64,000 nucleotides of DNA, from positions 1 through 64,000 of the IMG/VR virus record IMGVR_UViG_3300036985_010228. One strand, written 5' to 3'. Origin of the DNA: a virus. Below, one piece after another: positions 1 through 64,000 of the stretch (position 1 is the stretch's first letter; every line of letters starts with the position of its first letter). The notes beneath the pieces are model-generated. The model saw nothing but the letters and a program-made list of their open reading frames with translations. It searched no databases and had not been told where the DNA came from. The position numbers and the translations under genes are program-made.

Positions 1-135
1 GACTGCATGGATTGCTGGATTGGCTTGCACTGTGCGGGCGGGAGCCCGGCCTGTGAAAGCGAACGCGGCACTCAAGCTCACGCCGAATACGAGGAGGGCG
101 CTGAGTACGAGCGCAGTCAGTTCTTTGGACTTCAT
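1..135 (-). CDS. Secreted or membrane protein, N-terminal fragment (continues beyond the window edge)
   Basis: Own translation from ATG at 135: MKSKELTALVLSALLVFGVSLSAAFAFTGRAPART..., a basic N-region, hydrophobic core and AFA signal-peptidase-like site. A GAAAGGA Shine-Dalgarno-like sequence lies just upstream on the minus strand. Confidence 0.65.
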   Translation of the reverse strand, partial: MKSKELTALVLSALLVFGVSLSAAFAFTGRAPARTVQANPAIHAV

Positions 136-284
136 CACGAGATTCCTTTCAGTAGGGGCGCGCTCGAACGTGTAGCTTGCGCGCCTTGAGCCGTCTTCTT
201 GCCTGGTGCTGCCTCCTAGATTGGGGGTGTTAGATTGCAGACGAAATATGGGCCTATCGCCGCGTTATTCGCCTATAGCTGAAA

Positions 285-959
285 TCATGGGGCTTTGACG
301 ACCACGACCACTCGGTCCGGTGGGCTCACAATCCACGGGGCACAGGAGTGGTGGACCCAACCCACGTTCCCGCCGCCCCAGAGGACTTCTTCGGGGTGCT
401 CGTGCTCCACCACGTTCTCCCTACAGAAGACGCACCCTGGTCCGGGGTACTTCTGAGGGTAGAAGTGGCGGTCCTCCCCTCTACCACCCAGCCATTCTGT
501 GACCCTCTGGTAGAAGTCGAAGCAGAAGTCGGGCCTCTGGGTACTCACGCTCGGGTCGAAGAGCGGCGACATGGGGAATTTCTTCCCCGCCATTGTCCGC
601 CCAATGCGAGGGTCAACCTCGTAGAAGGTGGGGGCAAATCGCCTAGCGAGGTCCGAGAACACCGAGAGTGCAAACCGCTCGGCTTGTGTGCTGTCGGCTG
701 CCAGGGACCCGAACTTGTGGCCGGAGATCTGGTGCCGCTGTGCCCAGACCAAGTCGCGCTTCCACGTCCAACCCTCCGGGAGGTTCTCGCGAAGGACCAA
801 GACCTCAAGGGTCAGGTTGATCGCGTTGGAGATCCCCTCCCTTTCGGTCTTGTACTTGATCGAAAGCCACGGGACCTGCTCGGGTCGAACCTCACCAAGG
901 ACGTGCTCCTGGATCAGCCCGTGCGAATTGTTGAGCACCTCGGTGACGCTGGACATCAT
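285..959 (-). CDS. Hypothetical protein with C-terminal Cys/His cluster (CVFC...HHSC)
   Basis: 224-aa ORF, co-oriented with and just downstream of the HNH gene; no family recognised. Confidence 0.6.
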   Translation of the reverse strand: MMSSVTEVLNNSHGLIQEHVLGEVRPEQVPWLSIKYKTEREGISNAINLTLEVLVLRENLPEGWTWKRDLVWAQRHQISGHKFGSLAADSTQAERFALSVFSDLARRFAPTFYEVDPRIGRTMAGKKFPMSPLFDPSVSTQRPDFCFDFYQRVTEWLGGRGEDRHFYPQKYPGPGCVFCRENVVEHEHPEEVLWGGGNVGWVHHSCAPWIVSPPDRVVVVVKAP

Positions 960-968
960 CCCCGTGGC

Positions 969-1439
969 TCACTCTTCCGCTGACTTCAACCTGAACTCAG
1001 CCGGGAGAGTCTCCAACCACGCTAGATTGAGCTTCCAGGGGGAGCGGCTCCTCATGTTCCACTGGCGCATGGCCTGCTCGACGTGAGCCTCGACCTGGTC
1101 AGGCGTCCACTGGTTGACCTTGCCCAGGTGCATGAGGGCCAGGTGGCCACGCCCGACCGAGAGCGCCCGACCAATATGCCGAACCTCGTGACACGAGGGG
1201 CACAGGGCCTCCAGACCGACGAGCTTTTGAACGTGCCGGGAGTCGTTGTATTCCCACCGCTCGTGGGCTTCGACCGGGTGCTTGCGGCCCTTCCCCCCGC
1301 AGATCTCGCAGACGAAGCCAGCCCTCGCGTACACGCTCTGCCGGAGGTCGTCCCACCCCTTCTTGGACAGCAGGGAGCGGAGATTCCACCCCCAAGTGGA
1401 AGCCGGGACCAGTTCTGCGACGAGACGGGGTTCGCTCAC
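969..1439 (-). CDS. HNH-type (His-Me finger) endonuclease-like protein
   Basis: CEICG...EAHERWEY...LEALCPSCHEVRH motif. GTG start at 1439; the rest of the 758-aa track ORF is antisense shadow of the next gene. Confidence 0.75.
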   Translation of the reverse strand: MSEPRLVAELVPASTWGWNLRSLLSKKGWDDLRQSVYARAGFVCEICGGKGRKHPVEAHERWEYNDSRHVQKLVGLEALCPSCHEVRHIGRALSVGRGHLALMHLGKVNQWTPDQVEAHVEQAMRQWNMRSRSPWKLNLAWLETLPAEFRLKSAEE

Positions 1440-1541
1440 GAAAGACCTTACGCGCCTCCCCGCAAGAGCGGACCCGCCAGGTCCCCCGGTTGCCAAGCTA
1501 TCAGAGCCCCATGTCGAACCCGTCTCCCCCGCTGAAAGAAC

Positions 1542-4500
1542 ATGACCGACACTCTCGACAAGCTCAAGAAGGCATTCGAGCAGGCGATCAGCACAGCCAC
1601 TGCGGTCCAGCCGTGGAACGAGCCGCTGACCCGTCGAGACGCCGTGCAGCCTGGGCAGGTTCTCACGACCCCCCTCGTTCAGGGTGGCCTCGGCTCGTGG
1701 ACGGGCTCCTCCGGGTTCCCCTACACGGGGACGACGGTCGCGGGCGTGCAGACCGGGGCTCAGCCTCCGGCCCGCAACTCGTTCGAGTTGGGTCTGGGTC
1801 TGCCTGGCGTTCCCGACGTGGACTTCGTCCCCTACGCGGCAGGTACCAACCGCTTCGGGGGCAAGGGTCCAGCACTCATCGGCCACCCAATCTCCTGGGA
1901 GGTCGTCGGCCCGACCCTGAAGTCGCCCTACTGCGACTGGCAGTGGCACGTTGACACGACCGGCCTGACCAACGACGTACTGACCCTGGAGGCGGGGCCG
2001 TACCCCATGCCCACGGGCGGCCTCCCCTCGAACATTTCGCCCCAAGCCTACGGCCCCAATCTCGCTGGGTTCGACGCTGTGGGCGGCCTCTACGTCCTGT
2101 TCACGTTCACGGGCGAGGGCTTCACGGGTTCTCTGGCAGGGGGGCGGACGCCCCTCACACCGGCCCCCAAGAGCTACCGGGCGTCCTTCGAGCTTTTCCG
2201 CGTCCTCAGTATCGACGCCCCGGCCCTCTCGATCGTGCTTCGTGGGGAGAAGCGGGTCGCCAGCGTGTTCCCCTTCGGTGGAGACGGCTGCCGGGCGATC
2301 ACGCTCGTTCGACCGAAGGTCACACGCCTCGCGGCGTTCCCTGTCCCCGTCGTCGGGCAGGTTCAGTCGAACCGGACGTTCGTGTTCCTTCCGCCGGAGA
2401 CGGCGGCCACGTCCGAGTTCATGCCGCCGAACAAGACGGCAGGGCTGGGGACATGGAGTACAGGCGGGTTCGACGTTGCGGGGACGATCCCTGGAGGCAA
2501 CACCAGCTACTACGGGAACCCCGCCAAGCTCCCGATCCCCCGGCCTGTGGCTCGGGTGGACGCAGAGATCCCGCTCGCACTCGTTCCCCCGCTCCGCGCA
2601 GACGAGTGGCAGATCAGCGTCCCGGTCGGAAGCGGCGAACTGAAGGTCGGTCGGATCGTTCGTATCTCGAACCTCACCGACAGCATTCCGTCCCAGGTCA
2701 GCCCGAACGCGAAGCACGCCTACGGCTACTTCGAGATCCGCTCGATCACTGTCGGGCCGCCCGACATTCTTTTCCTCGGGCGTGTGACGGAGGCGAACCC
2801 GGACACGGGCGAGGTCTTCTACGGTAACGGGCCGTTCGCTGTGACGGCTCCCGTTCCGGTCAGCTTGGAGGTCTACGAGAACGTCTCCACGATCTTCAGC
2901 GGCACCATGCTGAACCTGGAGAAGCTCGCGTCGGCGAGGCTCGTGAACCTGATCGACCCACGCACGGTCGGTCCCTCGATCACGCGCCGCGACACTGACG
3001 GGAGCCCAGTTCCGGCCTCGAAGCCGGACAGGGCGATCTTCAACACTCGTCTCGGGGAAGACCCAGGCAACCTCCTCGACCTCGGGTTCAGGACGGTCCT
3101 CTTCCCGGCGAAGGTCGTGGGCGGGAACGCGGTCCCCGACTTCGACAAGCCGATCGACTCGAACGAAGCCATGCTCGACCCCTCGGTGAGCGAGCGCCAG
3201 TACGTCGAGATCGACTACTCGGCGGGCGTCGCTTACCTGTCTCACACCCCTGCCGCTGGCAATCCAGCGTGCGAGGTTGCGCCCTCGCTCGCCCCGTTTG
3301 CGGCTGCAAACAACCCTCGGCAGGAGGTCGTCCTCTTCGCGGCGTGCGTGCCGTACTCAATGGAGGAGGGGCAGTCAGGGTCGGGCTTCAGGATCACCGG
3401 GTCGAGCCCTGACTCGATCGACGGCGGCCTCGGGGCAAACGACCTCGCGGACGTGTTCGGGCGTCGGATCATTGCGGAGCCCTACGGGGCTCTTCAGACG
3501 CTCGACCCGAGCACCGCTGCTCCGATCACGACGACGCTTTCGAGCCTCGGAGACATTCCGCCCTCGGGGTTCTTCTTCGTCGGCTACGCGCTGCCTGGGA
3601 CGATCTTCCCGACCCAGTACGGCCCCTACTACTACCAGTACACCGACGCTCCTCTGGGTCGAGTCCGCCTGAACGGGATCACCGGACCTGCGGGTGCAGT
3701 GCCGCTCGATCCAACCCTGCCGGACGGCTCCAAGATCGTCCTCCAGCGGTCGCTGCGGTCCTTCGCTCCGACGAACGCTTCTGCCGACACAGTTCGCGGG
3801 TCGTCCAAGAGGGTCAACACCCTCGCGTTCAAGAACGCGGACCTCAGCTTCGGGGCTGACGGCTCAGTCACGATCGAGCCTCGGGTCGTTGGGTTTGGAC
3901 TCGACGACGCCTACAGGCAGGGGCTCGCGGCTACGCCCGGTGTCGGGCGTGTCGTCGTCTCTGACGGCGGTCCAGTCGAGCTTCGTCCGGCAGGCTCCTC
4001 TGCCAACCCGATCTCGGACCTCCTGTTCCTTCCGGCTCAGGTTCGGTCCCGCTACGACCTCGGTGTGGACGGGACCGGCGACAAGGCCGGGTTCGACTTC
4101 CTTGGCCGTCGCTCGAACGTCTCGGCTGCCCCCTACGGTGGGATCGACAACTTCGCCGGGTTCATGGACCGGCGTGTGTTCGCTCCGCAGACCCTGCTCG
4201 GGTACACGATCCTCGGCGACCTGGCGAGTGGTGACCCGCACTTCAACGTGAGCGTCGTTGCTGCTGACCAGATCCACCTCACCACGGCGGGCAACCAGTT
4301 CCACGACGGCGGTGCAACCAATCGGACGCTCCTCGTCAACGACCTGGACTTGGTCCACCTGGACGGGCTCGGGGTCTACGTCTTCCACCAGGCAGTGGGT
4401 GGGTCCCCCGGCGACTACCTGATCCGCAATCTGGACGGGAGCGTTCCCGCTCTGGCCTTCCCAACCCCGGCGAAGGGCTGCCTGGCGTACCGCCCCCGGT

Positions 4501-5966
4501 TCGCCACGGGACGCAGCTTCGACGGTGGTGCAGTCCTCCCGGTCATGGGCGGGACGTGGATCACGTCACAGGGCGAGAAGCCCGCCCTTCGGCTCTACGC
4601 TGGCTCTGGCACCGTGTTCGGCGGCCCAGACGAAGGCGGGTCCACCGAGAGCCTGGAGTTCTGGTACAGGAGCCAGGACAAGACGCCCCGCTCGGACAAC
4701 TCGTTCGACACCTACGGACGGCTCCTCGGTGGGAGTGTGATCCTGAGCGCAGCCGACCTGTCGCTGCGCGGCCCCTACCTGACCCGCTCTCGGCAGGTCA
4801 GCAACCTCGGAGGCAATGCCTTCGCGTTGGGGCACGTCTTCGAGACCAGCACGATTGGGGTGTTGGCCCCAGACAGGTCCTTCGACTTCCTGTCGCTGCA
4901 CGCGAACTCAATGGGGACGCTGGTCGGGGCCTTCAACTACACGGTGATCGCTGCCGACACCGTTCGGTTGGCGACTGCCTCTCCTGGCTTCACGCACCGC
5001 AGGCTCTCGCTCAGTGGTGGCACCTTCGTAGACCTCACGTCCTACACGGGGGCCGGGGACCACATTGGCCTCTACCGCGTCATTGGGACAACCAATCCCG
5101 GCGGCGCAGGAACGGCTGACCTTCAGCTTCTTCGGCTGGACAACACGGTTCCGGCTCTGGACTTCGCGGGTCCCGCAACGGGCAGCAGCCAGGTCTTCAC
5201 GGCGGCCTACACCGGACTTGGGTTCGACAGCTACTACGACTTCGCGGGCGTTCTCCAGACGCACCAGCCCACCACAATGGTGGGCGTCGGAGAGGTCAAC
5301 ACCTCGGTCGGTCTCCACGTCTCTGGACCCGACCCGGTGATCGTCACTGGGGGCAAGGCGATCCGCGTTACCTCCCTGAACGGACTTGCCAATCAGGCGG
5401 ACGAGCGGTTCTCTGTTGGGCTCGACGGCACGACGACCGGATACGACTTCGGTTACGGGCAGTACAAGCTCAAGAACGTCGTCATTCCCATGTCCGAAGG
5501 CACTCCCGTCCTCAACGCGGGCGTCGCCGAGTGGGACCTCCAATACCTCGGGGGTGTCACTCAGTGGTACTCCCTTGCTAGCAGGAGTGAGGTCTTCTTC
5601 CCGCTCCACATTCCGAACGACTGTTCAATCGTGAACGTCCTCGTCGTCGTGACGCCGAAGAATGCAGTCCCTCTTGCTGTGAACCGTGTCCAAGCGCGTC
5701 TCCTGACGCTTGACCACGACTTCACGACCCCTGCGGTTCCGACCGCAACGATCATTGGCGAAGCCGCCGACGACGGGACTATCAACACTCAGGTGTTGGA
5801 CCTCCGAAATGCCCCCGGCCTCGGCTTCGGTGTGGACCAGGTGGTTGGCTACACCTCAGGCACGAAGGAGTGGGTCCTTCGGGTCATTTCTGGGAATGCT
5901 GGTCTGGGGGATCTCCTCTACTCGATCCAGGTCCAACTGAAGATCAACAGGCCCGCTCCCCTCTGA
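1542..5966 (+). CDS. Very large putative virion structural protein (1474 aa)
   Basis: Long ORF with phage-like codon usage, rich in Gly/Pro/Thr and beta-strand character. Its C-terminal domain (FFPLHIPNDCSIVNV...YSIQVQL) resembles the C-terminus of the 34187..35605 fibre. Confidence 0.75.
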   Translation: MTDTLDKLKKAFEQAISTATAVQPWNEPLTRRDAVQPGQVLTTPLVQGGLGSWTGSSGFPYTGTTVAGVQTGAQPPARNSFELGLGLPGVPDVDFVPYAAGTNRFGGKGPALIGHPISWEVVGPTLKSPYCDWQWHVDTTGLTNDVLTLEAGPYPMPTGGLPSNISPQAYGPNLAGFDAVGGLYVLFTFTGEGFTGSLAGGRTPLTPAPKSYRASFELFRVLSIDAPALSIVLRGEKRVASVFPFGGDGCRAITLVRPKVTRLAAFPVPVVGQVQSNRTFVFLPPETAATSEFMPPNKTAGLGTWSTGGFDVAGTIPGGNTSYYGNPAKLPIPRPVARVDAEIPLALVPPLRADEWQISVPVGSGELKVGRIVRISNLTDSIPSQVSPNAKHAYGYFEIRSITVGPPDILFLGRVTEANPDTGEVFYGNGPFAVTAPVPVSLEVYENVSTIFSGTMLNLEKLASARLVNLIDPRTVGPSITRRDTDGSPVPASKPDRAIFNTRLGEDPGNLLDLGFRTVLFPAKVVGGNAVPDFDKPIDSNEAMLDPSVSERQYVEIDYSAGVAYLSHTPAAGNPACEVAPSLAPFAAANNPRQEVVLFAACVPYSMEEGQSGSGFRITGSSPDSIDGGLGANDLADVFGRRIIAEPYGALQTLDPSTAAPITTTLSSLGDIPPSGFFFVGYALPGTIFPTQYGPYYYQYTDAPLGRVRLNGITGPAGAVPLDPTLPDGSKIVLQRSLRSFAPTNASADTVRGSSKRVNTLAFKNADLSFGADGSVTIEPRVVGFGLDDAYRQGLAATPGVGRVVVSDGGPVELRPAGSSANPISDLLFLPAQVRSRYDLGVDGTGDKAGFDFLGRRSNVSAAPYGGIDNFAGFMDRRVFAPQTLLGYTILGDLASGDPHFNVSVVAADQIHLTTAGNQFHDGGATNRTLLVNDLDLVHLDGLGVYVFHQAVGGSPGDYLIRNLDGSVPALAFPTPAKGCLAYRPRFATGRSFDGGAVLPVMGGTWITSQGEKPALRLYAGSGTVFGGPDEGGSTESLEFWYRSQDKTPRSDNSFDTYGRLLGGSVILSAADLSLRGPYLTRSRQVSNLGGNAFALGHVFETSTIGVLAPDRSFDFLSLHANSMGTLVGAFNYTVIAADTVRLATASPGFTHRRLSLSGGTFVDLTSYTGAGDHIGLYRVIGTTNPGGAGTADLQLLRLDNTVPALDFAGPATGSSQVFTAAYTGLGFDSYYDFAGVLQTHQPTTMVGVGEVNTSVGLHVSGPDPVIVTGGKAIRVTSLNGLANQADERFSVGLDGTTTGYDFGYGQYKLKNVVIPMSEGTPVLNAGVAEWDLQYLGGVTQWYSLASRSEVFFPLHIPNDCSIVNVLVVVTPKNAVPLAVNRVQARLLTLDHDFTTPAVPTATIIGEAADDGTINTQVLDLRNAPGLGFGVDQVVGYTSGTKEWVLRVISGNAGLGDLLYSIQVQLKINRPAPL

Positions 5967-5973
5967 GGACAGC

Positions 5974-6729
5974 ATGACCAAGTACGGCTGGAAGCCAGAC
6001 CTCCCCGACCACCGAGACCGTGTCTACGCAGCCCCCAGGCGCGCAATCGCGGTCCTGCCCCCGAAGGTTGACCTGCGACCCCTGTGCCCGCCGGTCTATG
6101 ACCAGGGGGACCTCGGAAGCTGCACAGGCAACGCAATCGCAGCAGCGTTCGCGTTCGCGAAGAAGAAGGAGGCTCCCAAGGCTCCCTTCATGACCCCCTC
6201 CCGCCTGTTCGTCTACTACAACGAGCGGGTCATGGAGCACACGGTCTCTCAGGACGCGGGGGCTCAGATCCGCGACGGAATCAAGAGCGTCGCCAAGCAG
6301 GGCGTCTGCTCCGAGAGCACCTGGCCCTACGTCCCCAAGGACTTCAAGAAGAAGCCCCCGAAGGCGGCCTACTCGGAGGCGCTCCTGAACCAGGCGCTCA
6401 GCTACGAGCGGGTGCTGCAATCGCTCGTGCAAATGCGGGTGTGCCTGGCCTCGGGGTTCCCGTTCGTCTTCGGCTTCTCAGTCTACGAGGGGTTCGAGAG
6501 CGACGCGGTCGCCAAGACAGGGAAGCTCATGCTGCCTGGCCCGAATGAGGCGGCTCTCGGTGGTCATGCTGTGCTCTGCGTGGGGTACAACGACGCCCAG
6601 CAGAGGTTCCTCGTCCGCAACTCCTGGGGCGCGGGCTGGGCTCGGAAGGGCTACTTCACAATGCCCTACGAGTACCTCCTGACCTCGAACCTGTCCGACG
6701 ACCTCTGGACGATCCGCACTGTGGAGTGA
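5974..6729 (+). CDS. Papain-like C1 family cysteine peptidase
   Basis: Catalytic motifs DQGDLGSCTGNA (Gln/Cys), GGHAVLCVGY (His) and VRNSWG (Asn); YGWKPDLPDHRD N-terminus typical of bacterial C1 (xylellain-like) enzymes. Confidence 0.93.
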   Translation: MTKYGWKPDLPDHRDRVYAAPRRAIAVLPPKVDLRPLCPPVYDQGDLGSCTGNAIAAAFAFAKKKEAPKAPFMTPSRLFVYYNERVMEHTVSQDAGAQIRDGIKSVAKQGVCSESTWPYVPKDFKKKPPKAAYSEALLNQALSYERVLQSLVQMRVCLASGFPFVFGFSVYEGFESDAVAKTGKLMLPGPNEAALGGHAVLCVGYNDAQQRFLVRNSWGAGWARKGYFTMPYEYLLTSNLSDDLWTIRTVE

Positions 6730-6732
6730 GGC

Positions 6733-7176
6733 ATGGAACTCTGGAACCAACTGTTCTCGTCACCGACCATTCTCATTGCCGCTCTTCTGATCGGCACTCT
6801 CGGGGAGGTCGTGAAGCGCGCCGTGGACTCGAAGGAGATCGAGCAACGGATCGCCGACTTTCATGCGGACCCCAAGTCCGGTCCGCAGCCTGTTCTGTGG
6901 CAACGGGTCTTCTACTACACGCTCCCGGCCCACTCAGTCCTCATGGGGGTCGCACTCGGATTCGTGCCGTGGCTCCCCGCTGTGGCGGCTCTTGAGCGCC
7001 CAGGGTACGAACTGGCCGCCCGTCTTGGCACCTACACCATGGCAGGGATCTTCTGCAAGATCGGGTATGACCTGATCATTTCGACCGCGAAGCGCGCCCT
7101 CAAGAAGAACCTGTCGAGCAGCAGCCGCTCCACCCCGCCTCCTCCTCCTGCTCCGGCAGACGGCGGAAACGGCTGA
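6733..7176 (+). CDS. Small membrane protein, holin-like
   Basis: About three hydrophobic segments and a basic, Pro-rich C-tail; directly follows the peptidase. Confidence 0.5.
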   Translation: MELWNQLFSSPTILIAALLIGTLGEVVKRAVDSKEIEQRIADFHADPKSGPQPVLWQRVFYYTLPAHSVLMGVALGFVPWLPAVAALERPGYELAARLGTYTMAGIFCKIGYDLIISTAKRALKKNLSSSSRSTPPPPPAPADGGNG

Positions 7177-7230
7177 TGCGCCGCCCCTCGGCGGCTAGCC
7201 TATGGACTCGGGACGTAGAGTAAGCGAGCG

Positions 7231-8034
7231 ATGAGAATCTACGCGGACATTTCTCGACTTCCGAACGTCGGTCCCGAACTGGCCTCGGTGATCATTCAGG
7301 TGGCCCCTACCCCTCCGGTAGGAAGCGCACCTGTTCCGGTCAACGGGAAGTTCTACGTGGACCTGCCCGAAGGCGTTGCTCCTCCTCGGATTGACCTGGG
7401 GTCGAAGCTGCTTGGCCCTGCCCCGGCCAACGTCGTCCCAGCGATCTTCGCCGGGCTCCTCGCGAAGTACTCCAAGTACAGCTTCGTCCAATACAACGCC
7501 CTGCTCACGTCAGCCGACGTGGCGGCCCTTGACCTCGCAGCGACATTCCCGGCGAGCGCAGGTCCGCCGCCCCTCTCGTGGGCTACGCGGGCTCAGGTGG
7601 GCCGTGGGGCCGGTCCTGACGCGGGCCTGGCCCCCAACTCGGTCGCGGTCCTTCCGCAGAACAACACGACCTCCCCGGCTCGCCCTGGGCTGCTCGTCAC
7701 CGACACGATCGACATTTCGGCGGACATTCCCGCCGGGACCACCGAGTTCCTCGTCTACTGGAAGATCCACGAGTACGTCGTCACGGCGGACGTGCTCGAC
7801 TACGACAGCCCGACTCCTGGGGCGAACGAGGCTGCCCTCAAGCAACTCGTCGAGGTGGATCAGTCCCCCGTTGACTTTGCGGTCTATCTCTCGGCCAATG
7901 ACGGTGGGGGGTACTCTCCTGTGGGCCGCCTGATTCCGTGTGCGGTCTGTGACCCAGGCACGAAGATCCGACTCGCCTTCGTGAACACCTCCACCACCAA
8001 GCGTTACGTCGCGTCCTACGCGCTGCTCTACTGA
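7231..8034 (+). CDS. Putative virion structural protein
   Basis: 267 aa, preceded by the CTAT-N11-GTAG motif and lying between large structural genes. Confidence 0.6.
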   Translation: MRIYADISRLPNVGPELASVIIQVAPTPPVGSAPVPVNGKFYVDLPEGVAPPRIDLGSKLLGPAPANVVPAIFAGLLAKYSKYSFVQYNALLTSADVAALDLAATFPASAGPPPLSWATRAQVGRGAGPDAGLAPNSVAVLPQNNTTSPARPGLLVTDTIDISADIPAGTTEFLVYWKIHEYVVTADVLDYDSPTPGANEAALKQLVEVDQSPVDFAVYLSANDGGGYSPVGRLIPCAVCDPGTKIRLAFVNTSTTKRYVASYALLY

Positions 8035-8045
8035 GGCGAAGACTC

Positions 8046-11000
8046 ATGGCTGAGAATTGGGGACCAGGCGTCTCTCGAACACTCTCTGCGCTCGCACGGC
8101 AGTTCACTGCTGTCGTGTGGCAGGCTGACAAGCCGCCGCTGGACTCCGAACTCAATCTGATGAGCCAGATTGATTGGGAGAGCCTGTCGAGCGTGGTGCG
8201 TTCGCAGGTCCACTCGGGGTTCTTCCTGGACCCGACCCGCGCTCGGGAGGACTACGAGGTCGATCCCCTCTGGACCAACCAGTTCGCAATCGGCGTCCCA
8301 GCGGTGGTGAACACCGTCGAGGAGGCTGAGCCGGTCCTGATCGCAGCGGTCAACGGCTGGGTCTTCCCGATCGCGGGTACGCAGATCGATTCGGTCAAGA
8401 ACCGGATCGCCCTCTACCCTCCCCCGACGACTGATACCCGGACGGACCTCGTGTTCCTGGAGGTCTGGCGGACGATCATTGCGCCCAACCCGTCCACGGC
8501 CAACAAGCCCACGGCGGCGACGATCTGGAAGTACGGCAACGTCGAGTACGGCGGCACCAACGTCACCGACGACCTCGAAGACCCGTCGATCGGGTTCGCG
8601 ACGACCGAGCGGGTTCAGCTTCAGTACCGGATCCGAGTCGTGGGTTCGGGCGATGGCCTCGGCACGAGCGTGGACCTCGCCAACTACCCCGACGGGATCG
8701 ACGACCCACAGGTCCGGGCTCAGGGCACGGCAGCCTCTCCGGTGCCTGCATTCACGTTCTCAAATATGCGCCAGGAGCTTGGGGACCCCTCGCTGTGGCG
8801 TGCGGGCGACGGCGACTACCTGAACGCTCTCGGCACGATCGACGGCTACGTCTACGCGGTTCCGATCTGCGGGATTTTCCGCCGGAATGCAAGCCCGTTC
8901 GTTGCGGTGACAAGCTCTGGCAACCCCAATCAGAACGGCGCTACGGAGCGCACCCCTGGTTCGAGGTCACTGCCCGACCCACGCAACGGCGCACGGGCGC
9001 TCGCCCAGGCTGTTCTCGCGGCGGACGTGACCAGCACGCAGACAGGTCCGATCGTCCTCACCGACCTGGTCAACTCGGCTCTGGCTGACCCAGACCTCTT
9101 CCCGGTCGGCGTCACGACTCGGTTCCTGGTCCTCGGGTCTGGGATCGACCGAGAGATCATTGCCTTCACCGGTACGGACCTGGTCAGCACGATCTACGTC
9201 CCGACCCCGGTTCCTGGTGTGACCTCGGGGCGAGGCCGCAACGGGACCATGGCCCGCCCGCACCTCGCAGGTACGGCGGTCGTCCTCTACGACTCACGCC
9301 CGGACGGGTTCTACGCGGACCAGATCGTCCGTGACGACCTCGTGGACCTTCGGCGTGCGGTGAACTTCGGGGATTGGGACTACACCCGGATCCTCCAGCA
9401 CGCCGTCGCGTCGATCGCTCAGGGTGGCCTCAAGACCACCTTCAAGCAGGCGGGCACCGGGGCGGACACCTTCGGCGTCGTGACGACGGAGGTTTCGTAC
9501 CTCTGGGGCGTCAACACGACTCCTCCGCCGAATCACACGGAGCAGATCGACGGCCCGGACGGTATCCGGACGATCTGGTCAGACTCGGCTGCGCTTCAGC
9601 CGGACGTGACGTTCATGGTGGACCCGAACGCCCCGACGACCAATGGCTTCGCCGACACGACGTTCTCGTCGAGCGTCGTCGCAAGCTGGGCCGTGGGCGC
9701 GGACTTCCAGCCCAGCGGATTCCTGAACAACCCCACGACGGACGGCTGGACCAACGGCTCGGTGATCTTGGTCCACCTCGGAGGCTCCTCGGGCACCGAC
9801 GGGGCTCGGGCAGGGTTCCCACAGTCCCCCAATCCTCTGGCGGTCCGCCAGGTGTCCCCGGCGGAAATGTGGCTGTCGGACGGCTCAGTGAACCTGGGCG
9901 AGCAGCACCCGTGGAAGCTCCGCTTCGAGGGTGGGCCGACGGCTGCTACCCCGGTTCTTCCGGCTACGACCCCGGTCGCCAATGCGTTCAGCGCAGCACG
10001 GATCACCAGCCCCGCCGTGACAGGTGAGCCCCTGGTCGAGCACCCCGGCCCAATGTACCCGCTGCGAGAGCAGAACTTCGAGCGGCCTTTCATTGTCCTC
10101 GGGGGCGTCCTCAATCAGGCGCTCGCCTACACGGCGATCCCCTCCACCTCGACGAACTTCGTCAACCCGATCAGCCCCGACACCCGGTATCAGATCCGGG
10201 TCCCCGGCCTGAACTTCAACACGTTCACCCTGCCGCTTCTTCGTGGTGAGAAGACGCTGCGGGAAATGCTCACGGACGGGAACCGCGACCGCACGGGCGC
10301 TTCGTCCCAGGTCTACGTCGTCGTCTACGGGAACGCCCTCTCCAAGGACAACAACGGAGCCTTCAAGGTCGTCGGAGCCGGTACAGCCGCAGCCTCGGGC
10401 GGGGCGTACACGGACCTGCTCGCCGACGCCGCAGACCAAATGGTCGTGCTGCCCCTCTCGGCGGACTTCGCGGCCTTCACTCACGACCCCACTCAGACGG
10501 TCGTCCTGGAGTTCCGCTCCCAGACGATCAACGCTGAGGACGACAAGGGGCGCGTCAGCGGTCCTGCGGGCGTCGCGCTCGTGTTCACGGACCTGGCAAG
10601 CACCGTGGGTGGCAGTGGCAGCCCCTGGAACGCGGCGAACACCGGCACGTTGGCGGTTCAGCAGACGGGCCTCCCGGCGAAGCTCATTCCGGTCAACAGC
10701 AAGGCTGTGATCACCTCGACGCTCCTGTGGAGCCCGAACCGTGGTGCCAGCACACGGGTGCCGAGCAAAATGGTCCGGTTCTCGGCGAGGGCTTCCGCTG
10801 CGACGTTCCTCAGGAACGTGCCCTCGGTGATCGACCCTGAGTTCTCGACACTCGCCCCGTACCCGGCTGGGGAGCGCGAGTACGACGGCACCCACGTCCA
10901 GTTGTGGAACCGTCTCCCCTCGCTCGGGGAGTTCGCGCCGAACGCGCCGTCCTACGGTGGGCTCGTCGTGGGTCGCTCGGAGCAGGACCGGGAGCATGAA

Positions 11001-13565
11001 CTGTTCTTCGACATGGGCTCGAAGAGCGTTCTGTTCCGCCCCTTCATTCTGAAGAACATGACGTTCAAGGCGCTGACGACGGGGGCAAGTCCCTCGCTCC
11101 TCGGCCCTGTGACGTACACCGACGCGGCACTCAAGGACGGTGCGGGGATCTTCACGACGGGCCTGCAAATGGGCTTCCCGGTTCCGCCGGAGTTCATGCC
11201 CCGCTTCGGTCGCCAGGACATTCCGTACCACCTCCGCACGAGCACGGTCGATCCCTTCATGCCTGGGATCAACCACCTCTTCTGCGACGAGACAGACGAC
11301 ACCGCAGAGGTCTTCTGGATCGTCGGCGGCGAGGACAACAGCGGCTCTCCTGCGGCCAACAGGGTCAACCCGATCCTCTTCACGACCGACGTGGCGACGA
11401 TCCCCTACGGGCACCGTGGGTCCATGGGCGCACCGCACCCGGCCTACGGCGGTCGCAAGCAGTTCTACACGGACGTGGTCTCCTCGGACCTCGGAGTCGG
11501 CCTGCACGGGATCGAACTCCCCCCGTACCTCGGAGTCGCCCGCCTCTACGGCGTCTACGAGAAGGCGGACTTCCTCGCCAAGCTCGACCCCTCGTATATC
11601 GGCGGGTTCCAGGCTGACCGGCTCACCCCGATCGTCAACCCTCCGGTCAATCTCCTCCGGACCGGAGCCACGCAGCAGACGCTGTTCATTCGCCAGGGCG
11701 GCGGCAACGACGTGACGGGCACCTCGAACGCCCACACCTACCTGGTGCCGGACTCAGCGATCGACATTTCTCTCATTCCCACCTTCCTCAGCGGCAACAC
11801 CTTCACGAGCTTCGACTACGTCGTCGAGTGCGTGGTGTTCGGCTTCGGTGAGGGTTGGATCAACCAGAACAACTTCGTCCTCGCTCGCCGCAACACGGGC
11901 ACAGGCGCGGACGTTACTGACGGCAGCAACCCCGAACTGACCGACGTGAGCACGGTCCTTCCCTGTGCTGCACCTCGTGGTGACGCCCTCTATCAGGCAT
12001 ACGAGCGGACGGTCTACCAGGGCGACCCCTACATGACCCGCGACGGCTCGACGATCCAGGTCGCCGACTACAAGAGCCGCTACGGTCAGGTGCTCCAGTC
12101 GGACGCCTACCAGTTGGCGACGCCGATCGAGCAGTTCGACCCGACCACTGGCCTCATGAACGTGGAGCGTCCCAATCCCAGGGCGCTTCAGGTCGTGGCC
12201 TCCATGGACTTCTACACGACGATCGGCACCGGCAAGGTCGGCGGTCTCATGTGGGCCGGGACGCAGCTTGACGCTGGGTACCTCGACAACTCGACGGCAG
12301 GAGCCCTCGACCGGATCCCCGCCTCGTCCTCGTCCCTCCCGTGGCGGGTGAACCCCCGTGCTTTCACGGAAGGCCAACTCTCGAACACGTCCCGTGGGTC
12401 AGCCAGCATTCAGTTCTCGAATGCCAATCTGATCAACGGGGTCACCGCCACTCTGTATGTGACCCTGACACGGCCCGACGGGGTCGCCGTCACGTTCACT
12501 GGGGCGCTCGCTCCGGGCGTCGGGCTCTTCTTCGGGTCGAACACCCTCGACCTCGCTGCGAGCCTCGTCCAGGAGATCAACGCGAACGACACGCTGAGCC
12601 ACACCATGGCGGCTCTTGCGCTCGGGGACCGAGTCGTCGTCGTGGCGAAGGACGTGGGCACAGCCGGGAACGGCTCGACCCTCACACTCGGATACGCGAC
12701 GGCTCCTGTTCCGTTCGTTCCGGCCAACCAGGCTGCACAGATCCTCGACGGGTCTGGCCTCGGGGTCTACCCGTCGAGCAACGCCCACCCGGTAGGCGCT
12801 GTCGTGACTGCGGCACCGCTGGCTGGCGGGGTCAACATTCCGGTCAACGGTGGCACGGGCAACTCCGCAATCTCGATCGTCGGCATGACCGAGCGTCTCC
12901 CGCTTGGGATCCTCGTCAGCGACTCGGACTTCATTTCGGAGAACCCGCTCGGGGACAACGCCTCCGCCATGCGGACGTACCCCGGTGGGATCCGCCCCGT
13001 GTACTCGAACCTCCCGCTCACGAGCGGTGGCTCCGAGTACACGCGGTTCCTGAACGACCCAGGCTCGCTCCTCTCCATGAGCGACGGCGGTGTCCTCCTC
13101 TACACCCCGTACACGTCGAGCACTCCGGCGGGCTCGAAGAAGTTCCGTATCTTCCGTGGTGGCGGTGCGCAGTTCGTGCTGTCGGGCACGGCTCCTGGCG
13201 GCCCCGTGGATTGGGTGAGCGACTCGTTCCCTGCGAGCCTCAAGCCCGTCCTCAAGGGCGCAGCCCTCGCCTGCAAGGCGCTCCTCGTCCGCAACTTCCA
13301 CGAGGAGGCGTTCTCCGGGGCGGCTCCCAATCGGGTGCGGTCTGAGGGTGACGAGCTTCAACTCGTGATCCTCACACAGGCCGTCTACGGCAACGGGAAC
13401 ACCCAATCTGACGGCGTGACCCTCTCGGGTCAGATCTCTCCGACCGGCTACGGTGAGGGCTACTCGGCGTCCGACCGGTATCTGCTTGAGGGTCGTCCCA
13501 TGGACAGGGGCCGGACGCGCACGACACCTGACCCGGCACTCCAACCTGCGCCGTACTTCAAGTAG
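8046..13565 (+). CDS. Giant tail/baseplate-associated structural protein (1839 aa)
   Basis: N-terminal FTAVVWQADKPPLDSELNLMSQI and RTDLVFLEVW resemble starts of DUF4815/DUF6519-type tail proteins. A late segment (LAASLVQEINAN...VAKDVGTAGN...LAGG) is sheath-like. Confidence 0.75.
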   Translation: MAENWGPGVSRTLSALARQFTAVVWQADKPPLDSELNLMSQIDWESLSSVVRSQVHSGFFLDPTRAREDYEVDPLWTNQFAIGVPAVVNTVEEAEPVLIAAVNGWVFPIAGTQIDSVKNRIALYPPPTTDTRTDLVFLEVWRTIIAPNPSTANKPTAATIWKYGNVEYGGTNVTDDLEDPSIGFATTERVQLQYRIRVVGSGDGLGTSVDLANYPDGIDDPQVRAQGTAASPVPAFTFSNMRQELGDPSLWRAGDGDYLNALGTIDGYVYAVPICGIFRRNASPFVAVTSSGNPNQNGATERTPGSRSLPDPRNGARALAQAVLAADVTSTQTGPIVLTDLVNSALADPDLFPVGVTTRFLVLGSGIDREIIAFTGTDLVSTIYVPTPVPGVTSGRGRNGTMARPHLAGTAVVLYDSRPDGFYADQIVRDDLVDLRRAVNFGDWDYTRILQHAVASIAQGGLKTTFKQAGTGADTFGVVTTEVSYLWGVNTTPPPNHTEQIDGPDGIRTIWSDSAALQPDVTFMVDPNAPTTNGFADTTFSSSVVASWAVGADFQPSGFLNNPTTDGWTNGSVILVHLGGSSGTDGARAGFPQSPNPLAVRQVSPAEMWLSDGSVNLGEQHPWKLRFEGGPTAATPVLPATTPVANAFSAARITSPAVTGEPLVEHPGPMYPLREQNFERPFIVLGGVLNQALAYTAIPSTSTNFVNPISPDTRYQIRVPGLNFNTFTLPLLRGEKTLREMLTDGNRDRTGASSQVYVVVYGNALSKDNNGAFKVVGAGTAAASGGAYTDLLADAADQMVVLPLSADFAAFTHDPTQTVVLEFRSQTINAEDDKGRVSGPAGVALVFTDLASTVGGSGSPWNAANTGTLAVQQTGLPAKLIPVNSKAVITSTLLWSPNRGASTRVPSKMVRFSARASAATFLRNVPSVIDPEFSTLAPYPAGEREYDGTHVQLWNRLPSLGEFAPNAPSYGGLVVGRSEQDREHELFFDMGSKSVLFRPFILKNMTFKALTTGASPSLLGPVTYTDAALKDGAGIFTTGLQMGFPVPPEFMPRFGRQDIPYHLRTSTVDPFMPGINHLFCDETDDTAEVFWIVGGEDNSGSPAANRVNPILFTTDVATIPYGHRGSMGAPHPAYGGRKQFYTDVVSSDLGVGLHGIELPPYLGVARLYGVYEKADFLAKLDPSYIGGFQADRLTPIVNPPVNLLRTGATQQTLFIRQGGGNDVTGTSNAHTYLVPDSAIDISLIPTFLSGNTFTSFDYVVECVVFGFGEGWINQNNFVLARRNTGTGADVTDGSNPELTDVSTVLPCAAPRGDALYQAYERTVYQGDPYMTRDGSTIQVADYKSRYGQVLQSDAYQLATPIEQFDPTTGLMNVERPNPRALQVVASMDFYTTIGTGKVGGLMWAGTQLDAGYLDNSTAGALDRIPASSSSLPWRVNPRAFTEGQLSNTSRGSASIQFSNANLINGVTATLYVTLTRPDGVAVTFTGALAPGVGLFFGSNTLDLAASLVQEINANDTLSHTMAALALGDRVVVVAKDVGTAGNGSTLTLGYATAPVPFVPANQAAQILDGSGLGVYPSSNAHPVGAVVTAAPLAGGVNIPVNGGTGNSAISIVGMTERLPLGILVSDSDFISENPLGDNASAMRTYPGGIRPVYSNLPLTSGGSEYTRFLNDPGSLLSMSDGGVLLYTPYTSSTPAGSKKFRIFRGGGAQFVLSGTAPGGPVDWVSDSFPASLKPVLKGAALACKALLVRNFHEEAFSGAAPNRVRSEGDELQLVILTQAVYGNGNTQSDGVTLSGQISPTGYGEGYSASDRYLLEGRPMDRGRTRTTPDPALQPAPYFK

Positions 13566-13630
13566 CCTAGTCAGACCCATGTGGGGCAAGTAGCTCAGTG
13601 CCCTGGAAACTGAGACCTGAGAGAAACACC

Positions 13631-14092
13631 ATGACCCTCCGCTCCAAGCTCATTCGCTTGGCTCACCAGAACCCGGATCTCCGGCCCCACCTCCTCCCGC
13701 TGCTCAAGCAGGCGGCAGGGGAAGTGAACGTCCCTGGACTCCATATCCTGGGCAACGCTGTGGTGTCTGGTAAGGGCAAGGTGCTCATGCGAGCCCAGGC
13801 ACTCGGCAATGCCCAGGTGACTGGGGAGTCAAAGGTGTTTGGCCGCGCCCAGGTGTCTGGCAATGCCAAGCTGACAGGCAAGGCTAGGGTGTATGACAAC
13901 GCCCAGGTGGCTGACAACGCCCATGTGGGAGGTGACGCCCATGTGCATGGCAAGGCCAAGGTGTTTGGCACCTCTGAAGTGTATGGTAGTACCAGTATCT
14001 CAGGCACCGCCGGGATCCTCGGTGGCAAGTGGGACGGGTCTGAGGGGCCTATCACTTCTGGCCAGTGGAAGGCTCCGGGCGTTCCCGCCTGA
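13631..14092 (+). CDS. Left-handed beta-helix (hexapeptide repeat) protein with N-terminal LRSKLIRLAH tag
   Basis: Repeats such as GNAQVT, GRAQVS, DNAQVA, GDAHVH and GKAKVF follow an N-terminal MTLRSKLIRLAHQNPDLRPHLLPLLKQAA segment. Confidence 0.8.
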   Translation: MTLRSKLIRLAHQNPDLRPHLLPLLKQAAGEVNVPGLHILGNAVVSGKGKVLMRAQALGNAQVTGESKVFGRAQVSGNAKLTGKARVYDNAQVADNAHVGGDAHVHGKAKVFGTSEVYGSTSISGTAGILGGKWDGSEGPITSGQWKAPGVPA

Positions 14093-14132
14093 TCAACCAA
14101 TGGCTCGTAGTGTTCTGACTGGAGTGACCTGA

Positions 14133-14723
14133 ATGGATCCCAATGCTCTCCCACCCACTGACGGCCTCATGGCTGCTATCCAACAGCAGCACTGGCCGAT
14201 CGTCGCCGGGTTCCTGATCACCTTCCTTGTCTACGGGGCGAATCACGCTGGCCTTCAGGCGAAGGTCGGCGCGAAGTGGATTCCCCGAATCGCAATCGGG
14301 CTCGGAGTCCTCTCCGCAATCGCAGCCCAGCTTCTTCTCGGGATCTCCTGGCAGGAGGCACTCAGCAAGGGCTTCCTGGCAGGAGCCACGGCCACGGGCC
14401 TCTGGGAGGTCCTGCTGAAGGACCTGCTCCCCAAGATCCCCGACAAGACCGTCGCTGCCGTCGTCGAAGCCGTCGAGGCTGTCGTCTCGAAGGCGACTCT
14501 GAAGACCGCCAAGCCTGCTGACTCAGAGGCCGCCGCAACGACCGTCAAGGCCAAGAAGAAGCCCGGCCCCAAGCCTGGCACCAAGAAGGTCAAGGCGGAA
14601 GCTGTGGTCGCCCCGGCTGCTCCGGCAGAGGTCCCTGCGGCTCCGGTGGTTGCAGAGGAGCCCAAGGCACCTGAAGCTGCTGCTGAGGTTCCCGCCAGTC
14701 CGCCCGTCGAGCCGAAGCCCTAG
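14133..14723 (+). CDS. Membrane protein (holin-like, about 3 TM) with Ala/Pro/Lys/Glu-rich tail
   Basis: Hydrophobic segments WPIVAGFLITFLVYG, IAIGLGVLSAIAAQLLLGI and GFLAGATATGLWE; low-complexity C-terminus. Confidence 0.6.
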   Translation: MDPNALPPTDGLMAAIQQQHWPIVAGFLITFLVYGANHAGLQAKVGAKWIPRIAIGLGVLSAIAAQLLLGISWQEALSKGFLAGATATGLWEVLLKDLLPKIPDKTVAAVVEAVEAVVSKATLKTAKPADSEAAATTVKAKKKPGPKPGTKKVKAEAVVAPAAPAEVPAAPVVAEEPKAPEAAAEVPASPPVEPKP

Positions 14724-14762
14724 CCAATCTGAGTGCCGCCTCTGCGAAGGGGTAACCTACCC

Positions 14763-14978
14763 ATGCAATGGCGGCAGAGCCTTCAGGAGGACCGTGGTCG
14801 GATCTGGACCGACTACGTCTCCGACTGCGAGAAGTGGCGGGTGGAGCAGGGCCACTCGGTAGAGCCTGACGAGGTCTGGGCGCTGTTCAGCATGGAGTCC
14901 GGCAAGAGGAAGTGGACCTCCTCTCACCGGACTCTTGCTGAGGCGAAGGCCGCAGCCGAGGCTCAGAACAGTTCGTAG
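14763..14978 (+). CDS. Small hypothetical protein
   Basis: 71-aa ORF ending TLAEAKAAAE, common in small phage proteins; preceded by a GGGGTAA motif. Confidence 0.5.
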   Translation: MQWRQSLQEDRGRIWTDYVSDCEKWRVEQGHSVEPDEVWALFSMESGKRKWTSSHRTLAEAKAAAEAQNSS

Positions 14979-15796
14979 GCGCGGTTCCCGTTCAGGTCGA
15001 GGATCCTGTACTGGTGGAGCTTGTCGCCGACGATCTTGAGTTGCGGCCCGCTCAGTCGGCGGCCTTGGGAGACGTACTTCTGGGCAATGTCCTGGGCGAA
15101 GGTCATGACCCACTCGTCGTTGGCGCGCTTTGCCGCGACCCAGAGCCTGCGGAGCGCGTCGAGCCGAAGCTCACGAGTCTCGTCCACCTCACCCACAGGG
15201 TCAGGAGCCTTCGGGTTCGGCTCGATCTTCTGCGGGTCTGGCACCTTCACCGGGCGCTTGGACTCCTCCAGAATGAAGTCCCGCTCGCGGGGCATGAGCA
15301 CGCCGCCCTGCTCGATCTTCCGGTGGTAGGCGAGCAGTTCGTTGTCGTTCTTCCAGCCGGGGATCTTCTCGATCAGATTGAGCAGGTCGATCTTGTACTT
15401 CTCGCGGTCCTCGATCACCGAGATCGCGTCGTAGAAGTCCGAAGACGACAGGTACGCCTTCTTCATGGTCTCGACGCCAGCGGCCCAGGTCTTCTTCCAG
15501 CCGATCGTGCGCTTGAAGTGGCCTTGGCCCTGAGCCTTCTTGTTGAGCGTCCTGCCGGTCACGGTGCTGACGAGGGCAAGCTGCATTGAGGCTCGACCGA
15601 CGGCCATTGCGTCGTCCGCAGAGCCGATCGTGCTGGAGAGCTTCACGGCGACTGAGGGTGAGAGGGCGAGCAGGTAGACACCCGCAAAGCGGGGGTCACG
15701 CGACCACTTCCCACGGTAGCCGATCGAGTCGAGCCACCCCTCCAGTTCCTCACGACCGATCTGAACGTAGGTGGCTGCTGCCGTCACGGTTCCCAT
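14963..15796 (-). CDS. Hypothetical protein
   Basis: 277 aa, starts immediately after the helicase stop, typical codon usage. Confidence 0.7.
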   Translation of the reverse strand: MGTVTAAATYVQIGREELEGWLDSIGYRGKWSRDPRFAGVYLLALSPSVAVKLSSTIGSADDAMAVGRASMQLALVSTVTGRTLNKKAQGQGHFKRTIGWKKTWAAGVETMKKAYLSSSDFYDAISVIEDREKYKIDLLNLIEKIPGWKNDNELLAYHRKIEQGGVLMPRERDFILEESKRPVKVPDPQKIEPNPKAPDPVGEVDETRELRLDALRRLWVAAKRANDEWVMTFAQDIAQKYVSQGRRLSGPQLKIVGDKLHQYRILDLNGNRAYELF

Positions 15797-15797
15797 G

Positions 15798-18700
15798 TCA
15801 GTTCTCCTCCTGGGGAGACGCGAGGCGACCCCACTGAGCCTCTAGTTCTTCGGGCGGTGGCTCCTCCTGAGCCATGTGCTCGAACTGTGCGATCTTGGAC
15901 AGGGGGATCAGGAAGTCGCTGACGCTCGCCGTCCTGAGGTAGTTGGCGAAGGACGCGGCCCTCTCGCCCTCCTCCACTCCACCCTCCTCCACTCCGCCCT
16001 CCCCAGCCTCTGCCATGCCCTCTTCCTCGACGGTGCCGACGAGAGGGATACACGACTCGGACATGAACACGCTGGGCGACACGTCCTTGTCGTTCACGAT
16101 CTGGGGCTCCAGGATCGTGACCTTCTGCCGACCCCGTGTGAGGGCGACGTAGGCGAGGCGGCGCTCGGATTCCATCATCTTTGGGTCCTCCATGGACCGC
16201 TTGTGCGGGAACCCGCCGTCCCACATGGGAATGAAGAGGTTCTCGACCTCCAAGCCCTTCCAGCCGTGGACGGTTCCAAGCTGGACCGCGTCAGGCCGCT
16301 CGGAGGGCTTGGGCTCGGTCTTGCCCTTCTCGAACTTCTTCGGGACGTTCCGCTTGTTGGCTTCGACGAGCGTGGTGATGTAGTCCGTGAACTGAATCGC
16401 CAGGGGGAACTTCTTGGCGGCCTTCAGGAGCGGATTGATCGGAGCCATTGCGTAGCTCGCGAGCATTTCCGGGGTGATCTTCCCGTCCCCCTCGTCCGCG
16501 ATCATTTGCACTTCCGACATGGCCTCTGCGTCGTCCATGAGGCTGGCCGACAGGGAGTCCACGAGGGTGTCGCCGTCGGGTCCCTTGAAGTTGATAATGA
16601 AGTTGATCAGGTCGGTGGCGGACCCGGACCCGACCTTGGTGACCTCCTCCAGGTAGTCGGCATACGCCTGGAGCTTGTCCACCATTTCGCTCCGGAAGTA
16701 GACCTTCTTGGCCCCCTTCTTGTTGACGAGGAAGTCGTAGTAGTCGGTGACCTTCAACTCGTCCAGCTTCCCACCGAGCTTCGGGCCGTTGATCCCGAAG
16801 TCGGGGGCCTTCACGCCGTCGAGGACGCCCTTGTTCCGGGCCTGAACGCTGTCAGTCCGCAGGGTCGTGAAGAGGCCAATGATCGGCCCAATCGCCGGGC
16901 CGCCGAGGAAGTTCTTCTTGGCCCGGAAGGGGATCCCCTCCTCGATCATCTTCATTGCGAAGGCGAACAGTTCCTTGTTCGTGCGGACAGCGAGGCCGTA
17001 GTTCGAGTAGAACTTCCCCGTCTTCCCAGCCTGCCTGACCTCTTCGAGGTCGGCGAGGATCCCGTCAGTCAGCGACGAGGCCGCTGCGTCGAGGTCGCGC
17101 ACGGAGAGGCGCTGGATTGAACCCTCGCCCTCCTTGGGGTTCGACTTGCAGGTCATGGGGATCTGCTTCGCATTGTGGGCGATCAGCTTGTTCGCTGCGT
17201 CCACGATCGCGTTGCCCGACCGGAAGTTCGTGTCGAGGAGCTTCGTGGTGAAGCCCTCGCCGCCTGGGACGAGGTTGGACTTCTCGATGAACCGGTCTGG
17301 GTCAGCGGCTCTGAACTCGTAGATCGCCTGCTTGTCGTCGCCAATGAAGGCGAACGTGTCGGCGGACATCTTCCCGCTCGCCCTGGGCTTCAGGGTCTGC
17401 GGGTCGAGGTAGCCAGCGACGAGGCCAATGAACAGGTGCTGCGCGGCGTTGAGGTCCTGCGCCTCGTCCACGAGAATACACTTGTACTGCTTCTGGTACT
17501 TGTTGAGCAGGGCCGGGCTCTCAATCAGTTCCCGCGTGGGCTGAATGAGCATATCGTCGAAGTCGAGGGCTCCCTTGATTTGGGGGATATTCCCCTTGAG
17601 CCACTCGTAGGCACCGTAGACGGCAGAGAAGATCTTCTGCCTCTCCTGGCTCTCCGCTGCCCCCAGGTCGTTGCCCTCGTCGTCCTCGCCCACGGCTGTC
17701 TCGGGGGCCTTCTGGCTGTCCATGAAGATCGAGCCAGGGGCCTTGAGGCTGTTCTTGTTGAACGAGGTGAACTTGGTGAACTCGCCGATCGGAATGTCCT
17801 TCCGCTCGCCGTCCTGGTCCTCGACGGTGAAGTCGTCGTCGGACGCCCCAATGTTGAACCACTGACCGGCGGGGTTGTGGATCCAGTACTTGTACGGGGA
17901 GTCGGCGAAGTCGAGTACCTTCTGCTTCCTCGCCAGCGCCTTCTTCACTCCGCTCTCAGACACCCCGTTCTCGGCGGCAGTCTTGACGAGGACGTTCCGA
18001 CGGGTCAGCCCGGCGGCTATGAGGGGGTGGGTAATGATCCCTTCGAGGACCTGCTTCTCGTTGGGCGCAAGCGTGCTCGGGTCCTGCGTGAACATGGACT
18101 GAAGCGCCTTCAGCGCGTTCTCGGCCTTGTCCGCCCCGACGGCTGCGCGGAGTTCTGCGGTGGCCTTCTCCACGGTGGTCCCGCGTGTGTTCCAGCCCTT
18201 GAACCGACGGGGTTGACGCCACTTGGGGTCTGCGTCTGCGAAGTTGAGCTTCGAGCCGTCGATCCGCAGGTTGGAGAGAATGTCCCAGAAGTTGTCGAGG
18301 CCCGGACCGAAGACCTCGATCCAGTAACCGGAGCCAGCCTGGGTGACCTTGACCTTCGGGATCGACGACAGGAAGTCGTTGAGGGTGTCGATCGCGGCAC
18401 CCACGAGGGTCTTGAAGCGCCCCTCCTCCTGGAGGAAGAAGTCGAGCGGGCTCTTGGCCTCGACAGGGTTCTGCACCGGGGACTGCGTCTCGATTGCCGG
18501 GTTCTGGCGATCCTCCGGAGCACGCTCAGGCTCCTCGATCTGCTTGGCGCTCGGTGCGGCGTTCGGGAAGAACGACATGGCCTCCTTCGGAGGCAGCGGG
18601 GGCTGTCCGGCCCCCGCTTGCATTTTCACCTGGGCGATTGCAACCCGCATGAGGTTGGAAATGTCCCCGTCCTTGAGCACGTCGCCGCCCCCGCGCTTGC

Positions 18701-19793
18701 TCTCGCGCAGGATCGTGAAGCCGACCGAGTGGGTCGTTCCGATACCGGGCATCTTGTCGAGGTCAGGGATCGGGAAGCCGATCTCCCCGGCGTACCGGGC
18801 GATCCGCTCCTTGAGTTCCTCTGCGCTGTCCTTCGTGAAGCTCATGGCCATGACGTTGGACATTGACAACCCGAGGTCCTGGACGTGGTGGATCACCTTG
18901 CCCGCGAGGACGCGGGTCTTGCCCGAGCCTGCACCAGCGGCGATCACGCACTTCCCACGCACGAGCATTGCGTCCTCCTGCTCGGGGGTCATTCCGAGGT
19001 GGGCGCTGATCTTCGTCGTGTGGTTCCCCTTCTCCCCGATCTGGGCGAGCTTGGAGGCCGCGTGAGCCTTGACCGAGGCCGGGTCCTTCGACCGCTCAGC
19101 GACACGGGAGACCTTCTCCAGCAGGTCGGCGTTCTCCTCCGTGGCTTCGGCGGCTGCCGGGTCGGTCGGGTCGAGAGAGTCGAGCCTCCGAGTGTTCTTG
19201 GCGACCCGGTCGAGGATCATGTCGGCGGACACCACGTCCACGGCCACCTCCTCGATCTCCGAGACAGGGTTGCCGCAGATTGCAGTCGCCTCTTGGGTCC
19301 ACCGCTTGAGGAGGGAGAGCTTGCCAGACGCCATGCGGATTCCGGCGAGCTTGAACAGGCGCGGAAGCGGGTCCGTGACCCCGGCTGCCTGGCAGATCCG
19401 AACCGCCTGTGAGGCGTCCTCATTGAACACGTCGCGCAGGACGTTCGAGTGAGACTTCATTCGCGGGAGGAGGAACTCCAGGAAGTCCGCACGGAGGTTG
19501 TAGGCGGGGTACGCTGCCCCTCGAAGGGACATATCGATCCGCGTCTTCACCCGGAGCTTCGCCTTCTCGGCGGCGTCCCGGAGGAGCGAGTCAATCCCCG
19601 CGTCCACCGACGAGGCCACGCGACGAAGGGCGGCGTCACCGTCTCCCCGGTGCTTCTTGAGCCGCTCCAGGTCCACGCCTGGCAGCATGAGCGGGTCGTC
19701 CCCCAGGACGGCAAGGATCTGGTCCACCGAGGCGACCGCCAGGTAGTAGGCGGCCATGTCCAGGAAATCGGGGGCAAGGACTTGATCAGACAT
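15798..19793 (-). CDS. UvrD/PcrA-like SF1A helicase with long N-terminal extension and a large internal insertion
   Basis: Motifs AGAGSGKT, SFTKDSAEELKERI, GTTHS, LDFDDML, LVDEAQD, GDDKQAIYEFRAAD, TNFRS, VRTN, GTVHGWKGLE and ERRLAYVALTRG. Confidence 0.92.
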   Translation of the reverse strand: MSDQVLAPDFLDMAAYYLAVASVDQILAVLGDDPLMLPGVDLERLKKHRGDGDAALRRVASSVDAGIDSLLRDAAEKAKLRVKTRIDMSLRGAAYPAYNLRADFLEFLLPRMKSHSNVLRDVFNEDASQAVRICQAAGVTDPLPRLFKLAGIRMASGKLSLLKRWTQEATAICGNPVSEIEEVAVDVVSADMILDRVAKNTRRLDSLDPTDPAAAEATEENADLLEKVSRVAERSKDPASVKAHAASKLAQIGEKGNHTTKISAHLGMTPEQEDAMLVRGKCVIAAGAGSGKTRVLAGKVIHHVQDLGLSMSNVMAMSFTKDSAEELKERIARYAGEIGFPIPDLDKMPGIGTTHSVGFTILRESKRGGGDVLKDGDISNLMRVAIAQVKMQAGAGQPPLPPKEAMSFFPNAAPSAKQIEEPERAPEDRQNPAIETQSPVQNPVEAKSPLDFFLQEEGRFKTLVGAAIDTLNDFLSSIPKVKVTQAGSGYWIEVFGPGLDNFWDILSNLRIDGSKLNFADADPKWRQPRRFKGWNTRGTTVEKATAELRAAVGADKAENALKALQSMFTQDPSTLAPNEKQVLEGIITHPLIAAGLTRRNVLVKTAAENGVSESGVKKALARKQKVLDFADSPYKYWIHNPAGQWFNIGASDDDFTVEDQDGERKDIPIGEFTKFTSFNKNSLKAPGSIFMDSQKAPETAVGEDDEGNDLGAAESQERQKIFSAVYGAYEWLKGNIPQIKGALDFDDMLIQPTRELIESPALLNKYQKQYKCILVDEAQDLNAAQHLFIGLVAGYLDPQTLKPRASGKMSADTFAFIGDDKQAIYEFRAADPDRFIEKSNLVPGGEGFTTKLLDTNFRSGNAIVDAANKLIAHNAKQIPMTCKSNPKEGEGSIQRLSVRDLDAAASSLTDGILADLEEVRQAGKTGKFYSNYGLAVRTNKELFAFAMKMIEEGIPFRAKKNFLGGPAIGPIIGLFTTLRTDSVQARNKGVLDGVKAPDFGINGPKLGGKLDELKVTDYYDFLVNKKGAKKVYFRSEMVDKLQAYADYLEEVTKVGSGSATDLINFIINFKGPDGDTLVDSLSASLMDDAEAMSEVQMIADEGDGKITPEMLASYAMAPINPLLKAAKKFPLAIQFTDYITTLVEANKRNVPKKFEKGKTEPKPSERPDAVQLGTVHGWKGLEVENLFIPMWDGGFPHKRSMEDPKMMESERRLAYVALTRGRQKVTILEPQIVNDKDVSPSVFMSESCIPLVGTVEEEGMAEAGEGGVEEGGVEEGERAASFANYLRTASVSDFLIPLSKIAQFEHMAQEEPPPEELEAQWGRLASPQEEN

Positions 19794-19858
19794 TGAGGAG
19801 ACTCCCACAGGTGGACGGCTATCCTAGCCGTCCTATCGCGTAACTATGGCAGAAGGCC

Positions 19859-20473
19859 ATGCCCTACCGTACACCCTCACCACCACCCGCCCCGGAGACA
19901 CCCAAAGGGCTCGGAGCCGACTTCTGGAGCGGGTCCAACGGGTCCTCAGAGACCCGTGCAGCCATGGCTGCCGACAGCCAAATCATTGCGGGTCTGAAGA
20001 AACTGGTTCGCCAGTGGTACAAGACCACGCAGAACAAGTACCCGAAGGACTACCACGTCATTTTCCACGACCTCAACCTGGCCACGCTCGGCAAGGCCGA
20101 GTTCATTCGGGTGGGGGGCAAGTCCAAGTACCTCCTGGGGGTGCTCACCGCGACAGCCAGGGAGGAGGGGCTGCTCGAAATCGTCGGGAAGCTGTTCGAC
20201 CAATCCACGGGCAGCAAGCTGGAAATGGTGAAGTACACGCGGGAGTCCGCCGTCCGGTGGATCGAGAACGACCCGCAGGTCCGGCAGATCCTGGACGCCT
20301 CCTTCGCTGCGAACGTGAGCAAGCTCGACAAGTACCTGCTCGCCAAGTACCCGAACGTGCAGCCGAAGGACGTAATGGAGGCGGTCTACTTCAGGGCGGT
20401 CGCGAGGTACGAAATGCAGACGTTCGACTCGCCCGCCCTCGCCCACGACCTCTACAAGTACCTCTTCGACTGA
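19859..20473 (+). CDS. Hypothetical protein
   Basis: 204 aa with strong phage-like codon usage; CCTAT-N12-GCAG motif upstream. Confidence 0.7.
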   Translation: MPYRTPSPPPAPETPKGLGADFWSGSNGSSETRAAMAADSQIIAGLKKLVRQWYKTTQNKYPKDYHVIFHDLNLATLGKAEFIRVGGKSKYLLGVLTATAREEGLLEIVGKLFDQSTGSKLEMVKYTRESAVRWIENDPQVRQILDASFAANVSKLDKYLLAKYPNVQPKDVMEAVYFRAVARYEMQTFDSPALAHDLYKYLFD

Positions 20474-20496
20474 CCGGTAAGGTCGGGAACCCACCC

Positions 20497-21681
20497 ATGA
20501 TTATCTGCTACACAGGCGAGACGCCCCCGGACTCGTTCGAGAGTTCAATCTTCCTGGCCGGACCGTCCCCCAGGAGCGAGACCGACCCGAACTGGCGGCC
20601 CGAGGCCCTGGAGTGGTTGGAAGATCTCGGCTTCGAGGGCGTCGTCTTCGCCCCAATCTACCGGGGCAAGCCCACCGTCCCCTTCGACTACGACAAGCAG
20701 GTCGAGTGGGAGAGGAAGTGGCTCAACGCCTCCGACCTGATCGTGTTCTGGATCCCCCGCGACCTGAAGAAGCTCCCCGGCTTCACGACGAACGTGGAGT
20801 ACGGAATGTGGCTGCGGTCGGGGAAGGTTCTTCTCGGGAGCCCTGAGGGGACCGAGAAAATGCAGTACCTGGAGTGGTGGGCGGACCAGGAGGGTGTCCC
20901 TGGCTACAACGACCTGTACACGCTCCTCGAAGACGCGGTGGAGAAGCTCGGGGCTGGGGCGACCCGGTCGGGCGGCGAGCGTGAGGTGCCGCTCCACCTG
21001 TGGTCGAAGCCCGAGTTCCAGACCTGGCTCTCCCTTCAGAAGGCCCAGGGGAATCGTCTCGACGGGGCTCAGGTCGTCTGGACCTTCAGGGTCGGCAAGA
21101 ACAAGGAGACGACGTTCCTGTGGGCGCTCCACGTTGACGTGTGGATCGCGTCCGAGAAGCGGTCCAAGACGAATGAGGTCGTCCTCTTCCGCCCCGACAT
21201 TTCCTCAATCGTCGTCTACTGCCGCCCCCCCGATCGAGCGGGTTGGGACTGGCTGCTCGACACGGAGATCGTCCTGGTGGAGGAGTTCCGGTCGCCCGTG
21301 GCAAACAACCTGGGCATGGTCCGCGAGGTGCCGGGCGGTTCTTCCACGAAGCCAGGTATCGACCCTGGCACCCTCGCCGCGAAGGAACTGGAAGAGGAGA
21401 CGGGCCTCGCGATCTCCGAGGACCGCTTCAAGTTCGTCGGGTGGAGGCAGGTCGCCTCGACGCTCTCGGCTCACCGGGCACACGTCTACGCCGTCGAACT
21501 GACGCCCGAGGAAATGCTCGCGCTCCGGTGGGACGACCAGGCTCACGGGAACCACGACGAGACGGAGTACACGTTCACCCGTGTCCTGACGGTCGTGGAC
21601 CTGCTGGGGGACCAGTCAATGGACTGGGCCAATCTGGGAATGCTCCTTCAGGCGCTTTTGACAGCCCCGGACAACCTCTGA
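20497..21681 (+). CDS. Nucleoside 2-deoxyribosyltransferase-like domain fused to NUDIX hydrolase
   Basis: N-terminal SIFLAGP...NWR...QVEWE...SDLIVFWIPR...TTNVEYG (NDT-like); C-terminal Nudix box PGGSSTKPGIDPGTLAAKELEEETGL. Start reassigned to the ATG at 20497. Confidence 0.85.
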   Translation: MIICYTGETPPDSFESSIFLAGPSPRSETDPNWRPEALEWLEDLGFEGVVFAPIYRGKPTVPFDYDKQVEWERKWLNASDLIVFWIPRDLKKLPGFTTNVEYGMWLRSGKVLLGSPEGTEKMQYLEWWADQEGVPGYNDLYTLLEDAVEKLGAGATRSGGEREVPLHLWSKPEFQTWLSLQKAQGNRLDGAQVVWTFRVGKNKETTFLWALHVDVWIASEKRSKTNEVVLFRPDISSIVVYCRPPDRAGWDWLLDTEIVLVEEFRSPVANNLGMVREVPGGSSTKPGIDPGTLAAKELEEETGLAISEDRFKFVGWRQVASTLSAHRAHVYAVELTPEEMLALRWDDQAHGNHDETEYTFTRVLTVVDLLGDQSMDWANLGMLLQALLTAPDNL

Positions 21682-21699
21682 GGGGCGTAAGAAGCCTCG

Positions 21700-23322
21700 A
21701 TGACCCAGGCAACGCCACCCCCCGACCCGACGCTTGCCGCAACGGTCTACGAGAAGCTGAAAGGGATCCGAGCCAAGAAGGACCTGACGGCTCGTCCAAC
21801 CAAGCACCTCCGTCAGACCTTCACGGCTCTCGACGGAACCGACCGACCTCTCAAGCTCCGCTACTACCAGGTCCAGGGGGTCATGCACCTCCTCGCCATG
21901 AAGCGGTTCCTGCTCGGTGACGACACAGGGCTCGGCAAGACCCTGGAGAGCATTGCAGCCCTCTGCTACCTGTGGGAGCGAGCGCCCAATCTCAAGGTGA
22001 TCATTCTCACCACCAAGTCCGCCCTGGAGCAGTGGCGGAGTGAGTTCTCGAACTTCACGACCGGGGTGCAGGTCTTCGTCTCCAGGGGAACGCCTGCGCA
22101 GCGTCGCAGAGCCCGCAGTGAGTACGAGAGCGCCACCGGACCTGCCGTGCTCGTCATGGGCTACCGGTCTGCGGTCCAGGACTTCTCCGACATTCAGGAC
22201 TGGTCCGGCTACGTCTTCATTACCGACGAGGCGACTGCGTACAAGAACAACACCACCCAGGTCCACCAGGTCTGCCGCCACCTCGCGTCGAAGGCGGACC
22301 GGACGTGGGCGCTCACTGCCACCCTGATCAAGAACAGCCTGATCGAGGGTTGGGGTATCTATCAGGTCGTCGCGCCGGGGCTGTTCGGGAACAAGAACAA
22401 CTTCCTCAACGAGTACTGCATTACCCGTATGCAGACGCTCCCCGGCAGCCGCCGACAGGTGCCAATCATTGTCGGCTACCGAGAGCGGGACGTGGTGGCG
22501 TTCAGGGACAAGATCGACCCGTTCTTCCTGGGCCGACCGAAGTTCGAGGTCGCCTCTGAGCTACCGCCGCTCGTGACGAGGCACGTCAAGTGCTCACTCA
22601 CGAAGTTCCAGCAGGAGAAGTACGCTGAGGCGCTCGCGGGCCTCCTCGAAGTCGGCAAGGACGACCAGGTCGAGGAGAAGGAGGTCACGAAGCTCACCGC
22701 CGTGACCTACTGCCAGCAGATCGTGAACCACCCCGAGTTGATCGGGTGTGAGGGCGACTCGGACAAGCTCGACACCCTCCTCGACCTGCTGACCGACGGG
22801 GAACTCGCCGAGGAGAAGGTGATCGTCTTCACGCGGTTCCGGAAAATGGTGGACCTCATGCTCCCGGTCCTCGCGAAGGCCGGGGTCCATGCAACCCGTA
22901 TCACGGGCGCAGAGGACGAGAGGGACCGCAAGAAAGCCCAGGACGCCTTCCAAGACCCGAACTCGAAGATCCGGGTGGTGTGTATCACGACCGCTGCGTC
23001 GGAGGCGATCAATCTCCAGGCCGCCAAGGCGATTATCTTCTATGACACCCCCTGGTCGGCGGGGGACTACCTTCAGCTTCTTGGGCGTATGATCCGAATC
23101 GGCAGCACCCACGACCGCTGCTACGCCCTGCACCTCGTAGCAGAAGGCACAATCGACGACCGGGTGACGAAGGTCATGGGGACGAAAATGGGGCTCGTCG
23201 AGAAGGTGCTGGGGAAGCGTATCAAGGGAGAGGCGGACACTGACGTGGTGGTATCTGTCGAGAATGACCTGTCCGACCTGTTCAACGCCCTCGTCCAGGA
23301 CGCGAAGAAGGGCCGCCCTTGA
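21700..23322 (+). CDS. SNF2-family (SF2) helicase/ATPase
   Basis: LRYYQ, GDDTGLGKT, ITDEAT, LTATLIKN, KVIVFTRF, SEAINLQAA and QLLGRMIRIG. Confidence 0.9.
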   Translation: MTQATPPPDPTLAATVYEKLKGIRAKKDLTARPTKHLRQTFTALDGTDRPLKLRYYQVQGVMHLLAMKRFLLGDDTGLGKTLESIAALCYLWERAPNLKVIILTTKSALEQWRSEFSNFTTGVQVFVSRGTPAQRRRARSEYESATGPAVLVMGYRSAVQDFSDIQDWSGYVFITDEATAYKNNTTQVHQVCRHLASKADRTWALTATLIKNSLIEGWGIYQVVAPGLFGNKNNFLNEYCITRMQTLPGSRRQVPIIVGYRERDVVAFRDKIDPFFLGRPKFEVASELPPLVTRHVKCSLTKFQQEKYAEALAGLLEVGKDDQVEEKEVTKLTAVTYCQQIVNHPELIGCEGDSDKLDTLLDLLTDGELAEEKVIVFTRFRKMVDLMLPVLAKAGVHATRITGAEDERDRKKAQDAFQDPNSKIRVVCITTAASEAINLQAAKAIIFYDTPWSAGDYLQLLGRMIRIGSTHDRCYALHLVAEGTIDDRVTKVMGTKMGLVEKVLGKRIKGEADTDVVVSVENDLSDLFNALVQDAKKGRP

Positions 23323-24146
23323 CCTCCGAGGCCGAGGTCAAAGTCTGCCCGCGTTGCTACGGGCGAGGCGCAATCGACCTGGTGGAGACGCACTACGGCG
23401 TCCCCATGACGCGCCCGTGCGAGTGTGTGCTTGCACGGGACACCCTCAAGAACCTCAATCGTGCCTGGCGTGGTCTGTCAGACGCCCCACGGATTGCAGG
23501 CTCCCCGCTGGTTGAGCACACCAATCAGTGCGCGTATATCACCGCCTCGACTGACACCTTCAGGGCTCACCTCCGCCATGTGGGCCTCAAGCAGGGTCGG
23601 AACTGGTCCTTCTGCGTTGCTTCGGACGCGGAGCTTATCACTGCCTGGCTCGGCTCAGTCGGTCTGTCGGGGAAGGAGATCCTCGACCCGGACGCGGCGA
23701 GTGTCTCCATGGAGAAGCTCACCCTCGTGGACCTCGTGGACCCCCCAGACCTCCTGATCATTCGACTCGGCGTGAAGTCGGCGCGGAACGTCGCAATGCC
23801 GGAGGTGTTCCTCGAAGCGATCTCCCACCGGGAGCACGTCAGGAAGCCCACCTGGGTTGTCGATCAGCCCATGCAGCAGTTCAACCCCAACCACCTGTGC
23901 TACTCGGAAAGCGCGGCGGAGATCCTCTCCCAGTGGGGTCACTTCCCGCTCGACGGGGACCTGCCTGAGCAGCCCGTCAGCATTGTCGAGGTCGGGTTTG
24001 CCGGTGCTGACGATCAACCTGTCTCCAGTGGGCTGACACTCTCCGGGGCGGGTCATGCCTCGAACTCAGGAGCACGTCGAGTGGAGCGACCCACTGCACC
24101 TGAGAAGCCTCGCAAACGCAGCAAGTTCAAGCGAGACGACTCATGA
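23319..24146 (+). CDS. DnaC/IstB-like helicase-loader-related protein, ATPase motifs degenerate
   Basis: N-terminal CPRC...PCEC zinc site, DLLIIRLG in the Walker-B position, and ISHREHVRKPTW. Directly upstream of and overlapping the DnaB-like gene; no intact Walker A seen. Confidence 0.5.
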   Translation: MTSEAEVKVCPRCYGRGAIDLVETHYGVPMTRPCECVLARDTLKNLNRAWRGLSDAPRIAGSPLVEHTNQCAYITASTDTFRAHLRHVGLKQGRNWSFCVASDAELITAWLGSVGLSGKEILDPDAASVSMEKLTLVDLVDPPDLLIIRLGVKSARNVAMPEVFLEAISHREHVRKPTWVVDQPMQQFNPNHLCYSESAAEILSQWGHFPLDGDLPEQPVSIVEVGFAGADDQPVSSGLTLSGAGHASNSGARRVERPTAPEKPRKRSKFKRDDS

Positions 24147-25687
24147 AGTTCCTGATCCGCTCCACGTTCATTTCGGCCCAATCGGACGACAAGGACCTCA
24201 CGTTCCGCAACTTCCTGCTCTTCGACGACTCGGGGCTGGGGTTCGACGTTCCAGAGGACGTGACGCTCTGGGACTTCATTCGAGGGTTCTCCCGGACACA
24301 CAACCACTCCCCCGACGTTCGGACTATCCGGTCACACTTCGAGGCGCTCCGCCAGCCAGAGCCGGTGGACCGGCTGGAAATGATCCTGGGGCTGAAGCCG
24401 CTCTACAAGGGCGACTTCATAAAGCGCCTCGAAGAGCGCGCCGAGGACCGGCGTGTCCGCCTCACGAACGACCTTCTGCGTGAGGCTGCGCAGATCGTAC
24501 AGACGGGCGTCGAGTTCAAGGAGGGCAAGATCTCGAAGCTCCTCCGTGGCCCGGTGGACGCGATCCGATACCTGATCAACAGGTCCCACGACATTGTCAC
24601 CCCCACCAGCAGCGCCCGCCTCTCGGGCGAAGTGATCGGGGACGGCGAGGACTTCAAGATCGAGTACGACCGGGTGGAGAGCGACCCCATGGCTGGCGTC
24701 GGCCAGTTCACCGGGATCCGCCAACTCGACGAGGCGCTTCGGGGCGCGAAGAAGTACGAGCTTTGGACCCACGCTGCGTTCACGGGCGGGCTCAAGAGCA
24801 CACTCATGTTGAACTGGGCCTACAACCAAGCTGTCTACATGAGGTACGACTCGTGCGTGTTCTCGCTGGAAATGCCGTACAACCAGTGCCGCCGGATCAT
24901 TTACTCCATGCACGGCCTGCACGGCAAGTTCAAGGACATACGAATCAAGCTCGGCATTCAGAAGGAGTCTGGCCCCACCGTGGGGCTGAACTACGACAGA
25001 ATGCGGGACGGGGAAATGACCCCGGCGGAGAAGACGTTCCTCTACAGCCATGTGATCCCCGACTTCGAGTCTGGGGGCTACGGCAAGATCCACATTGAGG
25101 TCGCCGACCCCGACAAGGACGACTTCACCGTCCTCGACCTCAAGTCGAAGGCCGAACTGATCTACTCGAAGTCCCCCTTCTCGCTCCTGTTCGTGGACCA
25201 CGCTGGGCTCATGGCCCCGAGGAAGTGGTCCCAGAGCACGACCGAGCGACTCAACGAGGTGATCCGCGACCTGAAGCGCCTCGCAATGAACTTCAATCGC
25301 GGCGCAGGGATCGCGGTGGTCGCCCTCTTCCAGATCAGCCGCGAGGGCTTCAAGGCCGCTGAGAAGATTGCAGAGAAGTCGAACGGCACCTTCGGCACTG
25401 GCCCCTACAACCTGACCCACCTGAGCTACGCGAACGAGTGCGAGCGAAGCAGCGACGTGGTGACGGCCTCGTTCGTCAATGACGATCTTCGGTCGAATAA
25501 CCGGGTTCTCTTCCAATGCCTCAAGACAAGGGACAGAGCACCCTTCCAGAACTTCTACTCGCGGGTCGAGTGGGACTGTCGCCGTATCTTGACCTCCGAC
25601 GAGGTCCCCCTCATGACAGGGAAGACCAGCAACGCCTCACCTGACAAGGTGCAGGACGCCCTGAACGAAATCATTGGAGAAATCTAG
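24143..25687 (+). CDS. DnaB-like replicative helicase
   Basis: TGIRQLDEALRG, variant Walker A AFTGGLKST, FSLEM, LFVDHAGLM, VALFQISR, ECERSSDVV and LKTRD. Confidence 0.85.
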   Translation: MKFLIRSTFISAQSDDKDLTFRNFLLFDDSGLGFDVPEDVTLWDFIRGFSRTHNHSPDVRTIRSHFEALRQPEPVDRLEMILGLKPLYKGDFIKRLEERAEDRRVRLTNDLLREAAQIVQTGVEFKEGKISKLLRGPVDAIRYLINRSHDIVTPTSSARLSGEVIGDGEDFKIEYDRVESDPMAGVGQFTGIRQLDEALRGAKKYELWTHAAFTGGLKSTLMLNWAYNQAVYMRYDSCVFSLEMPYNQCRRIIYSMHGLHGKFKDIRIKLGIQKESGPTVGLNYDRMRDGEMTPAEKTFLYSHVIPDFESGGYGKIHIEVADPDKDDFTVLDLKSKAELIYSKSPFSLLFVDHAGLMAPRKWSQSTTERLNEVIRDLKRLAMNFNRGAGIAVVALFQISREGFKAAEKIAEKSNGTFGTGPYNLTHLSYANECERSSDVVTASFVNDDLRSNNRVLFQCLKTRDRAPFQNFYSRVEWDCRRILTSDEVPLMTGKTSNASPDKVQDALNEIIGEI

Positions 25688-25690
25688 GAC

Positions 25691-26044
25691 ATGAGCCACA
25701 GACAACCGAGGTGGATCTCGTATGACACCTGGGCGTGCTTCAGGCATATCCCAGCGGCCAAGATCCCCGCCACGGCAGCAACTTGCTGGTACTGCGTGGA
25801 CGAGCGCCCACTGCCTGAGTTCCGGCCACCTCCCCCGGAGAGGGCCTACGGCCAACCCCGTGACCAGATCATGCCGGTCATGAGCGGGGAGACTTGCGCG
25901 TGGGAGGGGTGCAAGAACCCGACTACCATGCAGAGCAAGTACTGCTCGCGGAAGTGCTCGAACAACAACGCGAGGGCTCGTGCCGCTGCCCGCAAGGAGC
26001 AGGCACCCGACCAGGCTGCGCCAGCGGGGGAACCTGCTGAGTGA
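25691..26044 (+). CDS. Small Cys-rich zinc-binding protein
   Basis: CFRH...CWYC and CAWEGC...KYCSRKC motifs. Confidence 0.65.
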   Translation: MSHRQPRWISYDTWACFRHIPAAKIPATAATCWYCVDERPLPEFRPPPPERAYGQPRDQIMPVMSGETCAWEGCKNPTTMQSKYCSRKCSNNNARARAAARKEQAPDQAAPAGEPAE

Positions 26045-26625
26045 GTCGGTCGAAGGACAGGGCGGACCGAATCAAGGCTGAGATCCCCCTCCTGGAGGTC
26101 TTGGCCTCCTACGGGTACGCCGTTCACCCTGGTGGGGGTGACAGGGAGCAGCAGTTCTCCTGTGACCTTCACGGCGACGGCACTGACTCAAAGCCGTCGG
26201 CACGAGCCTACCCGGACACGAACCAGTGGTACTGCTTCGCGTGCGCGACCAGCCGCGACGCAATCCAGACCGTCCGTGAGAAGGAGGGCCTCGACTTCAG
26301 GTCCGCCTGCGACCTGCTGGAGAGGAAGTTCGGTCTGCCCCCGCTCCCCTGGGATCCAGAGGAGGACGAGGCTGGACACCTCGACCTGGAGTCGGTGCTG
26401 TCGGTCCCAATCCCGACGGCTTCTGACGCACAGGCGAGGGTTGCGACCCTCCTTCGTGCCATGACCAGGGAACGGTCCCTGCCTCTGACAGAGACCCTCC
26501 GGCTGTGGGAGGAGCATGACAAGCTCGCCACCTACCTGGAGAAGGGCTCCGAGGGGCTCCTCGACGAGTTCACTGGGTTGCGTGACCGTCTGATCCGGAC
26601 CCTCAGGTCTACCAGTGCCGCGTGA
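26041..26625 (+). CDS. CHC2 zinc-finger protein (DnaG primase zinc-binding domain without Toprim domain)
   Basis: IKAEIPLLEVL...SCDLHGDGTDSKPS...WYCFAC...DAIQTVREKEGLDFRSACDLL is the DnaG zinc-binding-domain pattern. Confidence 0.8.
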   Translation: MSRSKDRADRIKAEIPLLEVLASYGYAVHPGGGDREQQFSCDLHGDGTDSKPSARAYPDTNQWYCFACATSRDAIQTVREKEGLDFRSACDLLERKFGLPPLPWDPEEDEAGHLDLESVLSVPIPTASDAQARVATLLRAMTRERSLPLTETLRLWEEHDKLATYLEKGSEGLLDEFTGLRDRLIRTLRSTSAA

Positions 26626-27050
26626 ACGGACTCGCCGTCACCAGAATCCCAGACCTCTCCTGGGGTGAACCAAAGGTCTGCCGGGCCGTCGGCAACGACC
26701 GTGACCCCTGGGGCGTGCTCGTAGTCCTCAAGGAGACGCCCTGGGAGGCGCTCGTTCCGCTCGTCCCGTCGAGGGTCTTCGACCAGGCTCTGAGGGGGCA
26801 CGCCACGCCACTCATGCGAGTGGTGGGGCCTCCGCCCTCTGCCTTGGCGAGGCGGCTTCCGGTCCTCTACGCGCAGTGCCGGGAGCGGGAGCATTGCGTC
26901 AATGCCTCCCCAGCCTGCGTTCCGGGGGAGAAAATGCCTGACTGCTGGGAGGGCGACGGAATCAAGCCAGAAGCGGTGGGGGTAGCGTCACAGGTCGCTC
27001 GTCTGTGGCGCGAAGGAATGCTGGTCATAGTCGTCGTCCCAGAGGAGTAA
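26622..27050 (+). CDS. Hypothetical protein with Cys cluster
   Basis: 142 aa, 4-bp overlap with the upstream gene, lies within the replication operon. Confidence 0.6.
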   Translation: MNGLAVTRIPDLSWGEPKVCRAVGNDRDPWGVLVVLKETPWEALVPLVPSRVFDQALRGHATPLMRVVGPPPSALARRLPVLYAQCREREHCVNASPACVPGEKMPDCWEGDGIKPEAVGVASQVARLWREGMLVIVVVPEE

Positions 27051-27057
27051 GAGGGTC

Positions 27058-29727
27058 ATGGCCAACGGTATCTTCGAGTTCATGGAGGACATGGCCACCT
27101 TGAAGGTGGAGCTTCACAAGTGGATGACCGACGGGTCACACCACTTCGTTCTAGGGACGACCGAGAACCTCCCGTCAATCATTGACGAGTGCGTCGCTTC
27201 CGGCCTGTACTCCCTCGACCTCGAAACGACGGGCCTCGACAACCGGGTCTTCGACGGTGAGACAGTCGCCAAGATCGTCGGCTGCTGCCTCTCAGCCGAC
27301 GGCGTCACCGGCTACTACATTCCGCTCCGGCACAAGGTCGGAATGGAGCACAACGTCCCGTGGAGCCTCTTCAAGCGGGAGCTTCTCCGGCTGATCAACT
27401 CGCCTGCGAGGGCGATCTTCCACCACGGGAAGTTCGACCAGGAGTTCCTTCAGTTCTGCGGTGGTGAGCCTCTCGGCGAGTGGGACGACCCAAGGAAGTG
27501 GGAGGACACGCTGATCTGCGCGTACCTCCGGGACACCCGGCAGAAGCGGATCGGGTTGAAGCCCCTGGCCGAGACAGAACTCGGCATGACCATGATCGAG
27601 CTACCCGAGCTTTTCCCCGAGGACAAGCGCAAGAACGGGCTCGACTTCTCGGAGTTGGACCCGACGTGGCTGCCTGTTCGGATCTACGGGGCGAGCGACG
27701 CGATCTGCACCTGGAAGCTCTTCCCGAAGCTCTCAGCAGCGATCCTCCAGCCCGAGGACGGGAACGGCAACCAGTCGCTGATCTACTCGATCGAGAAGCT
27801 CTGCGTGACGGCGACCCGGTGGATGGAACGCGCCCGCATTCTCACCGACCAGGACAAGGCGAAGGAACTGATCCGGATCGGCCAGAGGGAGTGGCTTGCC
27901 TCGATCGAGGAGGTCTACAAGTCGGCCTCCGAGATCGTCGGGCGGGACGTGCGGCCCGGCTACTACCGGCTCATGGCAGGCCAGATCGAGGGGCACGCTG
28001 CCTTTGACCCTGAGGAGGTCTCTCCCTCGTACATGGACCGTGTGGACTCTCTCCGCCGGGAGTCCGACAAGCTCAAGCTCGACCCGGTGGAGCTTGACGG
28101 CAAGAAGGTCAGTGTCAAGACCGTCTCCAAGCGGGTATCCCACCTCATAGACAAGGGGATCACCGAGGAGGTTGACTTCCCCGTCGTCTATGACCTTCTC
28201 AGCCCACAGCAGTTGGGGTCACTCCTCCGGGAGTGCAAGATCCCAGGGCTCACGGTGACCGAGAAGTCCGGTCAGGTCTCGACCGCGAAGGACGAGCTAG
28301 ACCGAGTGCTTGAAGAGCAGGGGGCCAAGTACCCCTTCGCTGGGAAGATCAAGCGGTTCCGCGAGGTCGGTAAGGCGCTCTCGACGTACCTGCTGCCGAT
28401 CATTGAGGACTGTGCCCCTGACGGGACCCTGCGGGCTGACTTCAACGCCCACAAGATCGACACGGGCCGGTTCAACGCCCAGGGGAGCAAGACCCCGAAG
28501 CTCGACGGGGGCACCCGGTTCCCGTTCCACGGGACGCCCGCCACCTACGACCCGACGCGGCCTGAGTGTCTGGCTCGAATCCGTGAGTGTCTGATCTCCC
28601 GCCCCGGCAAGAAGTTCGTCTCGATCGACTTCTCCGGCGTCGAGCTTCGGATCGTGACGAACCTCTCGAAGGAGCCCCGGTGGCTGCGGGAGTTCTTCCA
28701 CTGCTCGGGCTGCGACCATATGTTCCCCAGCGGGGACGGGGAGAACACGCCAGAGCCTCCGCCACCGTTCTGCCCGGTGTGTGGGTCTGACAAGATCGGC
28801 GACCTGCACACGCTCACCGCCCTCTCAATCTACGGGGACGACGCGATCAAGCGCCCCGACTGGAAGATGCTCCGAGGGAACGGCAAGAGCACCAACTTCG
28901 CGCTCTGCTACGGCGGCGGCGGCAACGCCGTGGACGCCTCCACTGGCTGTGGCAAGCAGGAGGGCTGGCGGATCAAGGAGAAGTTCGACAAGTCCTACCG
29001 GGGTCTGGCCGCATGGTGGCAGTACCAGCACTCCTACGCCCGGAAGTGGAAGTACGTCGTCACCGCTCTCGGGCGGCGGTATCCGCTCCCCGACATTGAC
29101 AGCGAGCTTGGTGGCTTCCGCTCGAAGGCCGAGCGCAACGCGACCAACGGGCCGATCCAGGGCACGAGCGCCGACATAACCAAGCTCGCCATGGGTCTGA
29201 TCTACAAGGAGTGCAAGAAGCGGGGGTGGCTCGACAAGGTCCACCTCCTGATCACCATGCACGACGAGCTTGACTTCGAGATCGACGACGACATTCTCGC
29301 CGAGGCGATCGAGTCATTCGTCGTGATCATGAACCGGAACCCGGCGCTCCTCCGGCTCAAGTGGCCAGTGCCGCTCACGTCCGACGTGGAGATTGGCCTC
29401 AACTGGATGGTCCCCTGGGGACTCAACAAGATCCGCAAGTCCGGCAAGTGGCCCGCCGAACTCCAGGGGCTGTTCCCCGACGCCGGGGTGAAGCCGCCGG
29501 AGGGTGACACCCCCGCCGAGAAGCCGAAGACCAAGAAGTCGGAGGTCGTCCGGACCTACAAGGTCAATGCCTTCTCGACCTCCGAGATCGAGAGCTTGGC
29601 CGCGCTCCTCACGGCAGGGGCGTCTGCGAGCCCGGCAGAACTGAAGGTCGTCGGACCGGAGGACGAGGACCTGACGGCGGTGCTCATGACCGCTTGGGGC
29701 AGGCCCCTCCCGGAGGTCGAGTCGTGA
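27058..29727 (+). CDS. polA: DNA polymerase family A with 3'-5' exonuclease domain
   Basis: ExoI LDLETTGL, ExoII HHGKFD, ExoIII YGASDA; DTGRF; motif A DFSGVELRI, motif B RGNGKSTNFALCYG, AERNATNGPIQGTSADITK and motif C MHDELDFE. Confidence 0.95.
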   Translation: MANGIFEFMEDMATLKVELHKWMTDGSHHFVLGTTENLPSIIDECVASGLYSLDLETTGLDNRVFDGETVAKIVGCCLSADGVTGYYIPLRHKVGMEHNVPWSLFKRELLRLINSPARAIFHHGKFDQEFLQFCGGEPLGEWDDPRKWEDTLICAYLRDTRQKRIGLKPLAETELGMTMIELPELFPEDKRKNGLDFSELDPTWLPVRIYGASDAICTWKLFPKLSAAILQPEDGNGNQSLIYSIEKLCVTATRWMERARILTDQDKAKELIRIGQREWLASIEEVYKSASEIVGRDVRPGYYRLMAGQIEGHAAFDPEEVSPSYMDRVDSLRRESDKLKLDPVELDGKKVSVKTVSKRVSHLIDKGITEEVDFPVVYDLLSPQQLGSLLRECKIPGLTVTEKSGQVSTAKDELDRVLEEQGAKYPFAGKIKRFREVGKALSTYLLPIIEDCAPDGTLRADFNAHKIDTGRFNAQGSKTPKLDGGTRFPFHGTPATYDPTRPECLARIRECLISRPGKKFVSIDFSGVELRIVTNLSKEPRWLREFFHCSGCDHMFPSGDGENTPEPPPPFCPVCGSDKIGDLHTLTALSIYGDDAIKRPDWKMLRGNGKSTNFALCYGGGGNAVDASTGCGKQEGWRIKEKFDKSYRGLAAWWQYQHSYARKWKYVVTALGRRYPLPDIDSELGGFRSKAERNATNGPIQGTSADITKLAMGLIYKECKKRGWLDKVHLLITMHDELDFEIDDDILAEAIESFVVIMNRNPALLRLKWPVPLTSDVEIGLNWMVPWGLNKIRKSGKWPAELQGLFPDAGVKPPEGDTPAEKPKTKKSEVVRTYKVNAFSTSEIESLAALLTAGASASPAELKVVGPEDEDLTAVLMTAWGRPLPEVES

Positions 29728-30035
29728 GCACCCTCGAAGAGCGGGTCGAGAAGCTGGAGTCCGACCTGAAGGTGGTCGCCCAGGTAGTGGCGTCTGTCAC
29801 TGACGACACGCTCAGGGTGTGCCTCGTGCTCCAGGAGCTATCGACCGGCGGGTATCTGCCCGACCTTCCGTGGGAACTCGGGACGGCTCTCGTGGACCTC
29901 CAGTACGCGAAGCGCCCTGGGGCGAAGGAGGTCGGCGGCAAGCCGGTCGAGCTTCGGGTCGCAGAGCTAGAGCTTCAGGTTCAGACTCTTCGGGAGGCGT
30001 TCCGGAGGAGAGCAGATGACCAACAGATTGGATAG
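29724..30035 (+). CDS. Small coiled-coil protein
   Basis: GTG start overlapping the polA stop; LEERVEKLE and LRVAELE heptads. Confidence 0.55.
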   Translation: MSTLEERVEKLESDLKVVAQVVASVTDDTLRVCLVLQELSTGGYLPDLPWELGTALVDLQYAKRPGAKEVGGKPVELRVAELELQVQTLREAFRRRADDQQIG

Positions 30036-30720
30036 GCAACTCGACCTCCTCCAGGACTGCAACGAGCACCGGACTCCTCCGAAGGAGTTCATGAGCATTT
30101 TCTGCCAGCGGTGTCGCAACGGCAACTGCGTGAACGCTGGGTGGGCTGAGTCCACCTGGGAGGATCGTATTGCCACCCAGGTCAGCCGCCTGCTCACGAA
30201 CCCGAACTTCGGGGACCCGAGGGACCCACAGTTCAAGGACGTGGTGAACCTCGACTTCCGGCACCTGGCCGAGCCCCTGAAGGTGGACTCGTGGGAGGTC
30301 CCGCAGGCACACCTCGTTCTCCCTGAGCGTCAGACGAGTCGCTCCGAGGACGTGGAGCGGGCGATCCAAGCCCTCTCCGAGGCTCGTGGCGGGAAGCCAG
30401 CCGCGCCAGCCGTCGAGGTGACGACAGCCGCAGAGGCTGTTCCTGTCCAGCAGGCTCCTCAGCCCCCCGTCCCTGTGCGCCCGGACCCGAGGCCAAACCC
30501 CCGGCACTACACAGCCGATACACCTCCTGTGTCCTCACCCCAGAGGGACGCCAACACGGCCTTCCCTGCGGAGGGGCTCATGCTCGACGGGAGCCCGCCT
30601 GACCTACCTGGTCCAGGAGGGTCCACGGGAGACCCATGGGCACCACCCGCTCCGACCAATCAGCCACGAAAAGTCCCCGTCGGTGCCCGGATCCGAATGG
30701 GGGAAGAGCCGAAGAAATGA
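30016..30720 (+). CDS. Hypothetical protein, Cys-rich N-terminus and Pro-rich C-terminus
   Basis: 234 aa; C...FCQRCRNGNC motif. Confidence 0.65.
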   Translation: MTNRLDRQLDLLQDCNEHRTPPKEFMSIFCQRCRNGNCVNAGWAESTWEDRIATQVSRLLTNPNFGDPRDPQFKDVVNLDFRHLAEPLKVDSWEVPQAHLVLPERQTSRSEDVERAIQALSEARGGKPAAPAVEVTTAAEAVPVQQAPQPPVPVRPDPRPNPRHYTADTPPVSSPQRDANTAFPAEGLMLDGSPPDLPGPGGSTGDPWAPPAPTNQPRKVPVGARIRMGEEPKK

Positions 30721-31094
30721 CCCCGAACTACCTGATCGAGATCTACGCCCTCATTCACGCCACCCGCTCCCGAGCAGCGTGGAGCGTCGTGCTGGTTCCA
30801 CGAAAGCGGTACGAGGAGACGATCCTCACGATCTCGGCTCTGAGCGACGTACAGTTCTGTGGTCGCACGATCCTCTGGCCTGACACGAAGCGGAAGCTCT
30901 CGGTCGCCTACGCTGGACAAGAACTCTTCGTCCCCAAGGGAACCCCATTCAATCTGTTCCTCGCTGGTTGGGGTGGCTCCTCGAAGGAGGACGCGAAGGC
31001 GCTGGTCGCATGGCGCGAGGCCGCTCTGAACTTCATTCCGTGCTCGGATTGGGCGGTCGGATCTCAGTTCGTCGAATCTGTCCCGGCGGTATAG
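30717..31094 (+). CDS. Hypothetical protein
   Basis: ATGA overlap with the upstream stop. Confidence 0.55.
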   Translation: MTPNYLIEIYALIHATRSRAAWSVVLVPRKRYEETILTISALSDVQFCGRTILWPDTKRKLSVAYAGQELFVPKGTPFNLFLAGWGGSSKEDAKALVAWREAALNFIPCSDWAVGSQFVESVPAV

Positions 31095-31128
31095 CTTTCG
31101 GTCCTATAGACCTCGCGGGGTGTCTGAC

Positions 31129-31443
31129 ATGGGTAACTGGTGGTTTGACGATCAAGGGAAGAACAACTTGAAGGGCGTCCCAGGGGACGACTCGAACAAG
31201 GTAGTTCTCCCTGACAGTTCGATCATTGGTTTCATGCTCGAAGTCCCCCTTGCTCGCAGGGACTTCAAGCTGATCGTGCCCACCATGCTCCCCCTGGAGC
31301 AGGACCGCCTCAATGCCCTCGTCGCCCAGAACCCACGAATCCTGGAGCTTGAGCCCAACCTCGACCCTGGAATCCAGGACGACCGGCTCATGCAGAAGTT
31401 CAACACCCCTGGGTTTCACGACCCGAACCGGAGAAAACGATGA
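31129..31443 (+). CDS. Hypothetical protein
   Basis: About 104 aa, follows a TTTC-N4-CTAT motif. Confidence 0.6.
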   Translation: MGNWWFDDQGKNNLKGVPGDDSNKVVLPDSSIIGFMLEVPLARRDFKLIVPTMLPLEQDRLNALVAQNPRILELEPNLDPGIQDDRLMQKFNTPGFHDPNRRKR

Positions 31444-31826
31444 AGACCACCGCTCTTGCACTCCTGACCTCTCTCGCGATCCTTTCCGGCTGTGCGACGA
31501 TCCGGGACAAGGCTGTCTACGCAACGGAGGTTCAGTATGTGGACCTGACGGTTCGCCGTGAAGCTCCGGTGGTCCGCCAGTTCCTGACGACCTCCTGCAC
31601 CTGTTCCGCCACGTTCGAGTGGACGGCGTCGGCAGAGGGTGGCTCGTCTACCGACTGCGCTGCGGCGGCGGATTGGTACCGGGTGTACGCGACGCGCTGG
31701 GCGTGGCACGTCTCCATGATCCAGTACAACGGCAACATGACCGACACGGACCCCGGCCCGATCCCGGAGATCGTGCCCTCGTGCGAACTCCCGGAACTCC
31801 CGCCGACCGCCGGAGGTGAGTCGTGA
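31440..31826 (+). CDS. Lipoprotein
   Basis: MKTTALALLTSLAILSGC: signal peptide II with LSGC lipobox. Confidence 0.8.
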   Translation: MKTTALALLTSLAILSGCATIRDKAVYATEVQYVDLTVRREAPVVRQFLTTSCTCSATFEWTASAEGGSSTDCAAAADWYRVYATRWAWHVSMIQYNGNMTDTDPGPIPEIVPSCELPELPPTAGGES

Positions 31827-32218
31827 GCGCCCTCTTCAAGGGAGGGGTGGACACCCTCATGCGCCTGCTCAAGACCCAGGGCGTCCCTGCGGTCTCGGCC
31901 TCGCTGGAGAAGCTGTCCAACGAAGCCACGGAGGACTGGCAGAAGTCCCTCCTCAAGATCGGCGTCAGCCTGATCTCCGAGCACGGCGTGGACGGCCTGA
32001 ACATTCTCGAAGACACTGTCTCCAACCTGCTGAACGGGAAGACAGTGAACCTCTCGGCGCTCTCAATGCAGGAGGCGAGCGACATTCTCGCCGTCATGCA
32101 GCGGCGCGAGGCTGACCACAAGAACCAGGTCACGCTCTACACACAGGCGGTGATCGAGGCGCTCGGTAAGGCGCTCTCGACCCTCGTCTCGACCCTCTTC
32201 AAGGAGATCCGGCTGTGA
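31823..32218 (+). CDS. Hypothetical alpha-helical protein
   Basis: 131 aa, GTGA overlaps at both ends. Confidence 0.65.
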   Translation: MSALFKGGVDTLMRLLKTQGVPAVSASLEKLSNEATEDWQKSLLKIGVSLISEHGVDGLNILEDTVSNLLNGKTVNLSALSMQEASDILAVMQRREADHKNQVTLYTQAVIEALGKALSTLVSTLFKEIRL

Positions 32219-32493
32219 CAGCCCCCCGAACAACTGCCGGTCCAGGGCATATCTTCCACGGTGGCGGCGAGGTCGCCCCGGAACCCGTGGTCGCAGCCCC
32301 AGTCGCCCCGGCTGCCAAGCCGAAGTCGCACCACAAGAAGCCGGAGCCGGTCGCAGCCCTGCCCGTCGAGCCCGAGCCCGTCGAGCCTGAGCCCACGCCT
32401 GAGGCCCAGCCCGAAGTTCAGCCTGAGGAGCCCTCCGAGAAGCCCAAGAAGGCGAAGGAGCCCAAGAAGAAGAAGTCCGAGAAGGACGAGTGA
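32215..32493 (+). CDS. Low-complexity Pro/Glu/Lys-rich protein
   Basis: PVEPEPVEPEP and KKAKEPKKKK tracts. Confidence 0.55.
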   Translation: MTAPRTTAGPGHIFHGGGEVAPEPVVAAPVAPAAKPKSHHKKPEPVAALPVEPEPVEPEPTPEAQPEVQPEEPSEKPKKAKEPKKKKSEKDE

Positions 32494-32505
32494 ACTGCTG
32501 CCCGC

Positions 32506-32925
32506 ATGGTCCTCACCGTCTCCAAGTACATACCGAAGGAACTCTACGGGTTCCTTGAGGGTGCTGGGCAGCGGGTCTTCTTCCACCTGTCCGAGTTCGA
32601 CCCGCTAGGCGGGCCGCCTCCAATCATTGGAGAACAGGTCGAGGTCGGGCAGATCGAGCTTGTTGAGAGCAAGAGCTACCGCGCCAGGTCGGTGAGGCGA
32701 GTGCTCAGGACCGAGCACCTCACCGGGACAGTCACTCGATTCGACCACCGGGTAGGGTATGGCTTCGTCACGGTGGGGAGAGAGCAGTTCTTCCTGCACC
32801 GAAGCGACCTCCTGGACGGGAGCCTGCCGCTCGTGGGGGCGGTGGTAGAGTTCTACGTCGCTGGCTCGATCCGACCCTCTGCACGTCCACGGGCGTGCCA
32901 TGCCCGTCTCCTGCGAGGTACCTGA
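32506..32925 (+). CDS. Tandem cold-shock-domain (OB-fold) protein
   Basis: Two CSD units: YGFLE...VFFHLS and GTVTRFDHRVGYGFV...FFLHRSD...VEF. Confidence 0.85.
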   Translation: MVLTVSKYIPKELYGFLEGAGQRVFFHLSEFDPLGGPPPIIGEQVEVGQIELVESKSYRARSVRRVLRTEHLTGTVTRFDHRVGYGFVTVGREQFFLHRSDLLDGSLPLVGAVVEFYVAGSIRPSARPRACHARLLRGT

Positions 32926-33495
32926 ATGAGCAACGGTCGCAACGCCTTCGGTGGGAAGAACCCCAACTCGATCTACGTCCCCATGTCGGAGACGGAGCAG
33001 GAGGTGGTCTCCCGGCTGATTGAGAACGGCGACCTTCAGGTGGTCATTCACGGCTGGGGAGTCGTGGACAAGCCGAAGCTGACGCTCGGGGACGCGCAGG
33101 TCATGATCCCCATGACGATCCGGTTCGACCGGCCTGACCAGCCCGTCGGGGTCACCTACTTCGACCTGGAGCTACGGACGCTGTCCGGGTACAAGCTCTT
33201 CCGGGAGCAGCACCCGACGATCTACAACGGGCAGCCGCTCATGGTCATGGCCGGGACCGAGATCAGCATGGTCTGGCACATCGGCATCAACCACATGGAC
33301 CCCCGCCTCGTCAAAGCGATCCTCCCAGGTGCAGTCGGCCTCACGTCCCGCGTCCTCGACAAGGACACAGGGCGGGCGACGGTGACCGGGAACATGAAGC
33401 TCGACGCGGCGAAGGAGCGGACGCTCGCTGCGGTTCGACGCGGCGAGGCCAAAGTTCGCGCCGATAAAGAGAAGGACCTCAAGAAGCTCCGGTAG
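32926..33495 (+). CDS. Hypothetical protein
   Basis: 189 aa with typical codon usage. Confidence 0.7.
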   Translation: MSNGRNAFGGKNPNSIYVPMSETEQEVVSRLIENGDLQVVIHGWGVVDKPKLTLGDAQVMIPMTIRFDRPDQPVGVTYFDLELRTLSGYKLFREQHPTIYNGQPLMVMAGTEISMVWHIGINHMDPRLVKAILPGAVGLTSRVLDKDTGRATVTGNMKLDAAKERTLAAVRRGEAKVRADKEKDLKKLR

Positions 33496-33556
33496 CGGTT
33501 TCCACGCTATGCGTCGCCCCGGTTAGCTACGTCCCTCGGGCGGAGCGGAGGCACGC

Positions 33557-34180
33557 ATGGCTCTGATCGGAAGTGGGGAGAGGGCACTGATTCTGAGCGA
33601 CCAGGTGAGCACAAGCTCGCCGATTGGTCTGGACCAGGAAACGCCTCTCTCTGGCCGGATCCTGATCTTCCTCGACTCAACCCCCACCCATGGGCTCTGG
33701 TCGAAGGACGAGTCCGGTGCCGTCAAGCCGCTCAACGGCGGCACAATGTCCGACCTCTCCTGGGAGGCCGTCACACCCTTCGCTTCACCAACCCCGGCGG
33801 GGGACATTACACACTCGGGGCGTGTGGCGGTTGGTCTCGACCCGTTGCTGCTGGTTCCGATCCCTGCGGGGATCGAGTTCCAGGTGGTCGGGTCTGAGTC
33901 CCTGGAGGGCTCAATCTTCTTCCTGGAGGGCACGGTCGCAGGCGACCAGGTGTCCCACAACCAGGTCTTCGCCAGCACGACCGACAAGGGGCTCTACGCC
34001 AAGCCGGAGGGACTCCCCGAGCGGCGGATCGACGCCCCTGGGCTCATTCGGAAGAAGATCCCCGCCGGAGAGCAGATCATTGCTCCCGACGGCTCTCAGT
34101 ACCTCGTGTTTGGCAGCTTCACTCTTGAGGCAGGGGCTGTGCTCACCCTGCTTGGGGACGCGGACCTCGTGGTCCTCTGA
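33557..34180 (+). CDS. Putative fibre-associated virion protein
   Basis: Carries the GLWSKDESGAVKPLNGG module shared with the downstream fibre paralogs. Confidence 0.6.
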   Translation: MALIGSGERALILSDQVSTSSPIGLDQETPLSGRILIFLDSTPTHGLWSKDESGAVKPLNGGTMSDLSWEAVTPFASPTPAGDITHSGRVAVGLDPLLLVPIPAGIEFQVVGSESLEGSIFFLEGTVAGDQVSHNQVFASTTDKGLYAKPEGLPERRIDAPGLIRKKIPAGEQIIAPDGSQYLVFGSFTLEAGAVLTLLGDADLVVL

Positions 34181-34186
34181 AGAACC

Positions 34187-35605
34187 ATGGCCAAGATCCT
34201 CACGACTGACGGCGCAGCACCCGCAGAGCTTCCGGCTCCTGGGACTCATGCCGTCTACACGAAGAACGACCTCCCCGGTGTGTCTGGCCTCTACGTCATG
34301 GACAGCACGGGCGTGGAGGTCGGCCCGCTCTCCACTGGCGGCGGGCCGCCGGGAGGACCCGCGAGCGGTGTCCTGACAGGGAGCTACCCTGGCCCTGGGC
34401 TTGCCGCTGGCGTCGTCGGCACGGTCAACATTGCGCCCCTGGCCGTCACGTCCACGGAGTTGGCCGACAACTCGGTGACGAACGTGAAAATGGCCGACAA
34501 CTCGGTCAACACCCTGGAGCTAGTGGACTCGGCTGTCCAGACAGCCAAGATTGCACTCGGGGCCGTCAACACGGCGAGGATTGCGCTCGGGGCTGTGACA
34601 GCCGACCGGCTCGCAATGACTCCCGTGCCCTACGGGTTCATTCTCTCGGACGCCGTGGGTGGGCCATGGACGGGCGGGCTACCCCTGCGGGTGAAGTTCG
34701 CGGCTCCTTCCGGGATCTCAATCCTCGGGGACCTCGGTGGCCTGACCGACCCGGCCTTCCCTCGGCTCAGGGGTGCCCTCGACGCGGACCTCGGGTACCT
34801 GCCGAAGGTGCTGCCCTACCAGATCAAGTCCTCGGTGGACCTGGCGGGACGCACAGACTACCCGACGGTCTTCGACGTTGCCAACTCTATCCTCCAAGTG
34901 GTGACACTTCCCGACTCGCGGAAGTACCCGCCAGGCACGGAGCTTACCTTCGTCCATAAGGGTGACGCGCCTATCGTCATTCTCAAGACCGGCACGGTCG
35001 GCGGTGGTTTCTCCAATATCGTCGGCAACTCCCCCCGCGTTCCGGCTGCGGACCAGTTGGTCATTCCCGGACAGACCCGGCGGTTCACCACGTTCGGGAC
35101 CGGGTGGCTTGTCTCTCGGGAGGTCTTCTCCCGCCTCAAGAACGTCTCGGCTGCTCTCGGGACGGCAGACGCAGTGGGTGGGTCTGCTGCCTGGAAGTTG
35201 AACCCGGCTTCCTCCTCGGTGTGGGAGGCTCTGAACTCGCTTGGGTTCCTCTCGTTCCCTGTGGACCTGCCTGAAGGCTCGACCCTCACGGACGTGGAGG
35301 TTCTCCTTGCAATGTCTGGGGCGGTCCCAGTGACCACCATGGCGGTCTACCTTTACCGGGAGGACCTCGACTATGTGGCCCTGACGAGGGCTAGTGTCCT
35401 CGTCGCTGGACCTGTCTCAGCCGCTGCCGTCTCCGGAGGGGTGATCCAGAAGGTGTCCCTCACCGGTCTGACTGAGATCCTCTACACCCCAGGCGACGGG
35501 GCTGCACCTCAACGGTATTGGACTGTGGCTATCGCGCCCTCCTCTGGCGTCCCTGGAGCTACTCAGAACAGCGTCTTCGGAGTGCGTCTCACCTACACGC
35601 TCTGA
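34187..35605 (+). CDS. Tail or head fibre-like protein
   Basis: 10-aa repeats (AVTSTELADN, SVTNVKMADN, AVQTAKIALG) typical of trimeric fibres; GPASGVLTGSYPGP module. Confidence 0.75.
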   Translation: MAKILTTDGAAPAELPAPGTHAVYTKNDLPGVSGLYVMDSTGVEVGPLSTGGGPPGGPASGVLTGSYPGPGLAAGVVGTVNIAPLAVTSTELADNSVTNVKMADNSVNTLELVDSAVQTAKIALGAVNTARIALGAVTADRLAMTPVPYGFILSDAVGGPWTGGLPLRVKFAAPSGISILGDLGGLTDPAFPRLRGALDADLGYLPKVLPYQIKSSVDLAGRTDYPTVFDVANSILQVVTLPDSRKYPPGTELTFVHKGDAPIVILKTGTVGGGFSNIVGNSPRVPAADQLVIPGQTRRFTTFGTGWLVSREVFSRLKNVSAALGTADAVGGSAAWKLNPASSSVWEALNSLGFLSFPVDLPEGSTLTDVEVLLAMSGAVPVTTMAVYLYREDLDYVALTRASVLVAGPVSAAAVSGGVIQKVSLTGLTEILYTPGDGAAPQRYWTVAIAPSSGVPGATQNSVFGVRLTYTL

Positions 35606-35618
35606 TTGAGAAGAACAC

Positions 35619-36296
35619 ATGAGCCGAATCCTCACCACTGACGTACCCGTAGACCCGCCCAATCCTGCGGCTAGAACCCACACCCTCTACACGAAGGCGG
35701 CGGGTCTTTTCGTCAAGGACTCCACCGGGACCGTGGTTGGTCCGCTCTCCACGGGCGGGGGACTCGCCCCCCCAAGCAGCCAGGACCAGTTCCTCTTCGC
35801 AGACAGCACGCCTGCGTGGGTTGCTGGACTTCCACCACGGGTGAAGTTCGCGGGGCCTTCCAGGATCTCGATCCTCGGTGACCTCGGGGGTCTGACCGAC
35901 CCTCAGAGCCCCCGCGTCGTGAACTCGGTCGGCGTGGACGTGAACCTCGGGTACTTGGCTCGGACGCAGTACTCAGCCTTCCCAGCGGGTGGCGGTGCGC
36001 CTCCAGGCACGGCTCTGCCGGACGGCTTCACGTTCTACGAGGTCAGCCTGATCGCAGACGCCTGGTACCTGCTCCCTGATTGCAGGGTGTACCCGCCGGG
36101 AACGGAGATCGTGGTGGTGAACGCCACGAACTTGGTCCAGGTCGCCCGTATCACGGCAGACGGTGGTGGTGACGCCAACAGGGCGATCATTGGTCCTTCT
36201 ACCGCGACCGGCGGCACCCAGGACATAAGCCCCGACTACTCCGGGCGACGGTTCCTCACGAACGGGTCCGGTTGGATCCTGATCGGAGCGTTCTGA
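35619..36296 (+). CDS. Short paralog of the 34187 fibre protein
   Basis: Shares ILTTD...YTK..GL..DSTG..VGPLSTGGG, RVKFA.PS.ISILGDLGGLTDP and YPPGTE segments. Confidence 0.75.
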   Translation: MSRILTTDVPVDPPNPAARTHTLYTKAAGLFVKDSTGTVVGPLSTGGGLAPPSSQDQFLFADSTPAWVAGLPPRVKFAGPSRISILGDLGGLTDPQSPRVVNSVGVDVNLGYLARTQYSAFPAGGGAPPGTALPDGFTFYEVSLIADAWYLLPDCRVYPPGTEIVVVNATNLVQVARITADGGGDANRAIIGPSTATGGTQDISPDYSGRRFLTNGSGWILIGAF

Positions 36297-36297
36297 C

Positions 36298-36846
36298 ATG
36301 GCTGGCGCGTTCAACCTGCGCGGTGTAGGGGCGATCTACCTCGACCCGAACCCCAGCCTCCCTGAGGGTGGTGACCTGAACTCGGGGATCCTCACCTTCA
36401 ACGGGACCTCTGGCGCTCTGTACCTCTCATACTTCAACCAGAGCCAGATCCAGGTCACACAGCAGATCCCCGGCGGAGAGACCGGGATCCTCGCCTCGAA
36501 CATTCTCGTCGGGAAGTCAGGCACGTTCGGGGAAGTGTCCACGCTTGTCGGGGCGCTCTACCTGCCCTCAGGGGACCTCAGCAGTTCGTCGGCCTACCTT
36601 CAGGTGTCCAACCTGCAAGGGGTTTCGGTCAACACCTTCACGGTGGAGATCCTCCCCGTAGGTGGTCAGATCCCCGTTGCCACCTTCGCGATCTCGGCGG
36701 ACCCGTCCCAAATGAACGCGGGGGTGGTCAGCGTCACCAACCCCTTGCCCCTCACTGAGGGTTGGTACGGGGTGTTTGCCTCAGCCGTTAGCTCCGCGCC
36801 TTGCTTGATCGGCGGGCTCCGGCTCTGGATCTACCCGACTCCTTGA
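36298..36846 (+). CDS. Putative virion structural protein
   Basis: 182 aa, beta-rich, within the fibre cluster. Confidence 0.6.
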   Translation: MAGAFNLRGVGAIYLDPNPSLPEGGDLNSGILTFNGTSGALYLSYFNQSQIQVTQQIPGGETGILASNILVGKSGTFGEVSTLVGALYLPSGDLSSSSAYLQVSNLQGVSVNTFTVEILPVGGQIPVATFAISADPSQMNAGVVSVTNPLPLTEGWYGVFASAVSSAPCLIGGLRLWIYPTP

Positions 36847-36862
36847 GGCTAGGGACTCCTAA

Positions 36863-37939
36863 ATGCCCAGCATTGTAGTCAAAAACGTCACCTCCGCACC
36901 GTTCCAAGGGACGGCGGCGACGACGCTTTTCACGAAGGCTGACGGTCTTTGGGTCGTCCTGGAGGACGGCACCGTCTACGGCCCGCTCGGCGTTGGTCTT
37001 GGGGGACCTGCGGGCGGCGCTCTTGCTGGGAGCTACCCCAATCCGACGATCGCCACTGGTGCAGTCGGGATCAATCAGATCGCCGACGGGTCGGTGACGG
37101 GGGTGAAGATTGCGAACAGCGCGATCTCGCTCGCGCAGATCAACCCTTCCCTGATCGACCCAATTCCGGCTCTTCCGGGGCTCAGGACTCTGGGCTCAGG
37201 CGCGAACCAGGCCGTCGCGGGCAATGACCCCAAGCTCTACAACGCGAGGGTGCCCACAGGCACGGCTGCGGGAGCCGGGAGTGACCTCGGTGGCACCTAC
37301 CCGAGCCCGACGATTGCGAAGCTCCAAGGCTTCCCCCTCAGCATTGTCGCTCCTGCGGTCAACAACGTCCTGACCTGGGACGGCGCGAAGTGGGTCGCAG
37401 CCCCAGGCGGTGGCGGTGGTGGTGTCCCTGGGGGCGACCTCTCCGGGACGATCCCCGCAGCCGTCGTTGTCGGCCTCCAGACCTACCCTGTCTCGGCGAC
37501 AGCCCCCCTTCCTGGAGAGGGTCTCGTCTGGAACGGGATCCACTGGGCTCCGACCGCCGTGACGACGGGAATGCCCGGCCAGGTTGGTGGGACGTGGTCA
37601 GACCCCACGACCCTGCTGACTGTCCGGACCTTCGTTCGGTCGAGCGGTGTGGCCAACACGGTGGTCGCGGCGGACAAGACGCTCCCGGCCACGGCCCTGC
37701 CTCTGGTCGGCATGATCTCAGCGATCCCGGTCGCTGGGACCGTGACCGTGATCTACTACGGCGAGGTCTTCTGGGCTCCTGGAACCCTGACCCCCGGCGC
37801 TAGGTACTTCCTGAATACTTCCGGGACCATGGTGACTCCGGCTCCGGCTCCAGTCGTCGGCGAGGTCTCTATCTACCTGGGCTACGCGAAGAGCCCGACG
37901 ATCTTCGTGCTCACACCGGGCGCTCCTGTTTTCCTCTGA
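36863..37939 (+). CDS. Fibre or decoration protein
   Basis: Repeated GGDLxGxYPxP and VLTWDGAKWVAAP modules; C-terminal LTPGARYFLNTSG resembles capsid-cement (DUF2190-like) domains. Confidence 0.7.
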   Translation: MPSIVVKNVTSAPFQGTAATTLFTKADGLWVVLEDGTVYGPLGVGLGGPAGGALAGSYPNPTIATGAVGINQIADGSVTGVKIANSAISLAQINPSLIDPIPALPGLRTLGSGANQAVAGNDPKLYNARVPTGTAAGAGSDLGGTYPSPTIAKLQGFPLSIVAPAVNNVLTWDGAKWVAAPGGGGGGVPGGDLSGTIPAAVVVGLQTYPVSATAPLPGEGLVWNGIHWAPTAVTTGMPGQVGGTWSDPTTLLTVRTFVRSSGVANTVVAADKTLPATALPLVGMISAIPVAGTVTVIYYGEVFWAPGTLTPGARYFLNTSGTMVTPAPAPVVGEVSIYLGYAKSPTIFVLTPGAPVFL

Positions 37940-37946
37940 CCACCCC

Positions 37947-37976
37947 TTTCCGCTCTATAACCGGCGCTCTGTAGAG
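37947..37976 (+). promoter_or_regulatory. Best copy of the conserved upstream motif TTKC-N4-CTAT-N12-GTAG (putative phage promoter)
   Basis: tttc-cgct-ctat-aaccggcgctct-gtagag; related copies near 1490, 7199, 19832, 31096, 33499, 44251, 50490 and 62169. Confidence 0.6.
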
Positions 37977-37990
37977 AACGAGGCTGACGA

Positions 37991-38320
37991 ATGGCTGCTG
38001 CAAAGCGATACAAGCTCACCCAGGAAATGATCGACTCGTTCTACACGCAGGACGGGAAGTTCCAGTTCCGGACTGGGTTCGACAGGGACAACGAGAACTG
38101 CATTTGCGGTCCCATGCTCTGCCCGGTGATCGAGATCAACGACACCGACGTGGTGCAGACCACGAACGTGACCGCCCAGGACTACCTCCTCCACTTCAGG
38201 ATCCCTCAGGGGATCTCCAAGAACGGGGTGAGGCCCCCGGCAGGTCCCGTGTGGCTCGACGTGACGGCTACTCAGCCAGTCGCGAACGTGGACCTCGACC
38301 CGTACTTCCCCCAGCAGTGA
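37991..38320 (+). CDS. Hypothetical (probably virion) protein
   Basis: 109 aa, TTTC-N4-CTAT-N12-GTAG motif upstream. Confidence 0.65.
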   Translation: MAAAKRYKLTQEMIDSFYTQDGKFQFRTGFDRDNENCICGPMLCPVIEINDTDVVQTTNVTAQDYLLHFRIPQGISKNGVRPPAGPVWLDVTATQPVANVDLDPYFPQQ

Positions 38321-38400
38321 CAATCCAACCTCCTGCCTAGCAGGAGGTACCGAGCTTTAGACAGCAAACCTTCGGCAATCTGCCAAGAAGAGGCTCCACC

Positions 38401-41400
38401 ATGTCAGTAGGAATTCCGCTGAAGATCGTCAACGGCACGACGCAGCAACTCGCAACCGGCGACAACGTCTCAGCGAACGGCATGGAGCAGCGGTCGGGGA
38501 CGGCCCTGACCCTCGGCAACGCCTCCACGACCGGTATCGACATTGGCACCGGGGTCGGTCTCACGGCGCTCAACATTGGCTCCGGCTACACAGGCGCGGC
38601 CCAGATCATCAACGTCGGCACGAGTGCGACCACCGGGTCGGTGATCAACCTCGGTTCGGCCTCCTCTGAGGTGGTCGTTCCCGGAACCATGACGGTCACG
38701 ACGACCGCAGCGTTCGACGGCGCGACGACGATCGGCACGTCGCCCGGCACGGACGGTGACACCCTCACCGTCTACGCCATGACGACCTTCACGGCAGGTC
38801 GCGTGACGGGGAGTATTGACTTCAAGAAGGAGACCGCAGGTCACGCGCTCACGGTCGTGGACTCCACGACTCGGGCCGCTGCTGGTTCGCCCCTGACCGT
38901 CCGGTCCGCTGCCGGTGCGACAGACGGTGGGGTCGGCGGCGTCCTCTCGCTCAAGTCTGGTGCTGGCGGTGACGTTGTCCAGGGCACGAACACCAGCTTC
39001 GCGGCGTCAGCAGGTACAACCACCTTCGTGACCCCCCAGGCGCTCTTCGTGGGTGGGGACGTGGGTCGCACGATCCGGATCGCTGGATCCACGACGAACA
39101 ACGGCGACTTCACGATCGCCTCGTATATCAGCCCCACCTCCGTGACCTGGGCTACGGGCGTCGGACTGACTGAGGCGGGCGCAGGGACGTGGGAGTTCAC
39201 GAGCGTCCTGGGTCAGGCCGGTGGTGCTGTCTCCATGATCGGTGGGGCCGGTGGTATCGGTTCGGTTGACCTCGCCGCAGGCGACGGTGGTGCGATCACA
39301 ATCTCGGGCGGCACAGGCGGCGCGGGCGCGGTCGGTGGCTCCGGTGGTGCTCTCACGCTCACCTCGGGTGTGCCTACTGGCACCTCCCTGCCCGGCGTTC
39401 TTTCGATCCAGTCCGGCGGGGCGGACATTCTCACGGTGGACGGTCAGGGCAACGTCGTCCTCAAGACGATCGCCGACGACAGCATCAACACGCTCAGCCT
39501 GAGCACGGGGAATAACTCCAGCAAGGGCGGCGGCGCTTTCAGTGTCGTCACGGGCAACGGTGGCTCTGCCTCCCTTGCGGTCGGCGGGAAGATCTCTCTC
39601 ACCGCAGGCAACGGTGGTTCGGGGACCGGGGCTGACGGCGGCTCTGTCGAGATCACTGCTGGTAACAGCGGGTCCACGACGGGCAACTCGGGTGCAGTCA
39701 CGATCCTGGGTGGCAGCACCACCTTGGGCGGTGTGGACGGTGGCAACGTCACCCTCACGGGCGGCACTTCTTCCGCAGCCAAGGCTGGTGGTGTGATCGC
39801 AACCACCTCGCGCACGGCCAGCGGTGTCACACCCACAACGGACGGCCCTGTCCTCACGCTCACGCAAGCCGCTGGCTCTGCGAGCGTGTGGGTCGGTGCA
39901 ACGTCCCCCCACGGCAACGTGTCTGGCACACAGGGCTCGCTGTACCTGAAGACGGACGGCACGGTCTACGTCAACACGACCACGGGCACGACGTGGACCC
40001 AGCTTGCAGCGTCGGGCGGGACCAGCCTCCAGTCGGCCTACGACGCGGCGACGCCGACGATCGCCCTCGACACCTCGGGCGGTATCCAGTTCAATCAGGT
40101 TGACGGCACGAACGTCAACGCACCGACGCTCTCGCTCACCAACACCGAAGACGGTGCGGCGAACAGCACCCTCTCGGTGGACCGCAGCCCGGTTACCACT
40201 CCGGCGGCTGGTTACGGTATCACCGTCGCAATGGGTGTAAACGCGACGGCCACCGGTCTGAACCTCGTCCAAAGCGGTACGGCAAGCGGTTCGCACGGTA
40301 TCAACGTCAACATCACCGGCCCCCAGCATCTTACGGCATACGGTGTTGGTATCAATGTCCAGAACGCCGGGTCAACTGGCACTGGTCTCTCCGTCACACA
40401 CGCGGGTACTGGACCCGGCATTTCGGTGGCCGCGAACGGAACCGGAATCGCCGCCCAGTTCAACGCCTCGAACAGCCCCACCTTCGGCAGCACTGTCACC
40501 ATGGCCAACACGGGCACTGGCGGCGGCTCTGTCCTGGACATCACGGGAGCCCTGGGTCACGGCGGAATCAGCCTCGCGGCGGTTGACGCGGTGGGCGTCG
40601 GTATCACCATGAGTGGCCTGGGCACTGGCCTGATTGTCGATCAGACCAGCACTGGTGACATTGCCCTGTTCAAGGACAACGGCTCGGCGATCCTCACCCT
40701 CACGGGCGCGGGAGCGATCACTGCTGAGCCCACGAGCGGACAGAACTTCACCGTTCAGTCCAAGGGTGGCGCGACGGCAATCGCCCTCAACACGACGACC
40801 GGTGTGACCCCCACGGGTGCAATCACGATCGACTCCGCAGCGGGCGTCTCGATCGACGCAGCAACCTCCTCGAACTTCACGGTCGCAAGCGGCGCGGCTC
40901 TCGAACTGACGTTCGGGGCGCACGGCTCGACGATCGACCTCAACACGCTCGCCGACCCGTCGCTGGTCGGCTTCACCAAGCAGTCGATCGTCGGCGCGCT
41001 CAACGAACTCAAGGTCGGCACCACGGCGGCCTCGCAGATCGTCCAGACCGGGTTCGACACCGCAACCAACTCGGTCACGGCGGGTATGCTCGGCTACCTG
41101 ACCACGACGGCAAATCGGGTTCAGAAGGCTATCGCAACCTCCCTGGCTGCGGCATTGGTCTTCGGAGCCAACGAGGGCACGGCGGGGTCCATGACCACGG
41201 CGGGCACGATCGAGGACCAGACCGTGGACGCAGGCGTCGTGCTTCTCCCAGGCGACCGTCTGTTCCTGTCAGCTTCGACGGCTGGCTCGGTCACGAACGT
41301 CGCCCCGTCCACCCTCACGCAGGTCGTCATTCCGGTCGGCTACTCCCGCACGGGAAGCCCGGTCGCTAGCTCGGGTACGGGGGACTCCTTCGCCTCTGCC

Positions 41401-41649
41401 ACTGGAACCACCACACTGACGGATGCTGGTGCAACATGGACGGCTGCGGACGTGGGTCGCACGATCGTCATTGCGGGCGCAACCGATCCTCTCCACAACG
41501 GAACCTTCGTGATCACCGCACAGGGCGGCACGACGGTATCCTACCTGAGCGCCACCCCCGGCGCAGACCAGGCATACGCGGGTGCCTGGACCGTCTACAA
41601 GCGCACGAACGACATGGTCCTCGCGGTCGGCTCGCCGGTCGTCCTCTGA
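38401..41649 (+). CDS. Long Gly/Thr-rich fibre protein (1082 aa)
   Basis: GGxVxLTxGxG repeats, TSLQSAYD module, two copies of a DVGRTIxIAG...NGxFxI domain, and C-terminal PGDRLFLS...AGSVTNVAP (DUF2190-like). Confidence 0.8.
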   Translation: MSVGIPLKIVNGTTQQLATGDNVSANGMEQRSGTALTLGNASTTGIDIGTGVGLTALNIGSGYTGAAQIINVGTSATTGSVINLGSASSEVVVPGTMTVTTTAAFDGATTIGTSPGTDGDTLTVYAMTTFTAGRVTGSIDFKKETAGHALTVVDSTTRAAAGSPLTVRSAAGATDGGVGGVLSLKSGAGGDVVQGTNTSFAASAGTTTFVTPQALFVGGDVGRTIRIAGSTTNNGDFTIASYISPTSVTWATGVGLTEAGAGTWEFTSVLGQAGGAVSMIGGAGGIGSVDLAAGDGGAITISGGTGGAGAVGGSGGALTLTSGVPTGTSLPGVLSIQSGGADILTVDGQGNVVLKTIADDSINTLSLSTGNNSSKGGGAFSVVTGNGGSASLAVGGKISLTAGNGGSGTGADGGSVEITAGNSGSTTGNSGAVTILGGSTTLGGVDGGNVTLTGGTSSAAKAGGVIATTSRTASGVTPTTDGPVLTLTQAAGSASVWVGATSPHGNVSGTQGSLYLKTDGTVYVNTTTGTTWTQLAASGGTSLQSAYDAATPTIALDTSGGIQFNQVDGTNVNAPTLSLTNTEDGAANSTLSVDRSPVTTPAAGYGITVAMGVNATATGLNLVQSGTASGSHGINVNITGPQHLTAYGVGINVQNAGSTGTGLSVTHAGTGPGISVAANGTGIAAQFNASNSPTFGSTVTMANTGTGGGSVLDITGALGHGGISLAAVDAVGVGITMSGLGTGLIVDQTSTGDIALFKDNGSAILTLTGAGAITAEPTSGQNFTVQSKGGATAIALNTTTGVTPTGAITIDSAAGVSIDAATSSNFTVASGAALELTFGAHGSTIDLNTLADPSLVGFTKQSIVGALNELKVGTTAASQIVQTGFDTATNSVTAGMLGYLTTTANRVQKAIATSLAAALVFGANEGTAGSMTTAGTIEDQTVDAGVVLLPGDRLFLSASTAGSVTNVAPSTLTQVVIPVGYSRTGSPVASSGTGDSFASATGTTTLTDAGATWTAADVGRTIVIAGATDPLHNGTFVITAQGGTTVSYLSATPGADQAYAGAWTVYKRTNDMVLAVGSPVVL

Positions 41650-41671
41650 GCCTTCTAGGGGAGTGAACTGA

Positions 41672-41700
41672 GGGAAGCCACCCAATCTGGGTGGCTTCCC
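41672..41700 (+). terminator. Perfect 13-bp stem-loop after the long fibre gene
   Basis: GGGAAGCCACCCA-ATC-TGGGTGGCTTCCC. There is no U-tract, so a terminator role is uncertain. Confidence 0.55.
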
Positions 41701-41715
41701 CGCTACAGGAGACCC

Positions 41716-42075
41716 TTGCCCGCGTTCAAGCCAATCGTCCTCGGACCCACGGGTTCCATGGAGCAACTTCCCGTAGGGAGCGTCCTGGTAGGGGCAAACT
41801 CCTCGGGCAGTGCGACGTTGGACTTTGGGCTGGCCCCTGGCTCGAATATCGCTGAGGCGGTGGTCACGGGCCTCCCTGCAATCACTGCGGGGGCTCGGGT
41901 TCAGGCTTGGCTCATGGCGTCTTCGACGGCCTCGCACAACAGCTACGAGCACGCTGTCGTGCCTATGAAAATCACTTGTGGGAGCGTCATTCCAGGGACT
42001 GGCTTCACGATCACAGGTGTCACGGAATGGCGTCTAACCGGAACCTTCACTGTCCAGTGGATAGTGTGGGCGTAG
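41716..42075 (+). CDS. Small structural protein
   Basis: 119 aa; its KPIVL.....EQL..G start resembles the N-terminus of the 38401 protein (PLKIVNGTTQQLATG). Confidence 0.6.
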   Translation: MPAFKPIVLGPTGSMEQLPVGSVLVGANSSGSATLDFGLAPGSNIAEAVVTGLPAITAGARVQAWLMASSTASHNSYEHAVVPMKITCGSVIPGTGFTITGVTEWRLTGTFTVQWIVWA

Positions 42076-42085
42076 TGAGGGCTTC

Positions 42086-42280
42086 ATGATCACTTCAGGC
42101 GGACCACTCGGCGGCAACTCGGTGAGCGACGTTCCAGACGGAACGTCGATCGACCTCCCTTGTGACGACCCAAGGGGTCGTCTTGCCCGCTACACGGCCT
42201 ACACCGACCCGGAGACGGGCCAGCAGCAGGCGATCTTCGCTGGATTGGTACAACCCCCAGCCCCCCCGGTAGGAGTCTGA
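42086..42280 (+). CDS. Small hypothetical protein
   Basis: 64 aa filling the gap between co-oriented genes. Confidence 0.4.
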   Translation: MITSGGPLGGNSVSDVPDGTSIDLPCDDPRGRLARYTAYTDPETGQQQAIFAGLVQPPAPPVGV

Positions 42281-42281
42281 C

Positions 42282-43724
42282 ATGGCTGGCTTTCGCGTAG
42301 AGGGCAACACCTCCGGCAACGTCGCAGAGGTTGACTCTGGGCACCACCTCCTGACCAATCTCGGCAAGGACACGGCGCTCGCTGGGTACGTCGCGATCAT
42401 GTCGGAGAACGACGACGGCGCAGATACGGGCGTTCCGTACCTCCAGTCGCCTGAGACGACCGACGACTTCCGGCTTCGCGTGGGTACGGACACGCTGCTG
42501 CTGAGTGAGTCCTTCAACTACACGGCTCAGAACTCAGGGGTGTTCAAGCACCTCCTGACGACCATGACGATCACGTACACGTCAGGTCTCGTGAACCTGA
42601 ACGCTGGAGCCAGTGTTGCAGCAAACACGCAGGCACTCTTTCAGACGTGGCGGACGTTCCCCCTGACAGGTGCGGCACCGACCTACTTCGAGTGGACGGC
42701 GCTCTACATGAGCACGCTCCAGTCGGACAACGTCATGGAGATCGGCGCAGGCATTCCCTCGACGGCAACCCCTTGGGCGCTGAACGACGGAATCGTGTTC
42801 CGCTACACGGCGGCTGGAGAGTTGAAGGGAGTCATTTCCAACAACGGCTCTGAGACAATGACCCCGGCGTTCACGAACGTCCCTGCGGTCGGTGTGCTTC
42901 ACCGTTATGTGATCACGGTGAACCAGACAGAGGTCGAGTTCTGGATCGACAACACGCTCCAGGCGAAGCTCGACATTCCTGGTGGGACTGGAAGCCCATG
43001 CTCAGAGTCAGCACTCCCGGCGTTCTCCCGTATCTACAACACGTCAGCATTCGTAGGTACAGCGCAGATCCTCAAGGTCTCGGACACAACGGTCAGCCTG
43101 GGTGACTGGGCGACTAGCAAGGCGTGGTCGGATCAAATGGCCGGTGCTGGCCTCAGCGCGATCCAGGGCGCTGGCGGCATGGCTCAGGGCTCGACCGCGA
43201 ACTACGCCAACAGCGCGGCCCCGGCCTCTGCCACTCTTGCAAACGCCACGGCAGGCTATGTCACGCTCGGAGGTCAGTGGCAGTTCTTGGCTGTGGCTGG
43301 ATCCGAGACTGACTACGCGCTGTTCGGGTACCTTGTGCCCGCACCAGCAGTCGCGGTCACGGGGCGACAACTGTTCATTACCGAAGTGTCAATCTCTGCG
43401 ATCAACACCGTCGCAGCGGTGGCTACCACTGCGACGGTGCTCCAGTGGGCAATCGCTGTGGGCTCGTCCGCCGTCTCCCTGGCGCAGGCTGAAGGTGCTG
43501 CGACCAAGGCTCGCCGGGTCAAGACGCTCGGGTTCCAATCTTTCCCGATCGGTGCGGCAATCGCAGCCATGCCGACACCCCCGGAGATCGTCCGCAACTT
43601 CAAGACCCCCCTCGTAGCAAACGCGGGTGAGTACGTTCACGTCATTCTCAAAATGCCGATCGCGACGGCGACCGCCACGCAGATCATTCGTGGCACCTGT
43701 TCGATCACTGCCTACTGGGAGTGA
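42282..43724 (+). CDS. Virion protein with concanavalin/LamG-like beta-sandwich (possible receptor binding)
   Basis: LHRYVITVNQTEVEFWIDNTL motif typical of ConA-like domains; lies at the end of the fibre cluster. Confidence 0.6.
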   Translation: MAGFRVEGNTSGNVAEVDSGHHLLTNLGKDTALAGYVAIMSENDDGADTGVPYLQSPETTDDFRLRVGTDTLLLSESFNYTAQNSGVFKHLLTTMTITYTSGLVNLNAGASVAANTQALFQTWRTFPLTGAAPTYFEWTALYMSTLQSDNVMEIGAGIPSTATPWALNDGIVFRYTAAGELKGVISNNGSETMTPAFTNVPAVGVLHRYVITVNQTEVEFWIDNTLQAKLDIPGGTGSPCSESALPAFSRIYNTSAFVGTAQILKVSDTTVSLGDWATSKAWSDQMAGAGLSAIQGAGGMAQGSTANYANSAAPASATLANATAGYVTLGGQWQFLAVAGSETDYALFGYLVPAPAVAVTGRQLFITEVSISAINTVAAVATTATVLQWAIAVGSSAVSLAQAEGAATKARRVKTLGFQSFPIGAAIAAMPTPPEIVRNFKTPLVANAGEYVHVILKMPIATATATQIIRGTCSITAYWE

Positions 43725-43868
43725 CTTCGGTTGGGTGCCCCCAACCTGACACCCTCAACATGAGAATGGCTGCGTGACCCTCCGAAAGGCACTGGTAGAA
43801 GCGGCGTGGGTATCATTGGGAGGGGCGTAACTACCCCACCAACCCTCACCTGAGAGATAGCACTACCC

Positions 43869-44186
43869 ATGGCCAAGCCGAAGAAGCCCCAAGCCGTCGC
43901 CGCCCCGGTCGCAGAAGCCCCCGTCGCGGTCGCCGCAATCGAAGAGACGCCCGTTCCCGCTGACCCCTACGCGGTGACCGAGTTCGTGCTCGACCCGCAC
44001 GACGCGACGCTCGTGCAACTCAGCCAGGAGCGGATCCAGAACGCCCAGCTTCACCTCCAGAACCGCAAGAACGAGTTCGAGGGGCTCCTCGCTCAGGTTC
44101 GCACGAAGTACGAGGAGGGTGGCAAGTTCACCATGTCCACGATCGACGTGGCCCGTGGCGTCGGCGGTCGGGCTCTCCGGCGCTGA
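43869..44186 (+). CDS. Small coiled-coil protein
   Basis: 105 aa, typical codon usage. Confidence 0.6.
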   Translation: MAKPKKPQAVAAPVAEAPVAVAAIEETPVPADPYAVTEFVLDPHDATLVQLSQERIQNAQLHLQNRKNEFEGLLAQVRTKYEEGGKFTMSTIDVARGVGGRALRR

Positions 44187-44282
44187 AGAGCGACCTGAGG
44201 CGATCTAGTAGATCCTCAGGCTCACTAGGTCGCCCAATCAGGGCGCTACGTTGCTGTCCCTATACTTGTGCCTCGGTAGCCC

Positions 44283-44834
44283 ATGAGTCCGAAGCCCCCG
44301 AAGCCAGCGAGCCCGTCCCAGGTCAGCTACACCAAGCACCTGATCGACCAGGCCGTGTCTGGAGTCAAGGGCGTCCCCGGCTGGCTCTCGAAGGACGAAG
44401 CTCCCTCGGAGAAGCAGCTTGCGGACATGGACGCCGACGCGATCTCGGCGCTCATTGACTCACTCAAGGCCCGCAAGCCCTTCGAGGTCGAGCGGTTCGG
44501 CAACGGCTCCTACCGAGTCCACAGAAAGTCCTCCCTCATGACACCCTCAATCTCTCGTGTTGCGTACATGGCGCTCGCCCGGCAAGCCGTGAGGGGTGTT
44601 CTGGCGGGGCGGCTTCCCTCTGGCCCCGGAGCAGAGGAGGCGAAGAAAATGCTCGACATGATGCTCCAGGACGCGCCTGTCGGGCACGTCTTCTCCGCGA
44701 AGGACGTTCACAAGAACGTCGGCGGCAAGTGGATCGAGATCTTCCAGTCCCTCGGCTCGACCTTCGGGGACAAGGTGCTCCTCCGCACGGACGAGCCCGG
44801 CAAGTACATGATCGCCAAGGCCAAGCGGCACTGA
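44283..44834 (+). CDS. Two-domain hypothetical protein with internal SRVAYMALARQA tag
   Basis: 183 aa; CCTAT-N12-GTAG motif immediately upstream. Confidence 0.7.
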   Translation: MSPKPPKPASPSQVSYTKHLIDQAVSGVKGVPGWLSKDEAPSEKQLADMDADAISALIDSLKARKPFEVERFGNGSYRVHRKSSLMTPSISRVAYMALARQAVRGVLAGRLPSGPGAEEAKKMLDMMLQDAPVGHVFSAKDVHKNVGGKWIEIFQSLGSTFGDKVLLRTDEPGKYMIAKAKRH

Positions 44835-44839
44835 TCTGC

Positions 44840-45853
44840 GTGCGTGCGCTCGGCCAACTAAGCGTCCCAATCTTTCTTCAGGAGAAGAGCTACTCCTGCG
44901 GCGCGGCGGCGGTACGCTCGGTCGTCTCGTACTTCACCGGGCAGGACATTCCTGAGCAGGCGCTCCGGGCCGCCTTGAAGACGAGCCCGGAGGAGGGGAC
45001 CGACCCTTCCGACATGGTGGCGTTCCTCGACCGGCTGCCTGGGCTGACGGTCCAGTTGAGGCCCCTGACTGTCGAGGACCTCCGCCGCTGTGTGGACGGT
45101 GGGGAGGTCGTGATCGTCGAGCTTCAAGCCTGGTCCGAAGAGAAGGACCCAGACTACCGGAAGTCGTGGGACGACGGTCACTTCGTCGTCCTGAGCGGGT
45201 ACGAGGGCGACCGGTTCCTCTTTGCTGACCCGTCCTCGGAGAAGCCAGACTACCTCGAAGCGGACGAGCTTGAGGAGCGGTGGCATGACGAGGACGGGGG
45301 AATGCGTGCGGAGAGGCTGGGGATCGTCTGCACGCCCAAGAGAGCTACGCCCATGAGAACAGCCTCGCAGCACCGTGTCGGTCGGATCTTCGCCCTGAAG
45401 GTCGCCCTGGAGACGAAGAAGTGGGGGCCGTTCGAGTTCAAGATCGACCGTCCGAAGGGCTTCAAGAAGGAGTGGCCCCAGGACGACGGCTCGGTCAAGA
45501 GGTACACCTACCCGGTGGACTACGGGTACTTCGTCGGCCACACGGGCGAGGACAACGAGGGTCTCGACGCCTTCATTGGGGACGACCCTGAGGGGAAGAT
45601 TGAGAGCTTCCTCAAAATGAAGCCAGGCAAGGACGGGAAGCTCGTCCCTGACGAGACGAAGTTCCTGATCGGCCTCACGGAGGACGAGCGCAAGAAGGTC
45701 ATGGCGCTGTACGAGCCGGGAATGGTCACGGACCTCAAGGACTTCGTGGACGTGTACGAGTTGGTCGCCGCCTTGAACCACTTCCGGGACAAGAAGAACA
45801 AGAAGGCAGCGGCGGCTCGGGTCGCGGCCAGGTTCCTCGCTCGTCAAATCTGA
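44840..45853 (+). CDS. C39-like cysteine peptidase fused to inorganic-pyrophosphatase-like domain
   Basis: QEKSYSCGAAA, GHFVVLSGY and FADP (C39 triad); YPVDYGY...GEDNEGLDAFIG...DETK (phage InPase-like). Start set to the GTG at 44840. Confidence 0.8.
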   Translation: MRALGQLSVPIFLQEKSYSCGAAAVRSVVSYFTGQDIPEQALRAALKTSPEEGTDPSDMVAFLDRLPGLTVQLRPLTVEDLRRCVDGGEVVIVELQAWSEEKDPDYRKSWDDGHFVVLSGYEGDRFLFADPSSEKPDYLEADELEERWHDEDGGMRAERLGIVCTPKRATPMRTASQHRVGRIFALKVALETKKWGPFEFKIDRPKGFKKEWPQDDGSVKRYTYPVDYGYFVGHTGEDNEGLDAFIGDDPEGKIESFLKMKPGKDGKLVPDETKFLIGLTEDERKKVMALYEPGMVTDLKDFVDVYELVAALNHFRDKKNKKAAAARVAARFLARQI

Positions 45854-45918
45854 TCTGTCGCTCAGGGAAAAGTGTAAAAGCCTCCGCCCCGTTCGCTTAG
45901 GGTGCAGGAGGCCAGTAC

Positions 45919-46863
45919 ATGGCGACGGTGATTCCTGTCACGGGAGAGACAGTTCAGGTAGAGCCTCCGGATAGCCTCCAGGAGGTTGACCGGCTGATCG
46001 CTCCGTCGGTGCCGATCTACGCCCGCAGGGTCTGGTCCAACGGGGACTCAACCTTCATTTTCTCGGACCTCCCCAACGGGATCTACAACGACATTCACAA
46101 CGTCCGGGCCACCCGGTTCATTGTGTCGCGAGGCGGCGCGGGTGAGTCAGTCTACGGGTCGGCGCTGTTCCTCTCCAGCGAGGAGTGGGGCCAGCTTGAG
46201 GCGTCTGAGGTGGCGCGGCAGTCTGCCGCGATCCAAGCCCACCACCAGCAGAGTGTATGGGCCAAGATTCCGGGTGACACCTACCCCATAAAGGAGCAAC
46301 TCAAGGGGCTCGGTGGCAAGTGGGACGCCACCGCCCACACTTGGATCGTTCCGGCTGCCCGAGAGCAGGAGGCGCTCAAGCTCGTCGCGCTGCAAGCGGC
46401 CAAGACCAAGCTCGTCGCCCGCAACCGTGGCACCTCCAATGGCCCGGCCCAGGAGGTGGACGGAGCGCCTCGGCTGAACAGCCTCCCTGGCAAGTGCCAC
46501 CTCTGCGGCACCTCTATCGCCGCAAAGCAGGGCTCCCTCTTCTATGTGGCCAAGACGCCCGGTGCCCGCAAGACCGGCTGGCTCGTGGAGTGTCTCCCGT
46601 CGCAGGGCTGCAAGTCCGCTGGTCTTCCCGCAATCCTCGACGAGGAAGGGATCTTCGGTGTTCCTCCGCGTCCTCGCATTCCCGAAGGGCTCGACGACGA
46701 GGAGATCTTCCGCGAGCCTTCGCGCCCCATGGCCGGGAAGGCTCTCGTGGCAGACAAGGGGATTGAGGACCTCTTCGAGGACGCGCCCAAGCAGCCTGAC
46801 CCTGCTGTAGAGTTCAGGGACGACACCCTCGACCGGTTGTTGGACGAGGAAGCTCCGTTCTGA
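45919..46863 (+). CDS. Multi-domain hypothetical protein
   Basis: NVRAT...VYGSALF segment, TYPIKEQLKGLGGKWD...W (DUF5710-like), GKCHLCG zinc motif and an acidic tail ending EAPF. Confidence 0.7.
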   Translation: MATVIPVTGETVQVEPPDSLQEVDRLIAPSVPIYARRVWSNGDSTFIFSDLPNGIYNDIHNVRATRFIVSRGGAGESVYGSALFLSSEEWGQLEASEVARQSAAIQAHHQQSVWAKIPGDTYPIKEQLKGLGGKWDATAHTWIVPAAREQEALKLVALQAAKTKLVARNRGTSNGPAQEVDGAPRLNSLPGKCHLCGTSIAAKQGSLFYVAKTPGARKTGWLVECLPSQGCKSAGLPAILDEEGIFGVPPRPRIPEGLDDEEIFREPSRPMAGKALVADKGIEDLFEDAPKQPDPAVEFRDDTLDRLLDEEAPF

Positions 46864-46920
46864 GGGCACCGGTTGGGGGACGACGTGAGCGTCAATGCGT
46901 GGTCCGGGGACTGAGCCCGG

Positions 46921-46956
46921 CTCAAGGACAGTCTCAAGGACAACCTCAAGGACAGT
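46921..46956 (+). repeat. Three tandem 12-bp direct repeats CTCAAGGACA(GT/AC)
   Basis: ctcaaggacagt-ctcaaggacaac-ctcaaggacagt, ending 5 nt before the ATG at 46962. Confidence 0.9.
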
Positions 46957-46961
46957 GGACC

Positions 46962-47201
46962 ATGAAAGAGACACAGGGACAGATCGCTGCACGGCTCGGG
47001 ATCAGCAGGCAGGCCCTCTCGGCACGGATCCGACGTGGCTGGAAGCTGAAGGACGCCACCAACACCCCTGCGAAGGCCACGAACCAGAGGTTCGAGGGAG
47101 TGGACACCGTCCGGGCTCGGTGTGCGGCGGCGGGCGTCCCTGAGAACACCTACTACTCCCGTATCCAGCGGGGGCTGACTCCCGAAGAGGCGCTTCGCTG
47201 A
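46962..47201 (+). CDS. Small DNA-binding protein with two HTH-like repeats
   Basis: IAARLGISRQALSARIRRGW and AAAGVPENTYYSRIQRGLTPEEAL. Confidence 0.7.
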   Translation: MKETQGQIAARLGISRQALSARIRRGWKLKDATNTPAKATNQRFEGVDTVRARCAAAGVPENTYYSRIQRGLTPEEALR

Positions 47202-47242
47202 GTTCTGCTGTCAGATTCCCGAAACCCCAGCGTCATTGCTGC

Positions 47243-47836
47243 ATGACCAACCAGAAGGACGACCTCGACGTGCTCTCCAACCTCACCCCCGACCCGGCGC
47301 TCACGCCGCGCATTCACGCGGCGATCGACGCCACCAAGGCGTCCGACCCGACCTACTGGGAGCGTTGCCAAGCGCAGCGTGACCCCCGTTCCCCCGGAGC
47401 CGCAGGGAGCGTCCTCGACCTCCGCCCCGGCTACACGGGCGACCTCGAATCGCTCCTCCGTGCGTGCGAGTGGAGCGAGTACCCCCACCCGGACGTGCTT
47501 CCGATCGCCAAGGCGTTCCGGACGTTCGACCTCCAGGGGCGCATGGGCCTCGTCGCCCTCACCGACCTCCCGGCGGACACCAAGGTCTACCTCCGTGACC
47601 CGAAGGAGACGGGCAAGGCGGAAGCCTGCGTCGTCCACGCGCTCGGCACCCAGGTGCCGTTCGTGACGGCCCTCCTCGGCCCGGCAGAGGGCGGCGGCGA
47701 GTGCCTGTGGACCTTCCACCCTGGCCCGCCGATCATGCCCTCAACGGTCCCGACCCCGCCCGCAAGCGAGGCGGAGATCTCGGCGGCTCAGGCGCTCGCC
47801 CTCGGGCTCAAGTGGGCGAAGTGCGTCGCTGAGTAG
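47243..47836 (+). CDS. Hypothetical protein
   Basis: 197 aa with a WTFHPG motif. Confidence 0.7.
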   Translation: MTNQKDDLDVLSNLTPDPALTPRIHAAIDATKASDPTYWERCQAQRDPRSPGAAGSVLDLRPGYTGDLESLLRACEWSEYPHPDVLPIAKAFRTFDLQGRMGLVALTDLPADTKVYLRDPKETGKAEACVVHALGTQVPFVTALLGPAEGGGECLWTFHPGPPIMPSTVPTPPASEAEISAAQALALGLKWAKCVAE

Positions 47837-47845
47837 AGTCCACCC

Positions 47846-48070
47846 ATGAGGAAGATCCGCCTCCCATGCTACGGGACCGTGACCGGAACGAGCAACTCGG
47901 TCGGGGCGGATTGGTTCGGGGTCTGCGAGAAGTGCGGCCTGCAAGTGACTGTGTCTGGTTTCGGTGCAGCACCACCTCACCTGGTGGAAGTGGCCGTTCC
48001 TGACGAGGTCGCTGAAGCGTTCGTCGCAATCGGTGGTGAGGTCGTCGTCTCGAAGGACGACCTCTCGTGA
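47846..48070 (+). CDS. Small zinc-ribbon-like protein
   Basis: PC...CEKCG...H motif. Confidence 0.5.
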   Translation: MRKIRLPCYGTVTGTSNSVGADWFGVCEKCGLQVTVSGFGAAPPHLVEVAVPDEVAEAFVAIGGEVVVSKDDLS

Positions 48071-48234
48071 TCGACGACCTCCGGCCCAAGGGGACCGTCG
48101 AGGTGACGTGCTCGGTTTCTGGGTGTGATTGGTGCTTCTGGGTGGACGCCCTGGACGAACGGCTACCTGACGGACCGTTCCTCTGTGGGGAACACGATCC
48201 GAAGCCACAGACGCTCCAGAAGTCTCCTGAGTGA
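48067..48234 (+). CDS. Small Cys-rich protein (not in ORF track)
   Basis: Own translation MIDDLRPKGTVEVTCSVSGCDWCFWVDALDERLPDGPFLCGEHDPKPQTLQKSPE; GTGA overlap with the upstream stop. Confidence 0.45.
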   Translation: MIDDLRPKGTVEVTCSVSGCDWCFWVDALDERLPDGPFLCGEHDPKPQTLQKSPE

Positions 48235-48280
48235 GTCGGTGGTTCACTTATAGGCCCACCCTGGGTATAGGGTGAGCCTA

Positions 48281-48451
48281 GTGCCTACCGAGAAGCACGC
48301 TGCGAGGATCTACCTGGACGAGTCGCTGATGGATTGGCTTCGCTCGGAAGCCAAGCGTCGGTGCTGCTCAATCTCCCAGGTCGTCCGAGACCTCATTGTA
48401 GACCGTATCAGTCCGCCTCCCCCCAAGGAGGCAGCCAGTGACCTACGGTGA
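48281..48451 (+). CDS. CopG-like ribbon-helix-helix protein (not in ORF track)
   Basis: Own translation MPTEKHAARIYLDESLMDWLRSEAKRRCCSISQVVRDLIV...: a beta-strand and two helices with the SISQVVR RHH signature. Overlaps the endonuclease start. Confidence 0.7.
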   Translation: MPTEKHAARIYLDESLMDWLRSEAKRRCCSISQVVRDLIVDRISPPPPKEAASDLR

Positions 48452-49379
48452 GGTCTACGTCGTGACGTGCTCTGTGAACGGCAAGCAGTACGTCGGGCAG
48501 ACGACCAGCGGGGCAGAGAAGCGTTGGTACAAGCACCAGCGAGACGCCTGTACAGGGCGTGGGCGCTTGCTTGCCATGGCGATCCGCAAGTACGGCGTCG
48601 AGAACTTCCGAATGGAGGTCGCTGACACAGCAACCAGCCTGGAAGACTTGAACGTCAAGGAGATTGCCTTGATTGCGGGCCTCAACTCTCGCTCCCCACA
48701 TGGCTACAACCTCATGGAAGGCGGTAGCAACGGGAAGCACTCGGAGGAGACCCTGGCGAAGATGCGGGGGCGTGTGCGCTCCCCAGAGGCACGAGCGAAG
48801 ATGCGGCTCGCAAAGCTGGGGACACAACCTTCACCACAGGCTCGTGAAGCTGCCAGGCTTGTGAACCAGACACGGCAGAAGACGCCTCAAGAGATTGGGG
48901 GTACGCGGAAGTCAAACCAAGAGCGTGTCTGGACCTCTGAGATGCGGGAGAAGGCTAGCCTTGCACAGCGAGGTCATAAGCGTTCACCCGAGTCTGTAGA
49001 GAAGACTCGACGGGCACACCTGGGAAAGAAGCTGTCCCCAGAGCACATTGAGAAGACCAGGCAGGCCAATTTGGGTCGAAAGCCTACGGCTGAGACCAGG
49101 TCGAAGATGAGTGAGGCAGCCAGGCGACGCGGGGGAGGTAGCCCTGAGGCACTTGAAGCAATGCGCCAGGCCAGTCTAGGGAGAGTGTGGTCCCCTGAAG
49201 CCAGGGCCAAGCTGAGTGATCGTCTGAAGGGGCTCAAACGATCACCTGAGGCCATTGAGAGGATGCGAGCAGCAAAAGCTGTCACCTCGCCTGAAACACT
49301 GGAACGAATGCAGATTGCAGCGCAGAAGAGGGCACGGCGTCAGCGGGAACTCCGTATGTCTCTGGGGGGTATCAAATGA
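48438..49379 (+). mobile_element. Free-standing GIY-YIG homing endonuclease with NUMOD3-like repeats
   Basis: EVYVVTCSVNGKQYVGQT...RWYKH...AIRKYG...GYNL, then HSEETLAKM and SPEARAKM repeats; atypical codon usage. Confidence 0.9.
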
Positions 49380-50236
49380 GCTTCGGGTGGACAGGCTTCT
49401 TTCGCGCTGGCGCGTGGCAAACTTTCCGACGATTTGTGCTTGACGAGCGACGGGACGTACTCGGGCGAATCGCCGTGATCAACGCTGAGCTTGTCCGGAT
49501 CGGAGAGGTCCGGGTGTTCTACGCCCGGACCGACCCTGACGACCCGAACTCGCCCATGAGCGAGTCGCGGATCGGGTTCGCGGTGGCTACGAACTCCAGC
49601 CTGGAGCGGCTGTTCCAGGCGTACATTGCCCAGGGCGGCAACCCCTTCGACATTTCCATGTTCCTGACGCCGGACTCCTTCGAGACGGTCACGGTGGAGG
49701 ACGACGGGACGATCTCTGAGGTCCGGGAGACGCAACCCTACGGCGGCATTCTGTCGCCGCGCACGGCGGACCCTGCGACGCCCGGCCTCTACACGGGCGG
49801 CTGGCTCCCCCTGTGGCGCTACCCTCCCCGCAAGTTTGGCAACAATATCACCCACGTCTCCGAGTCCGCCGAAATGACCCCGGCGATCAACGCTGCCCGT
49901 GATTGGCTCTCCCAGGAGATCCGCACGAAGCGCAACGACCTCGAAGCCCGGATCCTCAAGCTCTGCGACCTCCGCGAGCAACTGATCAGGGAGCGGGACG
50001 AGATCCTCCCCCAAGCTGTGGGTGGGGTCATTGCGGGCGTTCCGTTCGGGGACAGCTTCGCGATCTCCTTCCACGTCTCGTCGATCACGAAGTCGATCGA
50101 CGAGATCTTCTACCCGCTCCAGGAGGACGGCACCTACGACTTCCTCACCCCCCGAGCGACGGCCCCCAACCCTCCGTACCCTGTCCTCCTGGAGGACGCG
50201 GACACGGGCGAAGAAGATTGGACAGGTCTGGGGTGA
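49376..50236 (+). CDS. Hypothetical, probably baseplate-region structural protein
   Basis: 286 aa upstream of the gp25-like gene. Confidence 0.65.
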   Translation: MSFGWTGFFRAGAWQTFRRFVLDERRDVLGRIAVINAELVRIGEVRVFYARTDPDDPNSPMSESRIGFAVATNSSLERLFQAYIAQGGNPFDISMFLTPDSFETVTVEDDGTISEVRETQPYGGILSPRTADPATPGLYTGGWLPLWRYPPRKFGNNITHVSESAEMTPAINAARDWLSQEIRTKRNDLEARILKLCDLREQLIRERDEILPQAVGGVIAGVPFGDSFAISFHVSSITKSIDEIFYPLQEDGTYDFLTPRATAPNPPYPVLLEDADTGEEDWTGLG

Positions 50237-50303
50237 CCCTGAGGCAGCAGCGACACCCGGTTTTCTTAGCTCCCTGGGCCAATCCCAGGGGCGAGGAGAA
50301 CCT

Positions 50304-50480
50304 GTGTCCCGCACCCGTCACCACCGCTCGCAGAAGCATGGGTTCACGTCCGGACGTGAACCCGCCTGGTATCGCCGTCAGCACATGAGGCTCTGGAGGG
50401 CTCGCTGCAACCACCTCACCCGTCTCGGGAAGTACGACGTGCTGCCCCTCTCTCGGGAGCGGTACGGCTGGTACTGGTGA
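50304..50480 (+). CDS. Small basic Arg/Trp-rich protein
   Basis: GAGGAG Shine-Dalgarno 6 nt before GTG; MSRTRHHRSQKHG...WYRRQHMRLWRAR...YGWYW. Confidence 0.55.
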   Translation: MSRTRHHRSQKHGFTSGREPAWYRRQHMRLWRARCNHLTRLGKYDVLPLSRERYGWYW

Positions 50481-50522
50481 GGCTTGGCGTTTCGCCCTAT
50501 CACCGCACGGGAAAGAGAGCCC

Positions 50523-51635
50523 ATGTCGCGTGACGTTCAACTGGCTGTGCCCTGCCCTCATATCATTGGGGAGGAGCGCACCGTTCTGTCGGCTGACCGG
50601 GTCACGCTTCAGACGAAGAAGCCGATCTCGGGGATCGGCCTGCTCCAGGTGGTCGTGAACGACCAGTACCCGGTGAGCCCCTCGATCGGGATTCAGTCCT
50701 CCGGGTCGCTGACCTCCGGCAAGGCTGAGCCGTACCTGATTACGCCCGGCCTCAACGACCTGCTCGTCAGGACCCAGGACAGGTCCGTCGCGCTCAATCT
50801 GCCGACTGGATACCAGAGCGCGGCGGCCTTGGCTGCGGTCCTCAATGCAGCGGTCGCCGACCCAAAGGGCCGCCCGTTCATGGTGGCCTCGGTCGTCAAC
50901 GGCGTCCTCAATCTCAAGGAGAACACCTCCTTCGGGACGACCTCCCAGGTGCGCGTCAGCGGTGGGGCGACCGACGGCCTCGGGTTCTTGGACCAGGTGG
51001 GTGCAGTCGGGCAGGTCGTCATGCCGCCCTTCAACCTCTTCAGCCTGAGCTACCAAGACCCGGAAGGCGTCTTCGAGAACGGCTACTTCATTCAGTTCGA
51101 GAGCCCTGTCCGGGCCAACTACTACTTCGGGATCACCTATCAGGTGGTCTGGCACCAATGCCTTCGGTGCCGTGGGACAGAGGTCGAGAACGACTGGCGC
51201 TTCGACGTGGACGGGGCACCGCTCGTCGTCCGCAACGACAACCTGCTCTACCAGTCGTGCCTGAAGATCCTGCTCACCGAACTCAAGTCGAATATCTACT
51301 ACCCCTGGTACGGGGCAGGGCTCATGAGCCTGATCGGCTCGAAGTCGAACGCTGCGTCCGCCGTCAATATCAGGCAGGCTGTGCAGCAGGCGCTCTCGAC
51401 GCTCCAGAACCTCCAGAACCAGCAGTCCAAGTACCAGAAGATCTCCCCCAAGGAGCGCCTCTACTCTGTGGACAACATCGGTGTGAAGCAGTCCCCTTCG
51501 GACCCAACAGTCTTTCTGGTGGACGTTTCGGTGAGGAACTACGCCATGTCTCCGATTGACATTACGATCGTCTACACAGCCCCTGGAGCCTATGCGCTTC
51601 CTGGGACAAACAAGCTGTCTTTGGGGAGCTTCTGA
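50523..51635 (+). CDS. Baseplate wedge protein, gp25/GPW-like C-terminal domain
   Basis: LYQSCLKILLTELKSNIYYPWYGAGLMSLIG...IRQAVQQAL pattern; immediately precedes the baseplate J-like gene. Confidence 0.75.
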   Translation: MSRDVQLAVPCPHIIGEERTVLSADRVTLQTKKPISGIGLLQVVVNDQYPVSPSIGIQSSGSLTSGKAEPYLITPGLNDLLVRTQDRSVALNLPTGYQSAAALAAVLNAAVADPKGRPFMVASVVNGVLNLKENTSFGTTSQVRVSGGATDGLGFLDQVGAVGQVVMPPFNLFSLSYQDPEGVFENGYFIQFESPVRANYYFGITYQVVWHQCLRCRGTEVENDWRFDVDGAPLVVRNDNLLYQSCLKILLTELKSNIYYPWYGAGLMSLIGSKSNAASAVNIRQAVQQALSTLQNLQNQQSKYQKISPKERLYSVDNIGVKQSPSDPTVFLVDVSVRNYAMSPIDITIVYTAPGAYALPGTNKLSLGSF

Positions 51636-54600
51636 ATGACGCTCAAGGTACTCGCTCCGGACGGAACCTACGGGACTGCGGTGGCCTTCTCGACCACCAC
51701 CACGTCGAGGTTCTTCACCGGCACAATCAACTCCGACACGGCAGACCTCGAAGTCTCGATCCGTGGTGGCGGCTTCACGTCCGACCCCGCAATGGTGTCG
51801 TTCTCGGCGGCTGGGTGGATCGTCCCCAATCCGACCTCCTATCCGAACGGCCTCGACCTGTTCTCCGGCGAGAACCTCGTCGAGGTGCGGTCTGTGCCGC
51901 TCTCGGGCGTCCCCTCGGCTCCGGTCACAGCGTCGGTCTACCTGCTCGCTTCTTCGGTGGTTCAGTCGATCGAGACACCGACTGCGATCACCGTCGAGCG
52001 TCTCGACAGCGCAGTGAACGTGTCGGTGCAGGGGCTCACTGACCCGACGGTCACTGGGTACAACTTCTACGCCTCGGCTACTGCGGGCGGCGGCACCGTC
52101 GGGTACTCCCGTGTCAACGCCCAGCCCGTCTCGATCCCGGTGAAGAAGGAGAGCACCGTCTCCCTCTACAACCTGACCAGCAAGAACGTCACTCAGAGCG
52201 TGGTCCCGCTGTACGTCCGGGCGCTGATCACTCAGGAGAACCTGGCCCAGGTCACCCTGGAAACGGACGTGGACTCGGCGGTTCAGATCCCCGACACCGT
52301 CTCGCAGATCCAAGTGGACGTGTCGATCTCCTCCCTGGAGCAGACCTCCTTCTTCGAGTTCCTGCACAACCGGAAGTACAACCTCTCGTCTGTCCCCTCG
52401 ACCATTCCGGTGGGGTCGTTCTCGGTCCTCCCCTCGACCGAGCCCCTCTACTACGTCGTGACGGCGATCTTCTTCAACCCGGTCTCGCAGGTCGAGTACG
52501 AGTCGAGCTACTCCCAAGAGGTCGTGGCGAGCCCGATCGACGTTCGTATCTCGACGCAGAGCATTCCGGCGGTCAGCCGCCAGCAGATCCTCCAGAACTC
52601 GGTCGCCTCGATCTACCGCAAGGACAAGGACATTGCGGTCCAGCCGGGCTCGGTCGTCAGGGACACCGTCCTCGACCCGTTCTCGACAGAAGCCGAGCGT
52701 ATCCGGTTCCTGCTCGACTTCATTTACCGGGCGTCGTCGTTCGACACGCTCCTAGCGATCGACGACCCGACAGGCAGCGGCGTCTCGATCCCACCCGCCT
52801 CGTCGAGCTACAAGATCGCACTCTCGAAGGCGCTCTACCTGGCGAACCCAACCCTCGTCCAGACGGTCATTGACGGGGCGTTCGACAAGCTCGCAGCCAA
52901 CTTCGGCGTGACCCGCACCCCTGGACAGCGGGCGATCGGCGAGGTCCGCTTCTACACGGCGACCACACCGACGGTCACGCTTCAGGCCCAGCTTGGAACT
53001 CTCCTCTCGGCGGGCGGCGTGTCATTCAGGTCCTCGCGCATTGCGGAGATCCCACTCGACCGGCTGGCCTCCTTCTACAACCCCTCGACCGGCCAGTACT
53101 CGATCATTGTCCCCGCACAGGCTGTGAGCCCAGGGTCGGCGGGAAACGTCGGCCCACGGCAGATCTCCTCGGGGGCTCCGTTCGGTCTCTCGGTCACCAA
53201 CGACAACGCCTTCTTCGGCGGCACCAACGCACAGAGCAACGCCGAACTCGCGGCGCTCGCACGAGGCTCTCTCTCCTCGGTCGATACCGGCACGACGCAG
53301 GGCTACTACCAGACGGCTGCGAAGGTCCCTGGTCTCGTCCAGGCCAAGGTCGTCGAGGCGGGCAACCCGCTCATGCAGCGGGACTACGACCCGGCGACCG
53401 GGACGCATATCGGCGGCAAGGTGGACGTGTGGGCGCAGGGGCAGCGGCTCGCCACGGTCACGGACGTGTTCGCCTTCACGTTCATTCGGAAGCGGGACGT
53501 GCAGTTCGTGGTCCTCGGCGACCCTGGGGCGCTTCAGTTCCAGGCGCTCGACCCCGACCTCTCCACCACGAACCCGCTCACCGAAATGCTCGACTACCCG
53601 TCGATCGGGCTTGGGCTCAGGAACGCGACCTCGGGGCTCACCTACAACCTCGCGGGCGTCACCTACCTCAACTACAACACGATCAAGCTCTCGCTCGACG
53701 TGCCCCAGCCGTTCGAGCTACCGACCCTGACTGACGTGATCCTCGGGGACTACCGGTACAGGACGGGCGAGAAGTTCGTCTTCACTCGGCAGCCCGTGGA
53801 GAGCCTCACTACGGTCGTCGGAGAGGCGTCCGGGACGCTCGACCCTTCGATCTACTCCCTCGTCCACCCGAACTCGCCGCTGGCGCTGGGGCGGTCCACG
53901 AAGGCCGGAGACTACCTTCAGATCACGGGGAGCGCAGACCCGACGCTCTCGATCCCGACAGGGACGATCCTCGCTGTCACGAACGAGTCCCACGTCATTG
54001 TCGGGGAGTACTTCGAGTACGTCCTCCGGCTCGGGGCCGACTCACTGACCGTGAAGGTCACGAACTCGACGGGCACTGTTACCTACGCGAGTCCGTTCGT
54101 CTCCTCGACCCCCGACTACACGATCGTCGAGGGTGACCAGACCAACCCGCTGGGGATCAAGCGCACGTCTACGAGCGCGATCTCGGACGGCCAGACGGTC
54201 CTGATCAGCTACAACTACGACGAGAACTTCACCGTCACCTATCAGACCAATCTGATCACGAGCGCCCTCCAGCTAGCTCTCGACGAGACCAAGCACGGCA
54301 CGGCAGACGTGCTCGGGAAGGGCGGGGTCCCCGTCCCGGTGGACCTGACGGCGACGATCGTTCTTCGGCGCGGGTTCCAGCAGAGCACGGTGGACACTAG
54401 GATCCGCACGAACCTCGGCCTGCTGATCGCCGGGCTCCGCATGGGCGTGCCGCTTCGTCGGTCGGACGTGGTGAACGTCCTCGACTCGGTGGGCGGCGTC
54501 TCCTACGTCGTGCTGCCCATGACGAAAATGGTCCGATCGTTCGGCTCCCAGGTCGTCAAGGACAGCGTCAACTCCAGCCAGATCGGGGACGCCTTCCGCG

Positions 54601-55064
54601 TTGACCTGTGGTCGGACGCGCTCAACTCGGTCTGGCTCCTGACCGACCAACTGACGGCAGCAACCACGACCGGCGGAGGCCCCGTGGGGAACTTCCGGGG
54701 CGTCTTCCAGGACGACGCAGCCATGGTTCTTCAGACCAGCCTGCCCGCGCAGCTTCGCGAGGCCCCCGGTCGCGCCTTCATTATCGGCAACGAGGGCGCT
54801 GTGATCCCCAACTACAGCGACGACTCGACGCTCTACTCTCAGGGGTATATCACCCCGACCGACATTGCGAACCGTCGCCAAGCGATCACGCAGAACCGGG
54901 TCATGGTCTCCCTTCAGATCGGGGACGCCCCGTCCAACCACACCTACTGGGCGACCTACACGGTCGCCTTCGAGACCGGTGAGAAGGACATTGTGCCCTC
55001 CGGCGCTGAGTACCTGACCCCCGGCGTCTTCACGTTCACCTATTCGGAGGACAAGTCGGACTAG
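51636..55064 (+). CDS. Baseplate J/gp47-like wedge protein, enlarged (1142 aa)
   Basis: PGSVVRD, FDKLAANFGVTR...AIGEVRF, AVSPGSAGNV, GGTNAQSNAEL and GGKVDVWAQG are baseplate J hallmarks. Confidence 0.85.
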   Translation: MTLKVLAPDGTYGTAVAFSTTTTSRFFTGTINSDTADLEVSIRGGGFTSDPAMVSFSAAGWIVPNPTSYPNGLDLFSGENLVEVRSVPLSGVPSAPVTASVYLLASSVVQSIETPTAITVERLDSAVNVSVQGLTDPTVTGYNFYASATAGGGTVGYSRVNAQPVSIPVKKESTVSLYNLTSKNVTQSVVPLYVRALITQENLAQVTLETDVDSAVQIPDTVSQIQVDVSISSLEQTSFFEFLHNRKYNLSSVPSTIPVGSFSVLPSTEPLYYVVTAIFFNPVSQVEYESSYSQEVVASPIDVRISTQSIPAVSRQQILQNSVASIYRKDKDIAVQPGSVVRDTVLDPFSTEAERIRFLLDFIYRASSFDTLLAIDDPTGSGVSIPPASSSYKIALSKALYLANPTLVQTVIDGAFDKLAANFGVTRTPGQRAIGEVRFYTATTPTVTLQAQLGTLLSAGGVSFRSSRIAEIPLDRLASFYNPSTGQYSIIVPAQAVSPGSAGNVGPRQISSGAPFGLSVTNDNAFFGGTNAQSNAELAALARGSLSSVDTGTTQGYYQTAAKVPGLVQAKVVEAGNPLMQRDYDPATGTHIGGKVDVWAQGQRLATVTDVFAFTFIRKRDVQFVVLGDPGALQFQALDPDLSTTNPLTEMLDYPSIGLGLRNATSGLTYNLAGVTYLNYNTIKLSLDVPQPFELPTLTDVILGDYRYRTGEKFVFTRQPVESLTTVVGEASGTLDPSIYSLVHPNSPLALGRSTKAGDYLQITGSADPTLSIPTGTILAVTNESHVIVGEYFEYVLRLGADSLTVKVTNSTGTVTYASPFVSSTPDYTIVEGDQTNPLGIKRTSTSAISDGQTVLISYNYDENFTVTYQTNLITSALQLALDETKHGTADVLGKGGVPVPVDLTATIVLRRGFQQSTVDTRIRTNLGLLIAGLRMGVPLRRSDVVNVLDSVGGVSYVVLPMTKMVRSFGSQVVKDSVNSSQIGDAFRVDLWSDALNSVWLLTDQLTAATTTGGGPVGNFRGVFQDDAAMVLQTSLPAQLREAPGRAFIIGNEGAVIPNYSDDSTLYSQGYITPTDIANRRQAITQNRVMVSLQIGDAPSNHTYWATYTVAFETGEKDIVPSGAEYLTPGVFTFTYSEDKSD

Positions 55065-55097
55065 ACCTCACGCTCTGACTGGGCTACAGTTCGTGGC

Positions 55098-55976
55098 ATG
55101 AGGTTCAACTACGGCGGCAAGGCAAACCTGGGTGGGATCTACAGGATCCTCAATCTCGTGAACGGGCGCTTCTACATAGGGAGCACGTTCCGATTCAAGA
55201 CCCGGTGGCCTCAGCATGAGTATGCCCTGCGAAGAGGAGCCCACTCCAACCGAGCCCTTCAAGGCGACTTCCACGAGTCAGGAACTGACGCTTTTGCGAT
55301 TGAGGTTGTGCAGGTGGTGCTTGAAGGGAAGGAGGCACGAATTGCTCTCGAAGAGGATATGCTCGCCTCCCACTTTGACAGCCAAATCCTTTGCTACAAC
55401 GCAACCGTCAAGTGCCCACCCTCTCAAGAAGGCTTGAGGAAAGGACCCTGCCCAGCAGGGACAAAGGCAAAGATCCGCGCCGCGAAGATAGGGGCTGACA
55501 AGCCAACCCGAGAAGTTATCGAGAGGCGCAGGGTTGGGATCCGTGCCGCCTATGCAGAGAGGGGTGACGTGATTCGTGAGAAGCTCAAGGCGGTCCACCT
55601 GGGGTCAAATCGCCCGGAGTCCACGAGGGAGAAAATGCGCGAGGCGTGGGTTCGCCGAAAGGCGAGGGCTGCCCAGCCTGGCCTCCCACTCGTCTCTGAC
55701 GCACAACGTGAACAACTCCGTGCGGTCTACACGACTGAGGAGTCGGTGGCAAAGTTCAAGGCTCGGATGGGGACGGAAGAGATCAAAGCGAAGCGCGTTG
55801 AGTCCTGGAAGAAGGTCCGCCCACGAGGCACGAAGAGGACACCCACCCCTGAAAGGACCAAGGAGAAGATTCGTGCCTCAAAGATTGGGAAGCCACGCAC
55901 GGAGGCCGCCAAAGCTGCCATGCGGGCCGGACACGCGAGGCGTCGAGAGCGTCTAGCGTCTGAAGACCGGACCTGA
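55098..55976 (+). mobile_element. Free-standing GIY-YIG homing endonuclease with NUMOD3-like repeats
   Basis: GGIYRILNLVNGRFYIGST...RWPQH...HSNRALQ...CYN, followed by ESTREKMREA and TKEKIRASKIG repeats. Confidence 0.9.
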
Positions 55977-56107
55977 CACCTCCGTCTGGGGGTGTGACTT
56001 CACTCACCCTGCCACAGGACGCACCAGACCACCACTCGCCGCCCCAGACGGCACCAGACGGCACTGGAGCGTCAGGTGGTGTGAAGTCAAAAGGTGTAAC
56101 ATGGGGG

Positions 56108-56518
56108 ATGAAGAACGAGGACAATGTGTGTGGCTTCTGCCGCCGATCTTTCCACACCCCCCAGGCAAAGGACGCCCATGTACACTGGTGCCATCACCAA
56201 TGCTCGGTCTGTAAAGTCATCCTCAAAACTGCAAGCTCCCTGATGAATCACTGGGGTAGGTGTCACCCACAATGTCCGAAGTGTGTGAAAACCGGCAACT
56301 GCGATCACTTCGAGAGCCACAAGGCTTTGGTGGAGCACTACCTGAAGGAACACCCAGAGGTGGCGGCTCCGGCGAAGCCACGGCCTCTCTTTTTCCGCTG
56401 CCCCGTTTGCAAAAAGAAGTTCCCGGCAGAGCAGGGTATGAAGGACCACCATCGGTTCGTGCATACCAAGGTGGCCGCAGTTGGCGATCAGGAACACCCC
56501 GAGAAGAGCCTTGGGTGA
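56108..56518 (+). CDS. Protein with four C2H2-type zinc fingers
   Basis: CGFC..SF......AH....H; CSVC.......LMNH....H; CPKC...F.....LVEH....H; CPVC.KKF......KDH....H. Confidence 0.75.
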   Translation: MKNEDNVCGFCRRSFHTPQAKDAHVHWCHHQCSVCKVILKTASSLMNHWGRCHPQCPKCVKTGNCDHFESHKALVEHYLKEHPEVAAPAKPRPLFFRCPVCKKKFPAEQGMKDHHRFVHTKVAAVGDQEHPEKSLG

Positions 56519-56609
56519 TTCTACCGAACTTCGACCAGGTCGTGAACAGGTAGCGCCCCGCCTACCAAGGGCTGTGCGGTTCTCCTCCTCTCGGGCAGAG
56601 AGGTAGAGC

Positions 56610-59600
56610 ATGGCTACGGATCCCACACCCAAGTCTCGTGCGACCGGCGGCCTGGTCACAGTCCTCCCGGCGTCTGTGACCGGGCCGACCGTCCAGAACC
56701 CGGCCCCCTTCGACCAAGAGGGCCAGGTTGACGAGTCGCGTGTCCGGGCTGTCGCCGACCAGATCACGACGGTCTTCCTCAACTCGCTCCCGTCGAACTA
56801 CGTCGCGGAGACGAAGGGGCCGTACTACGCCCAGCAATTCCAGGCGATTGCGGAGGAACTCGCCCGTATTCAGGTCACCTCGGAGGACGCCTACGAGGAC
56901 GCGGACTACAACTTCACGCGCCCAGAAGTCCTCTTCCAGTTCCTCGCGGACCTGATCTTCCCGACCTCCGCCGAGACGGGCCTGCCGAATCTCGACGGCG
57001 ACCTCACCTACAGGGCGTTCCTTCAGAAAATGGTCGTGTTGCTCCTCAAGGGCAGCAAGACCGTCACGCTCCTCGAAGGCGTCGAGGCTCTCACCGACGC
57101 TGAAGTCTCGGTCCTCGACGAGTCCGACTTCATTGGGAAGCCGGGCGTCGGCTGGGGGGTCGCGAACCGGTTCACGTTCGAGGTCAACGTCTCGAACCAC
57201 CACCGGACGACTGGTGGCAGCACGGTTGACCCCCACTACCACACGGTCAAGATCAATGCGGCGGGCGAGGGCGTCACCACGGGGATCACCTGGGCGGACG
57301 GCTCTGGTCCTGACCACGTCCACGTCATTCTGGGGTTCCTCGTCGCAGAGGCTTCGGCGACGGGCCTCCCGGCGCACACGCACGACCTGCTCTCGGACTT
57401 CGCCAATCTCCCGATCATTCTCGCGCAGAACGTCGCGATCGTCATGCGGGCGCTCCGCCCCGCGCACACGCTCTACGAGTACCGCAACCTCTTCCGCGAG
57501 ACGTACCGCCACGTCTTCACCGACGACTACCAGAAGCTCGAACTCGACTCGTACTACTACGACGACTTCCGGAAATACTGCACAGGCGTCAAGGAGATTG
57601 GCTCCTCCACCGGGGTTATTTTCGCCGACAGGTACACGCTCAACGACGTGGTGAGCTTCCGGTCGGTCCGGGTCGGGGCTCCGCTCGTGATCGCCTCTGG
57701 GGCGAACGCGGGTCGCTACCTCGTCCGTGAGGTGCTCTCATTCCCGTTCGGTGACGACCCGGTCGCTCGGGCGTACACAACCTCGCCTACGGGACTGAGC
57801 GGCACGGCCAGCGTCGTGGACGGGGCGTTCGTTGACCTCCTTCAGGATTGGGCGCTCGCCGTCCCAGGGGAGGTTCTCACCTTCGCGGTCGGACCCAACG
57901 CAGGTCGGTACGTCCTGGAGACGGTCCTCGGCTTGAACGGCGGCCCGGTCGGTTCGGCTGCTGGCCCTGCAACTGAGGTTCGCCCTGCGGTCTGCTTCCT
58001 GCGGGTTGGCCCCAAGTTCCCGGCGGCAGCCAGCGGTGTGGCCTACACGGTCGAAGTGGACCGCCTCGGCATTCGGTCCTCGATTGAGGTCACGAACGAG
58101 GACGTGGCGAGCCAGTTCTTCGCGCCTCCTGCTGGCGGCCAGGCGAGCTTCTTCACGGCTCGCGGGCCTCTCGTCAGGCGCTACGGGGACGCGACCCCGG
58201 CGACCCGTTCGGACGTGACGGTCCTCTACGACGGGGTGCCTGTCGCAGTCTCCGACGTGAACCCGTACACCGGGGAGGTCACGCTTTCCGCCCCGCTCGC
58301 GAGGTTTGCTCCTGGGGCGCACACGGTCACGATCTCGTACCGGTGGTTCCCTGCCCCGCTCATGGGCTTCGCTGGGCTCAACACGAAGGGTGTCACGCTC
58401 AATCGGTGGAGCTTGGCGGGCGGTCGGAACACGACCTCGCCGACCTCTGGCGGGTACTGGGGCGGCTTTCGGACCTCGCGGTTCCCGCTGTCCCTCGGGC
58501 TCGGCAGGTTCCCCAAGAGGAAGCCCCCGGTCAGGATCGCCCACAGGTACATTGCCTTCGAGCGCGCCTACACCTCGGCCCTGAACTCCCCGACGACGCT
58601 GCTCCTCAATCAGGCCCCAGGCAGGGTCTCGGTCCCCTACGCTGAGGCTGACGTTGTACCGACGGCAGTTCAGTACGAGGGCACGGCCAGCCCAGCAACT
58701 CCGTGGACAGCTAAGGGCTCGGTCACGGGCACCTCTGACGGTGACCGCTACACGCTCACGGACTCCAGCACGACAGAGGTGGGCTACTGGTCGCAGGACT
58801 TCGAGCTTCCTGTCGCTTCGGTGGTGGGGACGGCGGCCCGGTTCCAGATCGAGAGCTACACGCTCGACGGGGTGTTCACGGGTGTCGGGTTCGGGATCCA
58901 CAACGACCGGCGGCTCTACCTGGCGGGTGCGCTCGTCGTCAACGGGCTCAAGCACATTGGCCTCTTGGCCCGGCCCGGTGAACTCAATGCACTGAGTTCG
59001 TGGATCGTCGGCCCTCTCGCCAACAGCACGATCCTCGCCCCCAAGATCGTAACCTGCACGCTTGCTCAGGCACCGAAGCTGCTGGCCTCCGGGCAGAAGT
59101 TTCAGATCCTCTCTGGCAATCAGGCGGGCGTCTACACGGTCGATCAGGTCTTCCTCGACCGCAGGCGCAACCTCGCCACGATCACGATCGTCGAGACGTT
59201 CCCAGGCAATCCCGCCCTCTTCGGCAACAAGTACGTCGATCTCGTCTTCGAGACAGCATGGGACGCCGGGCAATGCACCTGGCGGCTCTACGCCAGCACC
59301 CGCAACGACTCAGTGCAGCTTGTGTTCGGCGGGGCGACCGGCGGCACGCTCGCCACTGTCTCGGGCGGACCAGTTCTGGCCTCTCCGGCGTACCTCGGGC
59401 CTGACGTTCTTCCGCAGGGCTCGGGCCGCTACCTCTGGGGCTCGTTCGACCGCAAGGCCACGAACACGACGACGTGGGACTTCGTTCGGTACCTGTCCAC
59501 GCCCGACGGTGGAACTCGGTTCTCGCGTGGCACCGTCGTAGACACGCAAATGACTGGGGACCCGGAGGACGCCGAGTGGTTCCTCACGACGCCCTATGGT

Positions 59601-62147
59601 GACTCGGCGACGGCGGGCGGGCTTCTTCGGATCACGGCAACCCCTGCTGAGGTCAACCTCGACACGTCCTACGGCTACGGGCTGGTGGACCCGTTCCTGA
59701 ACGGTCGTCGAGTCTCTGCGTTCGACGCCAAGCTCAATCTCGACCGGGACACCTCAGGGGCGGGTGGTGCTGCCCTCACCATGAAGGACACCCACCGCGA
59801 GGCGCGGCTCGGGAACATTCTCTACCAGGACAACGGAGCGAGCGGGAAGCTCGTCTTCGCCCAGCCGTCGTTCTCTCTCGTGGGGGCAACACCACCTACC
59901 TCGCAGGGGTGGGCGGCGTTCACTGACCCTGGGTTTGGAACTCCGACCACCTTCGCGAACGGACCTGAGACTCTGCTGACAGGGGCGGGCGGGCTCGTCC
60001 CGTGGCTCTGGGTCCAGGCGCTCCCCACTCCTGCAATCAGCACAGGCCGCACTTGCGAGTTCCGGCTCTCGGTGAATGACTACGCGCTGAGCGGGTCGGG
60101 CACGACGGGCCTGAGCTTCTTGGCGAGCGTCAGCAACAGGATCGTGGCCGTCACGTTCACTGGGCCGGACCTCGTCAATCTAGTGGACGTGACTGGGCCG
60201 GTTCTGGCGAGCGCCGCTGTTCCGTGGAGTGACGGGGCACGGCGCACCTACCGCCTGGAGGTGAGCCCCTCCGCCAACCTCGTCGAACTCTACGTGGACG
60301 ACGTGCTGGCCACGTCGTTCGCCTTCGTCGCGTTCCCGCTCTTCGCAGCTACCGCAGACGGGCTCTCGTTCGGATACCTGGCTGAGGTCGGGGCTTCGTT
60401 CGAGGTCTCCCTGAACAGCCTCTGCTTCATGGAGCGGCTCGACGGGGTGGCCAACCTTCACCGGACGTTTGGGATCTGGAAGGGCGGAGACTTCTCGAAC
60501 CTCGACAACTGGGAGATCCCCCGGTCCGACGGCCTGAGCGTCCCCAACTCCGACCCCGCCTCGGCTCCCGTGGACATGGACTGGCGCTCGGAGTGCTGGG
60601 TCCGTCTGTTCGTGGACCCGACGTTCGGTGCAGTCTTCCTTCGACCTGACCTGCCCGCTCCTCCGGGGTACACAGGTGACTTCGCCACGCAGTCGCTCGA
60701 CCCGACAGCTTCTTGGGCTCGCGTCGATTACGCCAAGCTCCCCAGGGCAGAGAGCGACACCAGGTTCGGGTCCGTCTTCTTCGGCGCGCTCAATCCGGCG
60801 GCCTCGACGATCCAGTTCTGGAACGAGGTCCGCTACCGGGTCTTCACGCACACCTCCATTGACTACCGAGCGCCCCAGCGAATGGCGCTCAATCAGTGGA
60901 ACGTCATTTCGAGCGGCGACTACCTGAAGGACCGGACCCCTGAGCAGGTCATTGTCGCGGCCTTGACCCCCACGAGGGTCAGCCTCCGCCCGGCGCATAT
61001 CTTCGCGAACCGAGTCTTCCAGGTCATTGTCGAAGGGGTGCCTCTCGCGCAGGCCACCTGGCGCTTCAACGCCGACAGCCAGGAGATCACCCTCTTCAAC
61101 GCACTGCCCTCGACGGGCTACCCGGTCACGGTCGTCTTCGCGGTCGGCAAGCCGGTCACGACCACCTACCTCCAGAGCCAACCGCTCCCTGAGTCGCAGA
61201 CGATCCTCAATGAGGGGACGCCCGTCGTTCCAATGGGGCAGGTCGGCCAGGCGACGGTCTCCACTGTCTCGGGTGACGGCGGGCCGACGCCTGCCTTCCC
61301 TCCAGCGGTCCCTGCGGACCCAGCGTACTTCCTCCGGGACCAGTACCTCGTCCGGAAGTTCGTGGACGACCCGGACCTGCTGTACGAGCAAATGGACTTC
61401 TTCCAACTGGAGGACGACGGCGTCCGGGGGAAGATCTCGTCCTTCTGCGACGGTCCAGGAAACGGCACGGGCCTCCGCGAACTCGGCCTCGACGGGTCGA
61501 GCTTCACCGAGAACCTCTCCCCAGTCACGTCTCCGTCGGCCTCCAACTTCGGTCGGGGTGCCGGACGGTTCGGCCCAGTGCTGTTCGCCTCGGGCGGGCG
61601 CGCAGGAGTCATGGGGCTCCTCGGACCTGCCAGCTACGTCACTCCCTTCTCAGGTCCCAATCCGGCCCCCACCGGACTGCGGGCGGCAATGCTCTCGCCG
61701 ACAGGACCCTCGGCAGGGGTGGTACCCGGCTCAGGCGAAGGTGCAATCAACAGGGAGGTCTTCTGGGTGCTCAGGCTGGGCTCCAGCCCAGGCTCGGTCC
61801 TCGCGAATGCGATCCCGCCGATCGACACCCCACTGATCGAGGGGACGATCCTCCTTCCAATCGTTCCGGTCACGGCGGACCAGAGCTACGCCTCGGCTGG
61901 CCCGGCCCCAATCAGCCCGTCGGTCGCAGGTCCCGCCACAGGTGCCGCCTGGTATCAAATGGCTGCGGCGGCCTCGTACCCACGATTGGGTCCATGGGCG
62001 GGCTTGGCGGCCCTGACCACGAACTCGCTTCTGTACGGGTCCTCGTCCCTTCAGCCCTCAGGCGTCCCGCTCTCAGGACAAGGTATGGTTCTTCGAGGTG
62101 GCATTCCTCTGCCTGCGGCCCCGGTTCCGGTGTCCGGGGTGCTCTGA
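56610..62147 (+). CDS. Giant baseplate/tail protein (1845 aa)
   Basis: Wedge-like N-terminus (YRAFLQKMV.LLLKGS...MRALRPAHTL) following the baseplate J gene, then multiple beta-rich domains. Confidence 0.75.
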   Translation: MATDPTPKSRATGGLVTVLPASVTGPTVQNPAPFDQEGQVDESRVRAVADQITTVFLNSLPSNYVAETKGPYYAQQFQAIAEELARIQVTSEDAYEDADYNFTRPEVLFQFLADLIFPTSAETGLPNLDGDLTYRAFLQKMVVLLLKGSKTVTLLEGVEALTDAEVSVLDESDFIGKPGVGWGVANRFTFEVNVSNHHRTTGGSTVDPHYHTVKINAAGEGVTTGITWADGSGPDHVHVILGFLVAEASATGLPAHTHDLLSDFANLPIILAQNVAIVMRALRPAHTLYEYRNLFRETYRHVFTDDYQKLELDSYYYDDFRKYCTGVKEIGSSTGVIFADRYTLNDVVSFRSVRVGAPLVIASGANAGRYLVREVLSFPFGDDPVARAYTTSPTGLSGTASVVDGAFVDLLQDWALAVPGEVLTFAVGPNAGRYVLETVLGLNGGPVGSAAGPATEVRPAVCFLRVGPKFPAAASGVAYTVEVDRLGIRSSIEVTNEDVASQFFAPPAGGQASFFTARGPLVRRYGDATPATRSDVTVLYDGVPVAVSDVNPYTGEVTLSAPLARFAPGAHTVTISYRWFPAPLMGFAGLNTKGVTLNRWSLAGGRNTTSPTSGGYWGGFRTSRFPLSLGLGRFPKRKPPVRIAHRYIAFERAYTSALNSPTTLLLNQAPGRVSVPYAEADVVPTAVQYEGTASPATPWTAKGSVTGTSDGDRYTLTDSSTTEVGYWSQDFELPVASVVGTAARFQIESYTLDGVFTGVGFGIHNDRRLYLAGALVVNGLKHIGLLARPGELNALSSWIVGPLANSTILAPKIVTCTLAQAPKLLASGQKFQILSGNQAGVYTVDQVFLDRRRNLATITIVETFPGNPALFGNKYVDLVFETAWDAGQCTWRLYASTRNDSVQLVFGGATGGTLATVSGGPVLASPAYLGPDVLPQGSGRYLWGSFDRKATNTTTWDFVRYLSTPDGGTRFSRGTVVDTQMTGDPEDAEWFLTTPYGDSATAGGLLRITATPAEVNLDTSYGYGLVDPFLNGRRVSAFDAKLNLDRDTSGAGGAALTMKDTHREARLGNILYQDNGASGKLVFAQPSFSLVGATPPTSQGWAAFTDPGFGTPTTFANGPETLLTGAGGLVPWLWVQALPTPAISTGRTCEFRLSVNDYALSGSGTTGLSFLASVSNRIVAVTFTGPDLVNLVDVTGPVLASAAVPWSDGARRTYRLEVSPSANLVELYVDDVLATSFAFVAFPLFAATADGLSFGYLAEVGASFEVSLNSLCFMERLDGVANLHRTFGIWKGGDFSNLDNWEIPRSDGLSVPNSDPASAPVDMDWRSECWVRLFVDPTFGAVFLRPDLPAPPGYTGDFATQSLDPTASWARVDYAKLPRAESDTRFGSVFFGALNPAASTIQFWNEVRYRVFTHTSIDYRAPQRMALNQWNVISSGDYLKDRTPEQVIVAALTPTRVSLRPAHIFANRVFQVIVEGVPLAQATWRFNADSQEITLFNALPSTGYPVTVVFAVGKPVTTTYLQSQPLPESQTILNEGTPVVPMGQVGQATVSTVSGDGGPTPAFPPAVPADPAYFLRDQYLVRKFVDDPDLLYEQMDFFQLEDDGVRGKISSFCDGPGNGTGLRELGLDGSSFTENLSPVTSPSASNFGRGAGRFGPVLFASGGRAGVMGLLGPASYVTPFSGPNPAPTGLRAAMLSPTGPSAGVVPGSGEGAINREVFWVLRLGSSPGSVLANAIPPIDTPLIEGTILLPIVPVTADQSYASAGPAPISPSVAGPATGAAWYQMAAAASYPRLGPWAGLAALTTNSLLYGSSSLQPSGVPLSGQGMVLRGGIPLPAAPVPVSGVL

Positions 62148-62211
62148 TACTTGGGGATCGCTACGTCGCCTATCTTCCGCGAAGGGAGCGGCCTCACCTG
62201 AGCAGGATTGA

Positions 62212-62844
62212 ATGCGACAGAAGGACTCAATGCCTAGGCCGAAGCAAGGCTTCAAAATGGGAGCAGCCATTCGCTACAACGACGCGATCCTGGGCGCGAA
62301 GGGCAAGTTCCTTATCGAGCTTCGGGACTCCCGCACGGGCGACCTTCTCCACTACGAGGAGAAGGACAATATCATCACGCTCGACGGCGGCGTGCTGGCG
62401 GCAATGCTCTTTGCTGCTGGAGCCACCAGCACGAGCGGGATCACCATGCTCTCGGTCGGCACAGGGGCGACCGGCCCGCTGCTGAACCCAGACGCTCCGG
62501 ACCCCCGGCAGAGGCACCTCAACGCCGAGATTGCGCGCAAGCCGTTCTCCAGCGTGACGTTCCGAACCTCGGCAGGCGCTGTGTCTTCGGTGCCCACGAA
62601 CGTCGTGGACTTCACCACGATCTTCGGTGAGGGTGAGGCGGTCGGCCCGCTCAACGAAATGGGCCTGCTGCGGACGATCTCCATGAACCCGCTGGTGCTG
62701 AACCCGGTCCCCTCGGTGTTCCCCGCATACGACCCCACTGTCGATCTGACCTTGTTCGACGTGGAGGTCAACGCACTTACATTTTCTGTCGTCTCAAAGC
62801 CAAGTACCTCAATACTTTCGGTCACTTGGCGGCTTACATTCTGA
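62212..62844 (+). CDS. Tail-collar / fibre-attachment-like protein
   Basis: DNIITLDG...ITMLSVGTG...LNAEIARK...FTTIFGEGEAVGPLNEMGL...VSKPSTSILSVTWRLTF. The start may instead be 62230 or 62257. Confidence 0.75.
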   Translation: MRQKDSMPRPKQGFKMGAAIRYNDAILGAKGKFLIELRDSRTGDLLHYEEKDNIITLDGGVLAAMLFAAGATSTSGITMLSVGTGATGPLLNPDAPDPRQRHLNAEIARKPFSSVTFRTSAGAVSSVPTNVVDFTTIFGEGEAVGPLNEMGLLRTISMNPLVLNPVPSVFPAYDPTVDLTLFDVEVNALTFSVVSKPSTSILSVTWRLTF

Positions 62845-62887
62845 TCTTGGCACACCACTAGATACTTCACCGTGGTATCATAGTGTC

Positions 62888-64000
62888 GTGACCAACAAGC
62901 TGACCTGCATGGTGTGCGGAAGAGTCGGGTTCCTTCGCCTTCCGAGACACCTGAGCCAGATACACAAGATGGGTGGGGACGAGTACTGTGCCCTCTTCCC
63001 AGGTTCAATCCTGGAGGTCCCGTCGGCGGGAACGCCAAAGTGCGCTTCCTGTGGTGTCCCCGTCGAAGGCTACAGCCCACGGGCGGCGAACGTGAAGTGC
63101 GAGGAATGCAGGACCACCCCAACCTACCGCAAGAAGGGTGCGGGCGACCCCAAGCTCGTCACTTGTTGTCTGTGCGGCCTGTCCCGGAAAAGACTCGGAG
63201 AGCACCTGGAAAACAAGCACTCCCTCACACCCGCAGAGTACACCACAGCCTATCCTGGTGCTCTTGTGGGGGTTCCTGGAACCCGTGCTCGATCAGAGGG
63301 TTGCAAGGAGAAAATGAGGGCAACTGCAAAGATTCGGTGGGCGAGCCCTGGGGAGAGGGAGGCCCAATCTACTCGTCTGAAAGAGTCTGCCCCCTGGAAG
63401 GGAAAACACCTAGGTCCAAGGCACCGGGGAGCAATCTCACTCGGTGGTACAGGCGTGCCACACACCCTTACCAGCGAACAACGAAGACAGAGGGGTATGC
63501 GGGGCAAACAGGTTCTTGGGGTTGTTCGCCAGCAACCCGGACATTCAGAGAGTCTCTCTCAAGGCCAGAAGTCCCGGCGTTTACACGACCCGCTAGTTGG
63601 GTTCAGCAATCCTGAGACGCGCCGCAAGTCCCTCACCTCCCGGATCAAGAACGGCACCCTTGCTCCGCAAGGATCTGGTCGTGGTATCTGTGGTTTTCGG
63701 GTGGGCATCCCCCACTACTGCCGCTCGACTCTGGAGGCAAACTTCGCTCGTGTGTTGACCCACTTCAAGGTCCGGTACAACTACGAGCCAAAGGTGTTCA
63801 AGCTCGCCTCAGGGTCAATCTACATCCCCGACTTCTACCTGCTCGACCCGATCCCTGAGCTTGGCGTTCCTGCGGGCTGGGTCGAGTTGAAGGGCTGGCG
63901 GAAGGCAGACGGGACCGTTACCTCTCAAGCAAAGATTGGTGCCTTCGTCCAGGAGTACGGTAGCCCCATAGTGGTGATCGCTGAACGCGACCCTCTGTGG
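62888..64000 (+). mobile_element. Free-standing PD-(D/E)XK endonuclease with N-terminal zinc fingers, truncated by the window end (not in ORF track)
   Basis: Own translation, open from GTG 62888 to the end: CMVCG...LPRHLSQIH, CASCG, CCLCG...LGEHLENKH, then RSTLEANFARVL...YEPKVF...YIPDFYL...WVELKGW. Confidence 0.8.

What the first reader, a model, noticed from the sequence alone, without database searches (positions are those of the whole stretch)
1542..62844. Systematic synonymous avoidance of the asymmetric 4-mer CATC/GATG
Seen: Ile is normally ATC here, but after a C-ending codon it almost always switches to ATT (AAC ATT 2031, AGC ATT 2682, GAC ATT 2763 and many more). Before Met, the usually G-ending Glu/Gln/Lys codons switch to A-ending (GAA ATG 9864, CAA ATG 10437, AAA ATG 10767). 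Both changes remove CATC/GATG, while GATC is abundant. Some survivors are forced (Trp-Met, Met-Met) and a few are not (1877, 8652, 28866, several in the UvrD gene). Inference: long selection by a host defence reading a non-palindromic CATC core. This could be several Type IIS enzymes (FokI GGATG, SfaNI GCATC, BccI CCATC share it) or an uncharacterised 4-base system.
Basis: partly seen in the sequence, partly recalled or inferred. Interest (0 to 1): 0.75.

Follow-up and report, generated by a model that had tools for sequence, protein, structure and literature searches.

The report
CATC/GATG purge in a huge phage
A fragment of a huge freshwater-sediment phage has lost about nine-tenths of its copies of the 4-letter word CATC/GATG, mostly by synonymous changes, while its closest relatives keep the word; this is best read as escape from a restriction enzyme that reads those four bases.

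Summary
In the 76-kb record that holds the window, CATC+GATG occurs 52 times against about 470 expected. A codon-preserving shuffle gives 12 vs 310 (z -23) and 16 vs 130 (z -15) on the coding strand.

- All codon phases, both orientations, all flanks and non-coding DNA are depleted.
- WCATCW, which no known 5-base enzyme covers, is at 11 vs 68.5. The 4-base core is therefore the target.
- The "abundant GATC" is mostly an arithmetic by-product of the purge.

The DNA is a piece of a huge (~450 kb) uncultured myophage. It also lacks 41 of the 64 six-base palindromes.

Sister phages (PolA 86% identical) share the palindrome purge but carry CATC at normal frequency. Only 4% of their sites survive here, and they were removed at every position of the word. 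Homing-endonuclease cassettes still carry the word.

Best reading: lineage-specific selection by an orientation-independent nuclease that reads GATG/CATC. Such a specificity was first validated in 2026 (MhoVII, Mycoplasma hominis). Neither the host nor the enzyme was found.

This is a clean new example of a known phenomenon. Another first-stage reader noted the same feature in an overlapping window of this genome, and an unchecked note reports CATC/GATG avoidance in another genome.

The parts
1..64000 (.). Phage backbone purged of CATC/GATG. The purge continues to the end of the 76,089-bp record.
   Evidence: Outside the mobile cassettes there are 37 sites against 445 (Markov) or 478 (zero-order) expected. 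Codon shuffle gives z -23 and -15. Non-coding DNA has 1 vs 23.5.
1542..5966 (+). 1474-aa gene with no family match.
8046..13565 (+). 1839-aa gene.
15798..19808 (-). UvrD-like helicase gene with 7 surviving sites: 4 Lys-Met AAG ATG, 1 Met-Met, and Tyr-Ile and Phe-Ile.
   Evidence: Pfam UvrD-helicase E 6.5e-44. 7 sites against 27-34 expected.
27058..29727 (+). Family A DNA polymerase, used as the yardstick for relatives. Three forced Trp-Met sites (27123, 27822, 29406) and one Lys-Met (28866).
   Evidence: Pfam DNA_pol_A E 2.1e-58; relatives.
48438..49379 (+). GIY-YIG/NUMOD3 homing-endonuclease cassette, 59% GC. It carries 5 GATG (about 6 expected) but none of the 41 purged palindromes.
   Evidence: Pfam NUMOD3 8.2e-11, GIY-YIG 1.5e-5.
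55098..56518 (+). Second GIY-YIG endonuclease gene plus a zinc-finger ORF, 59% GC. 6 sites against about 10 expected, and none of the purged palindromes.
   Evidence: Pfam GIY-YIG 3.6e-7; zinc-finger hits.
62888..64000 (+). ROS/MucR-domain ORF that runs to 64147 of the record, 59% GC. 3 sites inside it, plus a TGATG stop/start overlap at 64146.
   Evidence: Pfam ROS_MUCR 3.8e-10.
21699..21702 (+). Example of a survivor formed by a G before a start codon. Others are at 7230, 30015 and 31439; 7175 and 64146 are TGATG stop/start overlaps.
   Evidence: and ORF coordinates

Best explanation
The window is part of a huge (~450 kb), probably unmodified, methyltransferase-poor myophage from freshwater sediment. 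This lineage has been under sustained selection against every copy of the double-stranded word GATG/CATC.

The most likely agent is a host restriction endonuclease that reads just these four bases in either orientation. It would be an orthodox Type II / Type IIS-like restriction-modification system with the specificity recently shown for MhoVII.

Each unmethylated site adds to the chance that the incoming genome is cut. Mutations that destroy a site are therefore favoured, and those that create one are removed. Most of these changes are synonymous: ATC to ATT after C, GAT to GAC before G, and NNG to NNA/NNC before ATG.

Shown here:
- the purge, its independence of codon phase, orientation and flanks, and its presence in non-coding DNA;
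- its absence from sister phages;
- the unpurged state of mobile cassettes.

Inferred, not shown: that the agent is a nuclease, that it belongs to the host, and that one 4-base enzyme is at work rather than several.
For: 1. Strength and specificity. CATC and GATG are the two most depleted 4-mers under a codon-preserving shuffle. Among 343 known asymmetric restriction sites with at least 20 expected copies, the median observed/expected is 1.07. Only sites containing CATC, plus CAGCTC, are purged.

2. The 4-base core. All 16 NCATCN classes are low. WCATCW is 11 vs 68.5 (P 8e-18).

3. Selection at DNA level. Coding-strand CATC is at 0.04 and GATG at 0.12. Plus-strand counts are 25 vs 27. Non-coding DNA has 1 vs 23.5.

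4. Selection, not one mutational process. Of 200 sites in sister contig L046 that lie in aligned blocks (82% nucleotide identity), 8 are kept. That is 4%, against a median of 50% for other 4-mers. The replacements hit all four positions: CATT 23, GATC 22, CCTC 13, TATC 12, CGTC 9, GACG 25, CATG 18, AATG 17.

5. Lineage-specific. The 33 related contigs of 10 kb or more (PolA 29-86% identical) and four 45-50-kb stretches of LR745208.1 all have observed/expected 0.9-1.6.

6. Mobile homing-endonuclease cassettes carry 14 sites against about 21 expected, while the backbone has 37 vs 445. This is as expected for recent arrivals from unpurged relatives.

7. The same genome shows textbook restriction avoidance. 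41 of 64 hexamer palindromes are absent, with about 1000 copies expected. No N6/N4, D12 or C5 methyltransferase was found in the 76 kb.

8. [quoted passage not shown]

9. Site avoidance in phages is typical of orthodox Type II systems, rare for Type III, and absent for Types I and IIG (PMC6286503).
Against: - No host, no restriction enzyme and no GATG/CATC methyltransferase was identified.
- Only about 17% of the phage genome is in hand.
- 52 sites remain in 76 kb, which scales to about 300 in the whole genome. The phage would still be cut by an efficient Type II enzyme. Only 10 of the 28 sites in typical genes are forced. The selection per site must therefore be partial, for example through a two-site requirement, a slow enzyme or a race with methylation.
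- A/T-flanked sites are less depleted (0.16) than the rest (0.05). This leaves room for added 5-base enzymes.
- The only validated GATG/CATC system is from a low-GC mollicute, far from any plausible host of a 64% GC sediment phage.
Confidence: 0.6

Rival explanations
1. The purge is the sum of several 5-6-base Type IIS enzymes that share the core: FokI-type GGATG, SfaNI-type GCATC, BccI-type CCATC, CdiI-type CATCG and others. These would be met in one host or across a host range.
For: All four known 5-mers are at 0.03-0.05 of expectation. Sites covered by one of them are more depleted (17 vs 372) than WCATCW (11 vs 68.5). The phage clearly meets very many restriction specificities.
Against: WCATCW is covered by none of the four and is still at 0.16 (P 8e-18). 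The Biopython copy of REBASE Type II sites has no ACATC, TCATC, CATCA or CATCT enzyme. It is not parsimonious that at least four unrelated specificities were gained together in one lineage while sister phages show none of them.
Confidence: 0.15
2. The word is read by another kind of motif-based defence rather than an orthodox Type II enzyme. Candidates are a Type III system with a 4-base site, or a modification-based system with a 4-base consensus such as the phosphorothioate Dnd/Ssp systems.
For: From my own knowledge, not tested here: 4-base asymmetric motifs are known for Type III Mod proteins (CGAG, GACC) and for phosphorothioate systems (GAAC/GTTC). Incomplete purging would fit a system with a weak cost per site.
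Against: A Type III system needs inversely oriented site pairs, and its typical escape is strand bias. Here both orientations are equally depleted (25 vs 27) and interleaved. Avoidance of Type III sites is rare in phages (PMC6286503). No GATG phosphorothioate motif is known to me.
Confidence: 0.1
3. The nuclease or nickase that reads CATC is encoded by the phage itself, or by a co-infecting rival, and is used to degrade host or competitor DNA. The phage protects itself by lacking the sites.
For: 83% of the genome is unseen, and the purge is confined to this lineage. From my own knowledge: chlorella viruses encode nickases that read short sites.
Against: No candidate was found in the 76 kb. The only nucleases seen are GIY-YIG homing enzymes, whose cassettes themselves carry the word. 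The 52 residual sites would mean self-damage. Known viral host-degrading nucleases are paired with modification of the viral DNA, not with site loss.
Confidence: 0.07
4. There is no selection on DNA sites. The pattern comes from a context-dependent mutation bias (for example deamination) or from an effect at RNA or translation level.
For: CATC to CATT and GATG to AATG are C-to-T transitions on the two strands. These are among the commonest replacements.
Against: Removal also occurs by T to C (GAT to GAC, 25 cases), by changes at position 1 (GATC 22, TATC 12, CATG 18) and by TCN to AGY. ATC stays the preferred Ile codon in every other context. Both sense and antisense words are depleted, and so is non-coding DNA. 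Sister phages with the same replication genes are unaffected.
Confidence: 0.02

Closest known systems
Restriction-site avoidance in virulent dsDNA phages (Sharp 1986, from my own knowledge; Rusinov et al. 2018, PMC6286503)
   Same: Sites are removed by synonymous changes, and elimination is complete or nearly so. The avoidance is lineage-specific and is seen for systems with a separate nuclease. The same genome also lacks 41 hexamer palindromes.
   Different: The avoided word is only 4 bases long and asymmetric, so hundreds of sites per 76 kb had to go. The purge is about 90-96% rather than complete. The host and its enzymes are unknown.
MhoVII restriction-modification system of Mycoplasma hominis (PMC12898733, 2026)
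   Same: It recognises exactly GATG/CATC. Both strands are methylated (6mA) by a fused M1+M2 enzyme, and a separate endonuclease cuts unmethylated sites. This is the kind of enzyme that would select against the word in either orientation.
   Different: It comes from a low-GC mollicute of the human urogenital tract. No homologue was looked for or found in a candidate host here. Its cleavage position and efficiency are unknown, and no phage avoidance has been linked to it.
Type IIS enzymes with the CATC core: FokI/BtsCI GGATG, SfaNI GCATC, BccI CCATC, CdiI CATCG, BtgZI GCGATG
   Same: They share the asymmetric core, and all of their sites are at 0.03-0.05 of expectation.
   Different: They need a fifth or sixth base. 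The phage also purges WCATCW (0.16), which none of them reads.
Strand-biased escape from Type III enzymes (EcoP15I sites in phage T7; from my own knowledge)
   Same: It is a short asymmetric recognition word under selection in a phage.
   Different: T7 keeps its sites but has them all in one orientation. Here both orientations are removed equally (25 vs 27) and the survivors are interleaved.

Membership tests
Restriction-site avoidance signature | The word is under-represented against a null that keeps the protein sequence and the codon usage. | tested here: met
   12 vs 310 and 16 vs 130, z -23 and -15.
Restriction-site avoidance signature | It acts on double-stranded DNA: both orientations, all codon phases, and non-coding DNA too. 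| tested here: met
   (non-coding 1 vs 23.5)
Restriction-site avoidance signature | It is specific to a lineage or host and not shared by relatives with similar composition. | tested here: met
   In the 33 related contigs of 10 kb or more, and in four stretches of LR745208.1, observed/expected is 0.9-1.6. The sisters at 86% PolA identity are at 1.1.
Restriction-site avoidance signature | The host encodes a cognate restriction enzyme. | not testable with these tools
   The host is unknown. The only match in GTDB genomes is a 6.7-kb contig of a Gemmatimonadota MAG at 48% identity. REBASE methylomes are not on hand.
Target of a 4-base GATG/CATC system (MhoVII-like specificity) | Depletion does not depend on flanking bases. 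| tested here: met
   All 16 NCATCN classes are low. WCATCW is at 0.16 and the others at 0.05. The modest flank effect is not explained.
Target of a 4-base GATG/CATC system (MhoVII-like specificity) | A homologue of the MhoVII methyltransferase or endonuclease is present in the host or the phage. | not tested
   No MhoVII sequence was available by reference. No N6_N4 or D12 methyltransferase is present in the 76-kb record.
Sum of known 5-base Type IIS sites only | Sites outside GGATG, GCATC, CCATC and CATCG are left alone. | tested here: not met
   WCATCW 11 vs 68.5, P 8e-18.
Type III escape by strand bias | Surviving sites lie in one orientation. | tested here: not met
   25 CATC and 27 GATG on the plus strand, interleaved along the record.

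The most novel reading that the evidence does not exclude
The 4-base word is not read by a classical MhoVII-type restriction enzyme. It is read by a system of a new kind: either a phage-borne nickase or nuclease that takes the host or rival phages apart while the phage stays safe by lacking the word, or a non-classical host defence with a 4-base asymmetric consensus. The contrast between this lineage and its 86% sister would then mark the gain of that system or a host jump.
Probability: 0.12. Interest if true: 0.8.

Novelty: new member of a known kind. Interest (0 to 1): 0.5.

Why it matters
- Four-base asymmetric restriction specificities are very rare. The MhoVII paper counts two 4-base motifs among 530 Type IIS motifs in REBASE, and it gives the first experimental proof for GATG/CATC (PMC12898733).
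- This phage is independent evolutionary evidence that such an activity exists in a GC-rich freshwater-sediment bacterium. The activity is strong enough there to have removed, by extrapolation, a few thousand sites from a ~450-kb genome.
- The pair [quoted passage not shown] is a natural before-and-after experiment on how fast and by which substitutions a genome can shed a 4-mer.
- The signature could be used to pair this huge phage with its host, by looking for G(6mA)TG/C(6mA)TC in sediment metagenome methylomes, and to find the enzyme.
- The clade as a whole looks like a rich record of restriction pressure. Each lineage purges a different set of words.

Tried and rejected
The contigs of the closest PolA relatives in Logan/ENA, and the 176.8-kb contig that carries the same PolA (P0121), could not be fetched.
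- A megablast of 12 kb against GenBank phages found nothing.
- A single-protein scan of IMG/VR found nothing. The alignment-based scan worked.
- Relatives cannot be drawn for a virus record.
- Host search. A PolA-profile scan of GTDB genomes gave one 6.7-kb contig of a Gemmatimonadota MAG at 48% identity. Names of cluster members gave only distant "Actinobacteria bacterium" MAG labels at 53% identity. Neither is usable as host evidence.
- Population check. A 24.8-kb contig from another study is 99.4% identical. None of the 40 listed differences creates or destroys a site, but only 1.6 creations were expected, so this is uninformative.
- Amino-acid-level avoidance. Ile to Leu/Val at C|ATC positions is 29% vs 20% (p 0.2). 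Met-Met is 2 vs 4.1 and Trp-Met 3 vs 4.2. Neither is significant.
- The idea that a sister phage protects CATC with a methyltransferase next to PolA found no support. No methyltransferase homologue is present in L046, L047, L048, L006 or L007. The more distant L008, L009 and LR745208.1 do have them.
- GATC enrichment as a separate signal is rejected. It is mostly a by-product of the purge.
- L050, a 1.1-kb contig with a 288-bp PolA piece, looks like an assembly chimera.
Full report
**What the DNA is**

The window is the first 64 kb of a 76,089-bp IMG/VR record. The record is labelled "provirus", with a CheckV completeness of 17%, and is 64% G+C. Nearly all genes lie on the + strand.

Genes with a family match:
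- Family A DNA polymerase, 27058-29727.
- DnaB-like helicase, 24143-25687.
- Primase zinc ribbon, 26041-26625.
- SNF2 helicase, 21700-23322.
- UvrD-like helicase on the minus strand, 15798-19808.
- Baseplate-J and sheath-initiator proteins.
- Tail-fibre-like proteins.
- Two GIY-YIG homing endonucleases.
- Several genes of 1000-1800 aa with no family.

The nearest named record is LR745208.1, a 485-kb uncultured huge phage with PolA 64% identical. PolA has hundreds of relatives on metagenome contigs of up to about 350 kb, and the same PolA sits on a 176.8-kb contig. The window is therefore a piece of a huge myophage of roughly 450 kb. I saw no integrase and no host flank.

Near-identical DNA occurs in freshwater-sediment metagenomes from at least three studies. 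One of these is a 24.8-kb contig that is 99.4% identical. The sequence is therefore reproducible.

**The observation**

Counts against expectation:

| Measure | Observed | Expected | Source |
|---|---|---|---|
| CATC+GATG, window (Markov) | 48 | 402 | |
| CATC+GATG, whole record | 52 (25 CATC + 27 GATG) | about 470 | |
| CATC, coding strand (codon shuffle) | 12 | 310 (z -23) | |
| GATG, coding strand (codon shuffle) | 16 | 130 (z -15) | |
| Non-coding DNA, 3.3 kb | 1 | about 23.5 | |

The codon shuffle permutes synonymous codons within each of 52 genes. These are the two most depleted 4-mers.

- Ile after a C-ending codon is ATT 151 / ATC 11 / ATA 10, against ATC 670 / ATT 50 elsewhere.
- Before Met, G-ending codons are absent for nine amino acids. 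Glu is GAA 15 / GAG 0, although GAG is 83% of Glu codons overall.
- GAT before G, CAT before C, and TCN after NCA are also avoided.

All example coordinates are exact.

It is mostly a by-product of the purge.

**Four bases or several five-base sites?**

- All eight 5-mers on each side are at 0-0.21 of expectation, and all 16 NCATCN classes are low.
- The class WCATCW is read by none of the known enzymes with this core (GGATG, GCATC, CCATC, CATCG; list from Biopython's copy of REBASE). It is at 11 vs 68.5 (P 8e-18). The other classes are at 17 vs 372.
- The core itself is therefore the target, with a modest and unexplained flank effect.
- Among 343 known asymmetric restriction sites with at least 20 expected copies, the median ratio is 1.07. 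Only CATC-containing sites and CAGCTC are purged. CAGCTC is part of a degenerate palindrome, SAGCTS.

**Selection, not mutation or an RNA effect**

- Both orientations are depleted on the coding strand, and non-coding DNA is depleted too.
- In 15 kb aligned at 82% identity with the closest relative (L046, PolA 86%), the relative has 200 sites and this phage keeps 8 of them. That is 4%, against a median retention of 50% for other 4-mers.
- The replacements hit every position of the word: CATT, GATC, CCTC, TATC, CGTC; GACG, CATG, AATG.
- Eight of this phage's nine sites in the aligned blocks are shared with the relative, so the survivors are old sites.
- Amino-acid replacement is not significantly raised (p 0.2). 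The purge is essentially synonymous.

**It is specific to this lineage**

The 33 related contigs of 10 kb or more (PolA 29-86% identical, 34-65% G+C) and four stretches of LR745208.1 have observed/expected of 0.9-1.6. The two sisters at 86% have 224 vs 203 and 226 vs 206.

**The wider context is extreme restriction avoidance**

- 41 of the 64 hexamer palindromes are absent from all 76 kb, with about 1000 copies expected.
- TTAA, YACGTR, RCATGY, the SgrAI site and the AarI site are also absent or nearly so.
- NGATCN, CCATGG, WCCGGW, TCGCGA and a few others are at normal frequency. This is a list of specific sites, not a general dislike of palindromes.
- The sisters share this palindrome purge (9 vs 209 and 13 vs 215 for the same 41 words).
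- Other members of the clade purge different 4-mers: CGCG, GATC, CCGG or CTAG at zero.
- No N6/N4, D12 or C5 methyltransferase is present in this record, or in two relatives of 222 and 248 kb. The less purged LR745208.1 has at least six.

**Mobile cassettes**

Three insert-like stretches of 59% G+C carry 14 sites against about 21 expected. They are the GIY-YIG/NUMOD3 gene at 48438-49379, the GIY-YIG plus zinc-finger ORFs at 55098-56518, and the ROS/MucR-domain ORF at 62888-64147. The backbone has 37 vs 445.

The same cassettes contain none of the 41 purged palindromes, with 41 copies expected. This fits cassettes that move among phages of this clade. Those phages share the palindrome purge but not the CATC purge.

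**Survivors**

Of the 28 sites in typical genes, 10 are forced given the proteins and codon pools, and Trp-Met and Met-Met are forced outright. Several sites are a G before a start codon or a TGATG stop/start overlap. The UvrD-like gene keeps 7, four of them Lys-Met, where the alternative AAA is a very rare codon.

**Mechanism**

Shown: long, site-by-site selection on double-stranded DNA against GATG/CATC, in one lineage.

Inferred: the agent is a nuclease that reads the 4-base word in either orientation.

- Phage site avoidance is characteristic of orthodox Type II systems with a separate nuclease. It is rare for Type III and absent for Types I and IIG (PMC6286503).
- There is no strand bias of the kind that gives escape from Type III enzymes.
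- A system with exactly this specificity was validated in February 2026. MhoVII of Mycoplasma hominis has a fused pair of 6mA methyltransferases for GATG and CATC, and an endonuclease that cuts only unmethylated sites. The authors note that only five unvalidated GATG/CATC methyltransferases stand in REBASE, and that 4-base Type IIS motifs are very rare (PMC12898733).

The weak point is that about 300 sites would remain in the whole genome. Protection must therefore be graded rather than all-or-none. It could rest on fewer targets in the race with methylation, on a two-site requirement, or on a slow enzyme. Alternatively, the purge may still be in progress.

**Rivals**

- A sum of 5-base enzymes (0.15).
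- A non-classical 4-base system or a Type III system (0.1).
- A phage-borne nuclease with self-avoidance (0.07).
- A mutation or RNA-level effect (0.02).

**Verdict**

This is a very clean new example of a known phenomenon. It is useful as a lead to a rare 4-base asymmetric specificity and to the host of a huge phage.

Another first-stage note describes the same feature in the overlapping window of this genome (e1-6061766). An unchecked note reports CATC/GATG avoidance in another genome (e1-5812564).

Noticed in passing
whole window 1-64000 (and to 76089 of the record): 41 of the 64 six-base palindromes are completely absent, with about 1000 copies expected. TTAA is 0 vs 43, and the degenerate or longer sites SAGCTS, YACGTR, RCATGY, CRCCGGYG and CACCTGC are at or near zero. 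NGATCN, CCATGG, TCATGA, WCCGGW, TCGCGA, TGGCCA and AGTACT are at normal frequency.
   Followed up: partly
L006-L035, L046-L048 (related huge-phage contigs): Each lineage of this clade purges its own set of words. CGCG is at or near zero in L017, L020, L022, L026, L032 and L034. GATC is zero in L013, CCGG in L011 and CTAG in L022. Up to 46 of 64 hexamer palindromes are absent. The methyltransferase-rich LR745208.1 is much less purged.
   Followed up: partly
L036:13763-13835 (record 75763-75835, beyond the window): A tRNA with anticodon CTA (amber suppressor; ARAGORN labels it tRNA-Pyl), in a genome that otherwise reads well in code 11.
   Followed up: no
window 19846-21681: A 611-aa protein with a nucleoside 2-deoxyribosyltransferase-like domain (Pfam PF15891, E 4.8e-11). 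It could bear on nucleotide metabolism or base modification. Heavy site avoidance argues that the DNA is not hypermodified.
   Followed up: no
whole record: The IMG/VR label 'provirus' looks wrong. No integrase or host flank was seen. The same PolA (P0121) lies on a 176.8-kb contig. CheckV's 17% completeness fits a fragment of a ~450-kb phage.
   Followed up: partly
L050:113-400: A 1.1-kb JGI contig holds 288 bp that are 94% identical to PolA (window 28428-28715). The piece sits between unrelated 68% G+C sequence that is full of the palindromes the phage lacks. It is probably an assembly chimera.
   Followed up: partly
window 27058-29727 and relatives P0005, P0006, P0017, P0031 and others: The PolA of many relatives is 1250-1400 aa long and carries intein or LAGLIDADG inserts (PF14528, PF14890). 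The PolA here is free of inserts.
   Followed up: no
window 44729-45853 and 5974-6729: A peptidase C39-like domain fused to an inorganic-pyrophosphatase-like domain, and a separate papain-family (C1) protease. Both are unusual phage cargo.
   Followed up: no

Follow-up and report, generated by a model that had tools for sequence, protein, structure and literature searches.

Introduction

Two short, basic helical elements, the tail at the C-terminus of HK97's maturation protease and the coat-binding C-terminal helix-turn-helix of P22 scaffolding protein, bind the interior of the procapsid, and these peptides can carry foreign proteins into procapsids of the HK97 fold. The encapsulation peptides of bacterial microcompartments and the cargo-loading peptides of encapsulins are also short and helical; placed at a terminus or between domains and joined by linkers to unrelated enzymes, they bind the interior of a shell. 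In phage T4 the capsid targeting sequence (CTS), a short N-terminal peptide found on unrelated internal proteins (IPI-III, Alt), is removed by the prohead protease gp21 (PMC3012670). For polyvalent proteins of phages and conjugative elements that bear an InPase (pyrophosphatase) domain, virion packaging is predicted in the InPase, autoproteolysis and packaging passages of the paper that defined PF18823; those passages mention neither an address tag nor an [RK]xA[SA] junction (PMC5512222).

How does the locus described here compare with these systems? The window, by which we mean the whole 64,000-nucleotide stretch of viral DNA that was analysed (IMGVR_UViG_3300036985_010228:1-64000), is part of a huge-phage fragment that is about 17% complete. 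Its clade consists of abundant, uncultured, huge phages, the contigs of which reach 618 kb. The clade's prohead protease (474 aa) matches phrog_18299, and its capsid protein matches phrog_2522 (HK97-like). The major capsid protein (MCP) of the clade, an HK97-type protein of 291 aa, is almost invariant: its identity is at least 89% across the clade, compared with 64% for PolA and 43% for the helicase.

Results

A portable tag on the 13631 protein

The protein that begins at position 13631 opens with a tag of 26 residues (13631..13708, plus strand; profile score 59 bits), the consensus of which is LRSKLIRLAH-xNPx-LRPHLLPLL. The copy in the window reads MT-LRSKLIRLAH-QNPD-LRPHLLPLL-K and is a basic helix-turn-helix. 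An initial annotation of the window had picked out two segments here, MTLRSKLIRLAH (13631-13666, plus strand) and LLKQAA (13700-13717, plus strand), and all nine segments that it named lie exactly where it placed them. Because the tag forms the true N-terminus, we take the start codon to be the ATG at 13631 and not the GTG at 13598. AF2 predicts that the tag is a self-contained helical hairpin, one helix running from residue 3 to 13 and the other from 15 to 28, and pLDDT values are 85-94; since the alignment contained unrelated C-terminal parts, the model is trustworthy for the tag alone.

Behind the tag lies the cargo, a beta-solenoid of the bactofilin or 'polymer-forming cytoskeletal' type (13718..14092, plus strand; phrog_7964, 1e-25; phrog_5070, 1e-24). 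This domain is present in 67 phage records, none of which holds the tag; among the matches listed, none covers residues 1-13. The wide occurrence of the solenoid in tag-free phages supports the grafting of the tag onto an existing domain.

How widely is the tag distributed? It is common to 62 proteins (53 + 9) at 53-96% identity, most at 65-90%, the remainders of which are unrelated, and its profile is matched by 3,474 protein clusters at E <= 1e-3, 419 of them at E <= 1e-10. The bearers are mostly small, mutually unrelated proteins, and the cargo domains on other tagged proteins include RelA_SpoT, WGR, pentapeptide, LRV and GNAT. A derivation of the tag from the LRV/HEAT-like repeat (PF01816) was considered and rejected (hhalign E = 0.38, 9 columns); LRV occurs as a cargo domain in the very tagged protein used for that comparison. 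Conservation of the tag is confined to the protein: its residues are retained despite variation at synonymous sites, and a comparison of the DNA upstream of tagged genes found no conservation there. The portable tag on acquired domains that had been proposed for this window fits the 13631 protein well, given the thousands of unrelated tag bearers; for the helicase, considered below, it fails.

Contigs that bear the tag also carry the clade MCP. A single one of 50,697 GenBank phage records, the 485-kb relative LR745208.1, contains the tag, the other 50,696 being without it, and cells come close to lacking it altogether (two contigs of metagenome-assembled genomes in a set of 185,579 species genomes). 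The tag has no match in Pfam and none among the solved structures of the PDB, even at E = 10; a full-text search of the literature for its peptide strings returned nothing relevant. We conclude that the 13631 protein bears a genuine portable module, one that was previously undescribed.

Of the 65 tags in a sample free of copy-number bias, 58 stand at the N-terminus. Tags are also found at C-termini and at internal positions, and many proteins hold two to five copies, which are linked by charged, low-complexity, K/E-rich spacers. Such is the usual architecture of scaffolds and their clients, and it favours an alternative that we regard as unlikely but worth weighing, namely that the tag lets proteins dock or oligomerise at a non-capsid hub, which might be a condensate for phage replication or assembly, a phage chaperone or a conserved protein of the host. 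The multi-tag proteins would then be multivalent cross-linkers of the hub, and the K-x-A-[SA] borders of the tag, described below, would be helix caps or parts of a folded unit. The self-contained hairpin predicted by AF2 would suit such a role. So would the arrangement of the genes: the 11 tag copies of LR745208.1 are scattered over its genome, and a tagged gene lies within 6 kb of the MCP in 14 of 80 MCP loci, about the expectation from tag density and hence no enrichment. In LR745208.1 the genes for the scaffold-like protein and the MCP do have one tagged gene between them, but this case is not borne out across the 80 loci and a general linkage of tagged genes to the head module was rejected. 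The portability of the tag is also seen in 37 IMG/VR loci, which were gathered with a full-length alignment as query; they are on contigs of 9.8-485 kb, most of them longer than 55 kb, and in these loci the tagged genes often form tandem arrays.

The [RK]-x-A-[SA] junction motif

What borders the tag? Directly after it, the 13631 protein has K-Q-A-A (13706..13717, plus strand), a candidate processing site, and [RK]xA is common after LLPLL: it occurs within seven residues in 202 of 265 tags (76%, against a background of 8.2%). On the upstream side of the tag the motif is present in 72.5%, against a background of 14%. The P2 position at the tag end is E, Q, S or T. The register of the motif relative to the tag is variable, with offsets of 0-4; a fixed helix cap would not be expected to shift in this way, which argues against the hub.

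By analogy with the T4 CTS and gp21, the tag may be a capsid-targeting tag and the junction motif a set of sites for the maturation protease. We put this forward tentatively, with confidence a little short of even. Packaging and cleavage are proposed on two grounds, the T4-type analogy and the excess of the motif that head-maturation proteins show. Relative to shuffled sequences, the motif is enriched 6.1-fold in 42 homologs of the protease and 7.8-fold in 50 homologs of the scaffold-like protein (422 aa), and every one of these 42 and 50 proteins has at least one site. This six- to eightfold enrichment is a second point against a non-capsid hub. The motif is almost absent from a 228-aa head-module protein (0.04 sites per homolog), and a scan of the window's replication proteins for the four-residue motif found none. 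In the MCP, KLAAS is invariant at residues 25-29; the MCP is too conserved, however, for its motif sites to be informative. Some of the sites in the protease and the scaffold-like protein fall in conserved helices, and these could be structural instead of cut sites.

A close likeness of the tag's core, LIRLA, is found in the protease, in its conserved C-terminal tail (TLVRLAKLL; hhalign P = 0.0012), and the scaffold-like protein contains the similar KCIRIA (hhalign P = 0.0074); the likeness, a post hoc observation, spans 7-9 residues, and these P-values, together with those for the four-residue motif, are optimistic because both comparisons were refined after the data had been seen. The LIRLA pattern is expected 0.015 times in the two proteins together. 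A resemblance to helices of two procapsid-internal proteins is not what a non-capsid hub would lead one to expect. We also count in favour of capsid targeting that the extreme conservation of the tag parallels that of the MCP, when PolA and the helicase have diverged. Against capsid targeting, linkage of tagged genes to the head module is not the rule, and about a quarter of the tags have no [RK]xA nearby; moreover, the C-terminal tags stop 0-3 residues past LLPLL, so that they would be removable solely at their upstream site.

The peptidase-InPase fusion

Does the junction motif also border other modules? The gene at 44840..45853 (plus strand) encodes a small protein of the polyvalent type in which, according to Pfam and AF2, a Peptidase_C39-like domain (Peptidase_C39, 40.5 bits; cut-off 24) is fused to an InPase domain (PF18823, 35.4 bits, above the cut-off). 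The start codon is likely the GTG at 44840, right behind the stop of the upstream gene. Two unrelated conflict-type domains are thus combined in one polypeptide, as in polyvalent proteins. The same InPase is carried by a Xanthomonas phage 'internal head protein', an annotation found in phage Rb1.

AF2 models the fusion as two domains, with a mean pLDDT of 82.7. Only residues 170-176 fall below a pLDDT of 50, and this segment includes R-T-A-S (45356..45367, plus strand), which lies within MRTASQHRVGRIFALKVA (45353-45406, plus strand). Both the low pLDDT and the relatives make R-T-A-S a candidate processing site in the flexible linker between peptidase and InPase: on the linker side of the InPase core, [RK]xA[SA] is found in 11 of 12 relatives, against 7% expected. 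On the other side of the core a conserved flank motif, R-V-A-A (45818..45829, plus strand), is situated in the C-terminal helix, within the segment KKAAAARVAARFLARQI (45800-45850, plus strand) that forms the C-terminus of the fusion. Here 15 of 17 relatives have [RK]xA[SA] no more than 24 residues past the core, against 6% expected, and in several relatives further domains lie beyond this trailing motif.

The InPase core is unrelated to the tag, and that the junction motif borders this module too is a further difficulty for the hub. On the other hand, the LIRLAH tag profile finds no match in the fusion, which we count against the capsid reading. The placing of R/K-x-A at tag and domain junctions, which had also been claimed, is upheld at the K-x-A-A end of the 13631 tag and at the flanks of the InPase; the helicase does not conform to it.

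Might the C39-like peptidase itself process the tag? Double-glycine leaders are short, helical and N-terminal, and they stand on variable cargo; the tag could be a leader of this type, given that the window encodes a C39-family peptidase domain. We give this alternative very little credence. A search of the tag ends and the fusion linker for a Gly-Gly-type leader saw none, and Gly-Gly, Gly-Ala and Gly-Ser are not conserved at the tag end. LR745208.1, for all its 11 tags, has no detectable homolog of the window's C39-like peptidase. Finally, relatives without the peptidase domain still have the junction motif at their InPase.

The helicase and the 44283 protein

The initial annotation had proposed that one loose tag, R/K-[TVLQI]-A, is common to the solenoid protein, the 44283 protein, the fusion and the helicase and sends all four to the head. 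Its domain calls (Peptidase_C39 plus InPase PF18823, UvrD-like helicase, beta-solenoid) were correct. Over the six frames of the 76-kb record, however, the tag profile has a single match, in the 13631 protein, and the other three of the four proteins have no profile in common with it. Nor is the three-residue motif in excess: the 65-protein proteome to which the motif counts for the window refer has 79 copies of [RK][TVLQI]A, where shuffled sequences give 66.2 +/- 7.8 and composition predicts 71.3 (P = 0.07). Somewhat in favour of the loose tag, [RK][TVLQIM]A[SA] occurs 22 times across the proteome, against 11.8 expected, and the helicase has more than its share of three-residue sites.

This UvrD-like helicase of 1,336 aa (15798..19808, minus strand; Pfam UvrD PF00580, 6.5e-44; PF13361, 1.7e-19) is assigned to the UvrD/Rep superfamily 1, its motifs III and VI being visible in the sequence. 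Four of its segments had been singled out, all on the minus strand: ALRRVAS (19611-19631), LVKTAA (17973-17990), YLRTAS (15924-15941) and LSKIA (15888-15902). It contains 14 [RK][TVLQI]A sites where 5.0 would be expected (uncorrected P about 5e-4), and none of the control motifs (reverse, acidic, other last residue) is enriched in it. The excess is specific to the motif, yet it is not conserved: of the three-residue sites, an ortholog of 43% identity keeps 5 of 14, and of the four-residue sites, 1 of 5. Two of the sites are part of the canonical helicase motifs III and VI (GDDKQAIYEFR, ERRLAYVALTR), and a helicase cut in 14 places would not function. Judged from the sequence, the R/K-x-A sites of the helicase are most likely due to chance and lie outside the system.

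The remaining segment, SISRVAYMALARQA (44547..44588, plus strand), belongs to the 183-aa 44283 protein; it has no profile match and is probably outside the system. Homologs of this protein were sought in phage records, and none was found. The 44283 and 44840 proteins agree at 7 of 11 residues over RVAxxxLARQ, a likeness equalled by 42 of 1,431 protein pairs; as an element shared between neighbouring genes it was rejected, being at chance level. A derived pattern, R[VIL]A..[FLMIVA]L, was also discarded: its 3 matches (0.81 expected) are only the source segments and helicase motif VI. The 44283 segment is most likely a chance resemblance. In its loose form the shared tag is largely refuted, and that it directs these four proteins to the head is highly improbable.

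Discussion

The tag and its junction motif exist as portable elements under selection at the protein level, and head-maturation proteins have the motif in excess. If they serve capsid targeting, how might they work together? The tag would dock its cargo inside the procapsid, on the coat, the scaffold or the core, and the prohead protease would then cut at the [RK]-x-A-[SA] junctions. Loaded and freed from the tag, the cargo would be delivered with the DNA, as in T4. The multi-tag, K/E-rich proteins might be auxiliary scaffold or core, dismantled at the same motif sites. A more general form of this proposal is possible, though we would rather doubt it than not: a universal delivery code in which a tag that binds the capsid interior, combined with release at [RK]-x-A|[SA], enables thousands of fast-evolving effectors to be injected, the disordered multi-tag proteins being a disposable core or scaffold.

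Were the tag a capsid address, it would mark the injected or internal repertoire of very abundant huge phages in a form that can be read from sequence. That repertoire would comprise over 3,400 cargo families, almost none of them with a known function, among which proteins for early host takeover and anti-defence would be sought first. The tag and its cleavage motif would also constitute a compact natural pair for loading foreign proteins into capsids of the HK97 fold. Even with a non-capsid partner, the tag would define a large unannotated system of protein sorting in phages.

Among the known systems, polyvalent proteins resemble the fusion in that it joins two domains typical of the class, and RelA_SpoT is a cargo both there and on tagged proteins (PMC5512222). 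The fusion differs from them in being small, with two domains.

With the T4 CTS the tag has in common that a conserved short peptide stands at the N-terminus of small, unrelated, fast-evolving proteins, that these are often encoded in variable arrays, and that a conserved short motif follows directly behind the peptide. No likeness of sequence is evident. The tag is a helix-turn-helix of about 26 residues, whereas the CTS has about 10; the junction is [RK]-x-A-[SA] here and L/I-x-E in T4; and the tag is in addition found at C-termini and in multiple copies. Packaging here is predicted from sequence. A search of LR745208.1 for the T4-type protease (PF03420) and the T4-type capsid (PF07068), run without a working control, gave no match.

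Like the HK97 protease tail and the P22 scaffold peptide, the tag is a basic helix-turn-helix, and its core resembles the tail of the clade protease and a helix of the scaffold-like protein. Unlike them, it is carried by thousands of cargos and not by protease and scaffold only. The encapsulation and cargo-loading peptides, finally, share with the tag their short, helical nature and their placing at either terminus or internally. They are weakly conserved elements of cellular compartments that stay on their cargo, whereas the tag is strongly conserved, phage-specific and flanked by a putative cut motif.

Segments proposed as a tag common to four proteins

Do a beta-solenoid protein (13631–14092, + strand), a 183-residue protein at 44283, its neighbour the peptidase–InPase fusion (44840–45853, + strand) and a UvrD-like helicase (15798–19808, − strand; 1,336 aa) carry one common R/K-[TVLQI]-A tag, as the initial annotation held? 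Every segment it quoted lies where it was placed, and its domain assignments agree with Pfam and phrog comparison. The common motif, however, dissolves on counting: [RK][TVLQI]A occurs 79 times in 65 proteins (23,905 residues), against 66.2 ± 7.8 after shuffling within each protein and 71.3 expected from composition. A profile of the tag described below matched the 76-kb record at 13631 alone, the other segments obtaining no score. The RVAxxxLARQ likeness that links the 44283 protein to the C-terminus of its neighbour (7 of 11 identities) is of a level attained by 3% of protein pairs. Part of the observation stands: the segments exist, and they include a genuine tag and a genuine junction motif, [RK]-x-A-[SA].

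The helicase has 14 [RK][TVLQI]A sites where 5.0 are expected, and 5 of the four-residue form where 0.95 are expected. Control motifs are not enriched in this protein, the excess being specific to [RK][TVLQI]A. The contexts of the sites are heterogeneous, two being helicase motifs III and VI, and the LR745208.1 ortholog, at 43% identity, retains only 5 of the 14. We conclude that the helicase and 44283 segments are most likely due to chance. The LR745208.1 ortholog (300647–305818) also carries, directly upstream of motif III (GDDKQAIYEFR), a 398-residue intein-like insert with C as its first residue and SHN at its end; the window's helicase lacks this insert.

The tag and its cargo

A query consisting solely of residues 1–40 of the 13631 protein matched 53 proteins of 84–268 aa and 9 longer ones. 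These are 53–96% identical in the tag (most 65–90%) and have nothing outside it in common. The 26-residue peptide (13631–13708) follows the consensus xx-LRSKLIRLAH-xxPELRPHLLPLL-KxA, in which L3, L10, A11, H12, R18, L21, P23 and L25 do not vary among 38 copies at IMG/VR loci. Its codons vary freely at synonymous sites and the DNA upstream is unrelated, so selection acts on the peptide. The AF2 model has a helix at residues 3–13, an N-P turn and a second helix at 15–28 (pLDDT 85–94).

How widely is the tag distributed? Against 1.84 billion representative proteins, its profile retrieved 3,474 clusters at E ≤ 1e-3, of which 419 reach E ≤ 1e-10. Tag-bearing IMG/VR contigs span 9.8–485 kb, most exceeding 55 kb, and their small tagged genes often stand in tandem, two or three to an array. 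Only one of 50,697 GenBank phage records contains the tag; among 185,579 species genomes it was confined to two short contigs of metagenome-assembled genomes. Neither Pfam nor the PDB gave a match, and a full-text literature search with tag peptide strings returned nothing relevant. The family appears to be undescribed.

In a sample free of copy-number bias the tag was N-terminal in 58 cases, C-terminal in 2 and internal in 5. In the 13631 protein the cargo is a beta-solenoid domain that other phages commonly encode untagged; RelA_SpoT, WGR, pentapeptide, LRV and GNAT domains are among the further cargos, most of which belong to no family. The highest-scoring proteins contain two to five tags linked by K/E/D-rich spacers, in which a few other short motifs recur: GCEKLPEGPMRDNCEKKK, EGKPADPTKNMSPED..W..KDKFK, EPYMKG.FTQQE..EL.D.Q and GEVPEAFKKQW (proteins P0064, P0066, P0067, P0070, P0073, P0088 and P0153). 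In the window, a holin-like gene (phrog_1299; 14133–14723) lies 3' of the tagged gene.

The junction motif

Ending in K-x-A proved a genuine property of the tag family: [RK]xA follows LLPLL within 7 residues, at offsets of 0 to 4, in 202 of 265 tags (background 8.2%). It also precedes 116 of 160 internal or C-terminal tags (background 13.8%), mainly in the register K-x-A-S-L-R.

The fusion has the junction motif and no tag. In this protein and its relatives [RK]xA[SA] borders the InPase core on the N-side in 11 of 12 cases and on the C-side in 15 of 17, where 6–7% is expected, independently of what lies beyond the borders. AF2 models the fusion with a mean pLDDT of 82.7 and places R173-T-A-S176 in its sole linker of low confidence, which joins the peptidase domain to the InPase domain. 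The fusion is a small polyvalent-type protein. The same InPase occurs in a Xanthomonas phage protein annotated 'internal head protein', and a passage of PMC5512222 predicts virion packaging for the InPase family.

Might the window's own C39 peptidase be the general processing enzyme for the tags? LR745208.1 has 11 tag copies dispersed across its genome and no detectable homolog of that peptidase, which makes such a role unlikely.

The source record and its nearest relative

The window covers the initial 64 kb of an IMG/VR record of 76,089 bp, which CheckV estimates to be 17% complete; the GC content is close to 64%. It encodes a family-A DNA polymerase, DnaB-like and SNF2-like helicases, a primase, and baseplate and tail-fibre proteins; no head genes were found in the 76,089-bp record. 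Among GenBank records the uncultured 485-kb phage LR745208.1 is closest, with 64% identity in PolA.

Three giant proteins of 1,474–1,845 aa have no family match; two of these (1542–5966, 1,474 aa; 8046–13565, 1,839 aa) flank a 251-residue Peptidase_C1 (papain-family) protein at 5974–6729. The tail-fibre-like neighbours at 34187–35605 and 35619–36296 are paralogs, 55% identical over an N-terminal module of some 50 aa and 37% identical in a second region. Amid the baseplate and tail genes lie two genes for GIY-YIG homing endonucleases, with lower GC3 (0.65–0.67; 48438–49379 and 55098–55976); in LR745208.1 a similar gene adjoins the head module, and a 1,229-residue protein after the major capsid protein (MCP) also holds a LAGLIDADG endonuclease. 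The 611-aa ORF at 19846–21681 is not a single gene: high GC3 first marks the +1 frame (19859–20473, 204 aa) and then moves near 20470–20545 into the frame of 19846, implying two genes or a frameshift.

A possible link to head maturation

In the head module of LR745208.1 a maturation protease (phrog_18299, 474 aa) comes first and a scaffold-like protein rich in K and E (422 aa) second. Third is a tagged protein (134 aa), ahead of a 228-aa protein and the MCP (291 aa; phrog_2522, 2e-47). These five contain 9 [RK][TVLQIM]A[SA] sites against 1.05 expected, the four-residue motif having been refined after the data were seen; five replication proteins from the window have none between them, with 1.17 expected. 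Counted over homologs, which are non-independent samples, the protease averages 2.10 sites (0.35 expected; n = 42), the scaffold-like protein 3.32 (0.43; n = 50) and the 228-aa protein 0.04 (0.08; n = 54). Conserved sites are the scaffold C-terminal K/R-x-A-S-S, the MCP KLAAS and the protease-tail R-L-A; the others move.

The tag core LIRLA itself resembles the conserved protease C-terminal tail TLVRLAKLL (hhalign P = 0.0012) and KCIRIA of the scaffold-like protein (P = 0.0074), a comparison likewise refined after inspection of the data. The LIRLA pattern occurs once in the window proteome, in the tag, and 0.015 occurrences are expected in the protease and scaffold-like protein together.

Of 491 IMG/VR hits to the MCP, the best 80 are 89–100% identical; their contigs reach 618 kb and include many that bear the tag. 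The clade's PolA, helicase, protease and scaffold are just 30–80% identical; its 291-aa MCP is unusually frozen. Tagged genes are not generally close to the capsid gene: at 14 of the 80 loci a tagged gene lies within 6 kb, a number near that predicted from tag density. The main rival to a role in the head is that the tag docks to a hub outside the capsid and that the K-x-A borders are structural.

The best-supported reading, by analogy, is that tag and junction motif form a capsid-loading system like that of T4. The helix-turn-helix tag would be the cargo's address for loading, and [RK]-x-A-[SA] a putative maturation-protease site, at which cutting would free the cargo and also dismantle the scaffold and multi-tag proteins. 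By analogy, the packaging and cleavage first proposed for all four proteins are plausible for the solenoid protein and the fusion; for the helicase the proposal fails, and for the 44283 segment it is improbable. In T4, diverse internal proteins have only the capsid targeting sequence in common (PMC3012670). That sequence is the T4 address, whereas here the address would be a helix-turn-helix tag resembling the protease-tail and scaffold helices.
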